A DNA stretch of 64,000 nt from Candidatus Dadabacteria bacterium (GTDB taxonomy: Bacteria > Desulfobacterota_D > UBA1144 > Nemesobacterales > CSP1-2). The position numbers were made by a program, and so were the translations under genes. Numbering within the stretch: the stretch's first letter is position 1; every line of letters starts with the position of its first letter. The notes under the pieces were generated by a model. It was not told where the DNA came from, searched no databases, and saw only the letters and a program-made list of their open reading frames with translations. Positions 1 to 64,000 of the stretch are shown piece after piece. The stretch lies in contig CAWDVW010000007.1 of assembly GCA_963805855.1 (NCBI GenBank), forward strand, positions 384,001 through 448,000. Reading direction: 5' to 3'.

Positions 1-880
1 GGTTTGCCATTGCAAATATAATCGGCTGATTAGCCATTGATTTCACCATTGCTTTTGTGACCATACCGGCTACTGAAAGGCCGAAAAAGATATCGGCACC
101 CTTAATTGCTTCTTCAAGAGTTCTCAAATGTGTGTCAACAGCAAACCTTTCCTTCTGGGGGTTCATTCCCGCTTCCCGTCCTTTGTAGATGACACCCCTG
201 CTATCACATAACATGATGTTTTCTCTGATAGCACCAAGCTTGATGAAAAATTCAGCGCATGAGATTGCGGCAGCCCCAGCCCCGCTGAACACGAGTCTTA
301 ATTTACTTAAATCCTTATTGGTAATTTCACAAGCATTGAGGAGACCGGCACCGGAGATAATCGCGGTTCCATGCTGGTCGTCGTGAAAAACGGGTATATC
401 CATCTCCTTTATCAGTTCACTTTCTATATAGAAGCATTCTGGTGCTTTTATATCCTCCAGGTTAATGCCGCCAAAGGTAGGTTCCAGATATTTTACTGTC
501 TTAATAATTTCATCAGGATCCTCTGTGTTAAGTTCAATGTCATAAGCATCGACGTCGGCAAAGCGTTTGAAAAGGACGCTCTTACCTTCCATGACGGGTT
601 TTCCTGCCAGCGCGCCAATATTCCCTAAACCCAAGACTGCGGTGCCATTTGAAATTACCGCTACAAGGTTCCCTCTGTTTGTATATTCATAAGATAGATT
701 TTCGTCTTTTTCTATCTCTAAACAGGGTTCAGCAACGCCAGGGGTATAAGCAAGGGAAAGGTCCCATTGTGTTTCACAGGGTTTGGTTGGCACCACCTCG
801 AGTTTTCCCTTACGCCCCATTCGATGGTACTCGAGCGCTGCCTGTTTCATATCCTTTTTGCGGCCGGGTGCTTTAGCCAT
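1..880 (-). CDS. maeB: NADP-dependent malic enzyme, N-terminal part (runs off the window start)
   Basis: Not in the ORF track. Manual translation from ATG 880 gives [53 protein letters not shown]..., with later [22 protein letters not shown] and GAGAAA motifs. GGAGG RBS upstream. Confidence 0.93.
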
Positions 881-938
881 AGTATGTTAGCCCTCCAAGA
901 TTTATTTAATTACGAATTTTTGTTCTGTATATTTCTTA

Positions 939-1160
939 TCAATTATGTCTGCAACCACAACTTGCTGGAGTACATGAACATCCTGACGCCATAGATTCAG
1001 AGAGAGAATCAGATTCCCCGGATTGTACGCCGAAGGTCGAGAACAGTTTTTTCAAATTGGGGCTCTCACAATTATCACATGCGACGTCGTTATCGGAATT
1101 TAAGACCAATTTTTCAAATTTACTACCACATTCTCCGCAAAGGTATTCAAAAATGGGCAA
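939..1160 (-). CDS. FmdB-family zinc-ribbon protein
   Basis: MPIFEYLCGECG...CDNCES..LKKLFS pattern with a Cys-rich tail. TTG start at 1160 follows a GGAGGTG RBS (the ORF track starts at 1169). Confidence 0.85.
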   Translation of the reverse strand: MPIFEYLCGECGSKFEKLVLNSDNDVACDNCESPNLKKLFSTFGVQSGESDSLSESMASGCSCTPASCGCRHN

Positions 1161-1331
1161 TTTTCTCACCTCCCAAGTTAAGTCGGGGAAAATAAAGTAT
1201 AAATTTTAAATGTAAGTAGTCAATAGAGGGTATATTATAACGTAATTGGGAGCACGCGAGCAGAGTTCTACTGGATATTTCGGGGACAGTCTTTCAGGTC
1301 CTAAATGGGTATTCAAAAAACCAGCAAAATT

Positions 1332-1359
1332 GTAGGGAACTCAGATCTGCGTTCCGTAT
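1332..1359. repeat. GTAG-type REP palindrome (family A), degenerate copy
   Basis: GTAGGGAACTCAGATCTGCGTTCCGTAT, compared with the perfect copy at 39872-39899. Confidence 0.85.
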
Positions 1360-1380
1360 ATTAATGTGAAATCAGTCCGG

Positions 1381-2136
1381 TTAAAAGCTCTTCCAGAAGT
1401 CAATTCCTGCAAGGTCGAGTACCTTCTGACCATATATGTTTAAGTAGAATAGACTGTTTGTCACCATCAGTATTCCAACGGCTACAAGTGTTCCTCCTAC
1501 TATGAACTTGTAGAAACCGTAGTGCCTCTTAATCCAGCCGAAAGCCCCGAGGGCCGTTGAGAGCGCGAGTCCCGTGATTATAAACGGTAAACCCAGTCCC
1601 ACGGAGTACACGAAGAGCAACGCCGCCCCTTTCCCTGCTGCTTCTGTCGTGCTGGCATATAGGAGGATCGATGCAAGTATCGGTCCAACGCAGGGTGTCC
1701 ATCCGAAACCAAACGCGAACCCCAGAAGAAAAGTGCCTATCAGACCGAGATTCCCGTGCGGCAAGTGAAATTTGCGTTCTCTGTAGAGTTGTGGAATTTT
1801 TATTATATCCATTGAGAATAAACCGAACAGTATTATCATTATTCCGGAAATTTTTAGCAGAAGTATTTTGTTTTGTCTTAGAAATACTCCCATATAGGAT
1901 GCGGAAGCGCCTAGTAATACAAATACTACTGAGAAACCGAGTACAAAAAAAATACTGGGGATCAGTATCTTCTTTATTCTATTCTCGGCGGAGCATTCGG
2001 TTAGTTCGTTAAACGATAATTTCGAAACAAGCGATATATAACCGGGAATAAGAGGTAGCACGCATGGAGATAGAAATGATACAACACCCGCGAGAAATGC
2101 AAAAATCCAACTGACCTCTCCAGCCGGAGCCGTCAA
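1381..2136 (-). CDS. ccdA: cytochrome c biogenesis protein CcdA (DsbD-like transmembrane domain)
   Basis: SFLSPCVLPLIPGY and FGWTPCVGPIL motifs; about 6 hydrophobic segments. Confidence 0.93.
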   Translation of the reverse strand: MTAPAGEVSWIFAFLAGVVSFLSPCVLPLIPGYISLVSKLSFNELTECSAENRIKKILIPSIFFVLGFSVVFVLLGASASYMGVFLRQNKILLLKISGIMIILFGLFSMDIIKIPQLYRERKFHLPHGNLGLIGTFLLGFAFGFGWTPCVGPILASILLYASTTEAAGKGAALLFVYSVGLGLPFIITGLALSTALGAFGWIKRHYGFYKFIVGGTLVAVGILMVTNSLFYLNIYGQKVLDLAGIDFWKSF

Positions 2137-2654
2137 TCTGAAATCTCCTTTAGATATTTGATAAAGGTTTTTTCTCCCTCTTCGCCGAGGAACGGACCGT
2201 AGTTCTTTTTGCTGATCTTGCCGTCTTTATCGATAAAGAATGTTGCAGGGAGGGCAACAACTCCGTACGCATTCGACACCTCACCAGAGGGATCGTGTAG
2301 GATCATATACGTGATACCAAAAGCCTCTACAAATTTTTCTGCTAAGCCTTCCTCGTCCATGACGTCGATGCCGATAAAAACAACCCCTTTATCCTTGTAC
2401 TCCTTCCATGTATTCTCAAAAAACGGCATTTCCCTTCGACATGGGGTGCACCACGATGCCCAAAAGTTGAGGACCACCGGCTTTCCCTTGAAATCAGAAA
2501 AGGCTACTTTGCCTTTTCCATTGAGTGGGGGAAGAGCGAAGGTCTTAGCATCCTGCCTGTCACCGCTTGAAGTGGTCTTGGTTTCTCCCCTTTCGCATGA
2601 CCCGATCAGAATAAGAGCGCATAATGTGATCGACAGATATAGCGGATTTCTCAT
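2133..2654 (-). CDS. TlpA/ResA-family thiol-disulfide oxidoreductase (lipoprotein)
   Basis: VLNFWASWCTPCRREMP motif and LIGSC lipobox. ATG 2654 follows AAGGGGG; overlaps the ccdA start. Confidence 0.9.
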   Translation of the reverse strand: MRNPLYLSITLCALILIGSCERGETKTTSSGDRQDAKTFALPPLNGKGKVAFSDFKGKPVVLNFWASWCTPCRREMPFFENTWKEYKDKGVVFIGIDVMDEEGLAEKFVEAFGITYMILHDPSGEVSNAYGVVALPATFFIDKDGKISKKNYGPFLGEEGEKTFIKYLKEISD

Positions 2655-2877
2655 GAAAATCCCCCTTTTGGTTATAATAACTGATAAATACCGTGACATT
2701 AAGTTTCCCCTTTGTTGGCAAAAATTGAGTAAACAATATAAGCTATAATTGCAGATGTTGGAAGTGCAACTAACCGAGCGAGGATAATTTCATACGCAAT
2801 TGTCCGTCTCACTCCGTGATCCATCACTCGCTACGTTTCCATATAAAAGCGGAATAAAAATAACTGAGTTTAATAAC

Positions 2878-3492
2878 TCATTCAACAGATTGTCGAATCT
2901 TTAGAAGGTGGTCGCTGGTTAAATCCTCAACGGTGTCTACGTCTCTTAGCATTTCTAAACACTCGGACTTAATGCCATTGTGTCGCAATCTTTTCATAGT
3001 CTGATCGAATACGAGATTTGTGCTCCAGTCGATCTCATGAAAAACCTCCGGGATCAATCTTCTCAATCCAAGAAGATAATACCCACCATCAAAGGAGGGA
3101 CCTACGACCGCCTCCGACACCTCGAGTTTTTCGAAGGCCTTTACGATCGTCTCTGTTGTGATTTGAGGGCAGTCCGTTCCAATGACGACTGCTTTTGCCG
3201 CTCCGAGTGAGAAGGCATGACTGAAGGCATTGGACATCCTTTCCCCAAGTGAATTCCCTTTCTGTGCCATGAATGATAAGCCATTAAATTTCAGCCAGCG
3301 CACGACATCGTTTGTTCTTTCAGGTGGGTCGAAGAATATAATCTTCCTATAGTCGGCCAATTTCGATAAGTTGTAGATGAGGCTTTCCGCCATCTTTCTG
3401 TATAGCAGAGCGGCATTTTCTGAACCTATATTTTCAGCGAGCCGAGTTTTTACCTTCCCGGGCTCTGGATACTTAACAAATATTAGGAGCAT
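2878..3492 (-). CDS. DUF2064 / TIGR04282-type CofC-like glycosyltransferase (arsenosugar-cluster associated)
   Basis: IFVKYPEPGKVKTRLA, QKGNSLGERM, IGTDCP, GPSFDGGYYLLG, WST and LRDVDT motifs. Confidence 0.88.
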   Translation of the reverse strand: MLLIFVKYPEPGKVKTRLAENIGSENAALLYRKMAESLIYNLSKLADYRKIIFFDPPERTNDVVRWLKFNGLSFMAQKGNSLGERMSNAFSHAFSLGAAKAVVIGTDCPQITTETIVKAFEKLEVSEAVVGPSFDGGYYLLGLRRLIPEVFHEIDWSTNLVFDQTMKRLRHNGIKSECLEMLRDVDTVEDLTSDHLLKIRQSVE

Positions 3493-3516
3493 AGGATTTA
3501 TGTGGCTTTACTTCTG

Positions 3517-6039
3517 CTAACAGCAGGTTCCTCCGTCTACGCAGCATCTATAATCCTCGTTCACCTCTCTCGTAGGATCGGTAATAATAAACATCCCTTC
3601 ATAGGGAGGTTTGGCGAGTTTTTCTGCCGTGTCCGTGCAGATCTCCACGGATTCATTCCGGGGGAACAGATGGCCTTCCTCGTCGGCGATGGCTTTTAGC
3701 GGTCCCAGGTAAATTGCGCTCTGACCGATGAAGACGCATCCTGCGCTCTTTTCGAATTTATAACCCCTCACCGTGATCGAATAAAACCGATGGTTTTCTA
3801 CTGTTTTCCAGTAAATCTTGTTCAGGAGCTGTAGCCCGTAGAACCCTGCCTGTTCCAGGTATGAAATAAACTGCTCCTCCGTTAAAGATCCCGCGATACA
3901 TTCGCCCCAGAGTTCGTCATTTGTCACGATATGTTCCGGGACCTCCCTTTCAGAGATAATATCGGAAAGGACAATTCTTCCGTGATTCTTAAGTATACGC
4001 CACATCTCGGAAAAGACGCGCTTCTTGTTGGGTGAGAGGTTGATCACACAATTGGATGTGATTAAATCTACCGTCTTGTTTACAACGGGTATTTCTTCCA
4101 GGAATCCTCTCCTGAATTCTACGACGTCATAACCGAGATTTTTTGCAACAGTCGGTTTACATTCGTTTGCGATTCCAAGCATCTGATCCGTCATATCGAC
4201 TCCGATTACCCTGCCGTTTTTCCCAACCTTCTTTGCGGCGATAAAGCAATCGATTCCGGCACCGGAGCCGAGATCGACCACGGTCTCGCCCGGCTTTACA
4301 TTCGCAATGCTGATCGGGCTTCCACAGCCGTAGAATCTCTCAATGACATCATTCGGTATATGGCTGATGTCTTCTCCGGGATAGCTTGTTGGGCAGCATA
4401 GCTCCTTCTGAGGCTCCTCGGCTGCCCTTCCGTAGAACTCTCTGACAACTTCGCGCGACTTGTCAATATCAAACGTCAACACACAGTTTGAGTGGGATAA
4501 TTCAATATTGAATTCCGAGATTCCTACTGCCCCGCCATTTCGAATCCCATTTCCATTCATCTCATTCATGCCGCACGAGACAGCGCCTTCGCCCATCGCC
4601 AAAAATACACGGGGTGCATCGAAACCCGATTTATTGTTATGTTCAATTGCCTTTTCTTCGGCAAGCTCTAACAGGGTCCGGACTATCATGTATTCATGAA
4701 GGTCGGAGTAGGGGTCGGCTCCGGCTAGATCCCTTTTGCCGAAAGTGGCTCTGTTGTAAAAATAGGAGTGCTCGATGTCGCCACCCCCGCATATGAATTT
4801 CAAAAAGCAGTTGCTGCACTTTGACCTGTTCTGGACGGTCGCGCCTCTGAACATCTCAAAAACCTTGCTCTCTTCCCATATCTTCTTAAGTGACGTTTCT
4901 TTTATACTTCCTGAGCTTAATTCCTTCGTATTCGCCAGCGCTGCAGAGGGATAAACCTCGCCGTCGGAATAGACGCAGAGGCTGTCCCAGCATGAATTGC
5001 TGAGATCAAACTTCGTGAACTTTCTTGTCCTCAGCTTTGCCCTTATGGTTTCAAAATTATCGACAGTAATGCCAAGCTCGTCCGCGGTTTTCTTAACCTC
5101 TTTCACCACCTCAATCAACTCATATGTGGGAACAACCAGGTTCCTGCCGCCATTCATTATCCTTCCTGTCTGGTGTACCCAGAGCAGGTGATGGTTATTT
5201 ACGCCAAGCCGGGCCAATAGCCTGGTGATATCGGGCACATCTTTGGCATTGTGGGAATTTACGACGGTGGTTACCGTTGGGCTGAGTCCGGCCTTAACGG
5301 CCGACTCGATTCCTTTCGTAATTTTCTCAAAGGTTCCTTCACCCCTGATTGGATCATTTGCATCGGCATTCGAGCCATCGAGGCTGATCTGTGGCTTTAC
5401 GCGACCTCTGCCTGCTTCCAATAGGAGATCAATGTTGTGTCTCTTATTAAAAGACATTCCGTTGGTCAATATTATTAGCTCGGAATATTCATCGCGCGTA
5501 ACATATTCGATCAGCTCGAAGATATCCTTTCTTATGAACGGCTCACCACCGGTAAAGTAAAACCTGAATACACCGAGCTCTCGGCCTTCATCTATTATGC
5601 GTGTTATGCTGTCTGTCGGTAGACCCTTATCTTCCCAGGGTCCGGAGCTTACCAGGCAATGGGCACACTGGAGGTTACAGGAGTTATTGGTGTGTATCCA
5701 AAGCTCGCTTAGCCGGTCGGCCTTCAAGTATTCACCCCGTCCCCTGTAAGGCGCCCTCACAAATGGGTTGAGAGATAAGATCTTTTCCCTCAAAGCATCC
5801 TTTACGAATGTATTGACGTGTACCCAAGCTTTGGTTGTGCTTAACCCGAATTCCTTCGCATATAGTTTTACGATGTCATTGAAATTTCTCTTACCGTCCA
5901 TGTAGCTGAAAATTCTGGCGCCACGGGAATCTGTGCCGATCCAGTTTGGTCCTTCAGGGTCGATCAGGACGTGAAGATCATTCAGATGAATATCTGAGTA
6001 GGGTGGGGCGTGCAGGATTGATTTTTCAGATAAATCCAT
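3517..6039 (-). CDS. fusion: PqqD/RRE-like domain + radical SAM/SPASM + arsenite methyltransferase (ArsM/AS3MT-like)
   Basis: Radical SAM motifs CNLQCAHC and FTGGEP; SPASM-like CSNCFLKFICGGG. ArsM hallmarks VREFYG..LCCP, FYGCGSP, VVDLGSGAGIDC, SNCVINLSPNK, WGECIAG. C-terminal CC...CC. Confidence 0.88.
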   Translation of the reverse strand: MDLSEKSILHAPPYSDIHLNDLHVLIDPEGPNWIGTDSRGARIFSYMDGKRNFNDIVKLYAKEFGLSTTKAWVHVNTFVKDALREKILSLNPFVRAPYRGRGEYLKADRLSELWIHTNNSCNLQCAHCLVSSGPWEDKGLPTDSITRIIDEGRELGVFRFYFTGGEPFIRKDIFELIEYVTRDEYSELIILTNGMSFNKRHNIDLLLEAGRGRVKPQISLDGSNADANDPIRGEGTFEKITKGIESAVKAGLSPTVTTVVNSHNAKDVPDITRLLARLGVNNHHLLWVHQTGRIMNGGRNLVVPTYELIEVVKEVKKTADELGITVDNFETIRAKLRTRKFTKFDLSNSCWDSLCVYSDGEVYPSAALANTKELSSGSIKETSLKKIWEESKVFEMFRGATVQNRSKCSNCFLKFICGGGDIEHSYFYNRATFGKRDLAGADPYSDLHEYMIVRTLLELAEEKAIEHNNKSGFDAPRVFLAMGEGAVSCGMNEMNGNGIRNGGAVGISEFNIELSHSNCVLTFDIDKSREVVREFYGRAAEEPQKELCCPTSYPGEDISHIPNDVIERFYGCGSPISIANVKPGETVVDLGSGAGIDCFIAAKKVGKNGRVIGVDMTDQMLGIANECKPTVAKNLGYDVVEFRRGFLEEIPVVNKTVDLITSNCVINLSPNKKRVFSEMWRILKNHGRIVLSDIISEREVPEHIVTNDELWGECIAGSLTEEQFISYLEQAGFYGLQLLNKIYWKTVENHRFYSITVRGYKFEKSAGCVFIGQSAIYLGPLKAIADEEGHLFPRNESVEICTDTAEKLAKPPYEGMFIITDPTREVNEDYRCCVDGGTCC

Positions 6040-6332
6040 AATTGTTCCTCCGGTATTAATTGCGGTTTTCTGATCTGGTAAAAATTCTTGTATCGCCTCG
6101 TTTAAGCTTACTATAATCTGACCAGAATTTCACATAAGCGACAGTATGTCGCCTATTTTGGCGTATTTAGCCGCAAATAGGATGAGATTAAGATGAAAAA
6201 ATGAACACAAAGTTTCGCAGATTCTACTTAATAACAAAAAAACGCGGCCATTCTGCTTTCCTCCCCATGTCCCCGTTCGTACGGTGGGGGTGATTATTCA
6301 TTCCCAGCAAGTGTCACGAAAAGCCTTTTACT

Positions 6333-6391
6333 GCCATTGCGAGAGACTTGAAAAGCCTCGAAGCAATCTCCAACGGTATTGGCACGGCGTT
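6333..6391 (+). repeat. GTCATTGCGAG...CGAAGCAATCT repeat (family B) with TGGCAGAGCGTT-like tail
   Basis: GCCATTGCGAGAGACTTGAAAAGCCTCGAAGCAATCTCC...ATTGGCACGGCGTT; matches the copies at 37032 and 37590. Confidence 0.8.
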
Positions 6392-6421
6392 AAAACTGAC
6401 GATGTCTGTACCAGTCTTTCT

Positions 6422-6480
6422 GTAGGGACTGATCCCCGATTAGTCCATGTATCAATGCCCGTTTGTGAAACGGGCGCTAC
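6422..6480. repeat. inverted doublet of GTAG-type REP hairpins
   Basis: GTAGGGACTGATCCCCGATTAGTCC on +, and GTAGCGCCCGTTTCACAAACGGGC on - (6457-6480). Confidence 0.7.
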
Positions 6481-6538
6481 TTTGGTTAATTAATAAGAAC
6501 GAAGCCTTGGGAGGATGTGGAGGGGAGGAAAAGGAATT

Positions 6539-7012
6539 TTACTGCTCTTTTTTGTCCTCTTCCAATACTATTACTTCCAGCTGTTGGGCCTCTATTTCAT
6601 TTTTCGACCTTCTATAAATACCGCCGACCACCATGAAGTCGTCTTCCTCGACAACCCACGACGTAGGTATCGAAACATCAATAAAGTTGCCGGCGCGATC
6701 GGTGAGTTTAAAAACAACTATCGGAACACCTTCGTCCGTTTTTGCTTCGTTAATGTCGTGCGCAACGCCTTCGACGGCTACTTGTGCGCCATCAAAGGCG
6801 AGGGGATTAATAAGTATCCTTTCTATTGTTGTTCTAATACCCGTGACCTGAGGCGCCAGGATTTCCTTTTTGCCGCCGCAGGCTGCGATTGAGAAGATAA
6901 CTAAAAGTGAGGGTAGTAATTGTTTTAGTAATTCATAAAGTCTATGATTATTAATGTTAGCTCCGTTAAGTATCGTAAGAAAGTTTTCTACTTCGATTAT
7001 ATAATTTTCCAC
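6539..7012 (-). CDS. hypothetical lipoprotein, probable OB-fold (start uncertain)
   Basis: SIAAC lipobox followed by I..IL.NP..FDGAQVAVEG.....FKLTD..G, an OB-fold-like pattern. Confidence 0.65.
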   Translation of the reverse strand: MENYIIEVENFLTILNGANINNHRLYELLKQLLPSLLVIFSIAACGGKKEILAPQVTGIRTTIERILINPLAFDGAQVAVEGVAHDINEAKTDEGVPIVVFKLTDRAGNFIDVSIPTSWVVEEDDFMVVGGIYRRSKNEIEAQQLEVIVLEEDKKEQ

Positions 7013-7101
7013 TTGAGAGTCAATACCGAGGCAACGAATTAACTTTCAAATAGATTTTAATGTGAGGCAATAGTTACCGGATGAAAAAGTAAATGATCAT
7101 G

Positions 7102-7129
7102 GGATTGCTTCGCTAACGCTCGCAATGAC
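7102..7129 (-). repeat. family B repeat, compact copy
   Basis: GGATTGCTTCGCTAACGCTCGCAATGAC. Confidence 0.85.
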
Positions 7130-7180
7130 GAGAATATGAAGCTATTCGCAGTAACAGTAAAAAAATGTAATATTACAATC

Positions 7181-7999
7181 ATGGAAACCAATAATATGGA
7201 TTTATTTGAAGAAAGTGGCTTTGGGATTGCAAGGATAAGAATCAAAGAAAGCGATAGTAATTATAACTACATAATATGGTGCAGTGAAACGCTTGAGAGT
7301 GCTGTAATAGATCCGCTTAATGCGTATACAATACTCGACTTCATAAGGGGACGAGGCCTGACGGTTCGTTATATTATAAACACGCATGCTCATCCCGATC
7401 ATGTTGAAGGTAACAACGCGATACTAAAGGTTACCACTTCAAAAATTCTCATACATCCGAAGGGTACGGAATTCGTTGCACCCAGACACGAGACAATAGA
7501 AGAGAACAGTGTCATCAATATCGGGAAGCAACAAATAAATGTCATTTATACGCCGGGTCATTGTCCTGAGCATATTTCATTAATCTTGGGGAGCAATATT
7601 TTTGTCGGCGACACATTATTCTTATCCGGTTGCGGCACCACAAAATTCAGGGGGGATGTTGACGAGCTTTATGAAACTATTGCCTTTAAATTAAGGACCC
7701 TTCCGGATAATTTTAGGATTTTCTGTGGGCACAATTATGCTGAGAAAAACTTGCTGTTTGCCCTGAATATTGAGCCTGAAAACAGAGCAGCAAAGGCTAA
7801 GCTTGAAGAGGTGAGAAAGTTTTTTGACAAAGGCAAAGAACCTCCACCCACAACCATTGGAGAAGAAAAGCAATATAATCCATTTCTCAGGTTTGATGAG
7901 GCTTCCCTGATTACTGAAATAAAAAAAAGGAAACCTTCTCTTGAACAAGAGCCTGAAACAATATTTCGAGAGCTTCGAGAGATGCGGAATAATTGGTGA
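7181..7999 (+). CDS. gloB: hydroxyacylglutathione hydrolase (glyoxalase II), metallo-beta-lactamase fold
   Basis: THAHPDHVEGN, TPGH, GDTLF..GCG, CGHNY and TIGEEKQYNPFLR motifs. Start probably 7181 or 7196 rather than 7136. Confidence 0.88.
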   Translation: METNNMDLFEESGFGIARIRIKESDSNYNYIIWCSETLESAVIDPLNAYTILDFIRGRGLTVRYIINTHAHPDHVEGNNAILKVTTSKILIHPKGTEFVAPRHETIEENSVINIGKQQINVIYTPGHCPEHISLILGSNIFVGDTLFLSGCGTTKFRGDVDELYETIAFKLRTLPDNFRIFCGHNYAEKNLLFALNIEPENRAAKAKLEEVRKFFDKGKEPPPTTIGEEKQYNPFLRFDEASLITEIKKRKPSLEQEPETIFRELREMRNNW

Positions 8000-8006
8000 C
8001 ATAAAA

Positions 8007-8034
8007 GTAGGGAACGCATATATGCGTTCCCTAC
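8007..8034. repeat. GTAG-type REP, perfect 28-bp palindrome (family A)
   Basis: GTAGGGAACGCATATATGCGTTCCCTAC, 7 nt after the gloB stop. Confidence 0.95.
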
Positions 8035-8081
8035 ACTAATACGCATCCAATAAAACCACTTTCATCGCAATCGCAATTATT

Positions 8082-8090
8082 TGGTATAAT
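8082..8090 (+). promoter_or_regulatory. extended -10 promoter (TGnTATAAT) for metH, probably leaderless
   Basis: TGGTATAAT lies 7 nt before ATG 8098; no SD sequence. Confidence 0.6.
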
Positions 8091-8097
8091 CTTAGCC

Positions 8098-11000
8098 ATG
8101 GATCAGAAGCTGGAAACGGAAAAATTCAAAATTCTTCGTCAATTGCTCAGAGAGCGCATCCTCATTATGGATGGCGCAATGGGGACCATGATCCAATCTT
8201 ACAAACTTGACGAGGCGGATTTTAGAGGTGGAAGATTCAAGGATCATCAGAAGGACCTGAAGGGCAATAACGACATCTTATGCCTTACAAAACCGGATTT
8301 GGTCGAAAAAATACACAGTCAATACCTTGATGCCGGAGCGACAATTATTGAAACGAACTCATTTAACAGCACCGGAATCTCGCAGTCTGATTATGGGCTT
8401 GAAGATATTGTCTATGAGCTCAATAAAGAAGCGGCGAGAATTGCGAGAAAAGCCATAGATGAATTCTCCGCGCAAAATCGGGGGCTGAACTGTTTTGTAG
8501 CCGGGGCCCTGGGGCCGACAAACAAGACGGCTTCTATGTCTCCGGATGTAAACAATCCGGCGTACAGGAATATCACATTCGGTGAACTTTCCGATGCATA
8601 TTATGAACAAATCAGGGGTCTTGTTGAGGGAGGTGTTGATATCTTACTGGCGGAGACTGTATTCGACACGCTAAATGTAAAGGCGGTTATTTTCGCGATT
8701 GAAAGGTTCTTTGATGAGCATCATTTTAGATTGCCGGTGATGATTTCGGTGACTATTACGGATGCGTCCGGCAGGACCCTTTCAGGACAGACCGTTGAAG
8801 CGTTTTGGAACTCAGTCAGGCATGCCAGGCCTCTTTCCGTCGGGATAAACTGTTCATTAGGTGCTAAAGAAATGCGTCCGTATATGGATGAGTTGTCCGC
8901 TATCGTAGATTGCTACACAAGTTGCTATCCGAATGCCGGACTCCCGAATCCCTTGAGCGAAACAGGATACGATCAAAGCCCCGAAGAGACCTCCACATTC
9001 CTTGAGGAGTTTGCAAAAAGTGGGTTTGTAAATATCGTTGGAGGATGTTGTGGCACCACACCGGATCATATTAGTGCAATAGCAACAAAAATCAGGGACA
9101 TTCCTCCTCGAAAAATACCGATAATCCCTCCCGCTACCCGTCTCAGCGGGTTAGAACCCCTGAACATAGTAGAGGATCCGGCTCCATTCGTGTTGATAGG
9201 AGAGCGGACAAACGTTACCGGATCTCCACAATTTGCTAACCTCATCAAGGCCGACAGGTTTGAAGATGCTCTCGGAGTTGCCAAACAACAGGTGGAAAAC
9301 GGTGCGAATATTCTTGACGTCAACTTTGACGAGGCGTTGCTGGATAGCGGCGCCTGTATGATACGCTTCCTTAATCTGATCGCGTCCGAACCCGAAATCT
9401 CAAAGATTCCTATCATGATAGATAGCTCGAAGTGGTCGGTGATAGAGGCCGGACTTCAATGCGTACAGGGCAAATGCATAGTCAACTCGATCAGCCTAAA
9501 GGAAGGTGAGGAAAAATTTCTGGAACAAGCACGGCTCGTCATGCGTTACGGCGCGGCTACGATTGTTATGGCATTTGATGAGAAAGGACAGGCTGCCGAT
9601 AAAAAGGACAAGGTACGAATTTGTCAACGCGCCTACAAGCTCTTAACTGAAAAGGCAGGGATGGATCCTACGGATATAATCTTCGATCCAAATATCCTGA
9701 CTGTTGCGACGGGAATTGAAGAGCACAACAACTACGCAGTCGATTTCATCGAATCCCTCGGAGAAATAAAGGCCACATGCCCAGGGGCCCGCACCAGCGG
9801 AGGTGTCAGTAATATATCTTTCTCGTTCCGCGGTAACAATCTAGTCAGGGAGGCCATGCACTCTGCCTTTTTGTATCATGCCATAAACGCTGGCCTTGAC
9901 ATGGCGATCGTGAATGCAGGAATGCTAGCAGTCTATGAGGAGATCGACAAAGAGCTTCTTGAGATGGTCGAAGACGTACTCTTGAACAGGAGAACGGATG
10001 GTACCGAGCGACTCGTTGAATACGCGGAGAAAATTAGGGGTACAGAAAAAGCAAGGCTGAAAGACGAAGAGTCGTGGCGAAAGGGAAGTGTTAAGGAACG
10101 GCTATCGCACTCACTCGTTAAAGGAATAGTAGACTTTATTGAGGAGGATACCGAAGAGGCGCGTACGAAATACGAAAAGCCACTTGACGTTATTGAAGGT
10201 CCTCTCATGGACGGTATGAAGATCGTTGGGGAACTATTCGGAGAGGGCAAAATGTTTCTGCCCCAGGTGGTCAAGAGCGCGAGGGTAATGAAGAAAGCAG
10301 TTGCATATCTAGAACCCTTCATGGAGGCCGAAAAGAGAAACGCTAATGATCCCAGAGCTAAGGGAAAGTTTGTGATCGCAACTGTGAGGGGAGACGTACA
10401 CGACATCGGGAAGAACATTGTATCGGTTGTCCTGGGTTGTAATAATTACGAGGTAATAGATCTCGGTGTGATGGTACCGTGCGATAAAATCCTTCAAACG
10501 GCCAAAGAGGTAAATGCCAATATAATTGGAATGAGCGGCTTGATAACACCGTCTCTTGATGAAATGATCCACAATGCAAAAGAGATGGAGAGGAATGGTT
10601 TCGAGGTGCCGCTACTCATAGGGGGTGCTACCACCAGTGACGCACATACAGCTATCAAGATTGCCCCAAATTATAGTGGACCTACAATACATGTTCTGGA
10701 CGCATCATTGGTGGTAGGAGTATGCAGCAATCTGATGAATCCGGATAAGCGTAAAGTCCTTGAAGCAGAAACCATTGCAAAACAAAAGGCAACCAGAGAA
10801 CAATATGCTGCACTATCCCATAAGAAGCATTTCATACCCATTGATGAAGCCCGTCGAGAGAAATTCAAAACCAATTGGCAAGACATTCACATAGACGTGC
10901 CTAAAAGGCTGCGAATCGAGATATCGAAGGATATACCACTCGAAGAAGTAGTACCCTATATCGACTGGACTCCGTTCTTCTGGGTATGGGATCTAAAGGG

Positions 11001-11847
11001 AGTCTATCCGAAGATATTCGAGCATAAAAAGTGGGGGGAGCAGGCGCGGGCTCTTTACAATGACGCTCAAGATTTATTAAAAGAGATCATAGCCGAAAAA
11101 CGATTCCGGGTGGGAGCGGTGACCGGCATCTGGCCGGCCAACAGCGTAGGGGACGACATCGAAGTTTATGTTCATGAAAAGAGTAATAAGATTTTAGGTA
11201 CATTTCACTTCCTCAGACAGCAGCAGGACGACGCCGATAAACACGTATTTCATAGTTTGGCGGATTTTATAGCGCCCAAAGGTTCAGGGCGAAATGATTA
11301 CTTTGGGGGTTTTGTAGTGACTGCCGGTTGGGAAGTGGAGACATTCGCGGCTACCTTTTCTTCTAAACATGATGACTACCATGCAATTATGGTAAAAGCC
11401 CTCGGTGATAGATTTGCTGAGGCGCTGGCGGAATTGATGCATAAACGGGCGCGTGATAATTGGGGATTTGGAATGGACGAAGGTCTTACCTACGATGACT
11501 TAATAAAGGAAAGGTATAGGGGGATACGTCCGGCGCCGGGTTACCCATCATGTCCTGATCATACGGAGAAAGCCCTGCTATGGAAGCTACTCAAACCGGA
11601 TGAAAATATTGGTGTAGTTCTTACTGAAAATTTTGCGATGAATCCACCCAGCTCGGTTTCTGGTTGGTATATCGCTCACCCGGAAGCTAAGTATTTTCAT
11701 TTAGGAAAAATAGACCGTGATCAGGTTGAGGATTATGCTAAGAGGAAGAACATGCCTCTGCATGTCGTTGAAAAATGGCTGCAGCCAAATCTCGGATATG
11801 AACCTTCGGAATTCTCACAGCAAATAAAAGTAGCAGGGAAGCCCTAA
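8098..11847 (+). CDS. metH: cobalamin-dependent methionine synthase
   Basis: [30 protein letters not shown]12-binding GDVHDIGKN and [15 protein letters not shown]; 1249 aa. Confidence 0.98.
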
Positions 11848-11892
11848 ATATTTCTGGTAATTAAGATAAAGTCGAAAGAGTTATCCGTTTAT

Positions 11893-12294
11893 TCAGCCCT
11901 CAGCAGGTAGTACGGAATACTTTCTGAGTATCTCCCGGAGATCTATTGAAAATCTTGATCTGGGAATTACAAGATCACAACCCGCTCTATCAGCTTCCTT
12001 TTTTAATTCGATTTGAACGTGCGATAAAAATCCGATCACTGGAATCTGTTTAAGCTCACTGCTAGATTTAATGCTTTTTATAATTTCGAGAGGGCTGCCG
12101 GCTCTGGAATTGAGATCAAATATGATCAGAGAGGGTTTTTCTGATAATATTTTCTCTTTAAACCCGTCCGGGGTTTTTACAAATTCCAGGTCTATGTCAA
12201 GAGTCTTGGCGGCTTCTCTAATCTTCGACGAGAAGAAGAGATCATCCAATACAGCTAGAATCTTTTTTCTGTGATTTTTCCTTTCACTAATCAT
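11893..12294 (-). CDS. single-domain response-regulator receiver-like protein
   Basis: KILAVLDD...PSLIIFDLN...LKQIPVIGF...AGCD CheY-like pattern. Confidence 0.75.
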   Translation of the reverse strand: MISERKNHRKKILAVLDDLFFSSKIREAAKTLDIDLEFVKTPDGFKEKILSEKPSLIIFDLNSRAGSPLEIIKSIKSSSELKQIPVIGFLSHVQIELKKEADRAGCDLVIPRSRFSIDLREILRKYSVLPAEG

Positions 12295-12539
12295 TAACCT
12301 TTACGTAAATAGAGTGTATATTAAAGGTGTTTTTTATCAATATGATTTAGCCTGCTCAGATCCACTGAGAAATTTAGCTATTGCAAATCAGCAGTGAGAA
12401 GTTAATGATGTCTCTTAAGGGCCCCGAAGTTGTTGAGTTGTTCGAGGATTGATAATATGTGGATTGAAGGATGCCGACTCGCGACTTTGAACGTCTGATG
12501 TATGACTATTTCTCTTGATACCTCTGTGGTTGACTGGAA

Positions 12540-13262
12540 TTGCAAGTGAAAGACAATAATCGAATCAAGGCTATTTTTTTCGATGCCGCCGATACCCTAT
12601 TTTATATAAGTGATGGTCTCGGGAATGTCTATTCTTCGGTAGCAGCGAAATACGGATCAACCCCGGATCCCAAATTGGTCAAGGCCGCGTTTTCAAATGC
12701 CTTCCACTCAGCACCACCTTTAGTTTTTGGTCGACTTTCTTCTGAAGAAAGAAGGGTATCTGAAAAGAAATGGTGGTACCGCGTGGTTGAAGACGTTTTT
12801 CAAGAAGTGGGCATGTTTGACAGATTTGACTCATACTTTGACGAGCTATTTGAGCTTTTTAGACATGGTGCATGGAAATTATTTCCTGAAACTCATGGTG
12901 TATTAAACTCGCTCGAGAAGCGGGGCTTCAAATTAGGCTTAATTTCAAACTTTGATACGAGGGTGTACGATGTCTGCCAAGCGCTGGGTATATATAAATA
13001 TTTCAGGTCGTTTGTGATCTCTAGTGAAGCTGGATTCGCAAAACCCTCACCCCAAATTTTTGAAATCGCCCTTAATGAGCAGGGTGTATTGGCGGAGGAG
13101 TCTATTCATATAGGCGATAGTATAGAACATGATATACTGGGGGCAAAAACCCTGGGCATAAATGCTGTGTTGCTTGATAGGGAAGGAAAACATAAACACA
13201 GGGATGATATCTGGAAAATAAAAGATCTGAGAGGCGTTTTTCAAATTTTAGGTGACTCTTGA
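12540..13262 (+). CDS. HAD-IA family hydrolase (REG-2/HDHD3-like)
   Basis: FFDAADTL, ISNFD, KPSPQIF and HIGDS..HD motifs. Confidence 0.88.
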   Translation: MQVKDNNRIKAIFFDAADTLFYISDGLGNVYSSVAAKYGSTPDPKLVKAAFSNAFHSAPPLVFGRLSSEERRVSEKKWWYRVVEDVFQEVGMFDRFDSYFDELFELFRHGAWKLFPETHGVLNSLEKRGFKLGLISNFDTRVYDVCQALGIYKYFRSFVISSEAGFAKPSPQIFEIALNEQGVLAEESIHIGDSIEHDILGAKTLGINAVLLDREGKHKHRDDIWKIKDLRGVFQILGDS

Positions 13263-13292
13263 ACATGTAAATTAATTCCTTGGAGGATCATC

Positions 13293-13733
13293 ATGAAGAC
13301 TGCAGGATTAGCCTTACTCGTAGCATCAATATGGGGCATTACGCCAATATTTGAAAAACTAAGTTTGGAAAGGGCTTCCCCTCTTACCGTGATAACGTTG
13401 CGTTTTATATTTACGGCTACGTGTTTTGGCGTTTATTCGGCCATAACGGGAGGGTATAAGGATTTCGGCTCTTTAGACGGGAAAACTCTACTCTACATCA
13501 TTCTTGCCGCCGTTTTCGGCGGCATTATTGGTCTACTCATATTTTTCACCGCGCTCAAGCAGGATTTTACCACGAAGATAGTACCTATAGCTGCTACTTT
13601 CCCACTGTTTACCGCCCTCTATGCCTTTATGTTCCTCAACGAGCATATCTCATCTCCGAGGCTTGTCGGAATTATCCTCATAGTAATTGGATTGATTCTA
13701 GTAAATTGGAATAGCCTTAGCTATTCGGATTAG
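13293..13733 (+). CDS. EamA/DMT-family small transporter
   Basis: Five hydrophobic helices; IWGITPIFEK and FLNEHIS..RLVGI motifs. Confidence 0.8.
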   Translation: MKTAGLALLVASIWGITPIFEKLSLERASPLTVITLRFIFTATCFGVYSAITGGYKDFGSLDGKTLLYIILAAVFGGIIGLLIFFTALKQDFTTKIVPIAATFPLFTALYAFMFLNEHISSPRLVGIILIVIGLILVNWNSLSYSD

Positions 13734-13924
13734 TCATGTTTTTTAGTTTTTCCAATACGAGTAAAGAGTACGAACGCCATGGCCGGTCTTTTCGAGGAAT
13801 CTCTCATAGCAAATTGAACAGTATCTAATTTCCAGCCCTTATTAACCCACGTATTTATCACAGCTTCCAGGTCCTCTGCCGTCACGGTTGCTAATTCTAC
13901 CACCTTGTAAGTAGTCTTTGTCAT
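13730..13924 (-). CDS. small DUF4177-like protein
   Basis: YKVVEL...[15 protein letters not shown]...FTR pattern; translationally coupled to hemB. Confidence 0.65.
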
Positions 13925-14910
13925 TGCGCGTGCTTGGAAGAGCCCAATAATCTTGCGGCTTCCTTGGCAAAATAGGAAATAATGATATCTGCCCCCGCTC
14001 TCTTTATGCTAGTTAACATCTCCATAACCACTAGTTTTTCATCTATCCAACCGAGCCTGCCTGCAGCCTTAACCATCGAATATTCACCACTGACGTTATA
14101 GGCGGCAAGCGGATAGTCGAACTCTTCCCTGGCCGCTCTTATAACATCAAGATATGACATTGCGGGTTTCACCATCACGATGTCCGCACCCTCCTCAATG
14201 TCGAGGGCAATTTCACGCAAAGCCTCTCTAACGTTGGGCGGATCCATCTGATATTCTTTCCTGTCGCCAAATTCGGGCGAGGACTTCGCAGCCTCTCTAA
14301 ATGGTCCATAGAATGCGGATGCGTATTTCGCTGAATACGACATTATTGCCGTATCAATTAAACCATTCTCGTCCAGTGCGCTTCTAATAGCTCCAACACG
14401 GCCGTCCATCATGTCAGACGGGGCGACAATATCAGCCCCAGCCCGTGCATGCGATAATGCGATCTGTCCCAGATACTCGAGTGTTTCATCGTTATCCACT
14501 TTACCCCCTCTGATTATCCCGCAATGGCCGTGACTGGTATATCCACACATGCAAATGTCGGTTATTAGCACGATGCTATCAAACCTCTCCCTTATTTCCC
14601 TTAACGCCCTCTGGATAATGCCGTTTTCATCGTAAGCCTCCGATCCCAATTCATCTTTCAACTCAGGAACCCCAAACAAAAGGATCGCCTTAATTCCAAG
14701 TTCCTTTAACTGTTTTATCTCCTTTATTGCATTGTCTATTGACTGTCTGAATATTCCCGGCATAGAGGTAATCTCCTCTTTAAATCTCTTACCGGGAGCG
14801 ACGAACATCGGATAGACGAAATCATCCACGCTTAATTTAGTCTCACAAACCATTTCACGGATGTGTTTATTTTTCCGCAGTCTTCTTGGACGATAATCAG
14901 GGAAGTGCAT
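13921..14910 (-). CDS. hemB: porphobilinogen synthase
   Basis: RPRRLR, Zn site [25 protein letters not shown] and YNVSGEYSM motifs. Confidence 0.97.
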
Positions 14911-15084
14911 ATTAAATCTGATTCTCAAATAATCTTATTTTAGATTTCAATATAACAAGTTTTTATATTTATGAAAAGGCTTGTATGCGATAAATTAGTC
15001 AAGCAATCGCAAAAACAGATTGCCCCCATCACCACCCCGAGTGAAATAGTCCTGTAATATTTTCGTTGCACCTGTTCCCGCAAT

Positions 15085-15288
15085 TGTAGATGTTAGATAC
15101 TGCGAGGATAGTCCCTTAGGTGCTAAATGGGCCTTCAAAAATGCCGACGAATTCGTAGGGAACGCATCCTTCGACCGAGCTCAGGACAGGTCTGCGTTCC
15201 CTACATTTCGCCTCATATAATTTGTTGGTAACGCTCTGCTAATGTTAAAGGAGGTTGCTTCGACCGACAAAGTCAGTCTCGCAATGAC
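15085..15288 (+). repeat. composite repeat: module D + REP family A (with nested insert) + linker + family B
   Basis: 15085-15141 is homologous to 1281-1320 and to the reverse complement of 37426-37483. 15155-15288 is colinear with 39872-39980. Confidence 0.8.
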
Positions 15289-15482
15289 ATGAGAGACCAC
15301 TTCTACTGGTACCGATCCTTTAAACCTAGCCTGAGACTTATTGATTAAATTAATTCCTTCTTATTGAAATGCCTTCGTCCATTGAGTTAAATATAGCCTA
15401 TTGAAAATTTAAAATAAAAAAGGACCAATTATTGGTTTAGTATTTTTTTAAGTCATATTTATCCACATAGAAATAATTCTCG

Positions 15483-16637
15483 ATGAAAGCGAAACATAAC
15501 GAAAATCGACCCATCGTCGGCATCATAGGCGGAGGGCAGCTCGCCAGGATGACAGCCATTGCCGCATACAGACTCGGTATAGAAATAGCTATTTTGGACC
15601 CCGACATAAAAAGTCCTGCAGGACAAATAGTGCGAAAAATCGTGATTGGATCTATAAATGATATTAGAACGTTGGAAGAGCTATCCAGAATAAGCAGCTT
15701 GATTACACTAGAAAATGAGTTTGTCGATGCACCGTTGCTGGAAAAGATTGAGTCGTCAGGAGCTATTGTCTTTCCTTCGTCGAAGACCTTAGGATTGATA
15801 CAGGACAAACTCACCCAAAAGCAGACTTTGGAGTCAAGTATGATAGGGGTTCCAAAATTCATGGTGGTGTCGGATGAGAATGATATTCTTGAAGGCGGGA
15901 GAAAATATGGATGGCCGGTAATTCTCAAGGTTAGGAGGAACGCGTACGACGGTAGAGGCAATGAATCGATCAACGGTCCGGATGAGATACATTCGGCATG
16001 GAATAACCTTTACGGTGATAAACGTGATTTTATGGTTGAAGAATTTATTAGATTTAAAAAAGAGCTTGCAATTATGGTTGTAAGAAATACAAAGGGTGAG
16101 TCAGCAACATACCCTGTGGTTGAAACCATTCAAAAAGACCACATTTGCCACATAGTGAGGGCTCCCGCAGGTATCGGTGATGATATTAGTACAAACGCGG
16201 CAAATATGGCCAAGAAAGCGATTGAAGCGATTGATGGCATAGGGGTATTCGGAGTTGAAATGTTCCTCCTGGAAGATGATAGGGTACTCATAAATGAAAT
16301 TGCTCCACGACCCCACAATTCAGGGCATTACACAATCGAGGCCTGCGTTACATCACAATATGAAAATCATTTACGTGCCATTCTGGGTTATCCTTTGGGC
16401 TCGACCAGTATGGTGAGTCCCGCAGCCGTGATGGTTAACTTACTCGGCAGCGGCGATGGAGAATCAGTTGTTAAGGGACTTGATGAGGCTTTAAAGGTTA
16501 CAGGCGCTCATATTCATATATACTGTAAGGAGCACACTCGGCCGAATCGTAAGATGGGTCATCTCACAGTACTGGGGCAAAACATTGAAGAATCGTCCGA
16601 CAGGGCACTTAAGGCTGCAGGCATGATATCCTTCTGA
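15483..16637 (+). CDS. purK: N5-carboxyaminoimidazole ribonucleotide synthase
   Basis: IIGGGQLARM, YDGRGN, NEIAPRPHNSGH and RKMGH motifs. Confidence 0.96.
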   Translation: MKAKHNENRPIVGIIGGGQLARMTAIAAYRLGIEIAILDPDIKSPAGQIVRKIVIGSINDIRTLEELSRISSLITLENEFVDAPLLEKIESSGAIVFPSSKTLGLIQDKLTQKQTLESSMIGVPKFMVVSDENDILEGGRKYGWPVILKVRRNAYDGRGNESINGPDEIHSAWNNLYGDKRDFMVEEFIRFKKELAIMVVRNTKGESATYPVVETIQKDHICHIVRAPAGIGDDISTNAANMAKKAIEAIDGIGVFGVEMFLLEDDRVLINEIAPRPHNSGHYTIEACVTSQYENHLRAILGYPLGSTSMVSPAAVMVNLLGSGDGESVVKGLDEALKVTGAHIHIYCKEHTRPNRKMGHLTVLGQNIEESSDRALKAAGMISF

Positions 16638-16664
16638 AAAATTTCCAAGGAGGTGAGGGTACAC

Positions 16665-17159
16665 GTGAATCCGTTAATAGGAATAGTTATGGGAAGTGAT
16701 TCAGATTTGCCGACAATGATAGCCGCATCAAAGGTGTGTGGTGAATTCAATATTCCATACGAAATGAGGATTCTGTCTGCCCACCGCACACCCGTAGATA
16801 TGGCTAAATACGCCCAGGAAGCCCACGTGAGAGGTATTAAGGTGATTATCGCAGGCGCGGGAGGTGCCGCTCATCTTCCGGGAATGATTGCCGCACATTC
16901 ACCTCTTCCTGTAATAGGTGTTCCTATCAGTACCGAAGCCCTAAGTGGCCTCGACTCCCTCTTGTCAATTGTACAGATGCCTAGTGGCGTGCCGGTTGCG
17001 ACAGTCGCAATCGGGGGCGCGAAGAATGCTGCCCTCTTGGCCATCGAAATCCTTGGTACGTCGGATAAAAAGATACTTAAGAAGATGATAGATTATAAGC
17101 AAAATGCGGCGGAAGAATCGAGACAAAAGAATAAACGCATGCCAAAGAGTAAAAAATAA
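16665..17159 (+). CDS. purE: N5-CAIR mutase
   Basis: [24 protein letters not shown] and [11 protein letters not shown] motifs; GTG 16665 follows GGAGGTGA. Confidence 0.97.
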
Positions 17160-17239
17160 TATCCCTGACGTATGATCACGTGCGGGTCTGATTACAAAAT
17201 CGTACCAGACTGATAATTCAGAACTTATAAGGAACTGCT

Positions 17240-20200
17240 ATGCATTCAAAGCCTAAGTTTAGAAAGAAGGTAAAACATTTTCAAAGAGTCCTGGTGGCAA
17301 ATCGAGGAGAGATTGCAATTCGAGTATTTCGCGCGTGCACCGAGCTCGGCATAAATACAGTTGCAATCTATTCTGAAGAGGATTCTTTTTCTCTGCACAG
17401 AAGCAAGGCCGACGAAGCCTACTTAATCGGGAAAGACAAGGGTCCGGTCGAGGCGTATTTGGATATAGATGGGATTATAAGTCTGGCGATTGAAAAGAAT
17501 GTTGACGCCATTCATCCCGGATACGGATTCTTATCTGAAAATCCAGATCTCGCTAGGGCATGTATTGATGCGGGGATATCCTTCATTGGTCCCCCTCCAG
17601 AGGTGACTGAGCTGATGGGCGATAAGGCGGCAGCGAGGAGATTGGCCACCAGGTCGGGGGTACCTATCGTTCCCGGAACAGAGGGATTTGTGGAAAATGA
17701 TGAACAAGCTATCAAGTTTTCAAGAGGCGCCGGGTTCCCGGTGATTATAAAGGCTGCCCACGGCGGGGGAGGCAGGGGAATTAGAATCAACTATGATCAA
17801 AAGTCTCTGATAGAGAACCTTCCACAGGCTAGGTCAGAGGCGAAGGCGGCATTCGGAAGTGATGCCGTACTACTAGAAAAATACATTGAAAATCCAAAAC
17901 ATGTAGAAGTGCAGGTCCTGGGTGATCAATACGGTAACGTGATTCATTTATTTGAACGCGACTGTTCCGTTCAAAGAAGACATCAGAAGGTGACGGAACT
18001 GGCGCCCGCATTAACGCTTGACCGTGATTTTAAGGAGAGGATTTATGATGCGGCTCTCCGATTATCTAATGCCGCGAATTATACAAGTGCGGGCACGGTT
18101 GAATTTTTAGTCGACCTAAAGGGAAATTTCTATTTTATCGAGATGAACACCCGCATCCAGGTAGAACACACCGTCACAGAACTGATTACCGGTGTGGATC
18201 TTGTCCAAGCCCAGATACGAATTGCAGAAGGTCATAGATTGCACGACCCCCAAACAGGGATTCCCAGGGGTTCCGCGTTAAGATGTAACGGATATGCGCT
18301 ACAGTGCCGCATTACTACAGAAGATCCGACAAATAACTTTACCCCTGATATAGGTCGATTAATTGCGTATCGGTCCCCCGGTGGATTCGGAATAAGGCTT
18401 GATGCCGCCAGTGCCTATGTAGGTGCCGCGATCACGCCGTATTACGATTCCATGCTGGTAAAAGTTACCTCTTGGGGTTTAACATTTGATCAGTGTGTCA
18501 AGAAGATGGATAGGGCGCTGCAAGAGTTTCGCATCCGAGGGGTTAAAACAAATATCCCTTTCCTGATTAAGCTGATCAGGCATCCTGTGTTCAAAAGAGG
18601 GGAATGCACAACGAGTTTTCTCCAGGATCACCCGGAAGTCTTTGACATAAAGGAACCACGGGACAGGGCTACCAGGCTTTTGAACTTTATTGGAGATGTC
18701 ACTATAAACCAATCCCTTAAGAAGCCCAAGACCTGGGAAGAACATCCACCCCTAAGACCGATTTTACCGTCAACAGACCACAACAGGTCAGTGGTTCCTG
18801 AACACAGACAGGTTTTTGACCGGGAGGGTCCGGAGGGATTATCAAAGTGGATTTTGAAACAAAAACGTTTGCTTGTGACAGACACGACATTTCGCGATGC
18901 TCATCAATCTCTGCTCGCGACGCGACTGAGAACCTATGATATGCATAATATCGCAAAGGCAACTGGCCATTTGGGGAGAAATATTTATTCATTCGAGATG
19001 TGGGGTGGGGCGACATTCGACGTATGTCTGAGATTTCTCAAAGAATGCCCCTGGAACCGAGTTTCAAAGCTCCGGGAATCTATGCCTCACGCCATCCTCC
19101 AAATGCTGCTCCGCGGCGCTAATGCTGTCGGATATGCCAACTACCCGGATAATATCGTAAGAGAATTCATAAGAGAGGCAGCAAGGTGTGGGATAGACCT
19201 ATTCAGAATCTTTGATTGCTTCAATTGGATCCCGAATATGAAGGTTTCAATAGAAACGGCCCTTGACACAGGCAAGATAGTTGAAGCAGCAATATGTTAT
19301 TCAGGAGATATTACCGACCCAAAACGGGATAAATACACGCTTAAGTACTACGTAGATCTCGCGAGGGAACTTTCGAAAATGCATGTCCACCTTATCGCGA
19401 TCAAGGATATGGCCGGACTATGTAAACCCTTTGCGGCGGAAAAGCTGGTCCGCGCTATAAAAGAAGAAACGGGGCTCCCCTTGCATTTTCACACACATGC
19501 GACCAGCGGAAACGGGGAGGCAACAGTTCTCAAAGCTGCCGAAGCAGGCGCGGACATTGTTGATTCGGCCATCAGCTCATTATCTGGACTGACCTCTCAG
19601 CCTAGTTTAAATGCGGTTGTCGCTGCCCTGGAAGGAACTGAGCGGGACACGTTGATCGATGTAAAGGACTTAAACAAACTCTCAACATACTGGGAGGCGG
19701 TCAGAGGCTATTATGCGCCATTTGAAGGGGATATGAAATCTTCCAATGCAGATGTGTATCTATACGAAATCCCAGGCGGTCAATACACAAACCTGCGTTC
19801 ACAGGCCCAATTGCTTGGATTAGGAGATAGGTGGGAAGATATAAAACAGATGTACGCCGAGGCAAATAAACTCTTTGGCGATATCATTAAGGTGACTCCA
19901 TCTTCAAAGGCGGTGGGGGACATGGCCCTATTTTTGGTTCAGAACGATCTCAAACCAGATGATGTTATAGAGAAAGCCGACCAATTGACCTTTCCCAAAT
20001 CTGTTATCGATATGATGGAGGGACACCTCGGGCAGACCCTGGGAGGATTTCCTCCTGACATTCAAAAGGCTATTTTAAGAGATAAAACACCGATAAATGT
20101 AAGACCAGGGGAGTTAATCCCACCGGCAGATTTCAATGGCAACAGAAAGAGATTAGAGCTGGAGCTAAATCATCGCATAACAGATCAGGATTTGGTCTCA

Positions 20201-20719
20201 GCCTTTCTTTATCCGGGAGTCTTTGAAGAATTCGATAAGCATAGGACGCTCTACGGAGACATTTCTGTCGTTCCCACATCCGCGTTCTATTATGGGATGG
20301 AGCCAGGAGAAGAGACCACTTTAGAGATTGAGGAAGGCAAAACGATTCTCGTAAAGCTTTTTGCCATTGGGGAAAGCGAGCCTGATGGAAGGGTGCCACT
20401 ACTGTTTGAGGTTAATGGTCAGCCTCGACCGGTGAGGGTGTTGGATAAATCAGCTACAGGCGCATCTATAAAGGCTAGACCAAGAGCAGACATAAAAAAC
20501 CCTCTGGAAGTTGGGGCACCGCTAGGCGGCAAGGTAGTGAATCTGCTTGTTAAAGAGGGGGATAAAATAAGCCACGATCAGCCCTTGTTTACGATAGAAG
20601 CGATGAAGATGAGAACTAATATCAAAGCCATAAATGAGGGCGTTGTTTCGAAGGTTCTAATATCCGAGGGGGACAGTGTTGACGCGGGGGAGCTAGTTCT
20701 ACGGCTGTCTGATGAATGA
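17240..20719 (+). CDS. pyc: pyruvate carboxylase
   Basis: Biotin carboxylase (ANRGEIA, ERDCSVQRRHQK), carboxyltransferase (DTTFRDAHQSLLATR) and biotinyl (EAMKM) domains. Confidence 0.97.
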   Translation: MHSKPKFRKKVKHFQRVLVANRGEIAIRVFRACTELGINTVAIYSEEDSFSLHRSKADEAYLIGKDKGPVEAYLDIDGIISLAIEKNVDAIHPGYGFLSENPDLARACIDAGISFIGPPPEVTELMGDKAAARRLATRSGVPIVPGTEGFVENDEQAIKFSRGAGFPVIIKAAHGGGGRGIRINYDQKSLIENLPQARSEAKAAFGSDAVLLEKYIENPKHVEVQVLGDQYGNVIHLFERDCSVQRRHQKVTELAPALTLDRDFKERIYDAALRLSNAANYTSAGTVEFLVDLKGNFYFIEMNTRIQVEHTVTELITGVDLVQAQIRIAEGHRLHDPQTGIPRGSALRCNGYALQCRITTEDPTNNFTPDIGRLIAYRSPGGFGIRLDAASAYVGAAITPYYDSMLVKVTSWGLTFDQCVKKMDRALQEFRIRGVKTNIPFLIKLIRHPVFKRGECTTSFLQDHPEVFDIKEPRDRATRLLNFIGDVTINQSLKKPKTWEEHPPLRPILPSTDHNRSVVPEHRQVFDREGPEGLSKWILKQKRLLVTDTTFRDAHQSLLATRLRTYDMHNIAKATGHLGRNIYSFEMWGGATFDVCLRFLKECPWNRVSKLRESMPHAILQMLLRGANAVGYANYPDNIVREFIREAARCGIDLFRIFDCFNWIPNMKVSIETALDTGKIVEAAICYSGDITDPKRDKYTLKYYVDLARELSKMHVHLIAIKDMAGLCKPFAAEKLVRAIKEETGLPLHFHTHATSGNGEATVLKAAEAGADIVDSAISSLSGLTSQPSLNAVVAALEGTERDTLIDVKDLNKLSTYWEAVRGYYAPFEGDMKSSNADVYLYEIPGGQYTNLRSQAQLLGLGDRWEDIKQMYAEANKLFGDIIKVTPSSKAVGDMALFLVQNDLKPDDVIEKADQLTFPKSVIDMMEGHLGQTLGGFPPDIQKAILRDKTPINVRPGELIPPADFNGNRKRLELELNHRITDQDLVSAFLYPGVFEEFDKHRTLYGDISVVPTSAFYYGMEPGEETTLEIEEGKTILVKLFAIGESEPDGRVPLLFEVNGQPRPVRVLDKSATGASIKARPRADIKNPLEVGAPLGGKVVNLLVKEGDKISHDQPLFTIEAMKMRTNIKAINEGVVSKVLISEGDSVDAGELVLRLSDE

Positions 20720-20727
20720 AGTGATAC

Positions 20728-20777
20728 GTATGGAACACATATCCTTCGACTACGCTCAGGACAGGTATGCGTTCCCA
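20728..20777. repeat. REP family A copy with a 24-nt insert at its centre
   Basis: GTATGGAACACATA-[TCCTTCGACTACGCTCAGGACAGG]-TATGCGTTCCCA. Confidence 0.85.
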
Positions 20778-20834
20778 GGTTTTGTTTTTCAATAGATCAG
20801 GTTAACCATCGAGTATTTGAATCAGTCTACAAAA

Positions 20835-21125
20835 TTAGCAATTAACTATTTTTCTATAGTATTCCTTACTACTCGTACCGATATTAGTCAGATTTTCTAT
20901 ATCGGCTTCCCATTTTAGTGGATTATATCTGATATATTCCCTGATTTTGTTAAAGCTTCTTTCGGTTCTGATTATATGATCGTAGAATGATTTTTGCCAT
21001 TGAAATTTACTATGTTCGCATGAATACCTGATTTTACGGGTAACAGATGATTTGTATTATTGTACTATAGTCGATAATAGCATCTTTGTCCTGTTGGGTA
21101 GGGAACGCATATATGCGTTCCCTAC
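20835..21125 (-). pseudogene. REP-associated tyrosine transposase (RAYT, Y1/IS200-like) C-terminal remnant
   Basis: Manual translation: [77 protein letters not shown]... Contains WQxSFYDHIIR and YIxxNP motifs, an in-frame TAA at 21059-21057, and no N-terminal HUH half. Confidence 0.88.
21098..21125. repeat. GTAG-type REP, perfect 28-bp palindrome (family A)
   Basis: GTAGGGAACGCATATATGCGTTCCCTAC, identical to 8007-8034. Confidence 0.95.
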
Positions 21126-21131
21126 ATGTAA

Positions 21132-21665
21132 TTATACATCTGTATGTCTGACTTGGTTTCTCCGTATATTGTCAAGAGCATTTTCTTCGATTTTAATTCT
21201 TCTTCGAATCAAAATCAAATTGACGATACTGAATAGTATTGACGTTAAATAACAGGAGAATATCAATGGGATGACCGCTATCTCCAATATGACTGCTATG
21301 TAATTTGGATGTTTAAGGTATTTATAGGGGCCCGTGCTTACGCGCTCGGAGCCTGGAACGACGAGGACCTTGGTATTCCAATACACCCCTAAGCTCGATA
21401 TAGCCCAGTACCTGAGTATCTGGGCAATCAAAAAAATAAGCAGGAATACGAGCCAAAATTTGTTTAACTCCCTTTGAAGCGAAAATTTCTCGAGCACGAG
21501 AGAGATAAGAAAGGCAACGTGCGTGACCACAATGTACTTGTAACCATCTCTGTCGAATTCGAGAGCCCCTTTTGATTTGACTATTTGCTCATTACGCTTT
21601 GCAAGACGTAGCTCTAGAAGGCGCTGTGAAACGAGAAGGGCGAGGAATATCCAAAAAAAGATCAT
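21132..21665 (-). CDS. isoprenylcysteine carboxyl methyltransferase family protein (BpsB/SrsB-like)
   Basis: QRLLEL..AKRNE, LRYWAISSLG.YWNTK, GPYKYLKHPNY and RIKIEE motifs; coupled to the PKS. Confidence 0.88.
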   Translation of the reverse strand: MIFFWIFLALLVSQRLLELRLAKRNEQIVKSKGALEFDRDGYKYIVVTHVAFLISLVLEKFSLQRELNKFWLVFLLIFLIAQILRYWAISSLGVYWNTKVLVVPGSERVSTGPYKYLKHPNYIAVILEIAVIPLIFSCYLTSILFSIVNLILIRRRIKIEENALDNIRRNQVRHTDV

Positions 21666-22747
21666 ACAACCTGGAATAAAATTATTTCAGAGCTGAAGCC
21701 GGGACCCAGCGCTGAGATAAGACCATAATCGCCGGCGCCGTATTCGCCGCTATCGAGGAAATCTTTTAAAACATACAGTACAGTAGGTGAGGACATATTG
21801 CCATGATCGCGGAGTACGTTTCTGGAATGACCGAGTGCCCCGTCGGCAAGACCAAGAGATTCTTCATAGGAATTTATGACCTTAATCCCTCCAGGGTGAA
21901 AAACATAATGCTTGACATCATTAATCGAGAGGTCATACATTTCAAGTAGCTCTTCAATATTCTCATGTACATATTTTCTCACAATTGTGGGGATGTCCTT
22001 ACTGAAGATTGCCTTGAACCCCGCATCCACTATTTCCCAACCCATTACATCCAAAGAATCATAGTAAGTCGTAGTCAGGGAATGGATTAGCTTTATGCCT
22101 CCTAGTCCGTAAAGGCGGTGTTCGCATCCTGCCACCAGAGTAGCGGCGGCGCCATCGGAGAATAGAGCCATGGCAACTATATTACTTTTAGAGTAATCTT
22201 CCCTCAATATCGAAAGGCTGCAAATTTCCAGTGCGATCAGAAGAACCGCACTCCTCGGAAAAGCTGTTGTGTACTCCATAGCCCGACTCAGACCTACAGC
22301 CCCTCCTACGCAACCCAATCCCCAGACAGGTGATCGTTTCAGGTGAGGATCGAGTCTTAAGTTATTTATTATTATGGCATCTATGGAAGGGGTTGAAATG
22401 CCCGTACTCGATATATATATGATATGATCAAAATCCGACAGGTGGGCATCTATCTTGCCGATACACTTTCCGATGGCGTCTATTGATAAAGTAGAGGCAT
22501 TCTTGACGTACTCCTCGTTTTTTTCAACAAAACTGTGAGCCTGAAAAAACCATTCCGGGGGCTGAGTGAAATGCCTGGATTCTATCATTGAGTTATCAAA
22601 AACTCTTATCATTTTATCTATATGATCGCGCTTATCGCTGAAAAGTTGATAGGTGAAATTCTTAATATCACTCTGAGAAAAGTGATATGGGACGTCAGCA
22701 AGTCCTACAGAAATCAGTTTCGGGTTACCCTCTGTCTTTGATAGCAA
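21662..22747 (-). CDS. type III polyketide synthase (BpsA/SrsA-like)
   Basis: Catalytic triad in WGLGCVGG, HPGG and HGNMSS; also ALFSDGA and ALGPGFS. Confidence 0.93.
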   Translation of the reverse strand: MLSKTEGNPKLISVGLADVPYHFSQSDIKNFTYQLFSDKRDHIDKMIRVFDNSMIESRHFTQPPEWFFQAHSFVEKNEEYVKNASTLSIDAIGKCIGKIDAHLSDFDHIIYISSTGISTPSIDAIIINNLRLDPHLKRSPVWGLGCVGGAVGLSRAMEYTTAFPRSAVLLIALEICSLSILREDYSKSNIVAMALFSDGAAATLVAGCEHRLYGLGGIKLIHSLTTTYYDSLDVMGWEIVDAGFKAIFSKDIPTIVRKYVHENIEELLEMYDLSINDVKHYVFHPGGIKVINSYEESLGLADGALGHSRNVLRDHGNMSSPTVLYVLKDFLDSGEYGAGDYGLISALGPGFSSEIILFQVV

Positions 22748-23001
22748 TTGGCCTCAATCTCGAAGGATAATGTTATTGGTCTAAGTTTACAAATAAAAGT
22801 TAGCTGACATATTATACTTATTCAATCAAAGGCTTAGATACGTAATGCATGACTATTGGAATATCATTTCATCCTGCTGAGTCCTGTCGTCGATCTTATC
22901 AATCCTTTTACCATAGAGAATTTAGATCTGATAACTTGGGTAGAGGCTCTTTATGGTAAACTGAACTGTAATTATAATATCTTGAAAGGAGGGAAATCAA
23001 C

Positions 23002-24471
23002 TTGGACTTTAAGCTAAGCAAACGTGATCCACTGGAAGTGAAATGCGACGTGCTGGTTTTCGGGAAGTTTGAAAATGAGAGGATTGGAGGGTTGATTAAA
23101 AAGGCAGATAAGGCCATGGAGAATGTGCTGGATCGTACATTCGAGCAAGAAAAATTTAAGGGCGAAATAGGAAAGAGTGTAATGATAAATGCCCTGGGCA
23201 AATTAAAGGCTGACCGAATCCTGATAGTCGGCCTCGGGAAAAAGTCTAAATTTAATCTCGACGTGTTAAGGAAGCTGGGAATTCACACCGCCAAAAGAAC
23301 TAATTCACTTTCGCAAAGAACAGCCTTTGCTCTTGAAATCTCGGCGAATAGGGGAAATTTCGCAGCAGTTGCTGAGGGAATGATGCTTGGGTGCTATAAC
23401 TTCAATAAGTACAAGACAAACGATAAAGGCTCTGAGGGGGACCGGACGGTGGAGTTTATCACCGATAAGGTTAGGGAGAAAATGTTCAGCGGTGAGGTTG
23501 AATACGCAAAAATCATCGCAGAAGCGACCAATTTCGCGAGAGACTTGGTGAATGAACCTCCCTTGGCCCTGACGCCAAAAAGGCTCGCCGAGATTGCAGC
23601 AGAGATTGCAAAAGATGGGAAACTCGGCTGTAAGATTTTCGATACAAAGGAGATCGAAAAGAGAGGAATGGGGGGTCTGACCGCAGTTTCAAAAGGAAGC
23701 GATGAGCCGCCAAAGTTTATACATCTAACATTTGAATCAACAAGAACGCCAAGAAAAACAGTTGCAATTGTGGGCAAGGGAATTACATTCGATTCGGGTG
23801 GCCTATGTATAAAACCCAGCGACAGCATGCGAACGATGAAGATGGACATGAGTGGAGCGGCCTGCATCCTGGGTGTCATGAAGGCACTTCCAAAGCTAAA
23901 CCCCCCGGTAAGAGTCCATGGGCTCGTCTCTGCGGCTGAAAACATGCCCGGCGGAAAGGCGTATAAACCGGACGACATAATCCGCGCACTCGACGGGAAG
24001 ACAATAGAGGTTGTCAACACAGATGCAGAGGGCAGAATTGTTCTCGCTGACGCCCTCTGCTATGCCGTTCAACTAAAGATCAAAGAAATAGTAGACCTCG
24101 CAACCCTTACCGGGGCATGCATAGTGGGACTGGGGAACTATACTGCGGGTGTAATGGGTAATAATCAACCATTGATAAATCGGATTCTCGATGCTGCAAA
24201 CCTGGCAGGCGAAAAGGTATGGCAGCTTCCGCTCGACGAAGAACTCAGAAAGGAGATTGATAGTGATGTTGCGGATGTTAAAAATGTTGGCAGTCGATGG
24301 GGAGGCGCGATTACAGCAGCAATGTTCTTAGAGAAGTTTGTCGGTGATACCCCGTGGGCGCACATCGACATTGCCGGACCAGCGTACTTAGAGAAGGGCG
24401 GCGATTGGTATCCCAAGGGCGGGACCGGTTTCGGGGTAAGAACAGTTATACGTTACCTGCTGGGACGATAA
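23002..24471 (+). CDS. pepA: leucyl aminopeptidase (M17)
   Basis: VGKGITFDSGG, MKMDMSGAA, NTDAEGR and WAHIDIAG motifs. Confidence 0.96.
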   Translation: MDFKLSKRDPLEVKCDVLVFGKFENERIGGLIKKADKAMENVLDRTFEQEKFKGEIGKSVMINALGKLKADRILIVGLGKKSKFNLDVLRKLGIHTAKRTNSLSQRTAFALEISANRGNFAAVAEGMMLGCYNFNKYKTNDKGSEGDRTVEFITDKVREKMFSGEVEYAKIIAEATNFARDLVNEPPLALTPKRLAEIAAEIAKDGKLGCKIFDTKEIEKRGMGGLTAVSKGSDEPPKFIHLTFESTRTPRKTVAIVGKGITFDSGGLCIKPSDSMRTMKMDMSGAACILGVMKALPKLNPPVRVHGLVSAAENMPGGKAYKPDDIIRALDGKTIEVVNTDAEGRIVLADALCYAVQLKIKEIVDLATLTGACIVGLGNYTAGVMGNNQPLINRILDAANLAGEKVWQLPLDEELRKEIDSDVADVKNVGSRWGGAITAAMFLEKFVGDTPWAHIDIAGPAYLEKGGDWYPKGGTGFGVRTVIRYLLGR

Positions 24472-24521
24472 TTAAATACCCAACAATACCAAAATATATC
24501 CGATGGAGAACCTTGCTATAA

Positions 24522-26168
24522 ATGCTGCAGAGAATAATTGACTCGCTTGGCAAATATAACCTTATTGAGATAGTACTTGAAGGTGAATTGCCCGAAGAAG
24601 AAGAAAAATCTCTAATACCATTTTTTCCAAGAAAGAAAAAGCTCACCATATGGGACTTAGAAAAAATATTTGATCATGCAGCGAAAAGCCAAAGCGTCAA
24701 AGGTGTCCTGCTGATAATTAGGAATCTCAAGATCGGTTTGGCGAGGGCATGGGGAATTAGAAGAAATATATGCGAGTTAAGAGAAAGCGGGAAAATGGTT
24801 TCTGTCTATCTAGAAGCTGGTGGAAATATTGAATACCTGATCAGCTCGGCCGCTGAAATGATTTTCTTTTCGCCATGGTCAACACTGAATTTGGTAGGTC
24901 TCAAAGCGGAAGTCTCTTTTCTGAAAGACACGTTTGATAGACTCGGTATAGAGGCGCAGCTCAGGGGCCTTGGTCAGTATAAAAGCGCGGCCGAAACATT
25001 TACGAGAACAAGTATGTCAGATCCCCATAGAGAGATGCTGGCTTCAATTCTTGACGACTTTTACGAGCAGTTTATTGAAAGTATTTCTCATGGCAGGGGA
25101 ACCGAAGATAATTCAATAAGAGAATTGGTGGACAGGGGTCCTTTCACGGCGGAAGACGCGCTTCGAGAGGGACTTGTGGACGGGATTGGTTATCAAGGTG
25201 ATTTCGAGGAGAAAATACGGGAGTCGCTAGCCATTCAAATAAGAAAGATAGGTGCATTAAGTTTATTGAGACTCATTAATTTTAAGGAGTTTATTCGACG
25301 TGTTATTGCAAAGATTAAAGGTAAATCTCAGGTCATCGCAATCGTGGCTGACTCAGGGATGATTTCTCACGGATCGAGCAAAGGCACCGGAATGGCAAAG
25401 ATACTGGGTTCCCAGACAATCATTAGCCACCTGAATAATCTGGCCAAAGACCGCGATGTAAAGGCGATTGTCTTACGGATTCTCACACCAGGGGGTTCTG
25501 GCCTAGCCTCTGATTTGATATGCCACCAGCTTAAGGTCATCGCCGAACAGAAACCGATTGTTGTGTCAATGTCTGACGTAGCCGCTTCCGGCGGTTATCT
25601 CATTGGATTAGGAGCTAATAAAATAGTGGCCGAACCATTCACCCTAACCGGATCGATTGGGATAATATCGGGAAAATTCAACCTACAAAAACTCTACGAC
25701 AAACTGGGAGTGGTAAAGGAATCTGTTATACGCGGCAAGAGTGCCCTGATGTTTTCCAGCTCGAGGGGTTTTACGAAGACTGAAGAAGAGAATCTATTAA
25801 AAATGATGAAATCCCTCTATAATCGGTTTGTCGAAAGGGTTGCAAGAGAGAGAAAGAAGGATTTTGAGAATGCTGAAAGCCTGTCACGGGGAAGGGTGTG
25901 GACAGGGAGACAGGCGAAAAACCATGGTCTCATAGACGAGATTGGCGGCATGAGATTAGCTATCGAAGTGGCGAAGAGAGAGGCCGGCATACCCGAGACT
26001 ATTTCTCCTATTGTTAAGTTTATTTCAAAGCCAAAAGGACTTCAATTTGATCCTTTCGCAAAGAGTATTGCATTGAAACAGCAGTTCGAAACACTGATCG
26101 AATTAGCGACTAATCTGAACGATGAATCTGCTTTCGCACTGATGCCATTCTGGATCAGAATAAGATAA
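24522..26168 (+). CDS. sppA: signal peptide peptidase SppA (long form, S49)
   Basis: YKSAAETF, TPGGS, SMSDVAASGGY, TGSIG and GRVWTG motifs. Confidence 0.9.
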   Translation: MLQRIIDSLGKYNLIEIVLEGELPEEEEKSLIPFFPRKKKLTIWDLEKIFDHAAKSQSVKGVLLIIRNLKIGLARAWGIRRNICELRESGKMVSVYLEAGGNIEYLISSAAEMIFFSPWSTLNLVGLKAEVSFLKDTFDRLGIEAQLRGLGQYKSAAETFTRTSMSDPHREMLASILDDFYEQFIESISHGRGTEDNSIRELVDRGPFTAEDALREGLVDGIGYQGDFEEKIRESLAIQIRKIGALSLLRLINFKEFIRRVIAKIKGKSQVIAIVADSGMISHGSSKGTGMAKILGSQTIISHLNNLAKDRDVKAIVLRILTPGGSGLASDLICHQLKVIAEQKPIVVSMSDVAASGGYLIGLGANKIVAEPFTLTGSIGIISGKFNLQKLYDKLGVVKESVIRGKSALMFSSSRGFTKTEEENLLKMMKSLYNRFVERVARERKKDFENAESLSRGRVWTGRQAKNHGLIDEIGGMRLAIEVAKREAGIPETISPIVKFISKPKGLQFDPFAKSIALKQQFETLIELATNLNDESAFALMPFWIRIR

Positions 26169-26199
26169 GACGGTTGAGGAGGTTAAATCTTAGGGTCGG

Positions 26200-27126
26200 T
26201 TATCGGTTTAGAAATTCCAGCCATTTAAAAAACTTTTTATCTTTGCCTCGAATTATATCAAAAAATCTAGCCTGCAGTCTTTTTGTGATCCTTCCGGGTT
26301 TACCATTACCTATTTTTCTGCCGTCAACCTCCCGTAAGGGGGTAATTTCGGCTGCCGTGCCGGTGAGAAATGCCTCGTCGGCAATATATAGTTCGTCTCT
26401 GGTGAATCTCTCAGTCTCGATCTCAAGTCCCTCATCGTTCGCTATCTCGATGATACAATTTCTCGTAATTCCCTCGAGTATTGAGGTGAGAGGAGGAGTC
26501 TTCAATCTCCCATTTCTCACGATGAAGATATTTTCACCGCTACCCTCTGCGACGTAGCCTTCGTTATCCAGCATTATAGCTTCATCGAATCCCAGGGATG
26601 TAACCTCAAGCTTCGCCAAAACGGAGTTAACATAGTTTCCGCTAATTTTCGCCTTGGTCATGAAGGAGTTTACGTTCATTCTGGTGTACGAGGAGATCTT
26701 GGCTTTTATGCCCTTTGTCACACCGTCACCACCGAAGTATGCGCCCCATGGGTACGCAGCGATAGCGACACGCACCGGGTTTTTCCCGGGATGCACTCCC
26801 ATAATTCCCGAGCCGATGAAAACGATTGGTCTTATATAACCCTCTTGCAGCTTGTTTTTTATGAGTAGTTCGAATATAGCATTCCTTATTTCCTTTTTCG
26901 AGAAAGGTATGGCTATTTGTGCGATATGCGCAGATGAAAAAAGCCTGTCAATATGTTCAGTCAGTCGGAATATCGCGGGACGGTTATCCTGACATTTATA
27001 AGCTCTTATTCCTTCGAACACGCCCAATCCGTAGTGGAGCGTATGTGTAAGTACATGTACGTCTGCCCGGTCCCATGGTACAAGTTTCCCATCAAACCAA
27101 ATTTTATAAGCCTTACGGGACATCAA
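26200..27126 (-). CDS. ilvE: branched-chain amino acid aminotransferase
   Basis: [36 protein letters not shown] and TGTAAEITP motifs. Confidence 0.96.
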
Positions 27127-27253
27127 AATCTCCTAGAAAATGGCGAAGAGTAAAAAAGCACATAGAATATTGCTTACAATATACATGGTTGTCAAGTATA
27201 TTCTGCCTATTTTCTTGACTACGGCGGTTTTCTGGGAATAATTATATTTGCAT

Positions 27254-27874
27254 ATGCAAGAAAATTTATCCGGACACGTCGTAATTAAGAAATATAGCAA
27301 CAGACGTCTCTATGATACCAAACATAAAAAATATGTTACCTTAGAAGAGATCGGCGCACTTATTCGCGAGGGTAGCGAGATTAAGGTGATCGACACTCAG
27401 ACCGGAGAAGATATATCGAAGCTGATTCTGATTCAGGTGGTTTTGGAAAGCGAAAAAAATAAAGAAGATATACTTCCGGTATCCTTCCTGCACATGCTTA
27501 TAAAATATGGCAATAAGATCGCAAGAGACTTTATCGAGAACTCATTCCTCATGATGTTCCAACCGTATTTATCGTTTCAAGATAGTTTGAAAAAGAACAT
27601 GAGTTTGTGGAAGGGGACGGGGTTGATGCCGCCAGGGCTCGAGATGCCTTTTCCCTCTGAGGGACAGGATGTAACGTCAGAAAGAAAAAATGATCATGAG
27701 CCCGAGTCTTCGCCCGAGGCGGAAGAATCACAACCTTCGCCTTTGGAACTTGAGGCGCTGCGACAAAAGATAAAGGAACTCGATAACAAAATTCAGAAGT
27801 TGGATAGAGGTCATCGGGTTAAGTCGAAGAAGCGAGTTAGTCGCTCAAAAACTATTAAAGCCTCAAATCCCTGA
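27254..27874 (+). CDS. phaR: polyhydroxyalkanoate synthesis regulator PhaR-like DNA-binding protein
   Basis: IKKYSNRRLYDT...YVTLEEI..LIREG...VID..TGEDI N-terminal signature. Confidence 0.8.
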   Translation: MQENLSGHVVIKKYSNRRLYDTKHKKYVTLEEIGALIREGSEIKVIDTQTGEDISKLILIQVVLESEKNKEDILPVSFLHMLIKYGNKIARDFIENSFLMMFQPYLSFQDSLKKNMSLWKGTGLMPPGLEMPFPSEGQDVTSERKNDHEPESSPEAEESQPSPLELEALRQKIKELDNKIQKLDRGHRVKSKKRVSRSKTIKASNP

Positions 27875-27916
27875 AATTTACGATTTATACGTAAAGAGTC
27901 ATAATCTGCGGTCACG

Positions 27917-28576
27917 CTATCTAATAGTCAGTGTACCGGCAGTCACAACATTATTTGATTCGAGGATTCCCCTGACTTTAACTTTTGTACCAATATCTTC
28001 ACAAAAACAGGGTTCATTCCTGCAACCCGTTATATTGGTTGTGGGGGTAATATTTACTATTACGAAAACCTTCGGATTACTGTTTCGCGTTTGTACCTCA
28101 AGCGTTCCGGTATTAACATCACAATTATTCTCTATTACAGTACCGTTAAAGTTAGTGACAATCTGATTAATAAAAATCACATTCCCGTTTTCAATGTTTA
28201 TCGTACCGAGTTCAAGTGTCGCACCTCTGTAAACATTGAGGAAAGTTGTGGCAAAAGACGGAGGGTCTAGCTGTTCTCTAAAGTCCAGTCTGGTGGATGA
28301 CCCTGAAAAAAGGCCCTCAATTATAAAGAATCCCGAGCTAGGCAGAGTGTCGGATAAGTCGGGGTTGTTATTCACAACTACAAAAGTCCCTTCGACCGGG
28401 ATACTATCGGGCACTATGCTGGTTACGTTTCCCTGAACGGTCTCAAAGCTGTCCCCTCCATCCCCTCCACCTCCACCTCCACCAAACTCAATATCACATC
28501 CCAATAAGGCAATAAGTGTTATGAATATAATATTGAGCATAACAATTTTAGGTAAAATAGAATTTTGAAGACTCAT
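27917..28576 (-). CDS. hypothetical lipoprotein with Gly-rich linker
   Basis: ALLGC lipobox, GGGGGGGDGGD, beta-rich body; GGAGG RBS. Confidence 0.7.
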   Translation of the reverse strand: MSLQNSILPKIVMLNIIFITLIALLGCDIEFGGGGGGGDGGDSFETVQGNVTSIVPDSIPVEGTFVVVNNNPDLSDTLPSSGFFIIEGLFSGSSTRLDFREQLDPPSFATTFLNVYRGATLELGTINIENGNVIFINQIVTNFNGTVIENNCDVNTGTLEVQTRNSNPKVFVIVNITPTTNITGCRNEPCFCEDIGTKVKVRGILESNNVVTAGTLTIR

Positions 28577-28713
28577 ACAAATCCTCCGATTTCTCGTCTA
28601 TTTCAGCAGATCCTTAATTATAACCTTGGTAAATGAATTTTCCATTATGTTCGAAACTAATCTCATGGTAAATTGATACGGGTAATATCCTGCTGGGTTA
28701 CTGATCCTATCAA

Positions 28714-29961
28714 ATGAACACATTGGCAAAGGTTCTCTTTATAAACCACTCGGTAAGAGATGGAGGCCCGGGAAGAAGCCTTTATTATATCCTAAAGTAT
28801 ATTGATAAAACAAAGGTAAGCCCATACGTACTGGTCCCGAAACATGACGTCTTTTCAGACCTCCTTAGGAATGTCGGCCTAGCCGACAACATAATAGTCG
28901 ATCGCAGGTTCCCGGAAAACATACTGAGGCCGCGATTCGAAGAAGATAAGCAGTTCAGGGAAAACGATGGCTCAAGATTATATCCGGGAGCATTGAAATT
29001 CATATCTGTTGCTTTAAACGTAATTGACCTACTATCTCTCATATTAACTTCTCCGTTTTCAAAGACTTTCAGAGACGAAGATCTAATATACTGCAACGGA
29101 ACATTGGCTAAGATAACAGGCTCACTTATTGGCCTATTAAACCGTCGGCAGGTTATCTGGCATGTAAGAAATGTACAACAAACAAAAACACTCCTGGCTA
29201 CTATCAACCTCCTGTCTTTACTGCCCGTGGTGAAAAGGATTATTTGTGTCTCAACCGCCGCAGCGAGCCAGTTTCGTTACAGCAAAGACAAGATAACGGT
29301 TATTCATAACGGTATTGACACCGAAGAGTACGACCCCCGAAGATCTGTCGGAACGTTACGGAGAGAATACGATATCAAGAAGGGTACAGTGATCGTGGGC
29401 AGTGTAGGAAGGATTGTTCCAAGGAAAGGTTATGAATTTCTGATCGAAGCTGCGAATGCAGTTCGCAATGAGCTTGGCGATAAAAACCCCAGGGTTAAAT
29501 TTGTTGTGGTTGGTGACACACCCCATTTCTTTCGAAATGATCATCTCTATTATATAAAAGGATTGGTCAGTCAATGCGGTCTGGAGGACTACTTCATATT
29601 TACAGGTTACAAAACTGACATACGGCCTTATCTAAAAGATTTCGACATTTTTGTTATACCATCGAATTATCCAGACCCTTTTCCACGTACGGTGATAGAA
29701 GCAATGTCTTTTGCAATTCCAGTCGTGGGTTTCAGGGTAGGGGGGGTAGTAGAATCTGTCGCGAATCAAGAAACTGGCCTCTTGAGCGATCCTGGAAATA
29801 CCGGGGACATGGGCAAAAATATTTCAGATCTCATTCTTGATAAAGCGCTCAGAAAAAAAATGGGCATCGCGGGCAGGAAAAGGGCAAGCGAGTTATTTTC
29901 CGCAGAAGAGAGGTCAAAGGAAATTGAAAAGAACATTCTTGATCTCTTAAAAACCACATGA
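28714..29961 (+). CDS. glycosyltransferase family 4
   Basis: IHNGID, VGRIVPRKG and FVIPSNYPDPFPRTVIEAM motifs. Confidence 0.9.
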   Translation: MNTLAKVLFINHSVRDGGPGRSLYYILKYIDKTKVSPYVLVPKHDVFSDLLRNVGLADNIIVDRRFPENILRPRFEEDKQFRENDGSRLYPGALKFISVALNVIDLLSLILTSPFSKTFRDEDLIYCNGTLAKITGSLIGLLNRRQVIWHVRNVQQTKTLLATINLLSLLPVVKRIICVSTAAASQFRYSKDKITVIHNGIDTEEYDPRRSVGTLRREYDIKKGTVIVGSVGRIVPRKGYEFLIEAANAVRNELGDKNPRVKFVVVGDTPHFFRNDHLYYIKGLVSQCGLEDYFIFTGYKTDIRPYLKDFDIFVIPSNYPDPFPRTVIEAMSFAIPVVGFRVGGVVESVANQETGLLSDPGNTGDMGKNISDLILDKALRKKMGIAGRKRASELFSAEERSKEIEKNILDLLKTT

Positions 29962-29979
29962 TTGATACTTAACCTATTA

Positions 29980-31347
29980 TTATCGAGCAATTTGTTTATA
30001 TCTTTTTCTCCGCGCCCTGAATATGAATTTCACAGGTACACCCTCAAGTGGGAGCTCATCCCGAAATCGATTTTCCAGATATCTCACATAATTATCAGGC
30101 ACTCCCTTGATGGAGTTTGTAAATATCACATAAGTGGGAGGATTGCTCATGGGCTGGGATATATAATAGAACTTGATCTCCTTGCCGCCATAATGAGGAG
30201 GAGGATTGATAGACGTGGTCTTGTTGAGTAGATTATTTAGCACCTTGGTGGTGAGCCGTCGGTATAGGTTGTCGTAAACCAGATCAACCTTTTCAAAAAT
30301 TTTATTTACGTTTTTCCCGGTCAGTGCTGAAACTAGCATTACAGGCGCGAAGTTTGTCGCTCTCAGTTTGTCTCTCACAATGTCCTGTATCCCTGGTATT
30401 TCAGAAACGTCTCTTGGCACAAGATCCCATTTGTTTAGCAAAATTATACATCCCTTACCCTTATCCTTTATTAGTTCCGAGAGTCTGGCATCTTGATGAG
30501 TGGGGCCGTCCTGTGGCTCTATCATGTGTAAAACTACGTCGGTTCTCTCTATCGATTTTATCGCCCTCATCACACTGAATCTTTCCACCGAAGAAGTGAT
30601 CTTCGACCTTCTTCTGATGCCCGCTGTATCAATAAAGATGTACTTCTTCCCCCTCCTATCTAGTATAGTATCCACCGAGTCCCTCGTGGTTCCAGGTAGA
30701 GGACTTGTCAGCAATCGCTCCTCTCCGATGATTCGATTTATAAGAGTCGATTTGCCAACATTAGGTTTTCCTATTACAGCGACCCGTATTTCTTGTTTAT
30801 CGGCGATATCATCGCTCCTGTATTCAACGACAGCTGTCCTATCCAGAATTGCGTCCAAGAGCTCGTCTATTTTCCTGCCATGTGCCGCCGATATAGTCAT
30901 AGGGTCATCAATTCCCAGTGAATGAAAATCGACTGCCCTGATTTCGTGTTTCTCATCGTCTATTTTATTGATAACACTTATTACGTTCTTATCTGATTTC
31001 CTTAGCATATCTAAGATCTCTCTATCCTGGGGCATCACACCGGACTGACCATCGAGAAGGAAGATTATCAAGTCGGCTTCTTCAATGGCTATCCGAATTT
31101 GGCCCCTAGATAGGGAAAGGTGGAGATCGTCGGTTTCGGGTTCAAACCCTCCTGTATCAACGAGCTCAAACTCCAGCCCCCTCCATTCCGCCGTTGCATA
31201 ATTCCGATCTCTCGTAACACCAGGAATATCCTCGACTATTGCCTTTCTCCACCCGATTAGCCTATTAAAAAGAGAGGATTTACCTACGTTGGGTCTTCCA
31301 ACAATTGCGACAAGAGGCTTTGTTCTCGAAATGGAATTTTGGTTCAT
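29980..31347 (-). CDS. der: ribosome biogenesis GTPase Der (EngA)
   Basis: Two G domains (GRPNVGKS, GKPNVGKS; DTGG, DTAG) plus a KH-like C-terminus. Confidence 0.97.
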   Translation of the reverse strand: MNQNSISRTKPLVAIVGRPNVGKSSLFNRLIGWRKAIVEDIPGVTRDRNYATAEWRGLEFELVDTGGFEPETDDLHLSLSRGQIRIAIEEADLIIFLLDGQSGVMPQDREILDMLRKSDKNVISVINKIDDEKHEIRAVDFHSLGIDDPMTISAAHGRKIDELLDAILDRTAVVEYRSDDIADKQEIRVAVIGKPNVGKSTLINRIIGEERLLTSPLPGTTRDSVDTILDRRGKKYIFIDTAGIRRRSKITSSVERFSVMRAIKSIERTDVVLHMIEPQDGPTHQDARLSELIKDKGKGCIILLNKWDLVPRDVSEIPGIQDIVRDKLRATNFAPVMLVSALTGKNVNKIFEKVDLVYDNLYRRLTTKVLNNLLNKTTSINPPPHYGGKEIKFYYISQPMSNPPTYVIFTNSIKGVPDNYVRYLENRFRDELPLEGVPVKFIFRARRKRYKQIAR

Positions 31348-31358
31348 GGCAAATAAAT

Positions 31359-32198
31359 TCAGAACCCGATCCTTATCTTCCCATTAGAGGCTATGAGGTC
31401 ATAACCTTTATCCGCTTCAAACTCTGACCAGTGATAGGGTACGCCGTCAAAATGTAGAATATCGCCACCGGCTTCCTTCACAAATAGCACTCCGGCGGCA
31501 ATATCCCAGAGAGAGATTCGCGTAGTAATGTAGCAATCCGAGCTTCCCATACCCACGTAAGCGAGCTCGATTGCCGCCGAGCCAAGCTTACGGGCATCTT
31601 TAACATCCAGGAAAACCCGTTTAATTATGCTTAATACACGCTCTTTATCCGTTTCGCCCCCTTCACAATACAAAACATAGGCTCGCTCAAGCATATCATT
31701 TTTGGACACATTAACCATTCTTGATATGCGTCTGAAAAGATCATGGTGATATGCGCCTTTGTTCCTCATAGCCACAAATCTTTCAGCTAACATTGGGGCC
31801 TCAATAACCCCTAGCAATGGCTCGCCATTAACCCACAGGGAAATTGATATTGCGAACAGAGGGTTGTGATTTGCAAAGTTGCCTGTCCCGTCTAAAGGGT
31901 CAATAATCCAGAGGTAGTCCTTTTGTCTCGCTGTAAATCCGCTTTCTTCGGTAAGATAAGAATGGTCCGGAAAATTGTTCTCAATTGCTTCCCTGATAAT
32001 TTTATCTGAAGTTTCATCTTGAATGGTCTTTAATTCCTTTACAGTCCCCCTTTCAACGGGCTCCTCGCTCCTGTAAGATTCCAGGATCTTTCGTCCCGCC
32101 TTTTTTGCGATTGATATAGCTCCCCTTAAAAATCGTCCCTCGTTTTTCGAAATCCTTTTGTAAATCATATCTTCCATAATTCCCATTAGGTTTATCAT
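31359..32198 (-). CDS. inositol monophosphatase family protein (SuhB-like)
   Basis: EE...WIIDPLDGTGNF, RKLGSAA and WDIAAG motifs. Confidence 0.9.
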   Translation of the reverse strand: MINLMGIMEDMIYKRISKNEGRFLRGAISIAKKAGRKILESYRSEEPVERGTVKELKTIQDETSDKIIREAIENNFPDHSYLTEESGFTARQKDYLWIIDPLDGTGNFANHNPLFAISISLWVNGEPLLGVIEAPMLAERFVAMRNKGAYHHDLFRRISRMVNVSKNDMLERAYVLYCEGGETDKERVLSIIKRVFLDVKDARKLGSAAIELAYVGMGSSDCYITTRISLWDIAAGVLFVKEAGGDILHFDGVPYHWSEFEADKGYDLIASNGKIRIGF

Positions 32199-32402
32199 AC
32201 ATAAAATTACTACGATACTTAAGTAAGCTTTCGCCGAATATGCGGATTATACATTCCCAAATCGTCAGAAAATCTGGGCAAACCGAAATCAGGAATCAGC
32301 AGATGTCTGGCGGAAGAAATAGATTGGACCTTGAGTTTCAGTTATTGTTAATATGTTCTTAACTTCTCCTCAAATGATGAAGTGTAAGCGGAGGGATGTG
32401 AA

Positions 32403-33332
32403 ATGAGGTTGTCGTACGCCCTGGCTTGGGTACTGATTTCCTTTTTTATTTTCAGAAATGTAGCCGCTCAACAGGATTTCATTCAAGAATACATTATATC
32501 TGGTAAGACTATTGAAGTCGTTTTTGGTGCCTATGGGTTCACTAATTCCGAATGGATCGGACGATGTGAGCCTGAAATAGCCAGTAAATTATGCGGCAAA
32601 ACATACACCGGGAATTACAATAAAGAGCTGCGTACATGGGAATTCAGTAAGCTCGATGAAGATACGGGAAACGTCGAAACATTCAGCTCCCAGGCATTAA
32701 CAAAGGGTGATCCTGCTAACTACAGGATCTTAATTTGGGACGAGGAGTTTAGCTTCGACGAGAAGGGTAATGTCGTACACTCGGGCGACGGAAAAGTCGC
32801 CCACATTTCGCCCGGCGATCTTACGCCGATAGCCCATAGACCCGAGACGGATGAAATCGGAAAAACAGATATTAGAAATTACAGACAGGAGGGAATTGAT
32901 TTTCTCCAAGATTATGAATACCAGAAAGCAATAGAAAGTTTCGACAAGGCGTTAGAGGCAAACCCAATGGATAAGATTCTTTATTTTTACAGGGGTTACT
33001 CATATTTGAGATTAGAAGAATACGAAAAGGCGGTGGCAGACCTGGAAAAGGCGACAATCCTGGATCAAACTAATGCAGATGCATTTAGCAGCCTTGCAGC
33101 TGCATATCTGGAGCTAAAGGAATATGAAGATGTGATAAGAACCGCTACAAAAGCCATTATCCTTAACCCAAAGGACGCCGCTAGCTATTTCAATAGAGGT
33201 ATCGCATATAATTTCACACATAAATTTGATAAGGCTTACAGTGACTTCAGCGAGGTCGTTAGCCTGGAACCCACGAATGATGACGCGATCGTAAATCGGG
33301 ATTTGTTATTAAAAAAGGTTCAGAGCGAATAG
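32403..33332 (+). CDS. secreted TPR-repeat protein
   Basis: N-terminal signal peptide; four C-terminal TPR repeats. Confidence 0.8.
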   Translation: MRLSYALAWVLISFFIFRNVAAQQDFIQEYIISGKTIEVVFGAYGFTNSEWIGRCEPEIASKLCGKTYTGNYNKELRTWEFSKLDEDTGNVETFSSQALTKGDPANYRILIWDEEFSFDEKGNVVHSGDGKVAHISPGDLTPIAHRPETDEIGKTDIRNYRQEGIDFLQDYEYQKAIESFDKALEANPMDKILYFYRGYSYLRLEEYEKAVADLEKATILDQTNADAFSSLAAAYLELKEYEDVIRTATKAIILNPKDAASYFNRGIAYNFTHKFDKAYSDFSEVVSLEPTNDDAIVNRDLLLKKVQSE

Positions 33333-33697
33333 ATGAATCCTGAAATATCGAGTTCCACTCGGGTTTTGTCAACGTTTAAATGGTTTTGAAGATGCCGGGT
33401 ATAAATCGAACTTCAACTAATACTTTACTGGTTAATTTTTAGATGAAAACTAAGAATGGGATAAGATACTTATATTGGAATGCTAAGAAAAAGATTTAGC
33501 TTCTTGTACGAAATCTAGGAGGAATTTAATAAAGATTCTAATAGATTACATTACGTATATTAATGCTTAATATTAGCGTGTGGGTATAATTATCCTGATT
33601 TATGAGACTTTAATGTCAAATATTAAAAGTTAAATAAATATGTTAATAGTGTTTATCGAATATTAGGTCTCATTCTCCAGGCATAAGAAAATTCATT

Positions 33698-34390
33698 ATG
33701 TTAAAGGCAATACTCTTCGACTTTGATGGAATTATTGTTGATGCCGAACCCGTTCACCTGACGGCTTTTCAGGAGGTCTTGGGCTTGAACGGTATTTTTC
33801 TCTCCGAAGAGGAGTACTACGAAAGATATTTAGCGCTGGATGACAGGACGCTGTTTTCAAATATTCTAGGGGATAGGAACATGAATTTTGATGACTCCAC
33901 AATTGAGGATTTGATGGAAAAAAAATCCGAAACTTATGAAAAATTAATACGAGAGGACATTAAAATATTCCCCGGGGTTGTTGATTTTGTAAATTCGGTA
34001 TATAAAAAGTATCTTTTGGGTATTGGCTCTGGCGCCCTAAAGCATGAGATAGAATTTATACTAGATTATGTCGGGATAAAAGATAGATTTAGTGTGATCG
34101 TGAGTGCCGAAGATGTACAAAAATGCAAGCCTGATCCTGAGGTCTTCGTAAAAGCTCTTCTCAAGATGAATAAGAAACTTCGCCAAGGATCAAAGCCTAT
34201 ACACCCCTCTGAATGTTTAGTCATAGAGGATTCGTCTGCCGGCATCAGGGCCGCAAACCTTGCCGGGATGAGCACACTCGCAATAACTAACTCGTATTCG
34301 GCCTGCAAACTTTCCGAGGCAAACCTGATCGCCGCTAGCTTGCTAGAAGTGGAGATTGGGCACTTAGAAGAGCTATTTAAGATTCCATAG
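33698..34390 (+). CDS. HAD-family phosphatase (beta-PGM/CbbY-like)
   Basis: FDFDGIIVD, KPDPE and VIEDS..GI.AA motifs. Confidence 0.88.
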   Translation: MLKAILFDFDGIIVDAEPVHLTAFQEVLGLNGIFLSEEEYYERYLALDDRTLFSNILGDRNMNFDDSTIEDLMEKKSETYEKLIREDIKIFPGVVDFVNSVYKKYLLGIGSGALKHEIEFILDYVGIKDRFSVIVSAEDVQKCKPDPEVFVKALLKMNKKLRQGSKPIHPSECLVIEDSSAGIRAANLAGMSTLAITNSYSACKLSEANLIAASLLEVEIGHLEELFKIP

Positions 34391-34481
34391 ATACAAAGCG
34401 TTAATCTTTGTAATAAAATGGGGGAGGTTGTAGACCAATCTTACTTTAAAATTTAACTAATATTACAAGTATAATTAAGTA

Positions 34482-35243
34482 TTATACGTAACCCGATGAT
34501 ATTAAATTAATTATTTCTGTAAATTTAGAAACTGTGTGATTAGGATGGTATTTTTGATCATAGATTTCTTCATCTTTTCTATTAATCCAAATAACATCCA
34601 TTCCGACCGCTTTTGCACCTACAACATCCGCATAATAATTATCGCCGACATATAAGGCGTCGGCGGGGCCTAAATTTAGCAGCTCCAGGGCCTTCAAAAA
34701 TATCTCAGGCCTCGGCTTTCTCCACCCTACTTCTACCGATATTACAACTCTTTCGAAGTACCTTCGTATATCAAATTTGTTTAGGAGCATGTAGGCTGCG
34801 GGAGCGTAGTCGAAATTTGAGATAATAGCCATCCTATCATTCTTGTCGAAAATAAGATCTAATACATCTCTGTTCTTCTCTGGAAACTCCATTGTGCTTG
34901 AAAGGCTCTTCATATGCGCCTTAACCATCTCATCTACTACCGGGTCGGCATCTGAACTTAATTCAATTCCTAAACTGCTCATCAGAATCTTGAACCTTTC
35001 CCCATTGTAAAATTCCTTATTGTCAATGGATTTTAGTTGTTGGAATGTTTCATAGCTTTCGATGAATGAAACATGAAATTTATCCCTATCGTATCCTTGA
35101 TAGTATTTTTGAAACACCTTATATACCTCGGTAAATGTCGAATTATGTTTCTCACCGTCTATAGAAAACTCCGGGAGACGAGATCGATTAAAATCAATAA
35201 GGGTATCGAAAAGGTCAAAGACGAATACTTTATAATCCTTCAT
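34482..35243 (-). CDS. HAD-family hydrolase
   Basis: FDLFDTL, ISNFD, RKPRPEIF and YVGDN..AD motifs. Confidence 0.87.
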   Translation of the reverse strand: MKDYKVFVFDLFDTLIDFNRSRLPEFSIDGEKHNSTFTEVYKVFQKYYQGYDRDKFHVSFIESYETFQQLKSIDNKEFYNGERFKILMSSLGIELSSDADPVVDEMVKAHMKSLSSTMEFPEKNRDVLDLIFDKNDRMAIISNFDYAPAAYMLLNKFDIRRYFERVVISVEVGWRKPRPEIFLKALELLNLGPADALYVGDNYYADVVGAKAVGMDVIWINRKDEEIYDQKYHPNHTVSKFTEIINLISSGYV

Positions 35244-35288
35244 AGAAATATACGAAATGTTTTATAAGAAAGGTTTGTTGGTGATGCT

Positions 35289-35675
35289 TTACTTAAATCC
35301 GTTGCCATTTGCCCTCTCGAGAACAACTTTAAGGATTTTATTATGTAACCCAAGAGGTGCGGTGACTCTGTATGAAACTTGCGGATGCTTTTTTGCGGCT
35401 TCTTTCACCATATTCGGTATATCCTGTGTTGAGTGTTTGCCCGGGAAGAGAAAATAGGGATGCACTATAATTTCGTCTGCGCCATCGGCTACGCATGCGT
35501 CGAAGGTCTGCGAGATTGTCGGCTCGGCGAGTTCCATGTGGGAGTAGCGCACTATTTCAAAGTCGCACTCATGGTCTTCTCTCAACATTTGTATGATTTG
35601 CACAAGCATATCATTTGCTTCATCCACAACACTGCCATGATCTACAATTATTAAAGCCCTTTTCTTTTTTTCCAT
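35289..35675 (-). CDS. CbiX/SirB-family small chelatase-like protein
   Basis: IVDHGS, HMELAEP, PYFLFPGKH..DIP and APLGLH motifs. Start placed at MEKKKR because the ORF-track extension begins in a repeat. Confidence 0.82.
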   Translation of the reverse strand: MEKKKRALIIVDHGSVVDEANDMLVQIIQMLREDHECDFEIVRYSHMELAEPTISQTFDACVADGADEIIVHPYFLFPGKHSTQDIPNMVKEAAKKHPQVSYRVTAPLGLHNKILKVVLERANGNGFK

Positions 35676-35724
35676 TTCGATATTTGAACTAACACAGAAT
35701 ACGCGAGGAAGACTATATCCCTCA

Positions 35725-35755
35725 TCATGCATGGTGCATCATGTATCCTGCATCC
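35725..35755. repeat. short tandem heptamer repeat
   Basis: TCATGCA TGGTGCA TCATGTA TCCTGCA TCC, just past the peptidase stop. Confidence 0.7.
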
Positions 35756-35758
35756 TTT

Positions 35759-36907
35759 TCATTCCCCGCCGGCATTTAATTTTATTGTTTCTATAAGAAT
35801 CTCTGCGGCTCGATAAAATTCCTCTAACACAAGGTATTCATTGACGGTATGAAGCTCATACATTCCGGTACCCAGGTTAGCGCATTCGATACCCATTTGA
35901 TTGAAAAAGTTGGCGTCGCAACCTCCACCGCTGGTATGGTAGTTTATCTTATGTCCAAGGTCCTTAACTGCCCTGTCAATTATCTTTACAATCCTCGAAT
36001 CTTCAGGAACATCCATCTTGTCGTAACTTCTTTCAAAAACCTCCTCGACACTGGCAGCCTGATTCTGACTATCAAGAACTACCTCGTAGTTTGAGACCGC
36101 GTTTCTGATACATTCCATCATGTGATTTTTCTGGGCGACCAGTTTAGCTTCATTGTGGCTTCTGACCTCGCCTACGATTTTCACAAAATTGGGAACTATG
36201 TTTGTAGCGATACCACCCTTTATTACTCCGATATTAGCCGTGGTTTCGTGATCTATTCTACCAAGCTTCATTTTAGATATTGACTCGCTTGCAATCTTTA
36301 TAGCATTAATACCGTTTTCCGGACATAAACCTGCGTGAGCTTCGAGACCGTGTACGTGGAATTCCAGCCTCTCAGCAGACGGGCATCTGAGTACGAGGCG
36401 AGAAGGAGAGCTGCTGTCGAGAACTATTCCGTACCTCGAGGTGAATTTTGATATGTCCATATGCTTTGCGCCCAGAAGGCCTATTTCCTCGCATATAGTA
36501 AACGCGACCTCTATATCTCCATGCGGGATATCCCGCTGCCTCAGGGTCCGCAGCGCTTCGACTATTACGGCTATGCCGCTCTTATCATCGCTTCCGAGAA
36601 CCGTAGTACCATCGCTCTTAATAAAACCATTATCAATTCTTGGTTTAATTCCCTCCCCCGGACCAACGGTATCCATATGGGCAGACAGGAAGAAAGGCTC
36701 GATATTTGCTTTATTCCCCTTAATCTTTACAATCAGGTTCCCCGTATTTCCATTAACCTTATTGCCCGCGTCGTCGAAAAAGCACTCGGCGCCCAGGTCC
36801 TCCATGTCGTGTTTCAATTTTAGTGCAACTTCTCTTTCCTTCCGCGAAAGGCTATCGATCCTGATCAGATCCAGTACGTATTCGGTCATCCTTTCCTTCT
36901 CGATCAT
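35759..36907 (-). CDS. M20 peptidase T-like protein
   Basis: SAHMDTV, LGSDDKSG, CEEIGLLGA, GGGCDAN and HTVNE motifs. Confidence 0.9.
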   Translation of the reverse strand: MIEKERMTEYVLDLIRIDSLSRKEREVALKLKHDMEDLGAECFFDDAGNKVNGNTGNLIVKIKGNKANIEPFFLSAHMDTVGPGEGIKPRIDNGFIKSDGTTVLGSDDKSGIAVIVEALRTLRQRDIPHGDIEVAFTICEEIGLLGAKHMDISKFTSRYGIVLDSSSPSRLVLRCPSAERLEFHVHGLEAHAGLCPENGINAIKIASESISKMKLGRIDHETTANIGVIKGGIATNIVPNFVKIVGEVRSHNEAKLVAQKNHMMECIRNAVSNYEVVLDSQNQAASVEEVFERSYDKMDVPEDSRIVKIIDRAVKDLGHKINYHTSGGGCDANFFNQMGIECANLGTGMYELHTVNEYLVLEEFYRAAEILIETIKLNAGGE

Positions 36908-37031
36908 TATTTCAGTACTACTCCACTTTTTATGGTTTTTATCAAATCAAGTATAACTAATTATTATTTGTCGGTTAAATTCAAATGAATAACCCTTGGG
37001 TAGGTTATCAAAACATAAAAACGCCTGAACC

Positions 37032-37657
37032 GTCATTGCGAGAAACGTTGTGCTTCGAAGCAATATCCTTCGGCATTGGCAGAGCGTTTGATTATCCATT
37101 CCATTATAGGATTAACCTAGCAGATTGCTTCGCCAGCCGTTCGCTGTGCTCCGGCTTAGGCTCGCAATTGTAAATGTTAGATATTTCGTGGACAAAATCC
37201 TAACAAGAATAAATTTCCTGGAAATCTGCTTATCCGTCATCCTCGAATGTTTTAATCGGGGATCCATTGTTTAATCTTTCATTTTCTTTGTCTTGATACA
37301 AAGAAACAAAAATCAAGGGCTTACAAAAAATTAGGAATTATTAAATCAATTCCTCCAGCTAAAAATATTTAATCCAACCACAACCCCAAATCTTTTTTTA
37401 ACGCTGGAGGAATTGATTTTGGCAATTTTTTGAATGCCCGTTTAAGAACTAAGATACTGTCCCCGAATTACGTAACATCTACAGCAATGACAGGAATATG
37501 GCGTGTCATCGGGAAAAGGAAACCACGAAGCAATCTCCTCCACCTCTGGCAGAGCATTGTGTTTTAGTTGCGATTAAGGACTTTTTACTGTCATTGCGAG
37601 AAATCCCGAGCCAGATCGAAGGGCACGAAGCAATCTCCTAAAACATTGGCAGAGCGT
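37032..37657. repeat. mosaic repeat cluster (four family B copies, GTCATCCTCG..GGGATCCA hairpin, long element 37286-37491)
   Basis: Family B copies at 37032, 37122 (inverted), ~37505 and 37590; perfect 17-bp inverted repeat at 37343-37359 / 37403-37419; no credible CDS. Confidence 0.85.
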
Positions 37658-37725
37658 CGCACAACGTGTTTTCAATGTTAGGGGGTCAAGACAATCAACG
37701 AATTGGGCGTTTTCCCCACCGGCCA

Positions 37726-38523
37726 TTATAGGGCTTCCTCAATAAGCTGATGATCCTGCGTGAAGTATCTCCTAAATCTGAGATGCGTAAGTATAAAGGA
37801 TGAAGAAGCCACAGAGAACGCAATCATATACATTATGATGATCTGATACTTAACTGCTATAATAGGTGAAACACCCGAGAGGATTTGTCCGGTCATTATT
37901 CCTGGGAGAGACACTATTCCCACCACCATCATAGAGTTAATTGTTGGAATCATAGAAGCCTTCATCGCTGCTTTTATACACGAAGAAGCAGCCTGTTTGG
38001 CGGTTGCCCCCAGCGCCAGGTAGGCCTCAATCTCGCTTTTCTTATTCCTAATGTCCGAGTCAATTCTCTCGACCGCTAATGTGGCGCCATTCATGCTATT
38101 TCCGATTACCATACCTGCCAGCGGTATCAGATAATGTGGTTCATACCAGGGTTTTATTTGCAGGATGACCTGTGTGACCAGAAAAACGCTGATTCCCGAT
38201 CCTGTTGTCAGTGCGAAACCTACAAGGTACGGCAACTCCTTAGTGTGCTTTACCTGTCTTTGAGAAACTGTGATAGCAGCGATTATAATCATTACTGCGA
38301 TCGTAATAAGGATTATGTACCATCTATCTAAAGCGAAAATGTATTTTAATATATAACCTATAGCAACCAGTTGAATCAGGGTTCTCAGCGCCCCGATTGC
38401 GAATTCTCTTTCGAGCATCAAGTTTTGCCACCTTGACATTCCGATGGCTACAGAGATTAATCCAAGTCCGATGAGAAGATCTATATAGCTTATATTTACA
38501 AGCGTGTAATTAAACGCTTCCAT
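37726..38523 (-). CDS. fetB: ABC transporter permease, FetB/YbbM family
   Basis: RTLIQLVAIGY, IPLAGMVIGNSM and VGIVSLPG.MTGQILSG..P..AVKYQ motifs. Confidence 0.88.
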   Translation of the reverse strand: MEAFNYTLVNISYIDLLIGLGLISVAIGMSRWQNLMLEREFAIGALRTLIQLVAIGYILKYIFALDRWYIILITIAVMIIIAAITVSQRQVKHTKELPYLVGFALTTGSGISVFLVTQVILQIKPWYEPHYLIPLAGMVIGNSMNGATLAVERIDSDIRNKKSEIEAYLALGATAKQAASSCIKAAMKASMIPTINSMMVVGIVSLPGIMTGQILSGVSPIIAVKYQIIIMYMIAFSVASSSFILTHLRFRRYFTQDHQLIEEAL

Positions 38524-38525
38524 AT

Positions 38526-39236
38526 TTATACAGTAATCCCCTGTGTGTTATGAGTCCTGAAAAACTCCTCCGATAAACCCTCGTGCAGTATCACGCCGTT
38601 ATCTATCTGGATGATTTGTCCGCCAAAAAATCTCGCATGGGCGAGTTGATGAGTGACCATAATAACCGTGATCCCGATGAGGCTGTTCAACTGACTTATT
38701 GACCGTAACAGGCTTATTGCGGAAGTGTGATCCAGGGCAGACGTTGGTTCATCCAATAGCAGTACTTCAGGCTTGTTGATGAGCGTTCGTGCTATGCTCA
38801 GGCGTTGCTTCTCACCGACAGATAGCTCAGATGCTTTGCGTTCGAGAAAATCGACCTTGAGTTCAGACAACTTAAGAACATGCTTTATTTCGCTTTCATC
38901 AGGAGGGTTCTCAACAATCCCAAGTTCGTAAGGAACCATAAGGTTGTCCCTTACAGTTCCGTCAAACGTCACAGGAATCTGAAAAACCATTCCGACTTTC
39001 TTTCTGAGTTCGATAACCGGAATGTCTAAAATGTTTTGTTCATCAATCAATATATCTCCGGCAGTTGGATCATCCATCCGGTTCAGAAGCCTGAGGAGCG
39101 TTGTCTTGCCTGCTCCTGACGGACCCAGTATGTTGTATTTTTTCCCGGAGTGAAATTTGAGATTTATATCCCTTAGTATCGGAATCCCGCTTTTGGACTT
39201 GCCAACATCTCTTAGCTCAAATTTTATATTGCTCAC
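38526..39236 (-). CDS. ABC transporter ATP-binding protein, FetA/YbbL-like
   Basis: GPSGAGKT, LSVGEKQR and LLLDEPTSALD motifs; adjacent to fetB. Confidence 0.88.
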   Translation of the reverse strand: MSNIKFELRDVGKSKSGIPILRDINLKFHSGKKYNILGPSGAGKTTLLRLLNRMDDPTAGDILIDEQNILDIPVIELRKKVGMVFQIPVTFDGTVRDNLMVPYELGIVENPPDESEIKHVLKLSELKVDFLERKASELSVGEKQRLSIARTLINKPEVLLLDEPTSALDHTSAISLLRSISQLNSLIGITVIMVTHQLAHARFFGGQIIQIDNGVILHEGLSEEFFRTHNTQGITV

Positions 39237-39325
39237 TTAATCTCTTTTTTGAGTACAAGACCCAAGGCAAAGAAATTGTCTAACGCTCTTTTAAAAATAA
39301 TTATTCCCGTGCAACAAAGCCATTT

Positions 39326-39637
39326 TTAATCTATCAATTGTATGGCTTCATCGAACTCTTCTGCCATGCCCGGGTGACCGTGCTTGTACGCAGCTTCTAT
39401 CCCTTTTATATAAGCCTCTTTCGCTTCTTCCTTCCTGTCCAGCTTCAAGAGAGCCTCAGCCAGCATCCGGTACGCTGCCCCCTCATCGTCTTTTAACGTG
39501 AAATAAACCCTGATTTCATCTACAGCTTCCTTATACTTGCCCGCCTTGAAATATTCGTTAGCAAGTCCATACCTGTTCAGGGAATTACCTGGATTTTTTT
39601 CAACGAGCGCTTTGAAGGTTTCGATTCTATTTGTAAT
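39326..39637 (-). CDS. small TPR protein with probable non-canonical (ATT) start
   Basis: Not in the ORF track. Translates as (M)TNRIETFKALVEKNPGNSLNRYGLANEYFKAGKYKEAV...AAYRMLAEALLKLDRKEEAKEAYIKGIEAA..HGHPGMAEEF...; GGGAGA RBS; no in-frame ATG/GTG/TTG before the upstream TGA. Confidence 0.8.
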   Translation of the reverse strand: MTNRIETFKALVEKNPGNSLNRYGLANEYFKAGKYKEAVDEIRVYFTLKDDEGAAYRMLAEALLKLDRKEEAKEAYIKGIEAAYKHGHPGMAEEFDEAIQLID

Positions 39638-39796
39638 TGTTATTTGTCTCCCGTTTTCATTTTTTCGGATCGCATTCGAAAGAATAATATATGAATTTCA
39701 TCCGTTAGTACAAAAATGAATTTAGCCTGCGAGCTCCTTGCTGCCTCTACAGGGCTTCCACTGTCCGATTATTACCTTTCGAGCGCAGCCTAGAGG

Positions 39797-40045
39797 GTCC
39801 TCGCGGGCGACTTCGATTAACTCAGTGCAGGCTCGGCGAAGCAATCCATGATCATTTGCGTAAATACAATCGTAGGGAACGCAGATCTGCGTTCCCTACA
39901 TTTTTTTACATATAGTTTATTGGTAACACTCTGCCTAGCGTGGAGTAGATTGCTTCGGAAAAAGCGTTTCTCGCAATGACAGTAAAAAATATTCAATGGT
40001 AGCGGGTGGGCAATGCTCTGCTAATGTTGAAGGAGAATGCTTCAG
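39797..40045. repeat. mosaic repeat cluster (family B with insert, perfect REP A at 39872-39899, two inverted family B copies)
   Basis: GTAGGGAACGCAGATCTGCGTTCCCTAC; AGATTGCTTCGGAAAAAGCGTTTCTCGCAATGAC; GCTCTGCTAATG linkers. Confidence 0.85.
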
Positions 40046-40243
40046 GACTTTCTCAGTCCCTCCCAGCGCCGGGAAATTAAGAATTGACACAGTTGCATCT
40101 CCGATAGGTATGCGTTACGCTAAATGGATCGATAATGATTTTATGAAATAAGCTATACTCCTTCCGAGTAAAAATATATGATTTAAGAATTTAATTATAA
40201 TTCATAAAACAAGTTGACGAAGGTTCATTTAGGAGGTCACACC

Positions 40244-40750
40244 ATGTTAAAAGTTTATAGACTGGTCCACTTGACACTTTTTCTTTGTCTAACTGTCACG
40301 TTTATTAGCTGTGGAAAGAAGGCGGCCAAGCCAATTAATCCGGAATCATTACCCCCTGCATTCTCACAAACTCTTATTCTAAAAAACGAAACTGCGGATG
40401 AAGTTCATATATTCCCGGCGCCAGGCTCAATCGGTGAACCTTTGGTATTAAAACCCGGCGAATCGATCAGCATGAATTTTATGGTTAACAGAAAAGCTTC
40501 TCTAGACGAATCCGGCAATCCAACAGAAGGTGGCTGGACCGTAGAGATAGATAAGCAGCATAAGTTTCTTGGCATGAGAGACACCGATGGTCTTCTGCGG
40601 ATCAAAACCTCGAAGGGGGAGTTATGGGAGTATAAAATAGATTTGGGCAAGTGCTGGTTCGAAAATAAACCGCCGACCAAAGATCATGAGCTGACTATTC
40701 ATGAAAAAGGACCGGATCAGAGTGCTCCCGCTCTTGTACTGTGTGAGTAA
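40244..40750 (+). CDS. hypothetical lipoprotein
   Basis: AGGAGG RBS before ATG 40244; TFISC lipobox. Confidence 0.7.
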   Translation: MLKVYRLVHLTLFLCLTVTFISCGKKAAKPINPESLPPAFSQTLILKNETADEVHIFPAPGSIGEPLVLKPGESISMNFMVNRKASLDESGNPTEGGWTVEIDKQHKFLGMRDTDGLLRIKTSKGELWEYKIDLGKCWFENKPPTKDHELTIHEKGPDQSAPALVLCE

Positions 40751-40951
40751 CATTTAATAATAATTAGCACGGGAGGTTAGACCCCATATATTAAGCGTGG
40801 CTTTATGTGTTATGAGTGACTATTATCTTAAAAGTCTGTCGTTATTTTGATCTATAAATCTTCGTAATTTTATACAGAATTTGAAACAATACATCGGCGG
40901 CCAGCCTCGACTTATTCGATTTATAAATTCTCAAATGAAGAAACTCTCGTC

Positions 40952-42253
40952 ATGAAACACCCCTGGGATACAAGCACACGCTTAAATTTTGAATACCACG
41001 ATAGAGATATAGAGCTCGTTTCCTGGAACAGGTTAAAGAAGATTTCGCCGCCGTCTGATCCAATGGAAAATTATGAAGATGAATCTGGATGGTGGGTAAT
41101 CTTGACTGACGGAAGAGGTAATGTGGTTTATAGACAGGTAATCCACAATCCGATTCGTATTGACAAGGAATTATTCTCGTATGGAAGGAAAGGGGGTGTT
41201 AGCTGGGAGATCCCGAATGCTGCAGAACAAAATGCGGAGTTCTCAGTTTTAGTTCCTGACATTCCAACGGCTACCCACCTCTCTCTTTACGGCAGTTTTG
41301 AAGAGGATGAAGTATCAGTGCCCTCCTGGGAAATATTGACTTTGGAACTTGGGTTGGAGGATCTTGAATTAGATATTGAAACGCTAGCGGCGCCTCGGGA
41401 TTTAGAAGAGGGAAGGCTTGTAGGGATTACAAAATTGGTCGATAATGGTTCCTCTACCGAACAATGGAACCTTGTATTGCTTTCGGAGGGATATCGAGAG
41501 AGTGAGATTCCCGATTTCCGTCAGCATTCAGAGGATTTCGTTTCAAAATTGAAAGCTACACCTCCCTTTACGGAATTATGGGATTTAATAAATGTGTACC
41601 TTGTAAATGTTGCCTCAATAGACAGCGGGATTGCGGATCCAAAAAATCCACAGGATAATCCGAGAACGTACTTCGATGCGCGTTTCTACAACTTTGCGCT
41701 GAATGACAGATTGATAGTGGCGAATCAGGATCTAGCATTGCTTGTCGTAAGACAAAACGTTCCAGAATATAATGTGGCAATGATGATAGTGAATACGAAA
41801 CTTTATGGTGGTTCAGGTGGAACAGTAGCCGTGTTTTCAGCTCATCCACAATCTGCTAAAATCGGCATTCATGAAATGGGTCACTCTGCGTTTGGATTGG
41901 CAGATGAATATGAATATGCGGGAAGCAATGGGCTGATTGGAAACCACTACTCCGGCCAGCCACGCTCAGAGTCTAATATCGCCACCTCAATCGAGCGCGC
42001 AAAGCTAAAATGGGGTCATTTGATTGATCAAGAGCTTGAAATCCCCTTTTTCCGGAATCCCAATTGTAACGACTTCAGTCCTAATCCACCTCCTCATCTA
42101 ACTGGCAAGGTGGGAGCCTTCGAGGGTGCTTTCCATCATCATTGCGGAGTTTACAGACCAGAGGCATTCTGTATTATGCGATCACTGGGTCATAAATCTT
42201 TTTGTAAGGTTTGTGCGGACAGGATAAGAAGAATTATTTCATCAAACGTTTAA
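40952..42253 (+). CDS. M64-family (IgA peptidase-like) zinc metallopeptidase
   Basis: LSEGY, YGGSG, HEMGHSAFGLADEY, GAFEGA, YRP..CIMRSL and FCKVC motifs. Confidence 0.88.
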   Translation: MKHPWDTSTRLNFEYHDRDIELVSWNRLKKISPPSDPMENYEDESGWWVILTDGRGNVVYRQVIHNPIRIDKELFSYGRKGGVSWEIPNAAEQNAEFSVLVPDIPTATHLSLYGSFEEDEVSVPSWEILTLELGLEDLELDIETLAAPRDLEEGRLVGITKLVDNGSSTEQWNLVLLSEGYRESEIPDFRQHSEDFVSKLKATPPFTELWDLINVYLVNVASIDSGIADPKNPQDNPRTYFDARFYNFALNDRLIVANQDLALLVVRQNVPEYNVAMMIVNTKLYGGSGGTVAVFSAHPQSAKIGIHEMGHSAFGLADEYEYAGSNGLIGNHYSGQPRSESNIATSIERAKLKWGHLIDQELEIPFFRNPNCNDFSPNPPPHLTGKVGAFEGAFHHHCGVYRPEAFCIMRSLGHKSFCKVCADRIRRIISSNV

Positions 42254-43356
42254 TTTGAGCGCCTACTACCTCTGTAGGAAATTTTATAAACTTTACCGCT
42301 TCGATCATCTGAAACATAAAGAGAACCATCCGGTCCCACTAATGCATCAACCGGCCTTCCCAAAACCTTAGTCCCCTGGAGCCAGCCCGTTGCAAAGTCC
42401 TCGATCCCCTCCGGTTTACCGTCTTTCATTCGGATACGCACAAGCTTATATCCGGTTGGGACTGACCTGTTCCAGGAACCATGATAAGCGACGAATAGGT
42501 CTCCCTTGTATTCTTCAGGAAATTGATCCGCTCCATAAAACGCGAGTCCTAGTGGAGCAGAGTGAGCCTGTAATTCAACTATCGGGGCGATGGTATTCTT
42601 GCATCTACGCGGGTCATTAAATTTAGGATCGGGAATCCCATTGCCGTAACAATACGGCCATCCATAATCCTTTCCTTCCCTAACGGTGTTTATCTCATCT
42701 GGTGGCAGATTATCCCCTAACCGGTCTCTTCCGTTGTCGCTGGCCCACATTTCCCCTCTGGCCGGATCCCAGGCCAGGCCTACGGAGTTTCTCAAACCCT
42801 CGGCAAATACCTTTCCATCACTTCCATCGGGATTGAATTGTAGAATTGCTGCTCGCCGTCTGTCTTTCTCTTCACAGACATTGCAGGAGGAGCCAATGGA
42901 TACGTACATCTTTCCATCCGGGCCAAAGGTGACTGTCCTTGTAAAGTGCCCGCCGGTAGGGAGGTTTGGAACAATTATTTCTTTCTGACCCGGTTTCGAA
43001 TTAATACCGCTATATTTATAGCGTACAATCTGATTAGTCTCACCGATATAGAGGTAACCCTTGTAAAAGACTATGCCATGCGGACGATTTAGTCCTTTCA
43101 AGAACGTAATCTTTTTATCCGATTTACCGTCTTTATCTTTATCAGGAATTGCAACGACTTCTCCTTCTCTTATGATAGTTGCAAAAAGAACACCGTCTGG
43201 ACTAAATGCCATAAATCTTGGGCTGCCGAGACCGGTGGCAAATTCTTCAATAATAAATCCTTGTGGTAGTTGGATTTTGTCGGCGAAAGAAAAAAGATCC
43301 CCGGAAAAGAACATAAAAAATAAAAATACAACCGAAGTAACAACATGGGTTCTCAT
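42250..43356 (-). CDS. PQQ-dependent sugar/sorbosone dehydrogenase family protein
   Basis: Signal peptide; GSSCNVC, GLRNSVG, DYGWPYC, AHSAPLG, HGSWNR and DGSLYVSDD motifs. Confidence 0.9.
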   Translation of the reverse strand: MRTHVVTSVVFLFFMFFSGDLFSFADKIQLPQGFIIEEFATGLGSPRFMAFSPDGVLFATIIREGEVVAIPDKDKDGKSDKKITFLKGLNRPHGIVFYKGYLYIGETNQIVRYKYSGINSKPGQKEIIVPNLPTGGHFTRTVTFGPDGKMYVSIGSSCNVCEEKDRRRAAILQFNPDGSDGKVFAEGLRNSVGLAWDPARGEMWASDNGRDRLGDNLPPDEINTVREGKDYGWPYCYGNGIPDPKFNDPRRCKNTIAPIVELQAHSAPLGLAFYGADQFPEEYKGDLFVAYHGSWNRSVPTGYKLVRIRMKDGKPEGIEDFATGWLQGTKVLGRPVDALVGPDGSLYVSDDRSGKVYKISYRGSRRSN

Positions 43357-43406
43357 GGAAACTATTCTAAGGCCAACGATTTGTTTATCAAGGTTGTAAG
43401 ATTTCC

Positions 43407-43430
43407 TCGGGACTGGAAAGTCCCGACTAT
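43407..43430 (-). terminator. hairpin downstream of lipB (terminator or REP-like)
   Basis: TCGGGACTGGAAAGTCCCGA, an 8-bp stem; ATAG 5' flank on the minus strand resembles a GTAG REP. Confidence 0.45.
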
Positions 43431-43443
43431 CTTTTCAATTCAC

Positions 43444-44121
43444 TCAAAGGGAAAAAGAATAATCACTTGATACGTGAGGATTCATCTCGAAAACGCGTGA
43501 AAAGGATCCGATTATACTATCTTTAACCTCGGACATCTCAATATCCTTTTTATTACCTGACAGCTCTCTTATCGATGTCATTTTGATGCCCGGAATTCCG
43601 CAAGGCACTATCATCGCGAAATAAGATAAATCCGTATTCACGTTTAGAGCAAATCCATGATAGGTTGTCCATTTCTTCACACCAATTCCGATTGATGCAA
43701 TCTTTTCATCCCCCACCCAAACCCCGGTATAATCCCTTTTTCTCTCACCGGAAATGTTAAAATCGCCGAGCGCATTGATGATTACCTCTTCTATATTTCT
43801 CAAAAAGAGATGAATGTCACATTTGTGATTGTTCAGATCCAGAATCGGATAGCCGACTAATTGTCCGGGTCCATGATATGTGATGTCGCCTCCTCTGCCC
43901 ACAATTTCGAAATAGATACCACTATTCTTCAGTTCCTCGTGGTTCTTCAGGAGATTTTCCGGTTTGCCTCTTCTCCCCACTGTGAAGGTCGGAGGATGCT
44001 CTAGCAGTAAAAGAGTGTCCCCGACCTCGCCGCGCCTTATTTTGTTGAGAAGTGATATTTGGAGTTCTAGAGCCTTCTTATAATTCACTGTGCCTAGGTT
44101 GTAAACCGTTAGAACACTCAT
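43444..44121 (-). CDS. lipB: lipoyl(octanoyl) transferase
   Basis: LLEHPPTFT.G, RGGDITYHGPGQLVGYP, KIASIG, HGFALN and IVPCG motifs. Confidence 0.96.
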   Translation of the reverse strand: MSVLTVYNLGTVNYKKALELQISLLNKIRRGEVGDTLLLLEHPPTFTVGRRGKPENLLKNHEELKNSGIYFEIVGRGGDITYHGPGQLVGYPILDLNNHKCDIHLFLRNIEEVIINALGDFNISGERKRDYTGVWVGDEKIASIGIGVKKWTTYHGFALNVNTDLSYFAMIVPCGIPGIKMTSIRELSGNKKDIEMSEVKDSIIGSFSRVFEMNPHVSSDYSFSL

Positions 44122-44146
44122 ACGTCTAGTCTAATCAAATCCCCCG

Positions 44147-44201
44147 TCCTGCATCGACTGCACTCCTGCATCCTGTATCTTGAATCTTGCATCCTGTATC
44201 C
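44147..44201. repeat. short tandem heptamer repeat (TCYTGHA)
   Basis: TCCTGCA TCCTGTA TCTTGAA TCTTGCA TCCTGTA (44164-44198) right after the lpd stop, plus one copy at 44147. Confidence 0.8.
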
Positions 44202-45638
44202 TTACATATTCCGGGCCCGATCTAATGCTGATAAAGCGGCCTCCATGACTGCCTCTGAAAGAGTGGGATGAGCGTGTGGTGTCAATGCAATCTCCAGTGG
44301 AGTTGCCTCCAGGGTCTGTGCAACTCCGATTTCCGCAATGAGTTCTGTTGCGCCATGACCAATAATATGGGTACCTATAATTTCACCCGTAATTGAATCT
44401 GATATTATCTTGACAAAACCATCAGTTTCACCCGTTGCAACTGCTTTCCCGGATGCTCTAAACGGGAACTTGCCAACTTTGATCTTGAGTCCTTTCTCCC
44501 TGGCTGCATCCTCCGTAATGCCGACGGATGCTATTTCTGGCTGGCAGTAAACACAGCTTGGTATCCTGTCATAACGGACCCTGTTTTCCTTCTGTCCAGA
44601 TATCAACTCAACTGTGGTGATTCCCTCTTCTGAAGCCTTGTGAGCTAGGAGAGGTGGGCCAATCACATCGCCAATTGCGTACACATTGCTGCAGGTTGTT
44701 CTATAAGAGCCATCGGTCTTTATGAATCCCTGTTCATTAAGCTCTATATTCAAATCCTTGAGCCCTAGATCATCGGAGTCTTTATAATAGCTCAACGATG
44801 TCGGGGCGGTATTAGCTACAGCCTTCCGACCAACCGCGACCAGTAGCTTTGAAGCTTCGATTACCTTTAACTCTTTACTTGATATTTGTTCAACCGTTAC
44901 ATTAAGCGAATCCTTTAACCGTTTGTAACTATTATATTTACAGTTTATTAGGACCGTTATACCGGATTTCTTGAATACCCTTTCAAGCTCCGAAGCTACT
45001 TCAGAATCCGCCCCGGGAAGTAGATGACTTTCCATCTCAATAATTGTAACCTTACTGCCAAATGAATTATATACATAGGCGAATTCCGCACCTATATAAC
45101 CTCCCCCTATGATGACAATCGATTTGGGAAAATCCTTTGACATGATTGCTTCATCACTAGTGATTACCAGCTTCCCATCTATTTCGAGTCCGGGAAGCGT
45201 CTTAGGCACAGAACCTGTAGCTATCAGCACGTTCTCAGCCTCGATCTCATTCTGGTTCTTGTTGGTGATAATTCCTATTTTATTTCTCGTTATTAATTTA
45301 CCCGTGCCCTGAAGGTGGGCGATTCCGTTTTTCTTGAAGAGAAATTCCACACCCTTACTTAAAGTGGATGAGGCTTTTCGGCTTCTATCGATAACCTTTG
45401 AATAATCAAATGCAAGCCCCTCGACATTGATTCCATAGGAGTTAGACCTCTTAAAATACTCATATATCTCGGCGCACTTGAGGATTGCTTTTGATGGAAT
45501 GCATCCCCAGTTAAGACAGACTCCCCCAGGCTTATCCCTTTCAATAACGGCAACCTTCATTCCCAATTGCGCCGCGCGAATCGCCGCAAGATAACCGCCG
45601 GGACCCGATCCTATCACCGCTAAATTATATTTTTCCAT
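44202..45638 (-). CDS. lpdA: dihydrolipoyl dehydrogenase (copy 1)
   Basis: GSGPGG, GGVCLNWGCIPSK, LAHKA and HAHPTLSE motifs. Confidence 0.95.
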   Translation of the reverse strand: MEKYNLAVIGSGPGGYLAAIRAAQLGMKVAVIERDKPGGVCLNWGCIPSKAILKCAEIYEYFKRSNSYGINVEGLAFDYSKVIDRSRKASSTLSKGVEFLFKKNGIAHLQGTGKLITRNKIGIITNKNQNEIEAENVLIATGSVPKTLPGLEIDGKLVITSDEAIMSKDFPKSIVIIGGGYIGAEFAYVYNSFGSKVTIIEMESHLLPGADSEVASELERVFKKSGITVLINCKYNSYKRLKDSLNVTVEQISSKELKVIEASKLLVAVGRKAVANTAPTSLSYYKDSDDLGLKDLNIELNEQGFIKTDGSYRTTCSNVYAIGDVIGPPLLAHKASEEGITTVELISGQKENRVRYDRIPSCVYCQPEIASVGITEDAAREKGLKIKVGKFPFRASGKAVATGETDGFVKIISDSITGEIIGTHIIGHGATELIAEIGVAQTLEATPLEIALTPHAHPTLSEAVMEAALSALDRARNM

Positions 45639-45646
45639 GGCGTAGT

Positions 45647-45674
45647 ATTATAGCTACGGATTATTAATGGTCAA
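45647..45674 (-). promoter_or_regulatory. sigma70-like promoter for lpdA copy 1, probably leaderless
   Basis: TTGACC-N16-TATAAT, ending 8 nt before ATG 45638; no SD. Confidence 0.55.
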
Positions 45675-45804
45675 TTATCCGCTTTTTTATTTACATTCCG
45701 TACTAGGTATAATAGGATAAAATTGAATAAATATGACGATCACTTAAGATAATAATGACCGGTACGGTTTAAGATCTCTACATTAGCTTATAAAAGGCAG
45801 TAAA

Positions 45805-48489
45805 ATGAGCCGACTTGTAGAAAAAGGTAAAGAAATTTCTCAGCACGAAGCCATCGAAACCCAAGAGTGGATTGATTCGCTTGAGCAGGTTATAAAGACC
45901 AGTACACCCGAGAGGGTCAAACGGCTGATAAAGCAACTACACATCCATGCAAAGAAAGCGGGAATCGATGCCCCGTACGCCGCGAACACACCCTATATAA
46001 ACACAATACCCGTAGACAAACAGCCCCCATTTCCAGGTAGCCGTGAAATAGAAAGGCGAATTAAGAGTCTGATTCGCTGGAATGCTATGGCTATGGTTGT
46101 CAGGGCTAACAGAATAGAAGAGGGGATTGGTGGACATATCTCTACTTACGCATCTACGGCAACACTTTTTGAGATAGGCTTCAATCATTTCTTTCGAGCT
46201 AAGGGGGAAGACCGCGAAGGCGACATTATCTATTTTCAGGGCCATGCATCTCCCGGGGTTTATGCCAGGGCATTTCTGGAGGGACGCCTTTCAATTGAAC
46301 AATTGGAAAATTTTCGAAGGGAGTTAAAACCAGGTGGAGGATTGTCATCCTATCCCCATCCATGGTTAATGCCCAATTTCTGGCAATTCCCTACAGTCTC
46401 TATGGGATTGAGTCCGATTATGGCAATCTATCAGGCACGGTTCAACCGTTATCTTGAGGATCGCGGGCTCAAGAAGCCGTCAGATGCAAAGGTGTGGTGT
46501 TTGATGGGAGACGGAGAAACAGATGAACCAGAATCTCTCGGTGCTATTACCTTAGCAGCAAGGGAGAAATTGGATAATCTGATTTTTGTGATAAATTGCA
46601 ATTTGCAAAGATTGGATGGCCCTGTTCGGGGGAATGGCAAAATAATACAGGAACTTGAGACGATCTTCAGAGGAGCGGGCTGGAACGTAATTAAGGTGAT
46701 TTGGGGAAGCGACTGGGATCCTCTCCTAGCAAAAGATCACGACGGCGTTCTTGTGAATCGCATGGAGGAAGCTGTGGATGGCGATTATCAAAAGTATATA
46801 GTTGAATCGGGTAAATACATCCGCGATCACTTTTTTGGTACTGACCCTCGGCTATTGGATCTGGTTAAAAACCTATCCGATGAACAACTCCAAAAACTTA
46901 GGCGCGGTGGGCATGATCCCGAAAAGGTATACGCGGCATTCAAGGCTGCGATGGATAATACGGGATCACCAACGGTGATCTTAGCTAAGACAATTAAGGG
47001 TTATGGTCTCGGCGAGAGCGGTGAGGGTAAAAACATAACTCATCAACAAAAGAAATTAAATGAGGAAGAGCTCAGGGAATTTCGAACCCGTTTTGGTATC
47101 CCTATCTCTGATGAAGAAGTTTCCAAAGCGCCATTCTATAAGCCCCCTGACGAAAGTCCCGAAATAAATTATCTTCATGAGAGGCGAAAGGAACTTGGCG
47201 GATACATACCTCATAGGTCTGCTAACTGCGAGCCTCTCAAGACTCCTCCTGAAAAGGTTTTCGAAGAATTTCATAAGGGATCCGGAGATAGGGGTGTTGC
47301 CACGACAATGGCGTTTGTAAGACTGCTTTCTAAGTTACTCAAAGACGAGCAGATCGGGAAATTAATAGTTCCTATTATCCCGGACGAGGCCCGTACATTT
47401 GGAATGGAGTCCCTATTCCGCCAAGTTGGTATTTACTCTCATGTTGGACAGCTATATGAGCCGGTAGATAAGGAGACCCTTCTCTACTATAGAGAGGCTT
47501 CAGATGGGCAGATTCTCGAAGAGGGCATTACGGAAGCTGGCTCAATGTCCTCATTTATCGCTGCAGGGACAGCATATTCGACTCATGGCATAAACATGAT
47601 ACCTTTCTTCGTTTTTTACTCCATGTTTGGTTTTCAAAGAATAGGTGATCTTATATGGGCTGCGGGTGACATGAGATGCCGAGGATTTTTGATAGGCGGA
47701 ACCTCCGGTCGCACAACGCTGGCTGGTGAAGGGTTGCAACACCAGGATGGGCACAGCCACGTCTTGGCATATTCTGTGCCAAACTTAAAGACCTATGATC
47801 CGGCATTTGCGTACGAGATAGCCGTAATCATAAGGGACGGCATACGTCGGATGTATGAGGAGCAACAGGATGTATTCTATTATCTGACCGTAATGAACGA
47901 ACCCTATGTTCAACCCCCGATGCCCAAAGGGGTTACGGATGGCATTTTAAAAGGGATGTACAAGTTTAGGGCATCTGCCAACAGAGAGACTAAACATCAT
48001 GCGCAGATACTCGGAAGCGGGTCGATGCTGAACGAGGCTCTTAAAGCCCAGAAGATTCTGGAAGAAAAATACGAAGTAGCCGCCGATGTTTGGAGTGTGA
48101 CTAGCTATAAGGAACTCTATAGGGATGGATTGGATGTCGAGAGGTGGAACATGTTACATCCCTCCGAGATAAATAAAATACCGTACATTACTCAATGCCT
48201 TGGTGACGCGCCAGGCGTTTTCGTTGCGGCTACAGATTACGTGAAAGCGCTACCGGATTCTATCTCGCAATGGCTTCCACGACCCCTTGTCTCGCTGGGA
48301 ACGGACGGTTATGGAAGAAGCGGTAGCCGATCTGCGCTTCGTGACTTTTTTGAAGTCGATTTTAGGTTTATAACCTTGGCGACGCTTGCTGCTCTTGCGA
48401 GAGAGAAAAAGATTCATACCGATGTAGTTCAAAATGCAATAGAAGACCTTGAAATCGAGCCAAACAAACCAAATCCAATGATTTCTTGA
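45805..48489 (+). CDS. aceE: pyruvate dehydrogenase E1, homodimeric type
   Basis: GGHIST, QGHASPG, GDGETDEPES, PDEARTFG and GEGLQHQDG motifs. Confidence 0.97.
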   Translation: MSRLVEKGKEISQHEAIETQEWIDSLEQVIKTSTPERVKRLIKQLHIHAKKAGIDAPYAANTPYINTIPVDKQPPFPGSREIERRIKSLIRWNAMAMVVRANRIEEGIGGHISTYASTATLFEIGFNHFFRAKGEDREGDIIYFQGHASPGVYARAFLEGRLSIEQLENFRRELKPGGGLSSYPHPWLMPNFWQFPTVSMGLSPIMAIYQARFNRYLEDRGLKKPSDAKVWCLMGDGETDEPESLGAITLAAREKLDNLIFVINCNLQRLDGPVRGNGKIIQELETIFRGAGWNVIKVIWGSDWDPLLAKDHDGVLVNRMEEAVDGDYQKYIVESGKYIRDHFFGTDPRLLDLVKNLSDEQLQKLRRGGHDPEKVYAAFKAAMDNTGSPTVILAKTIKGYGLGESGEGKNITHQQKKLNEEELREFRTRFGIPISDEEVSKAPFYKPPDESPEINYLHERRKELGGYIPHRSANCEPLKTPPEKVFEEFHKGSGDRGVATTMAFVRLLSKLLKDEQIGKLIVPIIPDEARTFGMESLFRQVGIYSHVGQLYEPVDKETLLYYREASDGQILEEGITEAGSMSSFIAAGTAYSTHGINMIPFFVFYSMFGFQRIGDLIWAAGDMRCRGFLIGGTSGRTTLAGEGLQHQDGHSHVLAYSVPNLKTYDPAFAYEIAVIIRDGIRRMYEEQQDVFYYLTVMNEPYVQPPMPKGVTDGILKGMYKFRASANRETKHHAQILGSGSMLNEALKAQKILEEKYEVAADVWSVTSYKELYRDGLDVERWNMLHPSEINKIPYITQCLGDAPGVFVAATDYVKALPDSISQWLPRPLVSLGTDGYGRSGSRSALRDFFEVDFRFITLATLAALAREKKIHTDVVQNAIEDLEIEPNKPNPMIS

Positions 48490-48505
48490 TATGGACGGAT
48501 GATCT

Positions 48506-49906
48506 ATGGTAACCGAATTCAAATTGCCTGAGCTGGGCGAAGATATTGCGACAGGAGACGTCATAAACGTTTATGTCTCTGCTGGCGACCGCGTATCGAA
48601 AGACCAGCCCATTATGGAAATTGAAACAGATAAGGCGGCGATTGAGGTTCCGGCACCCGTAAGTGGTGTCATAACTGGAGTGCACGTAAAGGAGGGGGAA
48701 ACTATAAATGTCGGACAATTATTAATTACTATAGAAGAATCCGGAGACGAAAAAATAGAGCCTGAAGTTAAAGACGAGATTCACGAAAAGGAAGAACAAT
48801 CAGCCGAAGAAAAGATCGAGGCTGAAGGGAAGAAGACTGAAGAAAAAATTGCGGAAGTGAAATCTAAAGTTGAGCCAAAAGGAAGGGACCGGGCAGAGAT
48901 TGCAGAAGAAGAATACGAAGAGGAATCGGCCTCGAGGGAAGAAGGTAAAGTCGTGGAATTTGCTCGATCGTCGCAAGCAGATGTTGCGAAAGAATCTCCG
49001 AGAAAACTCGTCCCCGCCTCACCCTCGGTTCGGAGACTGGCTCGTGAGTTGGGAGTGGATATTAATCAGGTTAAGGGTTCGGGCCCGGGGGGACGGATTT
49101 CGGAAGAGGATGTAAAACATTATGCAAGCAAAAAGGTCTCAAAAGCCGGCCCAGAAGAAATTCAAGTTGGGAAAGCTGATACATCTTTACCTGATTTTAC
49201 AAAGTGGGGAGAAATAGAGCGGAAGCAGATGTCCAAGGTAAGACGACTAACGGCAGAGCGGATGACCGCTGCCTGGCGGGCTCCTCATGTGACTCAGCAT
49301 GACAAGGCCGATATTACAGAGTTAGAGAAAACAAGGAAACTCTTTGGCAGGGAAACAGAAAAGGCCGGTGGAAAACTGACCGTGACCGCTATTCTAATCA
49401 AGGTAGTCGGCTCAGCACTTAAGATTTTCCCGCAATTCAACGCTAGCGTAGATATGACAAACAGCGAGGTTATTTACAAGAAATACTATAACATTGCTGT
49501 CGCCGTGGACACTGACAGAGGCCTTCTAGCACCCGTCATAAAGGATGTGGATAAGAAGAATTTGATTGAGCTTGCTGTAGAGCTCACCCAATTGTCTGAA
49601 AGAGCGAGAGACAAAAAAGTCTCGGTCGAGGAACTGCAGGGAGGAACTTTTACGATTAGCAATCTTGGCGGACTCGGGGGTACCTATTTTACACCAGTTA
49701 TCTATTCTCCGGATGTTGCCCTGCTTGGGGTATCGCGCTCCAAAATCGAACCGGTCTTTATTGACGACAAATTTGAACCTCGCCTCATGTTACCGCTTTC
49801 ACTATCTTATGATCACCGAATTATAGATGGGGCGGACGCGGTTCGTTTCTTACGGTGGACCGTTGAAGCCTTGGAACAGCCTTTCAAGGTCATGCTGGAG
49901 GGATGA
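48506..49906 (+). CDS. aceF: dihydrolipoamide acetyltransferase E2 (single lipoyl domain)
   Basis: ETDKA lipoyl site, ASPSVRRLARELG and SYDHRIIDG motifs. Confidence 0.93.
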   Translation: MVTEFKLPELGEDIATGDVINVYVSAGDRVSKDQPIMEIETDKAAIEVPAPVSGVITGVHVKEGETINVGQLLITIEESGDEKIEPEVKDEIHEKEEQSAEEKIEAEGKKTEEKIAEVKSKVEPKGRDRAEIAEEEYEEESASREEGKVVEFARSSQADVAKESPRKLVPASPSVRRLARELGVDINQVKGSGPGGRISEEDVKHYASKKVSKAGPEEIQVGKADTSLPDFTKWGEIERKQMSKVRRLTAERMTAAWRAPHVTQHDKADITELEKTRKLFGRETEKAGGKLTVTAILIKVVGSALKIFPQFNASVDMTNSEVIYKKYYNIAVAVDTDRGLLAPVIKDVDKKNLIELAVELTQLSERARDKKVSVEELQGGTFTISNLGGLGGTYFTPVIYSPDVALLGVSRSKIEPVFIDDKFEPRLMLPLSLSYDHRIIDGADAVRFLRWTVEALEQPFKVMLEG

Positions 49907-50059
49907 AGGGAGTTTTGCCACAAATCTTCAGCGAATTAACACAATTCTGTGAGTGAACCCTTAATTCATGAAATTCTCAATGAATAAATGAAAATCTTAT
50001 TATTAATCCTAATCTCGTGTATGCGAGTGTAACTAAGCCTGGAATGTTGGAATTAGCTT

Positions 50060-51496
50060 ATGAGCGAGAGAGCAAAAAAAACTCAAATCGCGGTAATTGG
50101 AGGGGGTCCTGGGGGATACCCCGCTGCTTTCCTGGCTGCTGATCGTGGACTTAATGTCACTTTAATTGACAATGAAGCTAACCCGGGAGGAGTATGCCTT
50201 TACCGCGGGTGCATACCTTCCAAGGCACTGTTACATGCTGCAAGAGTGATAACTGAGGCAAAGGAGGCGTCAAACTGGGGGATCGGATTTTCGGAGCCGG
50301 TTATCGATATTGATAAACTTCGTAGTTGGAAGGATAACGTCATTAAAAAGATGACTGGCGGGCTCGGTCAGCTATCAAAGCATCGGAAGATCAACTACAT
50401 ACAGGGTCACGCTAAATTCTCGGACAAAAATACTATTGAAATACAGAATCAAAATGGAAGCGAATTATTAGGCTTTGAGTACGCAATCGTAGCTACCGGT
50501 TCACGCCCTGCAAATCTTCCCGATCTTTCAATCGATTCTCGGCGCATACTGGATTCCACAACCGGGTTGGAACTACCAGATGTTCCAAAGAATATGCTGA
50601 TAGTGGGAGGAGGTTACATAGGGCTTGAGCTTGGAACCGTGTATGCGGCTCTTGGCACGAAGGTCTCTGTTGTGGAAATGACATCGGGTTTAATGCCTGG
50701 TGTTGATCGGGATCTTGTCTTGATTCTCTCAAAGAGGTTAGAGAAGATTTTTGACTCCATCATGCTGGACACCAAAGTAGTCGATATGAGTGAAGAGAAA
50801 TCTGGACTGAGGGTTAAATTTGAGGGCTCCAAGGTTAAAAGCAGCGAACAGATATTCGATAAGGTTCTGGTCTCGGTCGGGAGAAGGCCCAATTCCGAGA
50901 ACCTGGGTCTGGAAAATACCCGCGTCAAAACCGATTCCAAAGGCTTCATCCAGGTTGACCAGCAGCGGAAGACTTCGGAACCCACGATATTTGCGATAGG
51001 GGATGTTGCGGGCGAGCCGATGCTGGCACACAAGGCAACGCATGAGGGTAGGGTAGCAGCAGAGGTGATCGCGGGAAACAACGTCGCTTTTGAACCCAAT
51101 GCAATACCGGCGGTAGTATTTACAGACCCCGAGATAGCATGGTGCGGTTTGACCGAGACAAATGCAAAAATGGCAAATCGTCCGGTAAAAATTGCTCGGT
51201 TCCCTTGGGGAGCTTCCGGCAGGGCAACGACCCTGGATCGAAACGACGGAGTGACCAAGCTGATAGTAGACCCGGATACCGAACAGATCCTGGGGGTAGG
51301 TATTGTTGGAACAGGGGCCGGGGAATTGATCGCAGAGGGGGTATTAGCCATCGAAATGGGAGCAAACGTGTCGGATCTCAAGTTGACAATACACCCTCAT
51401 CCGACCCTTTCAGAGACAATTATGGAAGCAGCTGAGGTATTTTTCGGGGAAAGCACCCATGTATATCGGCCGAAAAAATCAGCCGTTAGAAAGTAA
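50060..51496 (+). CDS. lpdA: dihydrolipoyl dehydrogenase (copy 2, PDH operon)
   Basis: GGVCLYRGCIPSK, MLAHKA and HPHPTLSE motifs. Confidence 0.95.
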   Translation: MSERAKKTQIAVIGGGPGGYPAAFLAADRGLNVTLIDNEANPGGVCLYRGCIPSKALLHAARVITEAKEASNWGIGFSEPVIDIDKLRSWKDNVIKKMTGGLGQLSKHRKINYIQGHAKFSDKNTIEIQNQNGSELLGFEYAIVATGSRPANLPDLSIDSRRILDSTTGLELPDVPKNMLIVGGGYIGLELGTVYAALGTKVSVVEMTSGLMPGVDRDLVLILSKRLEKIFDSIMLDTKVVDMSEEKSGLRVKFEGSKVKSSEQIFDKVLVSVGRRPNSENLGLENTRVKTDSKGFIQVDQQRKTSEPTIFAIGDVAGEPMLAHKATHEGRVAAEVIAGNNVAFEPNAIPAVVFTDPEIAWCGLTETNAKMANRPVKIARFPWGASGRATTLDRNDGVTKLIVDPDTEQILGVGIVGTGAGELIAEGVLAIEMGANVSDLKLTIHPHPTLSETIMEAAEVFFGESTHVYRPKKSAVRK

Positions 51497-51542
51497 CAAC
51501 ATGATTCAACTTCGTTACGCTACGCCGTAGACCTCCTTTGAT

Positions 51543-52448
51543 TTATGAGTAAGAATTAATAAAACTCACAACCTCATTTACCATCACCTCAGGGTTCTCC
51601 ATACAGTCGTGTCTTGCATTCGGAACAACTCTCAATCTTATGTTTTTATTCCCCGCCTTTTTCGCTATTTTTACGAGCTCGTCAACCTCCCACTGATCCA
51701 CGATGAAATCATTTTCACCCCTCAAGAAAAGGATTGGTATTTTGATTTTAGGAATATGTTTATGTGCCATAGCACCGCACGCGTGCGGCCCCATCATAAA
51801 CCACCATGTCTTATAGGTGAAAATTTCGTTATTTTTGGGCTCGGGCGTCGGGCCTCTAGCTCTATAAACAACAAATATCTCGTCCCGCTTACTCTTGTGG
51901 GGATCGTCTCCCAGGACACATTTTGCGCTTTCGAATATTTCCTCATATGTCGGTGATCCTCCCCACTTTTCCAAACGGGCCCTCTGTGCTTCAGACGTTG
52001 AATAATGAATTCCTTCCAATACGATTCCCCTCACGTTGTGAGGCCTTCTATTTGCTGTCCAATAAGCAAGCATACTTGCTCCCAGACTATAACCAAGGAT
52101 ATAGATATTATTAAATCCAGTGTCATTGAGAAACTTAAGCGCGGCATCGATATCCATCAGAGTGTCATCGAAGATCCCCTTTCCAGTAAACTGTCCGGCG
52201 AAAGCAAGCCTGGTGTTTAAAGACATAGAACCAAATCCTCGCTCGAGCAGGGCATGGGGCAGGAGGCGAGGAGTTCCCCTTGCCAGAAAGTGACCCAACA
52301 AGCCATGAATTTGGAGTAAAATCGGACTGTCAAGGATTTCCTCTATTTTAACGTAATCCTTGGTGACCAATAGGCTGCTGAGAAAATTCCCATCCGAGGC
52401 TCGAAGCCTTATCAATCTCTGTTTTTCGCGGACTCTTGACTCAGTCAT
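51543..52448 (-). CDS. alpha/beta hydrolase with intact Ser-Asp-His triad
   Basis: HGLLG, GYSLGA, GENDFIV and NARH motifs. Confidence 0.8.
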   Translation of the reverse strand: MTESRVREKQRLIRLRASDGNFLSSLLVTKDYVKIEEILDSPILLQIHGLLGHFLARGTPRLLPHALLERGFGSMSLNTRLAFAGQFTGKGIFDDTLMDIDAALKFLNDTGFNNIYILGYSLGASMLAYWTANRRPHNVRGIVLEGIHYSTSEAQRARLEKWGGSPTYEEIFESAKCVLGDDPHKSKRDEIFVVYRARGPTPEPKNNEIFTYKTWWFMMGPHACGAMAHKHIPKIKIPILFLRGENDFIVDQWEVDELVKIAKKAGNKNIRLRVVPNARHDCMENPEVMVNEVVSFINSYS

Positions 52449-52487
52449 ATTCCTGCTTTACCAGGAGCTTAGTTGATGCCTTGATAT

Positions 52488-53402
52488 TTAGAACCTTTCG
52501 CCTAACCATTCAATAATTGCTTGCGCCAGTTCCTCATGCTTTCCGTCAAATGAATGGTTAGCATCGATATTCACATGTGTCACATCTTTATTGCCGCTAC
52601 GCTTCGCTATTTCGCAAAGGTCCTCAGATTCTCGACCCTCGATTATTTCGTCCTTCGACGCATGAATTAAAAGTATAGGTGTATGTTTAACATTTCCAAC
52701 CTGTTTATAAGCCTTAGCGCCTTCAGCCTCCGGGCCGGCAAGAGCCCACCACGTTTTCAACGTGTAAATCTCGGTATGTTCGGGGAGGCTTGTAGGTCCA
52801 TGAGCCTTTTTTACTATTATGGTCTCGTCATGGACGCGCTCTTTTTTGTCATCGGGATAGAAGGTTCTTCGTACCCTTTCATAAACCTCGTCGTAACTTG
52901 GTTGGCTCCCAAAACGTTCCCATCTCCTGCGAGTAGTATCAGGCATTGAAAATGGGGTCGCAATCGCTATTGCCCCGCTTAAATCGGGATATCTTTCGAT
53001 GTCGTTTCTAAGCGCGCAGTATCTCAATGCAATACATCCTCCAAGTCCGTGACCTGCAATGATAATTTTCTTGTAACCAACCTTTCTAAGATATTCGCAG
53101 ACAGCATCAATTTGGGGAATAGCGTCATCGAATATTCCAAAACCAAAAAAAAGTCCTAGATTTGCAAGAAGTGTGTTCATCGTAACAGAGGAGAAATCGT
53201 TATCAGCAAGTCTGCTTGGGAGGTAGTGTTCTGTCTCATCCAGGAGGTTTCCAAGGATCCCGTGAAGACGAACAATCACAGGTTTATGCTCCCGGTGATT
53301 TGAATGAGTATCTATATGGTAATGAACGGCGTCAATCTTATGAGAATTAAATGGTATCGATATAATCGTGCCTGAGTATTCTTCCATGTCGTTAAAATTC
53401 AC
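52488..53402 (-). CDS. alpha/beta hydrolase paralog lacking the nucleophile Ser
   Basis: HGILG, GHGLGG, SKDEII and ANH; shares GIFDD, GSxPxYxExxE and YTxKTWW-like blocks with its neighbour. Confidence 0.78.
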   Translation of the reverse strand: MNFNDMEEYSGTIISIPFNSHKIDAVHYHIDTHSNHREHKPVIVRLHGILGNLLDETEHYLPSRLADNDFSSVTMNTLLANLGLFFGFGIFDDAIPQIDAVCEYLRKVGYKKIIIAGHGLGGCIALRYCALRNDIERYPDLSGAIAIATPFSMPDTTRRRWERFGSQPSYDEVYERVRRTFYPDDKKERVHDETIIVKKAHGPTSLPEHTEIYTLKTWWALAGPEAEGAKAYKQVGNVKHTPILLIHASKDEIIEGRESEDLCEIAKRSGNKDVTHVNIDANHSFDGKHEELAQAIIEWLGERF

Positions 53403-53423
53403 TTACTTTTATCCTCGAAGTGC

Positions 53424-54137
53424 TTATGCTTTTCCATAAACGGGAATACCGGCACCGCTTATAGGCTTTGAATCATCCGAAGAGAGAAAGACTATAACCC
53501 TCGCAATCTCTTCGGGTTTTACCCATTTTGAAAAATCAGCCTCAGGCATATCCCTTCTGTTTGCAGGGGTATCGATGGTGCTTGGAAGCACAGCATTCAC
53601 ATTTATCTCATAATCCTTTGTCTCGTCTGCGATTGTTTCCGTCAGGTTCAAAACCCCGGCCTTTGAAGCGGAGTAGGCACCCACTCCGGCCGAGCCTTTC
53701 AGGGCCGGCCGTGAGGATATATTGATTATTTTCCCATAATTTTGCTCAATCATCCGCGGGAGTACATATTTCGAGCATATAAAAGCAGATTTTAAATTTA
53801 AACTCATCATAAGATCCCAGGTTTTCTCATCCGTGTCCTTTATATAGGAGAAAGCAAAGCCGCCCACAACATTAACAAGGATATCGACCCTTTTAAATTT
53901 CCTAGTAGTATTTGTAATCATGTTGAATACATCCTTCTTCTTTGTAACATCAGCTTTAATAAAAACAATTTTGTCTTTATGCTCACTAGTCAATGAGAGA
54001 CATTCTTTTTTCTCTTTATCAACAATATAAGTACAAACTACCTTCGCACCCTCTTCAAGAAACGCTATGGTGATCGCCTTTCCCAGCGCACCTGTGCCGC
54101 CGGTTACGATTGCTATTTTATTTTTAAGAGTATTCAT
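53424..54137 (-). CDS. short-chain dehydrogenase/reductase
   Basis: TGGTGALG, YSASKAG and LPSTIDTPANR motifs; AAGGAG RBS before ATG 54137. Confidence 0.9.
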   Translation of the reverse strand: MNTLKNKIAIVTGGTGALGKAITIAFLEEGAKVVCTYIVDKEKKECLSLTSEHKDKIVFIKADVTKKKDVFNMITNTTRKFKRVDILVNVVGGFAFSYIKDTDEKTWDLMMSLNLKSAFICSKYVLPRMIEQNYGKIINISSRPALKGSAGVGAYSASKAGVLNLTETIADETKDYEINVNAVLPSTIDTPANRRDMPEADFSKWVKPEEIARVIVFLSSDDSKPISGAGIPVYGKA

Positions 54138-54299
54138 TGGTCTCTCCTTAAGCTGTTCGGGTTTTCCCGGCAAATTCAATGATTTCAAAATTAATTTAAT
54201 TCAAGGGATTTATTTTAATCAAATAATGCGATGTCGCAATGATTCAGATGACCAGGGGGAACACATGAACTATGGTTTAATATAGCTTCAATATTCTGC

Positions 54300-54329
54300 T
54301 TGACATCCCAACTCACATGGTCTTAAAAT
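54300..54329 (+). promoter_or_regulatory. sigma70-like promoter
   Basis: TTGACA-N18-TAAAAT upstream of the 54364 ORF. Confidence 0.5.
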
Positions 54330-54363
54330 AGAAAAGCTGAAAAATTCTATCGGAAGGAATAGG

Positions 54364-54699
54364 ATGGATATTCTCATTTCAATGAAGGCAGAAACGATTC
54401 AGAAAGGACTATATATGAATTGCAACATAATGCAGATGCCAACCGCTCAAGCAAAACCCTACTTTATTATGGAGCTCCGAGAAGATAATGAGGTTAAGCT
54501 TAAACTTATCAAACAATATGCTCAAATTCTTCAAGAAAAATTTGATGAAGATGAGGAGTTTTTGATCGAGCACACAAATATCGGGATCATACTTAAGAAA
54601 AGGGTTGATGAAGGCGTGGAATACATGGAAGCGTGGGATAATTGGGTTCTGTTTTCGAGGAAAGTTTATGAAGAACTGGCGGAAATAGTGGGAGAATAA
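54364..54699 (+). CDS. hypothetical protein (start uncertain; 54364, 54382 or 54415)
   Basis: Acidic ~100 aa ORF with promoter and RBS-like signals; no recognised motif. Confidence 0.55.
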   Translation: MDILISMKAETIQKGLYMNCNIMQMPTAQAKPYFIMELREDNEVKLKLIKQYAQILQEKFDEDEEFLIEHTNIGIILKKRVDEGVEYMEAWDNWVLFSRKVYEELAEIVGE

Positions 54700-54854
54700 T
54701 TAACTAAAGTTATCCATTTTATTTCACAAGTATAACGTATATCTCAACTTGCATTTCCATCTATCTTGGCTAATATTCTTTTCACTTTATAAAGAATCCG
54801 CTAACCAACCATTGATATTTTGGCCAATCAGAAAAGCCGGAGAAAAATCACCAT

Positions 54855-57656
54855 ATGGCTGATGAGAAAACTATAGATTATAAGAGTACACTGAACCTTC
54901 CAAGAACTGATTTTAAGATGAAGGCCAACCTTAATCAGATGGAGCCCGAAATTCTAAAAGCCTGGGACAAGCACGAACTATATAAACAGATCAGACACAC
55001 GTCGAAGGGGAATCCCAGATTTATTCTCCATGACGGACCGCCGTATGCGAACGGACACATACACCTTGGTCACTGTTTGAATAAGATACTAAAGGATATT
55101 ATCGTAAAATCGAAGACAATGAGTGGGATGGATTGTTATTTTGTTCCAGGCTGGGATTGCCACGGTCTTCCGATTGAATATCAAGTCACGAAAGATTTAG
55201 GATCTAAGAAGGAAGCCAAAACGATATATGAGATCAGAAATATGTGCAGGGAATATGCCGATAAATTTGTAAACATTCAGCGTGATGAGTTCAAGCGAAT
55301 AGGGATTTTTGGAGATTGGGAGAATCCCTATCTCACTATGGACTTTGACTACGAGGCCACAATAGCCAGTGAGCTCGGAAACTTTATCAAAGCAGGAAAC
55401 GTGTATCGAGGGAAAAAACCGGTGTACTGGTGTTATCATTGTGAGACAGCACTGGCAGAGGCTGAGGTTGAATATGACGATAAGATGTCCCCGTCCATCT
55501 ATGTTAAATTTCCTTTTGATCCTGAGACATTGATTTCAAGATTTCCTTCCCTCAAAGGTAAGAAGGTTTATGCTTTGATTTGGACAACAACCCCCTGGAC
55601 ACTTCCGGCAAATCTGGCTCTTGCTTTTAATCCCGAGTACACATACGTTGCAGTTGATTATAAAGAAGAAGTCCTGATATTGGCAGAAGCACTTGCCGAA
55701 AAAGTCTTGGGAAATGAGATTCAAATAATCGAGAGGTTTAAGGGAAACGAAATGGAGGGGATAGAGGTCAAGCATCCTTTTTATAACAGAAACTCCATGG
55801 TGACGCTCGGAACCTTTGTCACCCTTGATGCTGGCACCGGAATCGTTCATATCGCCCCGGGACATGGACAGGATGACTATGAAATTGGCATGAAGCACAA
55901 TCTTGAGATTTATGCTCCGGTAGATAAAAAGGGTGTATTTACGAATGAAGTCGAATACTTTGCCGGCATGTTCGTCTATGACGCGAACAAAAGTATTATC
56001 GACAAATTAAGAGAGGTTGGAAATCTTCTCGATGAGGGTCATTTGACTCACTCATATCCCCACTGCTGGAGATGTAAGAACCCGATTATTTTCAGGGCTA
56101 CGCCGCAGTGGTTTATATCGATGGAGGAAAACAGTCTGAGGTCGAAGGCGCTAAGGGAAATTGATAAAGTGAAATGGATTCCCCCGTGGGGTAAGGAAAG
56201 GATATACAACATGGTTCAGAATCGCCCGGATTGGTGTGTCTCGAGGCAGAGGGCCTGGGGTGTGCCGATAGCAATCTTCTATTGTTCAGGATGCGACCAC
56301 GCATTACTGGATCCGGAAATTGTTTATCATGTCTCCGAAATTTTTAAAGAGCATGGTTCGGATGTGTGGTTTAAATTAGATGTGAATGAACTTATTCCTG
56401 CCGGAACCAAATGCCCCGAATGCGGCAGTGACAATTTTGTAAAGGAAACCGATATCCTGGATGTCTGGTTTGATTCAGGCGTTAGCTTTTCGTCTGTGCT
56501 TGAAAGAAACCCGGAGCTATATATGCCGGCCGATATGTACCTCGAGGGAAGCGATCAACACCGAGGATGGTTTCACTCAAGTCTGCTTGTGTCGGTGGGA
56601 ACCAGGGATAAGGCACCTTATAAATCAGTCCTCACGCACGGCTTCGTCGTAGACAAGGAAGGCGAAAAGATGTCAAAGTCAAAGGGCAATGTGATTTCTC
56701 CCTCTGACATTCTCGGTAAGTACGGAGCCGAAATACTGAGGTTATGGGTAGCAGCGGAGGATTACAGGGGAGATATTAGAATCTCTACTGAGATACTAGA
56801 TAGACTTATTGAATCGTACAGAAAGATAAGAAATACCTTCCGATACCTCCTCGGAAATCTATTTGATTTTGATCCTTCGAAAGAGCTAGTGGAATATGAC
56901 AACCTTTATGAAATTGACAAATGGATACTCCATAAGCTGGGAACATCAAGCGATACGATTTTGACAGCGTTTGATCGCTATGAATTCCATGTCGTATACC
57001 ATGAGTTGCAAAGGTTTTGCATTGTTGATTTGAGTTCTGTATACATGGATGTTCAAAAGGATCTTCTATACACTTATCATGCAAATTCGCGAAGGAGAAA
57101 ATCTTCTCAAACCGCAATGTATATAATCTTGAGCTGGCTCACAAAACTTTCTGCTCCCATCCTCACATTTACGGCGGATGAGGTTTGGAGATTTATTCCC
57201 GGGATCTTCGAGGAAAGTGTCCATCTCACAACATTCCCGGAAGTTGACTTTATTAATAATGACCTTGAAGAAAAGTGGAATAAGTTGATAGCCTTCAGAG
57301 ACGAGATCTTAAAAGCGCTGGAGATGGCAAGAGGCGATAAACTCATAAGGAGCTCCCTTGAAGCCGGCATTGAGATATACGGCGATCCCGACACTGTCTC
57401 GTTTATATCCGAAAACCTTGAACTAATAAGGGTACTTTCAATTGTATCGCATATAGAAATCCTAGATGAGCCGCCTCAAGGGGTTAATTTCATACATAAA
57501 AGCACTGAATTTGAGAGACTGATCGTAAAGGTCGTGAAAGCACCGGGAGAGAAATGCGAAAGGTGCTGGACCTATAGAATTTCTGTCGGGGACAACCCGG
57601 ATCATCCAACAATTTGTCATGTATGCTTAGATAATCTTGGGGGAAGGGATATTTAA
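54855..57656 (+). CDS. ileS: isoleucyl-tRNA synthetase (type 1)
   Basis: DGPPYANGHIHLGH, GWDCHGLPIE, WTTTPWTLP, KMSKS and a C-terminal CERCW..CHVC zinc finger. Confidence 0.98.
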   Translation: MADEKTIDYKSTLNLPRTDFKMKANLNQMEPEILKAWDKHELYKQIRHTSKGNPRFILHDGPPYANGHIHLGHCLNKILKDIIVKSKTMSGMDCYFVPGWDCHGLPIEYQVTKDLGSKKEAKTIYEIRNMCREYADKFVNIQRDEFKRIGIFGDWENPYLTMDFDYEATIASELGNFIKAGNVYRGKKPVYWCYHCETALAEAEVEYDDKMSPSIYVKFPFDPETLISRFPSLKGKKVYALIWTTTPWTLPANLALAFNPEYTYVAVDYKEEVLILAEALAEKVLGNEIQIIERFKGNEMEGIEVKHPFYNRNSMVTLGTFVTLDAGTGIVHIAPGHGQDDYEIGMKHNLEIYAPVDKKGVFTNEVEYFAGMFVYDANKSIIDKLREVGNLLDEGHLTHSYPHCWRCKNPIIFRATPQWFISMEENSLRSKALREIDKVKWIPPWGKERIYNMVQNRPDWCVSRQRAWGVPIAIFYCSGCDHALLDPEIVYHVSEIFKEHGSDVWFKLDVNELIPAGTKCPECGSDNFVKETDILDVWFDSGVSFSSVLERNPELYMPADMYLEGSDQHRGWFHSSLLVSVGTRDKAPYKSVLTHGFVVDKEGEKMSKSKGNVISPSDILGKYGAEILRLWVAAEDYRGDIRISTEILDRLIESYRKIRNTFRYLLGNLFDFDPSKELVEYDNLYEIDKWILHKLGTSSDTILTAFDRYEFHVVYHELQRFCIVDLSSVYMDVQKDLLYTYHANSRRRKSSQTAMYIILSWLTKLSAPILTFTADEVWRFIPGIFEESVHLTTFPEVDFINNDLEEKWNKLIAFRDEILKALEMARGDKLIRSSLEAGIEIYGDPDTVSFISENLELIRVLSIVSHIEILDEPPQGVNFIHKSTEFERLIVKVVKAPGEKCERCWTYRISVGDNPDHPTICHVCLDNLGGRDI

Positions 57657-57745
57657 TATAACCCAGCATTCTCTGAGTCAATCAATCACACGTGGTTTGG
57701 ATAAAAATAAACAGAATGTCCTGTTAGGCTTGACGTAATAATCAA

Positions 57746-58816
57746 CTATTCCAAACCTGGCCAGCTCATGATAGGGTCAGTCGAGCTCACAACATGCATC
57801 CCGGCGCTCTCAAATCTTTCAAACGCCATATCAGCCTCCTCCGTATAGTCTATAATTCCCGGAATCACAACAGGCGATGTGCAATCTTCCAATAGATAGA
57901 TCTTTTCTACCAGGCTTTTATCGACTTTCATTACTCCATCCAGCAAATCAGATATTGTCCATGCAACACAATGACTCTTTGCCTGACCGGCTATTACAAT
58001 TGCGTCAAAGGCCCTAAATTCGTGAAGTATTTCCTCTGACTGGGTACTTTTCTGAAATAGGGACTGTGTTCTTAATCCAATGGGTTCACCTTCGGGACCT
58101 GATTTCACTTCCGGGGCTAAAACCGAGTAATGCTCAGTAAAAGGATTATCCCCCTTAACATGAATATGAGGCTGGCTGTACCTTGCGACTGTATGGAAAA
58201 AGATTGCCTCCTCAACAGATGAGACTAAGGCGTGACCGATACCGCCCAACATCGCATGATAGGGCCAGACTGTGAGTTCATATTTCCCCGTTTTTTTCAG
58301 TTCCTCAGTGTAATGAAGTAAATGACTATTAACATACTGTGGACTTCGTTTTATGTTATGGCTCAGCAACTCATTGAATCGCCAGCGACCCTCCCTGATA
58401 TCGTCATGTGAGATCAAGGTAAAAGGGGAGGGGTGCTCTCCATTTTCATCTACAAGAAATATGCTATGGAAAATCTGCATTGCCTGGTGTGTGTCCATCG
58501 TCGGCATGATCTGGGTAATTAGATTCAGATTCCGGTATATGAAATCGCATAATTTTTGATTGTCATGTACCGCGCCTTTTCCAGACCTTCCACCAACAAA
58601 AAGCTCAAATTCCGGAATGCAAAAGGTATTCTGAGCGTCGACAATCACGAGGCAAAGCTTGAAGCTGTCATTACTCGAGGGCTCGATATTATGCTTGTTA
58701 GACCAGTCGCTTGCGGCTTTGGCAATTTTTTGATAATCCACCCTCCATACCCTCGATACCATGTCTGGATCGAAATGGGGAGGAAGCGGAAGCTCATTTT
58801 GGTTCGGCTTAACCAT
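57746..58816 (-). CDS. isochorismatase/nicotinamidase-like cysteine hydrolase
   Basis: IVDAQNTFC, TMDTH, WPYH, KG and AGQAKSHCV motifs. Confidence 0.82.
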   Translation of the reverse strand: MVKPNQNELPLPPHFDPDMVSRVWRVDYQKIAKAASDWSNKHNIEPSSNDSFKLCLVIVDAQNTFCIPEFELFVGGRSGKGAVHDNQKLCDFIYRNLNLITQIMPTMDTHQAMQIFHSIFLVDENGEHPSPFTLISHDDIREGRWRFNELLSHNIKRSPQYVNSHLLHYTEELKKTGKYELTVWPYHAMLGGIGHALVSSVEEAIFFHTVARYSQPHIHVKGDNPFTEHYSVLAPEVKSGPEGEPIGLRTQSLFQKSTQSEEILHEFRAFDAIVIAGQAKSHCVAWTISDLLDGVMKVDKSLVEKIYLLEDCTSPVVIPGIIDYTEEADMAFERFESAGMHVVSSTDPIMSWPGLE

Positions 58817-58986
58817 AGAATTGATATTTTACATATCGCCTGTAGAAACGTAAATATCATTTCTCGGTGGCGAGGGAGAATATTAGGTTTAATATGAGTG
58901 GTGATATCACCGTAGACGTTAGATCTTTGGGGGGCTAGAATCTATAGGTATTTATTTCAAATTAACCATAACTTTTACAATATTTA

Positions 58987-59288
58987 CTTTGTCTTGATGC
59001 AAAGTAACAACCCTTCGACTGTGCTCAGGACAAGGGCTAACAAAAAATGCTTGCGTATCGAGCGAATGCGAGATATCAATTGCTAAAATATTTAATTAGT
59101 TCTCTCAGTCACTTTGTTCCTTCGAGAGATGACAGTAATGATCGTCACTTTTTTTAACGCTTCCGGAATTGATTTTGGTAATTTTTTGAATGCCCATTTA
59201 AACCAATTCAATTGGGCGAAGGTTCAGGAAATAGTGCGTTAAAAATTAAGATGTTATCCACAAATAATGTGACATCTCCAGCAATGAC
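58987..59288 (+). repeat. second copy of the long intergenic element (cf. 37286-37491) with nested inserts
   Basis: CTTTGTCTTGATRCAAAG...CAAGGGCT...GGAATTGATTTTGG.AATTTTTTGAATGCCC...ACATCT.CAGCAATGAC, colinear in both copies. Confidence 0.82.
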
Positions 59289-59425
59289 TGCGGGGTCGGA
59301 CGTGATTGACAGCGGGGACACTATAGCAATTTAGAGGGAATTGACTAGTTAAATAAATCTTGTACAAACACCGTTTCGATAACATCACGGTTTGTAATCT
59401 CTGAAAATCCGCTTCAGGTTATCAT

Positions 59426-60187
59426 TTATTTTTGGGCGAGGAGTTTATCAATTTCTGCCTTAAACGCCTGAAACGGCTGTGCTCCGCGGATGTATACACC
59501 GGTCATTTCATTTTGGTCATCTTCGGTTTTTCCGATGAAGAAACTCGGGGTCCCCCTCACGCCGTATAATTGACCTTCCTGAAAGTCTTTATTAATCTCG
59601 GTTTCTTTTGACTTATCGTTCAGACATTTCTCAAATTTCTCGCGATTTAGATTTAACTGATCTGTCGAGCTTAGTATGCTGGCGGTATCGAGCTTATCAG
59701 GGTTTTCAAATAAAAAGTCGTGGACTCCCCAGTATTTTCCCTGTTCCTGAGCACAGTTGGCAGCAATGGCAGCGGGAAGGGCATTTTTATGAAATTCCAG
59801 TGGATAGTCTCTGAACACAAGCCTGACTTTCCCTGTGCTGATATATTCTTTATCCAAAGATGGCAAGACCTGATCATAAAACCTTTTGCAGAACGGACAT
59901 TGGAAATCACTAAACTCAATTATCGTTACGGGTGCCTTTGGATCCCCCTTTATAGGGTCGTCATCTACACTAACTTTAACATTTTGAGGACTGGGCGGGG
60001 TTGGAGGTGTGGAAGGCCGAGTCGCAGCTAACTTCTTCAACTCTACAACCGCGGTGGAAATTTCTTGATTCCGCACAGTCATGTCGGTCTTGACTGATTC
60101 CAATTCTCGGAGTATCCATGCACTAAGCACGATGCTTATTAAAACACCAACGGTGATCAATCCTAAAAATATCTTCATAAATGGCAT
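59426..60187 (-). CDS. DsbA/BdbD-family thioredoxin-fold protein
   Basis: N-terminal TM segment; EFSDFQCPFC, GVRGTPSFFI and GAQP motifs. Confidence 0.9.
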   Translation of the reverse strand: MPFMKIFLGLITVGVLISIVLSAWILRELESVKTDMTVRNQEISTAVVELKKLAATRPSTPPTPPSPQNVKVSVDDDPIKGDPKAPVTIIEFSDFQCPFCKRFYDQVLPSLDKEYISTGKVRLVFRDYPLEFHKNALPAAIAANCAQEQGKYWGVHDFLFENPDKLDTASILSSTDQLNLNREKFEKCLNDKSKETEINKDFQEGQLYGVRGTPSFFIGKTEDDQNEMTGVYIRGAQPFQAFKAEIDKLLAQK

Positions 60188-60261
60188 CTCCCTAAAAAGT
60201 GTTAAGTTATTTTAATTTATCTATGCATAATATCAATACATGTAAAAGCATCCCGCAGTTC

Positions 60262-60290
60262 TTGACATTGGGATTCCTAATAGAAATAAT
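60262..60290 (+). promoter_or_regulatory. sigma70-like promoter for lutABC
   Basis: TTGACA-N17-AATAAT. Confidence 0.45.
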
Positions 60291-60326
60291 CAAGATGGGA
60301 TCTACAATCAATCGGCTCTTTTTAAC

Positions 60327-61094
60327 TTGCTCTCAAAAAAGGAAGGTACCGAAATAAAAGCCTACATATTTATAACTTGCCTAGTCGACACCTTTTTTCC
60401 CCATGTCGGTGAAAGCATGGTTGCGGTTCTCAGAAGAATTGGGGTAGATTTAGATTTTCTTGAAGACCAAACCTGCTGCGGACAGCCTGCTTTTAATAGC
60501 GGTTATCATTCCGATGCCAAAATACTCGCAAAGAGATTTCTCTCGATATTTGATAATGACGACTATATCGTCTGTCCCTCTGGTTCATGCACGAGCATGG
60601 TAAAGATTTTTTATAAAGAACTGTTTAAGAATGATCCAGAAATGCATGAGATCACACAGAGGGTATCGGCGAGGACTCGTGAATTTTCTGATTTCATCGT
60701 TAACGTACTAAACAAGGAGGATGTGGGGGCTTCTTTTAATGGGAAGGTTACCTATCACGACTCCTGCCATCTTTTAAGAGAGCTAAGGGTTAAAGATGAG
60801 CCACGAAAACTGATTAATTCCGTGAAAGGGATTGATTTTATTGACATGAGCAACAGCGATACATGCTGTGGGTTCGGCGGAGCATTCTCAATAAAGTTCC
60901 CGGAGGTATCCGTCTCAATTTTAGATGAGAAGATAGAAAATATCACAAACACAGGTGCGGATGCCGTCATATCAGGCGATATGGGATGTCTTATGCAGAT
61001 TGGCGGAGCGTTAAGGAGAAGAAAGATCCCTATCAAGACGATGCATCTGGCGGAACTACTCGCCTCGGATGAAACCCAAAAATCAATAATTTGA
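60327..61094 (+). CDS. lutA: L-lactate utilization protein LutA/LldE (CCG domains)
   Basis: FITCLVD, QTCCGQPAFNSG, YHDSCH and CCGFGG motifs. Confidence 0.92.
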   Translation: MLSKKEGTEIKAYIFITCLVDTFFPHVGESMVAVLRRIGVDLDFLEDQTCCGQPAFNSGYHSDAKILAKRFLSIFDNDDYIVCPSGSCTSMVKIFYKELFKNDPEMHEITQRVSARTREFSDFIVNVLNKEDVGASFNGKVTYHDSCHLLRELRVKDEPRKLINSVKGIDFIDMSNSDTCCGFGGAFSIKFPEVSVSILDEKIENITNTGADAVISGDMGCLMQIGGALRRRKIPIKTMHLAELLASDETQKSII

Positions 61095-62536
61095 TGTTAA
61101 AAATGAATGTATATAGTCACGATTTTAAAAAGCACTCGGACAGGGCCTTGAAAAATGAAAAGCTCCAGAAGGCCTTGAGATATACCACAGATCGCTTTAG
61201 GGAAAGAAGAAAATCCGCAGTAGCGGGCGTGGGTAATTGGGAGGACTTAAGATCCCTCGCAAGAGAAATAAAACAGGAAACGATTTCAAATCTTGATAAG
61301 TACCTGGAGTTGCTGGAAGAAAATGTCGTTAAAGCTGGAGGAATTGTTCACTGGGCAACCGATGCCGATGAAGCGGCCAAAGTAATCTTAGAAATCGCCT
61401 TGAAGTCAGGGGTAAAGTCGGTTGTGAAGAGTAAGTCAATGGCAACCGAAGAAATAGAACTCAACCACGCACTCAATCAAGCAGGAATAGAGGCTATTGA
61501 AACAGACCTTGGTGAGTACATTATTCAACTTGCCAAAGAAACTCCGTCGCATATAATCGCTCCTGCTATTCACAAATCGAAAGAAGATATTTCAAAACTA
61601 TTTTCAGAAACGTTGAATATTCCCTACTACACTGAACCTGAGGATTTAACAAAGATAGCCAGGGAAAAATTGAGACAAAAGTTTCTGACTGCAGATATGG
61701 GAGTCTCAGGAGCAAACTTTGCCGTGGCGGAGACCGGTACTATCGTGATTGTCGAAAATGAAGGAAATGCTAGGCTGACAACTACTTTGCCCAGGCTACA
61801 TGTAGCCTTGATGGGTATAGAAAAGGTTATTCCGCGCTTCGAGGATCTGGCAGTATTTCTCAGCATACTGGCAAGAAGCGCCACGGGTCAAAAGATGTCC
61901 TCATATGTGTCTCTCATAACCGGTCCGACGAGAAAAGGTGAAAAGGATGGCCCTGAAGAATTTCACCTCGTTTTACTGGATAATGGACGATCAAATATTC
62001 TAGCCACTGATGAAACCAGGGAATCCCTTTATTGTATAAGGTGTGGAGCCTGTCTTAACATCTGTCCTGTTTACAGAAAGGTTGGGGGACATTCGTATGG
62101 ATGGGTCTATTCCGGTCCTATTGGTGCGATTATTTCTCCGCAACTCCTGGGGTTTGACAAAGCACCTGACCTTCCATTCGCTTCCTCTCTCTGTGGAGCG
62201 TGTAAGGATGTTTGTCCTGTGAAAATCGATATACCAAAGGTTTTGCTGGAACTCAGGAAAAGGGTTATCGAAGAAAAATCCCGAGCGAATAGGGTAGGGG
62301 TGGATAAGCTAGAGAAGCTAGGAATAAAGATCTGGCGGTTAGCAATGGAGCATCCCTGGGTTTATAGTCATTTATTGACATTGGCATATTACGGCCAGCG
62401 GCTGTGGCTCCGCGGACTTGGAGATGAAAGGAAATCCCAGCCCCTCGCATTTAAACAATGGACAAAAAGCCGGGAGTTTCCGACGATAGCAAAAAGACCC
62501 TTCAGAAAGAGATGGAAGGAAATGAGAGAAAAGTAA
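61091..62536 (+). CDS. lutB: L-lactate utilization Fe-S protein LutB/LldF
   Basis: KSKSM, ETDLGEYIIQL, CIRCGACLNICPVY and SSLCGAC..VCPV motifs. Confidence 0.94.
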   Translation: MMLKMNVYSHDFKKHSDRALKNEKLQKALRYTTDRFRERRKSAVAGVGNWEDLRSLAREIKQETISNLDKYLELLEENVVKAGGIVHWATDADEAAKVILEIALKSGVKSVVKSKSMATEEIELNHALNQAGIEAIETDLGEYIIQLAKETPSHIIAPAIHKSKEDISKLFSETLNIPYYTEPEDLTKIAREKLRQKFLTADMGVSGANFAVAETGTIVIVENEGNARLTTTLPRLHVALMGIEKVIPRFEDLAVFLSILARSATGQKMSSYVSLITGPTRKGEKDGPEEFHLVLLDNGRSNILATDETRESLYCIRCGACLNICPVYRKVGGHSYGWVYSGPIGAIISPQLLGFDKAPDLPFASSLCGACKDVCPVKIDIPKVLLELRKRVIEEKSRANRVGVDKLEKLGIKIWRLAMEHPWVYSHLLTLAYYGQRLWLRGLGDERKSQPLAFKQWTKSREFPTIAKRPFRKRWKEMREK

Positions 62537-62538
62537 AT

Positions 62539-63261
62539 ATGGAGTCTGGTTCGAGGGATAAAGTACTAAGCAGGATAAAGAGCGCCCTTTACAGGCCAAG
62601 TGATGACAGCGGGCCCGGCTCTGAACCCGCAGCTCATAAGCCTGGTTGTTTTGTCAAGGGAAAGATGCGCATCGAGTCTGACAATAACCTTAAGCGAGAA
62701 GACCAGAACCTTATTGACATATTCACAAATGAGCTTGGTAAGGTAAACGGGCTATCTAAAGTCCTGAATAACGAGGATGAACTCGGGCAATATCTATCTA
62801 ATGTAACTGCCGAACATGATTCAAAATCCTTCATAGTATGGGAAACGCCTCTAATCAAGCAATTGAAGGTTATTGAATATCTTAAAAGTAATGGACTAAG
62901 GGTGATTAAGTCACATGATAAAAAACACCTTGAAAGAGCAGATATAGGCATTACCGAGGCAGACTATGCAATCGCGGACTCGGGCACATTGGTTTTGTTC
63001 TCAAATCCAAAGAAACCAAGGTTGGTATCGCTCATAACGCCGATCCATATAGCTATTTTAGACCCGAAAAATGTCGTTCCTAATATTTTTGATTTATTTC
63101 AGGTAATAACGCAAGAATCTGATGAGGAATTACACCCTAAAGACATAGTGAGTTGTATTACCTTTATCACAGGCCCAAGCAGAACCGCCGACATAGAGCT
63201 GAACCTTACATTGGGAGTACACGGGCCCAAGGAAGTTCATATTTTGATATACCAGAAATGA
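62539..63261 (+). CDS. lutC: L-lactate utilization protein LutC/LldG
   Basis: GIT....AIADSGT and ITGPSRTADIEL.L.LGVHGP motifs; ATG 62539 just after the lutB stop. Confidence 0.9.
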   Translation: MESGSRDKVLSRIKSALYRPSDDSGPGSEPAAHKPGCFVKGKMRIESDNNLKREDQNLIDIFTNELGKVNGLSKVLNNEDELGQYLSNVTAEHDSKSFIVWETPLIKQLKVIEYLKSNGLRVIKSHDKKHLERADIGITEADYAIADSGTLVLFSNPKKPRLVSLITPIHIAILDPKNVVPNIFDLFQVITQESDEELHPKDIVSCITFITGPSRTADIELNLTLGVHGPKEVHILIYQK

Positions 63262-63435
63262 CTGCTAGACCTTAAGCCACGATTAATATAATGGTTCAGG
63301 CAGGTTATATCTACCTTATAATCTTATACCTTATTTTGTGAATGAAGATTGCTAATAACTGTATTGCGATATAATAGGGCTCTTACATGAGTTATATAAT
63401 GTAATATATAAGACTATTTATCTATCATCCTGATG

Positions 63436-64000
63436 TTATTGAATACTTTCAGGTTCGTGCATCCAATCTCTCGCATTGAAGGCTTCACCGGTCACATTAA
63501 TTGAGTCATCAGATGCTAGATATACAAAAATCGGCGCTATATCATCCGGGGTTGGAAGCGTTTCAGGATCCTCCTCTGGATAGGCCGCAGCACGCATCTC
63601 TGTTCTTGTACCGCCCGGATTGACAGAATTAACCCGTACTTTTGGCTTTAATTCATCTGCAAGCACCTGCGTTAAGCCCTCGAGTCCGAATTTTGACGCA
63701 GCATAGGCTCCCCAGCCGGCTTTGCCACGTCTCCCCACGCTCGAACTTACGTTGATTATCGAGGACTTATTTCCATTCAATAAAAGAGGGAGGAGTGCCT
63801 TGGTCACGAAAAATTGAGCGTTCAGGTTTATTTGAATTGTCTTTTCCCAAATATCCTCATCATAATCCATGATAGGTTTACGAAGCCCAAGTATGCTGGC
63901 ATTATTCACGAGGATATCAAGCCTGCCAAACCTGTCCTCAATTTCGTCCTTCACTGACTTAACCTGATTCCTCTTAGATATGTCTGCTTTGATATATGAG
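63436..64000 (-). CDS. YciK-like short-chain dehydrogenase, C-terminal part (runs off the window end)
   Basis: VNNAS, SSSVGRRG.AGWGAYAASK and NPGGTRTEMRAAAYP motifs; frame stays open to 64000. Confidence 0.85.
   Translation of the reverse strand, partial: SYIKADISKRNQVKSVKDEIEDRFGRLDILVNNASILGLRKPIMDYDEDIWEKTIQINLNAQFFVTKALLPLLLNGNKSSIINVSSSVGRRGKAGWGAYAASKFGLEGLTQVLADELKPKVRVNSVNPGGTRTEMRAAAYPEEDPETLPTPDDIAPIFVYLASDDSINVTGEAFNARDWMHEPESIQ

Follow-up and report, generated by a model that had tools for sequence, protein, structure and literature searches.

The window, a 64,000-nucleotide stretch of Candidatus Dadabacteria DNA, carries a gene whose single polypeptide combines an arsenic methyltransferase with a radical enzyme of the iron-sulfur type; judged from its sequence, the gene is real and widespread, and its function is a prediction. 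Distribution and synteny suggest that the fusion acts as a substitute of ArsS, with a chemistry that is likewise predicted: it would be a single-chain, non-orthologous replacement of the trio ArsM, AhpD (TIGR04169) and ArsS in arsenosugar-type cassettes. No paper on such a fusion was found, as judged by titles and the first lines of abstracts; a mention in supplements, outside this scope, is possible.

The uninterrupted 840-aa radical SAM/SPASM-ArsM reading frame and the DUF2064/TIGR04282 gene 24 nt downstream, both described in the first-pass annotation, were recovered without an internal stop and with a gap of exactly 24 nt (Table 1), as were the motifs it had listed: CNLQCAHC (5679-5656), LCCP (4401-4390), YGCGSP (4332-4315), SNCVIN (4056-4039), WGECIAG (3909-3889) and the CC..CC tail (3546-3520). 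The Pfam search proposed there assigned PqqD to aa 23-87 (PF05402, 24.6 bits vs a cut-off of 23.4), Radical_SAM to 118-274, SPASM to 350-411 and Methyltransf_31 to 582-732. The fusion is not an assembly artefact, since 118 of the 120 homologues among the matches listed span 99-100% of the query with 52-92% identity. A single contig of run X1 spans positions 2600-4677 and covers TIGR04282, ArsM and the domain junction, a support that is not independent because X1 may be the source sample.

Table 1. Features of the fusion locus (positions in the window)
Feature	Position	Strand	Basis or remark
840-aa fusion: PqqD-like, radical SAM/SPASM, Cys tail, long ArsM	3517..6039	-	ORF, Pfam, homologues
PqqD/RRE-like winged-helix domain, aa 23-87	5779..5973	-	Pfam PF05402; model aligns to 5WGG from residue 12
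CX3CX2C motif (C121, C125, C128), predicted radical SAM [4Fe-4S] cluster	5656..5679	-	120/121 aligned sequences
Radical SAM barrel, about aa 110-340, conserved H284 and H289	5020..5712	-	
Eroded SPASM domain, aa 350-445	4705..4992	-	Comparison with unfused relatives
C489 ... H516-S-N-C519 (Cys tail of radical half), putative carrier of As(III)	4477..4578	-	
Long ArsM/AS3MT module, aa 526-840: C548/C549, C572, C664, C714, C-terminal CC	3520..4464	-	
TIGR04282/DUF2064 CofC-like transferase, 204 aa	2878..3492	-	209.9 bits vs cut-off 134; 3CGX
TlpA-like thioredoxin and CcdA genes	1381..2699	-	Conserved downstream flank marking orthologous locus

The methyltransferase half was identified earlier as ArsM/AS3MT-like and belongs to the long AS3MT type, its C572, C664 and C714 aligning with C72, C174 and C224 of CmArsM; C548/C549, outside the printed alignment, presumably correspond to C44. 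CmArsM (E 1e-39) and human AS3MT (E 5e-35) were recovered by phmmer, As(III) methyltransferases were the top structural matches in Foldseek (4FR0, E 1.6e-22), and all ArsM cysteines of the fusion were invariant in 121/121 aligned sequences. The module reached none of the NCBIfam ArsM cut-offs (238 vs 263 for NF008823, 165 vs 400 and 199 vs 500), and a free ArsM adjoining ArsS also fell under that of NF008823 (253 vs 263 bits). In the ArsM phylogeny that had been suggested, the fusion ArsMs and the ArsS-adjacent ArsMs formed one group (support 98), the latter looking nested among the former in a quick tree; the AU test did not reject fusion monophyly (p 0.43), so no direction or sequence of the swap is asserted here.

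An exchange with ArsS is apparent in the organism's own phylum. Among 120 genomes sampled, the fusion was detected in 10 intact copies and one broken copy, ArsS in 77 and TIGR04282 in 87; these 87 carriers comprised 75 with ArsS, 11 with the fusion, one with neither and none with both, counts that include related genomes, as the fusions fall in two families. TIGR04169 was above its cut-off in 75/120 genomes and in only 1/10 of those with an intact fusion. The order fusion-TIGR04282-tlpA-ccdA-...-malic enzyme in the window compares with arsR-arsM-ahpD-arsS-TIGR04282-tlpA-ccdA-...-malic enzyme in genome G150 and with arsR-fusion-TIGR04282 in genome G061; the fusion occupies the syntenic slot of arsM-ahpD-arsS, and the tlpA-ccdA flank is probably outside the pathway. 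This mutual exclusion shows a common role of the two in the cassette; that their products are identical does not follow from it. With the ArsS slot occupied by the fusion, many uncultured bacteria probably possess a second route to carbon-arsenic bonds.

The linkage to TIGR04282 noted in the first-pass annotation extends across phyla: among 50 fusion genomes (50 of 78 loci), 44 carry TIGR04282, 39 TIGR04283 and three ArsS over the cut-off. Within the fetched flanks of the 78 fusion loci, TIGR04282 appeared in only 16, a PHO4 transporter in 41 and ArsC in seven, neighbourhood counts that are approximate because they derive from single-query BLAST with self-set thresholds and no overlap filter. 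Genes resembling arsR lie directly upstream of the own-phylum fusion loci, and the Scalinduaceae loci have different neighbours (a large GT2, DUF3179 and a membrane protein). In a second phylum sample ArsS was present in 137/201 genomes, in 0/2 with the 840-type fusion and in 0/3 with a split type, these three being probably close kin.

In the split type, the radical SAM gene ends in a stop codon that overlaps the start of TIGR04282, and VTT and TIGR04283 are preceded by a long ArsM encoded on its own. Selenocysteine at the in-frame TGA of the split-type matches was considered and rejected, this TGA being the true stop that overlaps the TIGR04282 start. All three split-type genomes contain tRNA-Sec. 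Unfused radical SAM genes adjoin TIGR04282 in 4/4 long loci (L145, L146, L147 and L153), unfused forms beside TIGR04282 occur in genomes without ArsS, and each half of the fusion is also found alone. In genome G053 the radical half is deleted, C519 is replaced by Arg and ahpD lies directly downstream; ArsS was not seen in this assembly, which is 85% complete and has a contig end there. Related fusions of 803 aa (G353, G290) and 1056 aa (G365) co-occur with ArsS in 3/3 cases, hence replacement of ArsS does not by itself describe the wider family.

The assignment of the radical domain to the SPASM class rather than to ArsS, made in the first-pass annotation, agrees with its RRE/SPASM fold, its TIGR04167 score and its phylogeny. 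The fusion scored 51.1 bits against a TIGR04167 cut-off of 300 and matched model positions 2-147 only, missing the ArsS threshold; the ArsS profile alignment ends after the barrel (151 columns, 20% identity), and the C-terminal DUF3641 domain seen in an ArsS (L118) is absent from the Pfam list of the fusion. In a quick tree with no resolved root, six ArsS sequences grouped on a branch of their own (support 100, length 4.95) that is separate from the fusion family. The fusion lacks the RCCLKC tail and was not among the five weak matches in the genome to NF040542, the model for RCCLKC-tail radical SAM enzymes (cut-off 450). By these sequence comparisons, the radical half is neither ArsS nor ArsL. 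The chemistry of ArsS is redox-neutral (PMC13598754); ArsL binds arsenic via a C-terminal Cys motif and is a CX3CX2C enzyme able to cleave SAM in a different manner (10.1101/2024.02.01.577332).

It can be proposed, with somewhat better than even confidence, that the ArsM module makes DMA(III), from which DDMAA is formed by adenosylation in the radical half, via the conserved Cys tail. Strong homology suggests that As(III) would be methylated twice with SAM by the ArsM module; DMA(III) would then be handed to the C489/C519 tail, SAM would be cleaved at the [4Fe-4S] centre and, by analogy with the displaced ArsS, the 5'-deoxyadenosyl radical would add to arsenic. Finally, adenine might be removed and the TIGR04282 and TIGR04283-type transferases could conceivably activate and transfer the arsenoribose, yielding an arsenosugar or arsenolipid. 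C519 is present in 121/121 aligned sequences and in every unfused form, consistent with a role of the tail as As(III) carrier. An essential role is weakened by a 270-aa relative that has neither SPASM nor Cys tail and also adjoins TIGR04282-like genes. The alignment of the structural model to CTP-bound viperin chains extends to residues 525-527 and that to shorter viperin chains only to 389-394, a weak hint on the position of C519; when the radical half (aa 1-525) and TIGR04282 were modelled as a complex, the score was 0.00.

The first-pass annotation had considered that the product may differ from that of ArsS; the exclusion of ArsS, the shared slot and the shared downstream genes favour the ArsS step instead. 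Another organoarsenical could still be made in the same cassette and accepted by the downstream transferases, for instance through MMA(III) adenosylation, ArsL-like aminocarboxypropyl transfer or as a trimethylated riboside, which is possible though unlikely: apart from the barrel that both share, the scaffold has no relation to ArsS, as the short alignment and the long ArsS branch indicate, ArsL offers a precedent of a CX3CX2C enzyme with different SAM cleavage, some genomes hold ArsS together with a fusion and the Scalinduaceae loci have other neighbours, but the swap is one-for-one at a single locus where ArsM and TIGR04282 stay the same, a pattern for which a common intermediate is the simplest reading, and the fusion lies outside the RCCLKC-model matches of its genome.

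Assignment of the downstream gene to TIGR04282, proposed earlier, holds above the model cut-off; its family, DUF2064, is CofC-like, and its closest structure and sole solved relative is 3CGX (E 7e-37), a structural-genomics "putative NDP-sugar transferase". The glycosylation of the product that the first-pass annotation ascribed to this gene is thus a putative step. TIGR04283 is indeed not in the window, the genome copy being borderline (G000:C7:252048, 178 bits vs a cut-off of 182), and the idea of a compact two-gene pathway was not supported, given that homologues of VTT, DUF547, DUF3179, MerA-like and the borderline TIGR04283 are scattered elsewhere in the genome. Promoter and terminator matches were not enriched relative to shuffled sequences (4 vs 6.0; 4 vs 3.6). 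Titles and abstract beginnings in the literature revealed no tested function for TIGR04282, TIGR04283, VTT or DUF547, which would suit a cassette that, with either ArsS or the fusion, serves mainly a non-arsenic substrate (another metalloid or a P, S or Se compound), arsenic being a side activity. Many genomes of the phylum, small ones included, keep ArsS and TIGR04282 without a long ArsM (36/37 in family f7), so the cassette may accept a wider range of substrates than the model assumes, and PHO4 is a phosphate transporter family. This explanation is nevertheless improbable in view of the invariant ArsM cysteines, the As(III) methyltransferases as top structural matches, the arsR-like genes directly upstream in the own-phylum loci, arsC near 7/78 loci and the ordinary stop, not selenocysteine, of the split form.

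The PqqD match and the best fold match of model residues 12-463, the sactipeptide maturase 5WGG (Z 31.4, rmsd 4.3, 411 aligned residues), which we take to be CteB, recall RiPP-type maturation, in which the RRE would bind a leader, SPASM would cross-link and the methyltransferase would modify a peptide, possibly with arsenic. ESM Atlas matches were generic radical SAM/SPASM clusters only. Such an activity is highly improbable: according to alignment with unfused relatives and the usual motif spacing, S347, S365 and D421 replace Cys positions, C408/C411/C417 are kept and S445 stands instead of Cys, so that this copy lacks the seven-Cys motif by which SPASM enzymes bind two auxiliary clusters; positions 347/365/421 are never Cys in the fusions counted, and all four AuxII-type Cys are missing in 43/76. 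No maturase model reached its cut-off, and no conserved precursor appeared among 759 candidate short ORFs linked within 1.5 kb of 76 fusions, as every small-ORF cluster turned out to be an antisense frame or a fragment of a neighbour already known.

That the joining of a detoxifying ArsM and an unrelated radical SAM enzyme is accidental, without coupling, is hardly credible even though either half can occur alone, considering that the full-length fusion is conserved in about ten phyla, that split forms retain the same partners, that a separate arsR-arsM-arsC operon elsewhere in the genome provides detoxification with no need of the fusion, and that both halves are under purifying selection (dN/dS 0.06-0.12 in all five segments vs L001, a rough Nei-Gojobori count on one pair).

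A more far-reaching version, speculative and as a whole rather doubtful, combines several of these elements. The fusion would be a repurposed peptide-maturase scaffold whose Cys tail (C489...HxxC519) is a tethered substrate arm that takes methylarsenic from ArsM and offers it to the radical centre instead of a peptide; it would represent a third class of radical C-As enzyme with an undescribed organoarsenical as product, in hosts (anammox bacteria, Acidobacteriota, Nitrospirota and further uncultured lineages of sediments) whose linked PHO4 transporter would serve for deliberate arsenate uptake.

In the portions of the literature covered, radical C-As bond formation is known from two enzymes, ArsS and ArsL. 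If the fusion family performs the ArsS step, it would have arrived at this reaction independently, on another scaffold, and could be assayed as a single protein supplied with arsenite and SAM; surveys based on arsS as a marker would overlook producers of the arsenosugar type in anammox Planctomycetota, Acidobacteriota, Nitrospirota, Gemmatimonadota and other groups, and would wrongly assign the ArsM half to detoxification. Fused, split and swapped versions occur naturally; they help to delimit the minimal pathway and offer a handle on the TIGR04282/TIGR04283 steps.

Compared with known systems, the fusion resembles the ArsM and ArsS (TIGR04167) pair of Synechocystis-type arsenosugar biosynthesis in its long ArsM with As-binding cysteines and radical SAM partner, in a radical enzyme with a C-terminal Cys motif, in the cassette genes TIGR04282, TIGR04283, VTT, DUF547 and MerA-like, and in an identical genomic slot in this phylum; it differs in uniting in a single chain what is otherwise spread over two or three, in a radical half with RRE and eroded SPASM, without DUF3641 and on a separate branch, and in the lack of a TIGR04169 partner. 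With ArsL and ArsM of arsinothricin biosynthesis (NF040542, NF040538) it would share the coupling of ArsM to C-As bond formation by a radical SAM enzyme, predicted for the fusion, and the binding of arsenic by a Cys tail at the C-terminus, demonstrated for ArsL and presumed here, whereas it has neither the RCCLKC motif nor an NF040542 match, its ArsM scores 199 vs a cut-off of 500 and its neighbours are of glycosyltransferase type. The fold and the order RRE-barrel-SPASM are common with the peptide maturases (PqqE, MftC, CteB-type), from which the fusion departs by its eroded auxiliary-cluster ligands, its attached ArsM, the absence of a nearby precursor gene and scores under every family cut-off. 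As in CmArsM and human AS3MT, the C72/C174/C224 equivalents and the C-terminal domain are present in the methyltransferase module, which unlike those enzymes is located C-terminal to a radical SAM enzyme.

The first-pass annotation had proposed one uninterrupted 840-residue frame followed closely by a DUF2064/TIGR04282 gene; both features were recovered (see table) and the downstream ORF passes the TIGR04282 model. Pfam matches on the fusion were PqqD (residues 23-87), Radical_SAM (118-274), SPASM (350-411) and a class I methyltransferase (582-732). Its top NCBIfam matches were ArsM models across residues 528-833, every one below its cut-off, and none of the best 25 matches listed was a radical SAM model at or above cut-off. 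An AlphaFold2 model built on an alignment of 30 rows (mean pLDDT 84.4, pTM 0.80) matched As(III) methyltransferases (4FR0 at E 1.6e-22), while its residues 12-463 matched the RRE-SPASM maturase 5WGG (Z 31.4). The suggested ArsM/AS3MT-like domain with As-binding-type cysteines was supported by the alignment of C572, C664 and C714 with C72, C174 and C224 of CmArsM, which also placed the AS3MT-type extra C-terminal domain in this half. Since 118 of 120 homologues, among the matches listed, cover 99-100% of the fusion, it represents a family; a genome scan confirmed at least 774 stretches, and 78 loci were kept, mainly from Acidobacteriota (33), Planctomycetota (16), Nitrospirota (8) and Gemmatimonadota (6). 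Source names of near homologues point to a probable host of Dadabacteria type.

Features, loci and gene orders discussed in the text
Feature	Location	Strand	Description
Fusion ORF	3517-6039	-	840 aa, no internal stop
TIGR04282 ORF	2878-3492	-	204 aa, begins 24 nt past fusion ORF
TlpA-like thioredoxin and CcdA	1381-2699		downstream of TIGR04282
Canonical arsR-arsM-arsC operon	G000:C7:357854-359563		window's genome, outside window, ~28 kb from fusion
Third ArsM-like gene	C5:80860		window's genome
1000-1080-aa fusion type	L204:8013-11144		C-terminal DUF5714
803-aa fusion type	L154:7902-11379		short ArsM
Free ArsM of genome G053	L240:7612-8873 (G053:C76)		altered locus
Cassette of genome G062	L239:4612-8163 (G062:C126)		altered locus
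Gene order, window			fusion-TIGR04282-tlpA-ccdA-zinc ribbon-malic enzyme
Gene order, genome G150			arsR-arsM-ahpD-arsS-TIGR04282-tlpA-ccdA-x-malic enzyme
Gene order, genome G068			ahpD-arsS-TIGR04282-tlpA-ccdA-malic enzyme
Gene order, genome G061			arsR-fusion-TIGR04282, behind same HAD gene

The radical domain had been described as unlike ArsS (TIGR04167), and this held: the fusion scored 51 bits against a cut-off of 300, only 151 barrel columns aligned in a profile comparison (20% identity) and ArsS sequences formed a separate branch in the tree. The profile of the radical-half family gave ArsS sequences 41-55 bits, on a par with the higher scorers among unrelated radical SAM enzymes in the window's genome (19-71 bits), where a TIGR04167 search found no further ArsS. 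The RCCLKC/ArsL model did not match the fusion. As judged by sequence, the radical half is no known arsenic enzyme.

Among 120 genomes of the window's phylum, partitioned by hand from per-genome match tables, ArsS was found in 77 and TIGR04282 in 87; 11 carry the fusion, which is broken in G062 and intact in the other 10. The TIGR04282 carriers comprise 75 genomes with ArsS, 11 with the fusion and one, a partial match, with neither; two ArsS genomes lack TIGR04282, and ArsS and the fusion occurred together in 0 of the 120. Gene order demonstrates that the fusion locus and the own-phylum arsS locus are orthologous, and the 75/11/0 split of TIGR04282 carriers (ArsS/fusion/both) at one such locus is new here. 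The TlpA-like/CcdA pair, shared by own-phylum fusion and ArsS loci, is probably periplasmic and just syntenic; 8 of the 78 fusion loci likewise have TlpA-like genes nearby. The ahpD gene of arsS loci is TIGR04169, over cut-off in 75/120 own-phylum genomes versus 1/10 intact-fusion genomes, there unlinked. In a quick tree, the ArsM module of own-phylum fusions grouped most closely with the free ArsM next to ArsS (13 rows, 98*), and adding other 840-type fusions gave a 27-row group (98*); the AU test on the ArsM tree (p 0.43) favours no one order of swap events. Altogether, the 840-type fusion appears to behave as an ArsS substitute.

In G053 (assembly 85% complete, ArsS absent) the fusion's first ten codons are joined to the H516 region in a free ArsM whose C519 equivalent is Arg, with TIGR04169 directly downstream and then the contig end. 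This apparent natural deletion of the fusion's radical half, new here in its association with ahpD, looks in this single assembled case like a swap in progress. In G062 the fusion, TIGR04282, PHO4 and MerA-like genes are all fragmented with frameshifts, reflecting either locus decay or sequencing errors. Small genomes of own-phylum families f5 and f7 (e.g. loci L243, L244) keep ahpD-arsS-TIGR04282 and lack a long ArsM, both at this locus and at a 1e-40 threshold; they may depend on methylarsenic supplied from outside or on a different substrate. In G350, G206, G273 and other genomes, TIGR04167 matches lie within 660-720-aa open frames combining ArsS and another domain.

Beyond the phylum, searches covered the genomes that carry 50 of the 78 retained loci (those left out are mainly Thermoanaerobaculia and partial loci; 3 of the 50 seem shared with the own-phylum set). 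TIGR04282 scored above its cut-off in 44/50 of these genomes (TIGR04283 in 39, ArsS in 3). Flanking-gene counts over the 78 loci, all approximate, were TIGR04282-like 16, PHO4 41, VTT 17, DUF547 14, MerA-like 13, DUF3179 13, TIGR04283-like 11, ArsC 7 and ArsR 4, with ArsS and AhpD 0 each. Because kin are non-independent and genomes incomplete, distribution counts carry no p-value. From the phylum to which genome G015 belongs, 201 genomes were sampled, with 4 candidates scored in each; ArsS was found in 137 genomes; it was absent from 2/2 840-type and 3/3 split-form carriers, and co-occurred with both 803-aa fusions and the one 1056-aa fusion. In the split form, whose occurrence in ArsS-less genomes is new here, the radical enzyme has HCSCVL at its C-terminus and a stop codon that overlaps the TIGR04282 start (the gene is whole in two of three genomes, interrupted by a contig end in the third), and all three genomes have a free long ArsM ahead of VTT and TIGR04283. 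Unfused metagenome relatives also adjoin TIGR04282 (L145, L146, L147, L153).

Other architectures were observed. The 1000-1080-aa type (L204 and about 15 similar loci) joins the same radical half and ArsM to DUF5714, and one such genome, G365, carries ArsS too. In the 803-aa type (L154, L255, L256), which keeps its SPASM cysteines intact in L154, a B12-binding radical SAM gene follows; as ArsS is also present in G353 and G290, its product is probably different. ArsS substitution does not extend to the 803- and 1050-aa types, a limit new here, and the wider family is not simply an ArsS substitute. In Chloroflexia proteins P0170-P0188 the radical half carries, instead of ArsM, a C-terminal PF01206 (TusA-like) domain. 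A 270-aa radical SAM relative without SPASM or Cys tail (L200, L209, L214, L216, L218; Rv1681-like, 308 vs cut-off 380) sits in convergent orientation to a TIGR04282-like gene; in 4/5 loci a gene for a small membrane protein lies upstream.

Thirteen unfused relatives have Cys at 347, 365, 408, 411, 417, 421 and 445. In 76 840-type fusions, position 347 is Gly/Ser/Ala, 365 Ser/Thr and 421 Asp, and the other four SPASM cysteines are all present in 28, reduced to three in 5 (the state of the window's fusion) and lost in 43; these erosion counts are new here. The CX3CX2C motif, H284, C489 (68/76) and C519 (73/73 ungapped; 15/15, 13/13 and 5/5 in other forms) are retained, and no conserved precursor ORF was found near 840-type fusions. 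This anatomy points away from peptide maturation. ArsS catalysis is described as redox-neutral, the As radical giving its electron back to the SAM cluster (PMC13598754), so that an ArsS-like reaction would need no auxiliary cluster. In ArsL, As is bound by C-terminal cysteines (10.1101/2024.02.01.577332; 10.64898/2026.04.29.721666), a precedent by which the C489/C519 tail is a candidate As carrier.

The pathway that we consider, as a whole, somewhat probable is one in which the ArsM module would produce DMA(III), the Cys tail would offer it to the radical centre and dAdo radical addition would form DDMAA; adenine removal, a step described for ArsS, and putative TIGR04282/TIGR04283-type steps would then yield arsenosugars or arsenolipids. 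Against an ArsS-like reading stand the three fusion genomes that also have ArsS, its presence in 3/3 other-fusion-type genomes, the pairing, in most small own-phylum genomes, of ArsS and TIGR04282 in the absence of a long ArsM, the TIGR04282-like neighbours of the tail-less relative and the borderline TIGR04283 of the window's genome. That the radical half yields another organoarsenical is a minor but serious alternative, and a non-arsenic substrate is doubtful. A RiPP maturase, in spite of the 5WGG match, and uncoupled fusion halves are both very improbable. The separate arsR-arsM-arsC operon makes the fusion unlikely as main detoxifier.

No publication on a radical SAM-ArsM fusion was found in the literature, judged by titles and abstract openings; ArsM + ArsS and ArsM + ArsL are published as separate enzymes (PMC8552651, PMC12159101). 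The fusion would work like ArsM + ArsS, yet it lies outside the ArsS family by sequence and is a member of neither ArsL nor any named maturase family.

What the first reader, a model, noticed from the sequence alone, without database searches (positions are those of the whole stretch)
15155..59034. A ~22-24 nt element (YCCTTCGACnnnGCTCAGGACARG) nested inside other repeats
Seen: TCCTTCGACCGAGCTCAGGACAGG (15167-15190) and TCCTTCGACTACGCTCAGGACAGG (20742-20765) sit at the centre of two different REP A variants whose empty versions are in the window (39872, 8007). CCCTTCGACTGTGCTCAGGACAAG (59011-59034) replaces ~4 nt of the long element whose empty copy is at 37286. Related sequences occupy family B loops: CCCGAGCCAGATCGAAGGG (37605-37623, opposite strand) and CTTCGATTAACTCAGTGCAGG (39811-39831). 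These filled and empty pairs across three unrelated host repeats imply independent insertions. Inference: an ultra-short non-autonomous mobile unit targets hairpin loops. It is far shorter than a MITE and may be moved by an HUH or GIY-YIG-type enzyme encoded elsewhere.
Basis: partly seen in the sequence, partly recalled or inferred. Interest (0 to 1): 0.72.

Follow-up and report, generated by a model that had tools for sequence, protein, structure and literature searches.

The report
Tiny nested hairpin repeat, GIY-YIG-linked
A 24-letter DNA unit that sits precisely inside other repeats, a ribosomal RNA gene and an enzyme gene is real, occurs in many bacterial phyla, and is the hairpin that flanks genes for a small DNA-cutting enzyme, which gives a lead on how such tiny repeats spread.

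Summary
The core CTTCGAC-N2/3-GCTCAG occurs 58 times in this 3.1-Mb genome, against about 0.06 expected and 0-1 for the reversed pattern.

A discrete 24-nt form (TCCTTCGAC-NNN-GCTCAGGACAGG) sits at the loop centre of three REP-type hairpin families. All three also have many empty copies. It is also an in-frame 8-codon insert in 3 of 6 adenylation domains of one NRPS gene. A 15-nt core replaces the GNRA tetraloop at the tip of 16S rRNA helix 44 in two genera of the family.

One orthologous REP after pyc shows three states in three congeneric genomes:
- empty;
- plus 24 nt (this window);
- plus 715 nt bounded by module halves and carrying a small GIY-YIG gene.

The motif is multi-copy in distant phyla. 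It flanks a UPF0213-like small GIY-YIG gene on both sides in 52 of 80 metagenomic loci.

The closest known system is the Ssn nuclease with its NTS/SRM hairpins (Chenal et al. 2025). However, the published SRM pattern matches 0 of 58 copies here, and this genome lacks the cognate gene. The joining mechanism is unknown.

Verdict: new variant of a known kind. The scan had noted the nested repeat before on this same window.

The parts
15167..15190 (+). 24-nt module (class II: TCCTTCGAC-CGA-GCTCAGGACAGG) at the centre of a REP A palindrome
   Evidence: composite folds at -14.2 kcal/mol as DNA, z -5.0
15155..15204 (.). Host REP A (GTAGGGAACGCA .. TGCGTTCCCTAC), filled copy. It lies in a 201-nt block (15076-15276) that contigs of related strains skip.
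   Evidence: joint 15075>15277 in runs X5 and X13, replacement 14990>15279 in X6
20742..20765 (+). 24-nt module (NNN = TAC) in a degenerate REP A directly after the pyruvate carboxylase stop codon; three-state orthologous site
   Evidence: G001 has GTAGGGAACGCATA|TATGCGTTCC empty; G002 has 715 nt between the same arms. Contigs of X5 and X6 have 24 fewer letters between 20722 and 20766.
59011..59034 (+). Module (CCCTTCGAC-TGT-GCTCAGGACAAG) in the long mosaic element whose left arm starts at 58989
   Evidence: The ortholog in G002 is 94% identical overall but has TCCTTCGAC-CTA-GCTCAGGAC-AGG.
37605..37623 (-). Module-like core (CTTCGATCTGGCTCGG, 2 mismatches) in the loop of a GTCATTGCGAG..CGAAGCAATC hairpin
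39811..39831 (+). Variant core CTTCGAT-TA-ACTCAG with TGCAGG tail inside another repeat
8007..8034 (.). Empty REP A (loop ATATAT)
21098..21125 (.). Empty REP A (loop ATATAT)
39872..39899 (.). Empty REP A (loop AGATCT)
37288..37320 (+). Empty long-element copy: left arm TTGTCTTGATACAAAGAAACAA followed by AAATC-AAGGGCT

Best explanation
The element belongs to a pan-bacterial family of short 'head plus hairpin' DNA repeats. These repeats are the cognate flanking hairpins of a clade of small (about 100 aa) single-domain GIY-YIG nucleases. That clade is UPF0213-like and is a sister of the published Ssn ssDNA nucleases.

Anatomy: stem, then CT-TCGAC-N2/3-GCTC-AG, then complementary stem, then a 3' tail. 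The tail is GA-N-CGG in the gene-flanking form and (A/G)CA(A)GG in the minimal 24-nt form.

Shown:
- The 24-nt form appears as a clean gain at the apex of REP hairpin loops and in-frame in a coding region.
- A 15-nt core replaces a tetraloop in 16S rRNA.
- Modules nest in each other's NNN loop.
- One orthologous REP is empty, holds the 24-mer, or holds a 715-nt cassette with the nuclease gene in three congeners.

Inferred: the nuclease recognises the folded strand on single-stranded DNA and cuts beside it, as shown for SsnA and its NTS. Host repair, template switching or gene conversion between repeat copies then fixes the unit in exposed hairpin loops. GIY-YIG enzymes cut but do not join, so the joining step is unknown.

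This genome has 58 copies but no cognate gene, so its copies are orphans. They were probably seeded when the gene was present, as it still is in a congener.
For: (1) Excess and architecture. There are 58 copies against about 0.06 expected, and the spacer is only 2 or 3 nt. The flanking stem covaries: pair -1/+1 is Watson-Crick in 54/55 with three pair types (shuffled partners 39), pair -2/+2 in 38/55 (CG 17, TA 21; shuffled 25), pair -4/+4 in 25/55 (shuffled 13).

(2) Clean filled/empty series.
- REP A, insertion at GCATA^TATGC: 13 empty, 5 filled.
- GTAGRTCACGAG REP, loop TC^TTG: 9 empty, 11 filled, 2 partial.
- CCCACCAG REP with the same loop: about 15 empty, 3-4 filled, in both orientations.
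- NRPS: 3 of 6 A domains carry CCT TCG ACT TCG CTC AGG ACA GRC = PSTSLRTD/G.
- 16S helix 44: AACC-CTGAGCTTGTCGAAG-GGGAGG in 4 genomes of 2 genera, against AACC-CGCAAG/CGAAAG-GGAGG in 5 genomes of 4 genera.

(3) The three-state orthologous site in G001, G000 and G002. Contigs about 96-97% identical from two runs have 24 fewer letters at that site.

(4) Multi-copy in distant phyla: 137, 119, 26, 13 and 10 exact cores in five genomes, with reversed control 0. The same tails follow the core in 148 copies from 124 loci of many phyla.

(5) Gene link. A Sphingomonas plasmid GIY-YIG gene is flanked by an inverted module pair. The same holds for subfamily-A genes in G002, G004, G006, G007 and G019 and in G031, G032 and G034. 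In the 80 best of 590 metagenomic loci the module (up to 2 mismatches) is on both sides in 52, on one side in 13 and absent in 15. The orientation is -/+ in 41 of the 52. There are 197 hits against 7 for the reversed control.

(6) Precedent. SsnA binds its hairpin on ssDNA and cuts upstream, and the NTS-ssnA-NTS layout resembles an IS (PMC11893778; Results, Discussion and Methods section 17 read). The reverse strand of the module in G035 begins TGTCAT, like the NTS head CGTCAT.
Against: - No cognate subfamily-A gene in this genome. tblastn finds only the 28-35% identical subfamily-B genes, in an assembly 93.8% complete.
- The two richest distant genomes (137 and 119 copies) have only 39-41% identical homologs, and these are not flanked by modules.
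- Within the family, several genomes with a small GIY-YIG gene have no module, although those genes are subfamily B with other hairpins.
- GIY-YIG nucleases have no known strand-joining activity.
- The 24-mer alone is not predicted to fold stably (-0.3 and -0.9 kcal/mol, no better than shuffles).
- In the long element and in 16S the unit replaces 4-5 nt instead of inserting.
- Most copies are not in large host hairpins (5 of 55 beyond the 5% control).
- No strand bias relative to genes (16 against 21) or to GC skew (33 against 22, p 0.18). A strand-specific ssDNA process might have produced one.
- The 24-letter deficit in the contigs is reported as 8-9 scattered small gaps, not one clean gap.
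Confidence: 0.7

Rival explanations
1. The 24-mer is not itself mobile. It is the collapsed remnant (joined ends) of larger GIY-YIG cassettes or mosaic blocks. It spreads only passively, when its host repeats are copied or converted by recombination between repeat copies.
For: In G002 the same REP centre holds 715 nt. This insert begins with TCCTTCGACTAAGC and ends with CTTCGACAGGACAGG, so the 24-mer equals the two ends joined. Whole blocks (201 nt; 338-nt replacement) are the indel units between strains at site 1. The ortholog in G002 differs as a linked block (C/T, TGT/CTA, one-base loss), which looks like conversion. NNN variants form subfamilies linked to the 5' junction base within the long element.
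Against: The same exact 24-nt gain occurs in at least four unrelated hosts, at loop centres and in both orientations, and in-frame in an NRPS. A 15-nt core stands in 16S helix 44 with no trace of a cassette. Independent precise collapses to the same length in all these places are unlikely.
Confidence: 0.15
2. The hairpin is a host-selected functional site kept by selection rather than spread as selfish DNA. It would serve, for example, for nuclease-mediated control of incoming single-stranded DNA, as proposed for NTS/SsnA in Neisseria.
For: The 13 core bases are near-invariant while NNN is free, within and between phyla. Chenal et al. show an effect of NTS on transformation (abstract and Discussion).
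Against: Copies sit inside other selfish repeats, an rRNA helix tip and a protein loop, where such a function is hard to see. This genome keeps 58 copies without the cognate nuclease gene. The distribution among relatives is patchy, 15 of 31 genomes.
Confidence: 0.1
3. It is a loop variant of GTAG-type REPs moved by a REP-associated tyrosine (HUH/Y1) transposase, or a by-product of IS110-family elements that use it as a target.
For: Three of the hosts are GTAG-headed REPs. The genome has 10 Y1_Tnp matches. An IS110-family element (3 copies) sits exactly in the loop of a reverse-oriented module with complementary flanks. IS110 genes are present in 8 of 10 high-copy relatives against 4 of 21 low- or no-copy relatives.
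Against: None of the 10 Y1 genes has a module within 700 nt; they are flanked by other hairpins. Genomes with 137, 13 and 10 copies have no Y1_Tnp match. IS110 genes in the distant carriers are not bounded by module halves, and two carriers have none.
Confidence: 0.05

Closest known systems
NTS / Ssn-related motifs (SRM) with SsnA, the small GIY-YIG ssDNA-specific nucleases (Chenal et al. 2025, Nat Commun 16:2388, PMC11893778; outline, Results sections, Discussion, Methods section 17 and Supplementary Data 5 read)
   Same: Both are 20-50-nt oriented hairpin repeats present in tens to hundreds of copies. Inverted pairs flank a roughly 100-aa single-domain GIY-YIG gene, and both are widespread across phyla. 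A head sequence next to the hairpin gives orientation: TGTCAT in the G035 form against CGTCAT in NTS. This genome also holds about 30 canonical NTS-like copies and three matching small GIY-YIG genes.
   Different: The published SRM search pattern matches 0 of 58 copies, and the motif strings are absent from the 12 of 14 supplementary files that could be searched. The associated protein is only 34% identical to the NTS-flanked type here. It is much closer to the solved UPF0213 proteins 1zg2 and 1ywl (E 2e-15 and 2e-12, against 0.014 for the NTS-flanked type). In the parts read, the paper reports NTS as rarely inside genes. It does not describe nesting in other repeats, rRNA or coding insertions, or a 24-nt minimal unit.
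Small dispersed repeats SDR1-8 of Nostocaceae (Elhai et al. 2008, Genome Res 18:1484; paper not held; known from recall and from citing passages in PMC5861425, PMC4390886, PMC13756078, PMC3116915)
   Same: Both are 21-27-nt repeats regarded as very small mobile elements. They insert precisely into other short sequences (SDR5 inserts within HIP1), and no enzyme is known.
   Different: SDRs are reported only from heterocystous cyanobacteria. This genome is not HIP1-rich (55 GCGATCGC), and the motif is in many phyla.
REP / REPIN with RAYT (Y1 HUH transposase)
   Same: Both have hairpin repeats flanking their own nuclease gene in inverted orientation, solo and doublet copies dispersed in intergenic DNA, and mosaic clusters.
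   Different: The enzyme family differs (GIY-YIG, not HUH). There is no GTAG head. The loop is conserved and the stem is variable and covarying, the opposite of REPs. No Y1 gene is flanked by the module.
REPs inserted in palindromes, and Rickettsia palindromic elements inserted in-frame in genes (as summarised in Di Nocera et al. 2013, PMC3733652; passages read)
   Same: Small palindromic repeats are found nested within other palindromes and in-frame inside functional genes.
   Different: Those elements are GTAG/CGTC REPs or RPEs of other sequence, and longer. The string CTCAG does not occur in that paper's text.
IS110/IS1111-family insertion sequences that target REP hairpins (Tobes and Pareja 2006, PMC1525189; search listing and abstract start only)
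   Same: Here an IS110-family element sits in the loop of the module in all 3 copies.
   Different: That concerns a 1.4-kb IS using the module as its target. It does not explain how the 24-mer itself spreads.

Membership tests
Ssn-related motif (SRM/NTS) repeats | Hairpin-forming oriented repeat of 20-50 nt in many copies | tested here: met
   58 copies; covarying stem; asymmetric 3' tail
Ssn-related motif (SRM/NTS) repeats | Flanks a small single-domain GIY-YIG gene on both sides | tested here: met
   52 of 80 metagenomic loci on both sides, 13 on one side; 5 relatives, 3 distant genomes and 1 plasmid. Not met in this genome itself, which has no cognate gene.
Ssn-related motif (SRM/NTS) repeats | Fits the published degenerate SRM search sequence HGTCWYN(0-2)YYVSBRHN(0-5)WNVSBRGN(0-2)RNCYNB | tested here: not met
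   0 of 58 modules overlapped by any of the 41 regex hits in the genome
Ssn-related motif (SRM/NTS) repeats | Associated nuclease belongs to CDD family cd10448 | not testable with these tools
   No CDD library available. Pfam gives PF01541 only and NCBIfam has no specific model. The nearest solved structures are UPF0213 proteins.
Ssn-related motif (SRM/NTS) repeats | Bound and cut as ssDNA, one strand only, upstream of the hairpin | not testable with these tools
   Needs purified protein and oligonucleotides
SDR elements (Elhai et al. 2008) | 21-27-nt dispersed unit nested precisely in other repeats and conserved genes | tested here: met
   24-nt gains in three REP families, an NRPS and 16S
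SDR elements (Elhai et al. 2008) | Sequence identity to one of SDR1-8; restriction to Nostocaceae | not testable with these tools
   Paper not held. Restriction to Nostocaceae as stated in PMC5861425 does not fit a motif found in many phyla.
REP/RAYT | GTAG (or CGTC) head, conserved stem, copies flanking a Y1 transposase gene | tested here: not met
   No such head; the stem varies while the loop is conserved. 0 of 10 Y1 genes have a module within 700 nt. Carriers without any Y1_Tnp match exist.
MITE | Terminal inverted repeats of an IS, target-site duplication, usually 50-400 nt | tested here: not met
   24 nt. No duplication at GCATA^TATGC or TC^TTG. A possible 2-nt GA repeat appears at the NRPS site only.

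The most novel reading that the evidence does not exclude
A 24-nt 'head plus mini-hairpin' is a complete mobile unit. A UPF0213-type GIY-YIG nuclease, acting on single-stranded DNA, drives its precise placement into exposed hairpin loops (REP loops, the tip of 16S helix 44, its own loop) and occasionally into coding DNA. This would be a nuclease-driven mobility mechanism distinct from HUH, DDE, serine/tyrosine and DEDD transposition. It would operate across bacterial phyla and would explain the long-unexplained 'very small mobile repeats'.
Probability: 0.3. Interest if true: 0.85.

Novelty: new variant of a known kind. Interest (0 to 1): 0.68.

Why it matters
Repeats of 20-30 nt that behave as mobile DNA have had no known enzyme. 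The only described case (cyanobacterial SDRs) is 18 years old and unexplained. The Ssn paper of 2025 links one hairpin class to a small GIY-YIG ssDNA nuclease but leaves repeat spread as a hypothesis.

This case supplies a second, sequence-distinct hairpin class tied to a sister nuclease clade. It gives exact insertion junctions in several hosts and a natural empty / 24-nt / gene-cassette series at one site. It also shows that the unit can enter an rRNA helix tip and a protein loop without destroying them. That makes the mechanism directly testable with a 100-aa protein and oligonucleotides.

It also has a practical side. These units generate spurious short ORFs, add 8-residue inserts to proteins, and lengthen 16S helix 44.

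Tried and rejected
- Rfam. There are no gathering-level matches in the window. Only generic hairpin or miRNA noise appears on 18 module loci at E up to 5. The rRNA operon region gives only rRNA and tRNA.
- HUH/RAYT partner. Rejected.
- IS110 as the mobiliser. I read the link as target use only.
- Strand bias relative to genes or to replication. None found.
- Thermodynamic stability of the isolated 24-mer. Not supported.
- The idea that most copies sit in big host hairpins. Not supported for the whole set.
- Genome-contig scan. About 1,100 chance hits are expected for 15 fixed bases, so it gives no distribution. It became useful only after the flank test and the per-genome counts.
- Orthologous intergenic comparison at site 1 in G001 and G002. 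The regions are fully remodelled, so there is no filled/empty pair there.
- Taxon of the genome. Not determined. HIP1 is not enriched. An Atlas look-up of IleRS gave only a weak Thermodesulfobacteriota hint.
- Paper searches. No relevant paper was found for peptide strings that such repeats would encode, nor for the DNA strings. These searches cover only the held library.
- Untested ideas. Resemblances to tRNA T and D loops, a hammerhead core and a k-turn were considered from the sequence and dropped because the spacing or pairing does not fit; none was tested with a tool.
- Read laying. Parts of the stretch without cover in X2 and X13 are not interpreted.


Full report
**1. The observation**

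The window alone gives weak statistics: 4 matches at up to 2 mismatches against 0.96 expected, and 3 of 100 shuffles do as well. The whole genome settles it (3.11 Mb in 9 contigs; the window is C7:384001-448000).
- CTTCGA[CT]N3GCTCAG occurs 50 times against 0.057 expected from base composition.
- With the exact core, the spacer is 3 nt in 49 copies, 2 nt in 9 copies, and never 0, 1 or 4-8 nt. The reversed-pattern control gives 0-1.
- Of 87 copies at up to 1 mismatch, 69 are intergenic on a crude ORF map that covers 82% of the genome. Of the 18 'coding' ones, 6 lie in one NRPS gene and most of the others lie in ORFs of 91-126 aa.

**2. Anatomy**

The copies share the layout stem, CT-TCGAC-N2/3-GCTC-AG, complementary stem.
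- The bases next to the core covary. Pair -1/+1 is Watson-Crick in 54 of 55 copies with three pair types (CG 46, AT 7, GC 1; shuffled partners 39). Pair -2/+2 pairs in 38 of 55 (CG 17, TA 21; shuffled 25). Pair -4/+4 pairs in 25 of 55 (shuffled 13).
- The three paralogous copies inside the NRPS were left out of that count.
- Two forms differ in the 3' tail. Class I has a 4-6-bp stem and the tail GA-N-CGG. Class II is a discrete 24-mer, (T/C)CCTTCGAC-NNN-GCTCAGG(A/G)CA(A)GG.
- On the reverse strand the core could form U:A, G.A, A.G and G:C pairs. This is my inference. The nearest-neighbour model does not fold the isolated 24-mer better than shuffles (-0.3 and -0.9 kcal/mol).
- There is no orientation bias relative to neighbouring genes (16 same, 21 opposite) or to GC skew (33 against 22, p 0.18).

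**3. Filled and empty hosts in this genome**

| Host | Empty | Filled | Junction |
|---|---|---|---|
| REP A (GTAGGGAACGC..GCGTTCCCTAC) | 13 loci, 6-nt loop | 3, plus 2 degenerate | best fits a 24-nt gain at the palindrome centre GCATA^TATGC |
| GTAGRTCACGAG..CTCGTGA REP | 9, loop TCTTG | 11, plus 2 with partial inserts | TC + 24 nt + TTG |
| CCCACCAG..CTGGTGGG REP | about 15, same loop | 3-4, in both orientations | same point |
| Long mosaic element (64 left arms) | 45, AAATC | 18 with the module or a derivative; 1 other | 21 nt replace 5 nt |

Modules also nest in the NNN loop of other modules, in either orientation. Examples are C5:311771, C2:453629, C5:284862 and C7:77800.

A general test asked whether the flanks of each copy pair better than mismatched flanks. 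Only 5 of 55 copies pass at the 5% level. Loop targeting is therefore a property of the 24-nt class, not of all copies.

**4. Insertions in conserved genes (outside the window)**

- NRPS. The gene at C5:644396-665929 has six adenylation domains. Three read ..GSGD-PSTSLRTD/G-K.L.AY, and three lack exactly those 8 codons. The extra DNA is CCT TCG ACT TCG CTC AGG ACA GRC.
- 16S rRNA. The single 16S gene (C2:193713-195299) carries the reverse-strand core at the tip of helix 44: AACC-CTGAGCTTGTCGAAG-GGGAGG.
- The two congeners and one genome of another genus have the same helix-44 insert. Five genomes of four other genera of the family have AACC-CGCAAG- or -CGAAAG-GGAGG, a GNRA tetraloop.
- In 16S the stem is supplied by the host helix, and 4 nt are replaced by 15 nt.

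**5. Orthologous polymorphism**

Directly after the pyruvate carboxylase stop codon, three congeners differ.
- G001 has an intact empty REP A (GTAGGGAACGCATA|TATGCGTTCC).
- This window has the same arms with TCCTTCGACTACGCTCAGGACAGG between them.
- G002 has 715 nt between them. This insert begins TCCTTCGACTAAGC and ends CTTCGACAGGACAGG. It contains a 100-aa GIY-YIG gene (C92:15009-15224) with its own inverted hairpins.

Contigs from other metagenomic runs, about 96-97% identical over 0.8-4.2 kb, add to this.
- In two runs they have 24 fewer letters between 20722 and 20766, though the deficit is reported as scattered small gaps.
- At site 1 they skip a 201-nt block (15076-15276) that contains the filled REP (two runs), or replace it (one run).

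At site 3 the ortholog in G002 is 94% identical. It keeps the module, but the module differs as a linked block: C/T at the junction, TGT/CTA in the spacer, and a one-base loss.

**6. Distribution**

- Among 31 relatives, 15 carry the exact core, with counts up to 111; the reversed control gives 0-1.
On its own it is near chance expectation.
- However, the 148 copies in those 124 loci carry the same tails as here (ACAGGC or GCAGGC; ATGAC, GTGAC or GCGAACGG). They come from MAGs and isolates labelled as many different phyla. Pair -2/+2 is Watson-Crick in 118 of 148, against 58 for shuffled partners.
- Five such genomes hold 137, 119, 26, 13 and 10 exact cores, with 0 for the reversed control. 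Arrangements include inverted doublets 52 nt apart and tandem arrays of period 24-26.

**7. The enzyme link**

No Y1 (HUH) transposase gene is flanked by the module: 0 of 10 within 700 nt, and they have other REPs. Carriers with 137, 13 and 10 copies have no Y1_Tnp match at all.

A plasmid search with a tandem array hit a Sphingomonas plasmid. There a 107-aa 'GIY-YIG nuclease family protein' is bracketed by a reverse module upstream and a forward module over its stop codon.

In the relatives the small GIY-YIG genes fall into two types.
- Subfamily A (consensus in alignment A2) is bracketed by the module with the CGG tails pointing outward. In G002 the pair is CCGTTCACACTGAGTTCATCGAAGTGTGAA .. 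TTCACACTTCGATGAACTCAGTGTGAACGG.
- Subfamily B is bracketed by other hairpins, including TGTCATTCCCGCGG..CCGCGGGAATCC.

Three distant genomes also have subfamily-A genes flanked by modules. The two richest have only 39-41% identical homologs without modules.

In the 80 best of 590 metagenomic loci encoding subfamily-A relatives:
- the module (up to 2 mismatches) lies within 200 nt on both sides in 52, on one side in 13, and on neither side in 15;
- the nearest pair is -/+ in 41 of the 52;
- there are 197 hits against 7 for the reversed control.

The consensus there is cgtCCTTCGACAaGCTCAGGaCGAACGG (n = 107).

This genome has no subfamily-A gene. Its three small GIY-YIG genes are subfamily B.

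**8. What is known**

Chenal et al. 2025 (PMC11893778; read as listed under Closest known systems) describe Ssn.
- Ssn nucleases are roughly 94-aa single-domain GIY-YIG nucleases (CDD cd10448) that bind hairpin repeats on ssDNA only and cut upstream.
- The repeats are NTS, and more broadly SRM.
- The genes are typically flanked by the repeats like an IS, and the authors raise the hypothesis that the nuclease accounts for repeat expansion.

The architecture here is the same. The reverse strand of the G035 form even starts TGTCAT, like the NTS head. Three things differ.
- The published SRM pattern hits 41 places in this genome, about 30 of them NTS-like, but 0 of the 58 modules.
- The motif strings are absent from the 12 of 14 supplementary files searched.
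- The associated protein is 34% identical to the NTS-flanked type. It is much closer to the solved UPF0213 proteins (E 2e-15 and 2e-12 against 0.014).

I could not test CDD membership. From recall, and from citing passages, the nearest behavioural analogue is the SDR families of Nostocaceae (Elhai et al. 2008). These are reported only from those cyanobacteria and have no known enzyme. That paper is not held, so sequence identity with an SDR cannot be excluded.

Di Nocera et al. 2013 note REPs nested in palindromes and RPEs in-frame in genes, but not this motif. Searches of the held library for the DNA strings, and for peptide strings such repeats would encode, found no relevant paper.

**9. 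Mechanism, with status of each step**

- Shown: a discrete unit; exact junctions; nesting; presence/absence at orthologous sites; the gene-flanking association.
- Known for the sister family: ssDNA hairpin recognition and adjacent cleavage.
- Inferred: the subfamily-A nuclease acts likewise on this hairpin, and single-stranded loop tips (of REPs on the lagging-strand template, or of extruded cruciforms) are where the unit is fixed.
- Unknown: how the ends are joined, since GIY-YIG enzymes only cut. It is also unknown whether new copies come from a free 24-nt intermediate, from template switching, or from collapse of larger cassettes. The G002 state keeps this last rival alive.

The copies in this genome are orphans.

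**10. Verdict**

This is a real feature. It is a new, sequence-distinct variant of the recently described GIY-YIG/hairpin-repeat kind, and it behaves like the 'very small mobile elements' known so far only from cyanobacteria. Earlier notes of this scan had already flagged the nested repeat and the REP on this same window. I used them as leads only.

Noticed in passing
G000:C2:193713-195299 (outside the window; locus L001/L188): The only 16S rRNA gene carries the module core at the tip of helix 44 (CTGAGCTTGTCGAAG in place of a GNRA tetraloop). The gene is 1587 nt against a 1533-position model.
   Followed up: yes
G000:C5:644396-665929 (outside the window): A 7177-aa NRPS has an in-frame 8-codon module insert (PSTSLRTD/G) in 3 of its 6 adenylation domains, in the loop before the K.L.AY strand.
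   Followed up: yes
G000:C2:116090-117154, C7:152382-153446, C7:641140-642204 (outside the window): Three copies of an IS110-family element (354-aa transposase, PF01548 + PF02371) each lie between CTGAG and N-GTCGAAG of a reverse-oriented module whose outer flanks are complementary. The module loop is therefore this IS's target.
   Followed up: partly
G000 16S 5' end (C2, positions 22-36 of the gene) against class I modules such as C5:762240 and C5:161955: The 3' half of class I modules (GCTCAGGGCGAACGG) resembles the 16S 5' region of the same genome (GCTCAGAGCGAACGC): the same 6 + 3 + 5 layout and 13 of 15 bases identical. This may be coincidence and is unexplained.
   Followed up: no
G000 genome-wide, e.g. 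C2:549219, C2:577020; genes at C5:622329-622550, C5:461674-461895, C7:629613-629837: The genome also holds about 30 canonical NTS-like hairpins (TGTCATTCCCGCGGATTGTTAGCGGGAATCC) that fit the published SRM pattern. It also holds three small GIY-YIG genes of the matching type.
   Followed up: partly
window 58900-59330 against L132:2580-3010 (G002): In a 94% identical orthologous mosaic element the module differs as a linked block (junction C/T, spacer TGT/CTA, one base lost). This suggests replacement or conversion of the module rather than point mutation.
   Followed up: partly
window 15076-15276: A 201-nt block of stacked repeats (filled REP A plus a GTTGCTTCG..CTCGCAATGAC hairpin) is cleanly absent from contigs of related strains in two runs and replaced by 338 other letters in a third. 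Contigs in three runs carry the same 52-nt filled REP with different flanks.
   Followed up: partly
G032:C2:11-182 and C9:12-157; L065:151-216; L171/L177 (G035): There are tandem arrays of the unit or of its 3' half: period 26 at contig ends in an Ignavibacteriales MAG, period 24 in an alphaproteobacterial MAG, and repeated CTGCGCTCAGGATGACA.. in G035.
   Followed up: no
window 1332-1359: A further degenerate empty REP A copy (GTAGGGAACTC agatct GCGTTCCGTAT).
   Followed up: no
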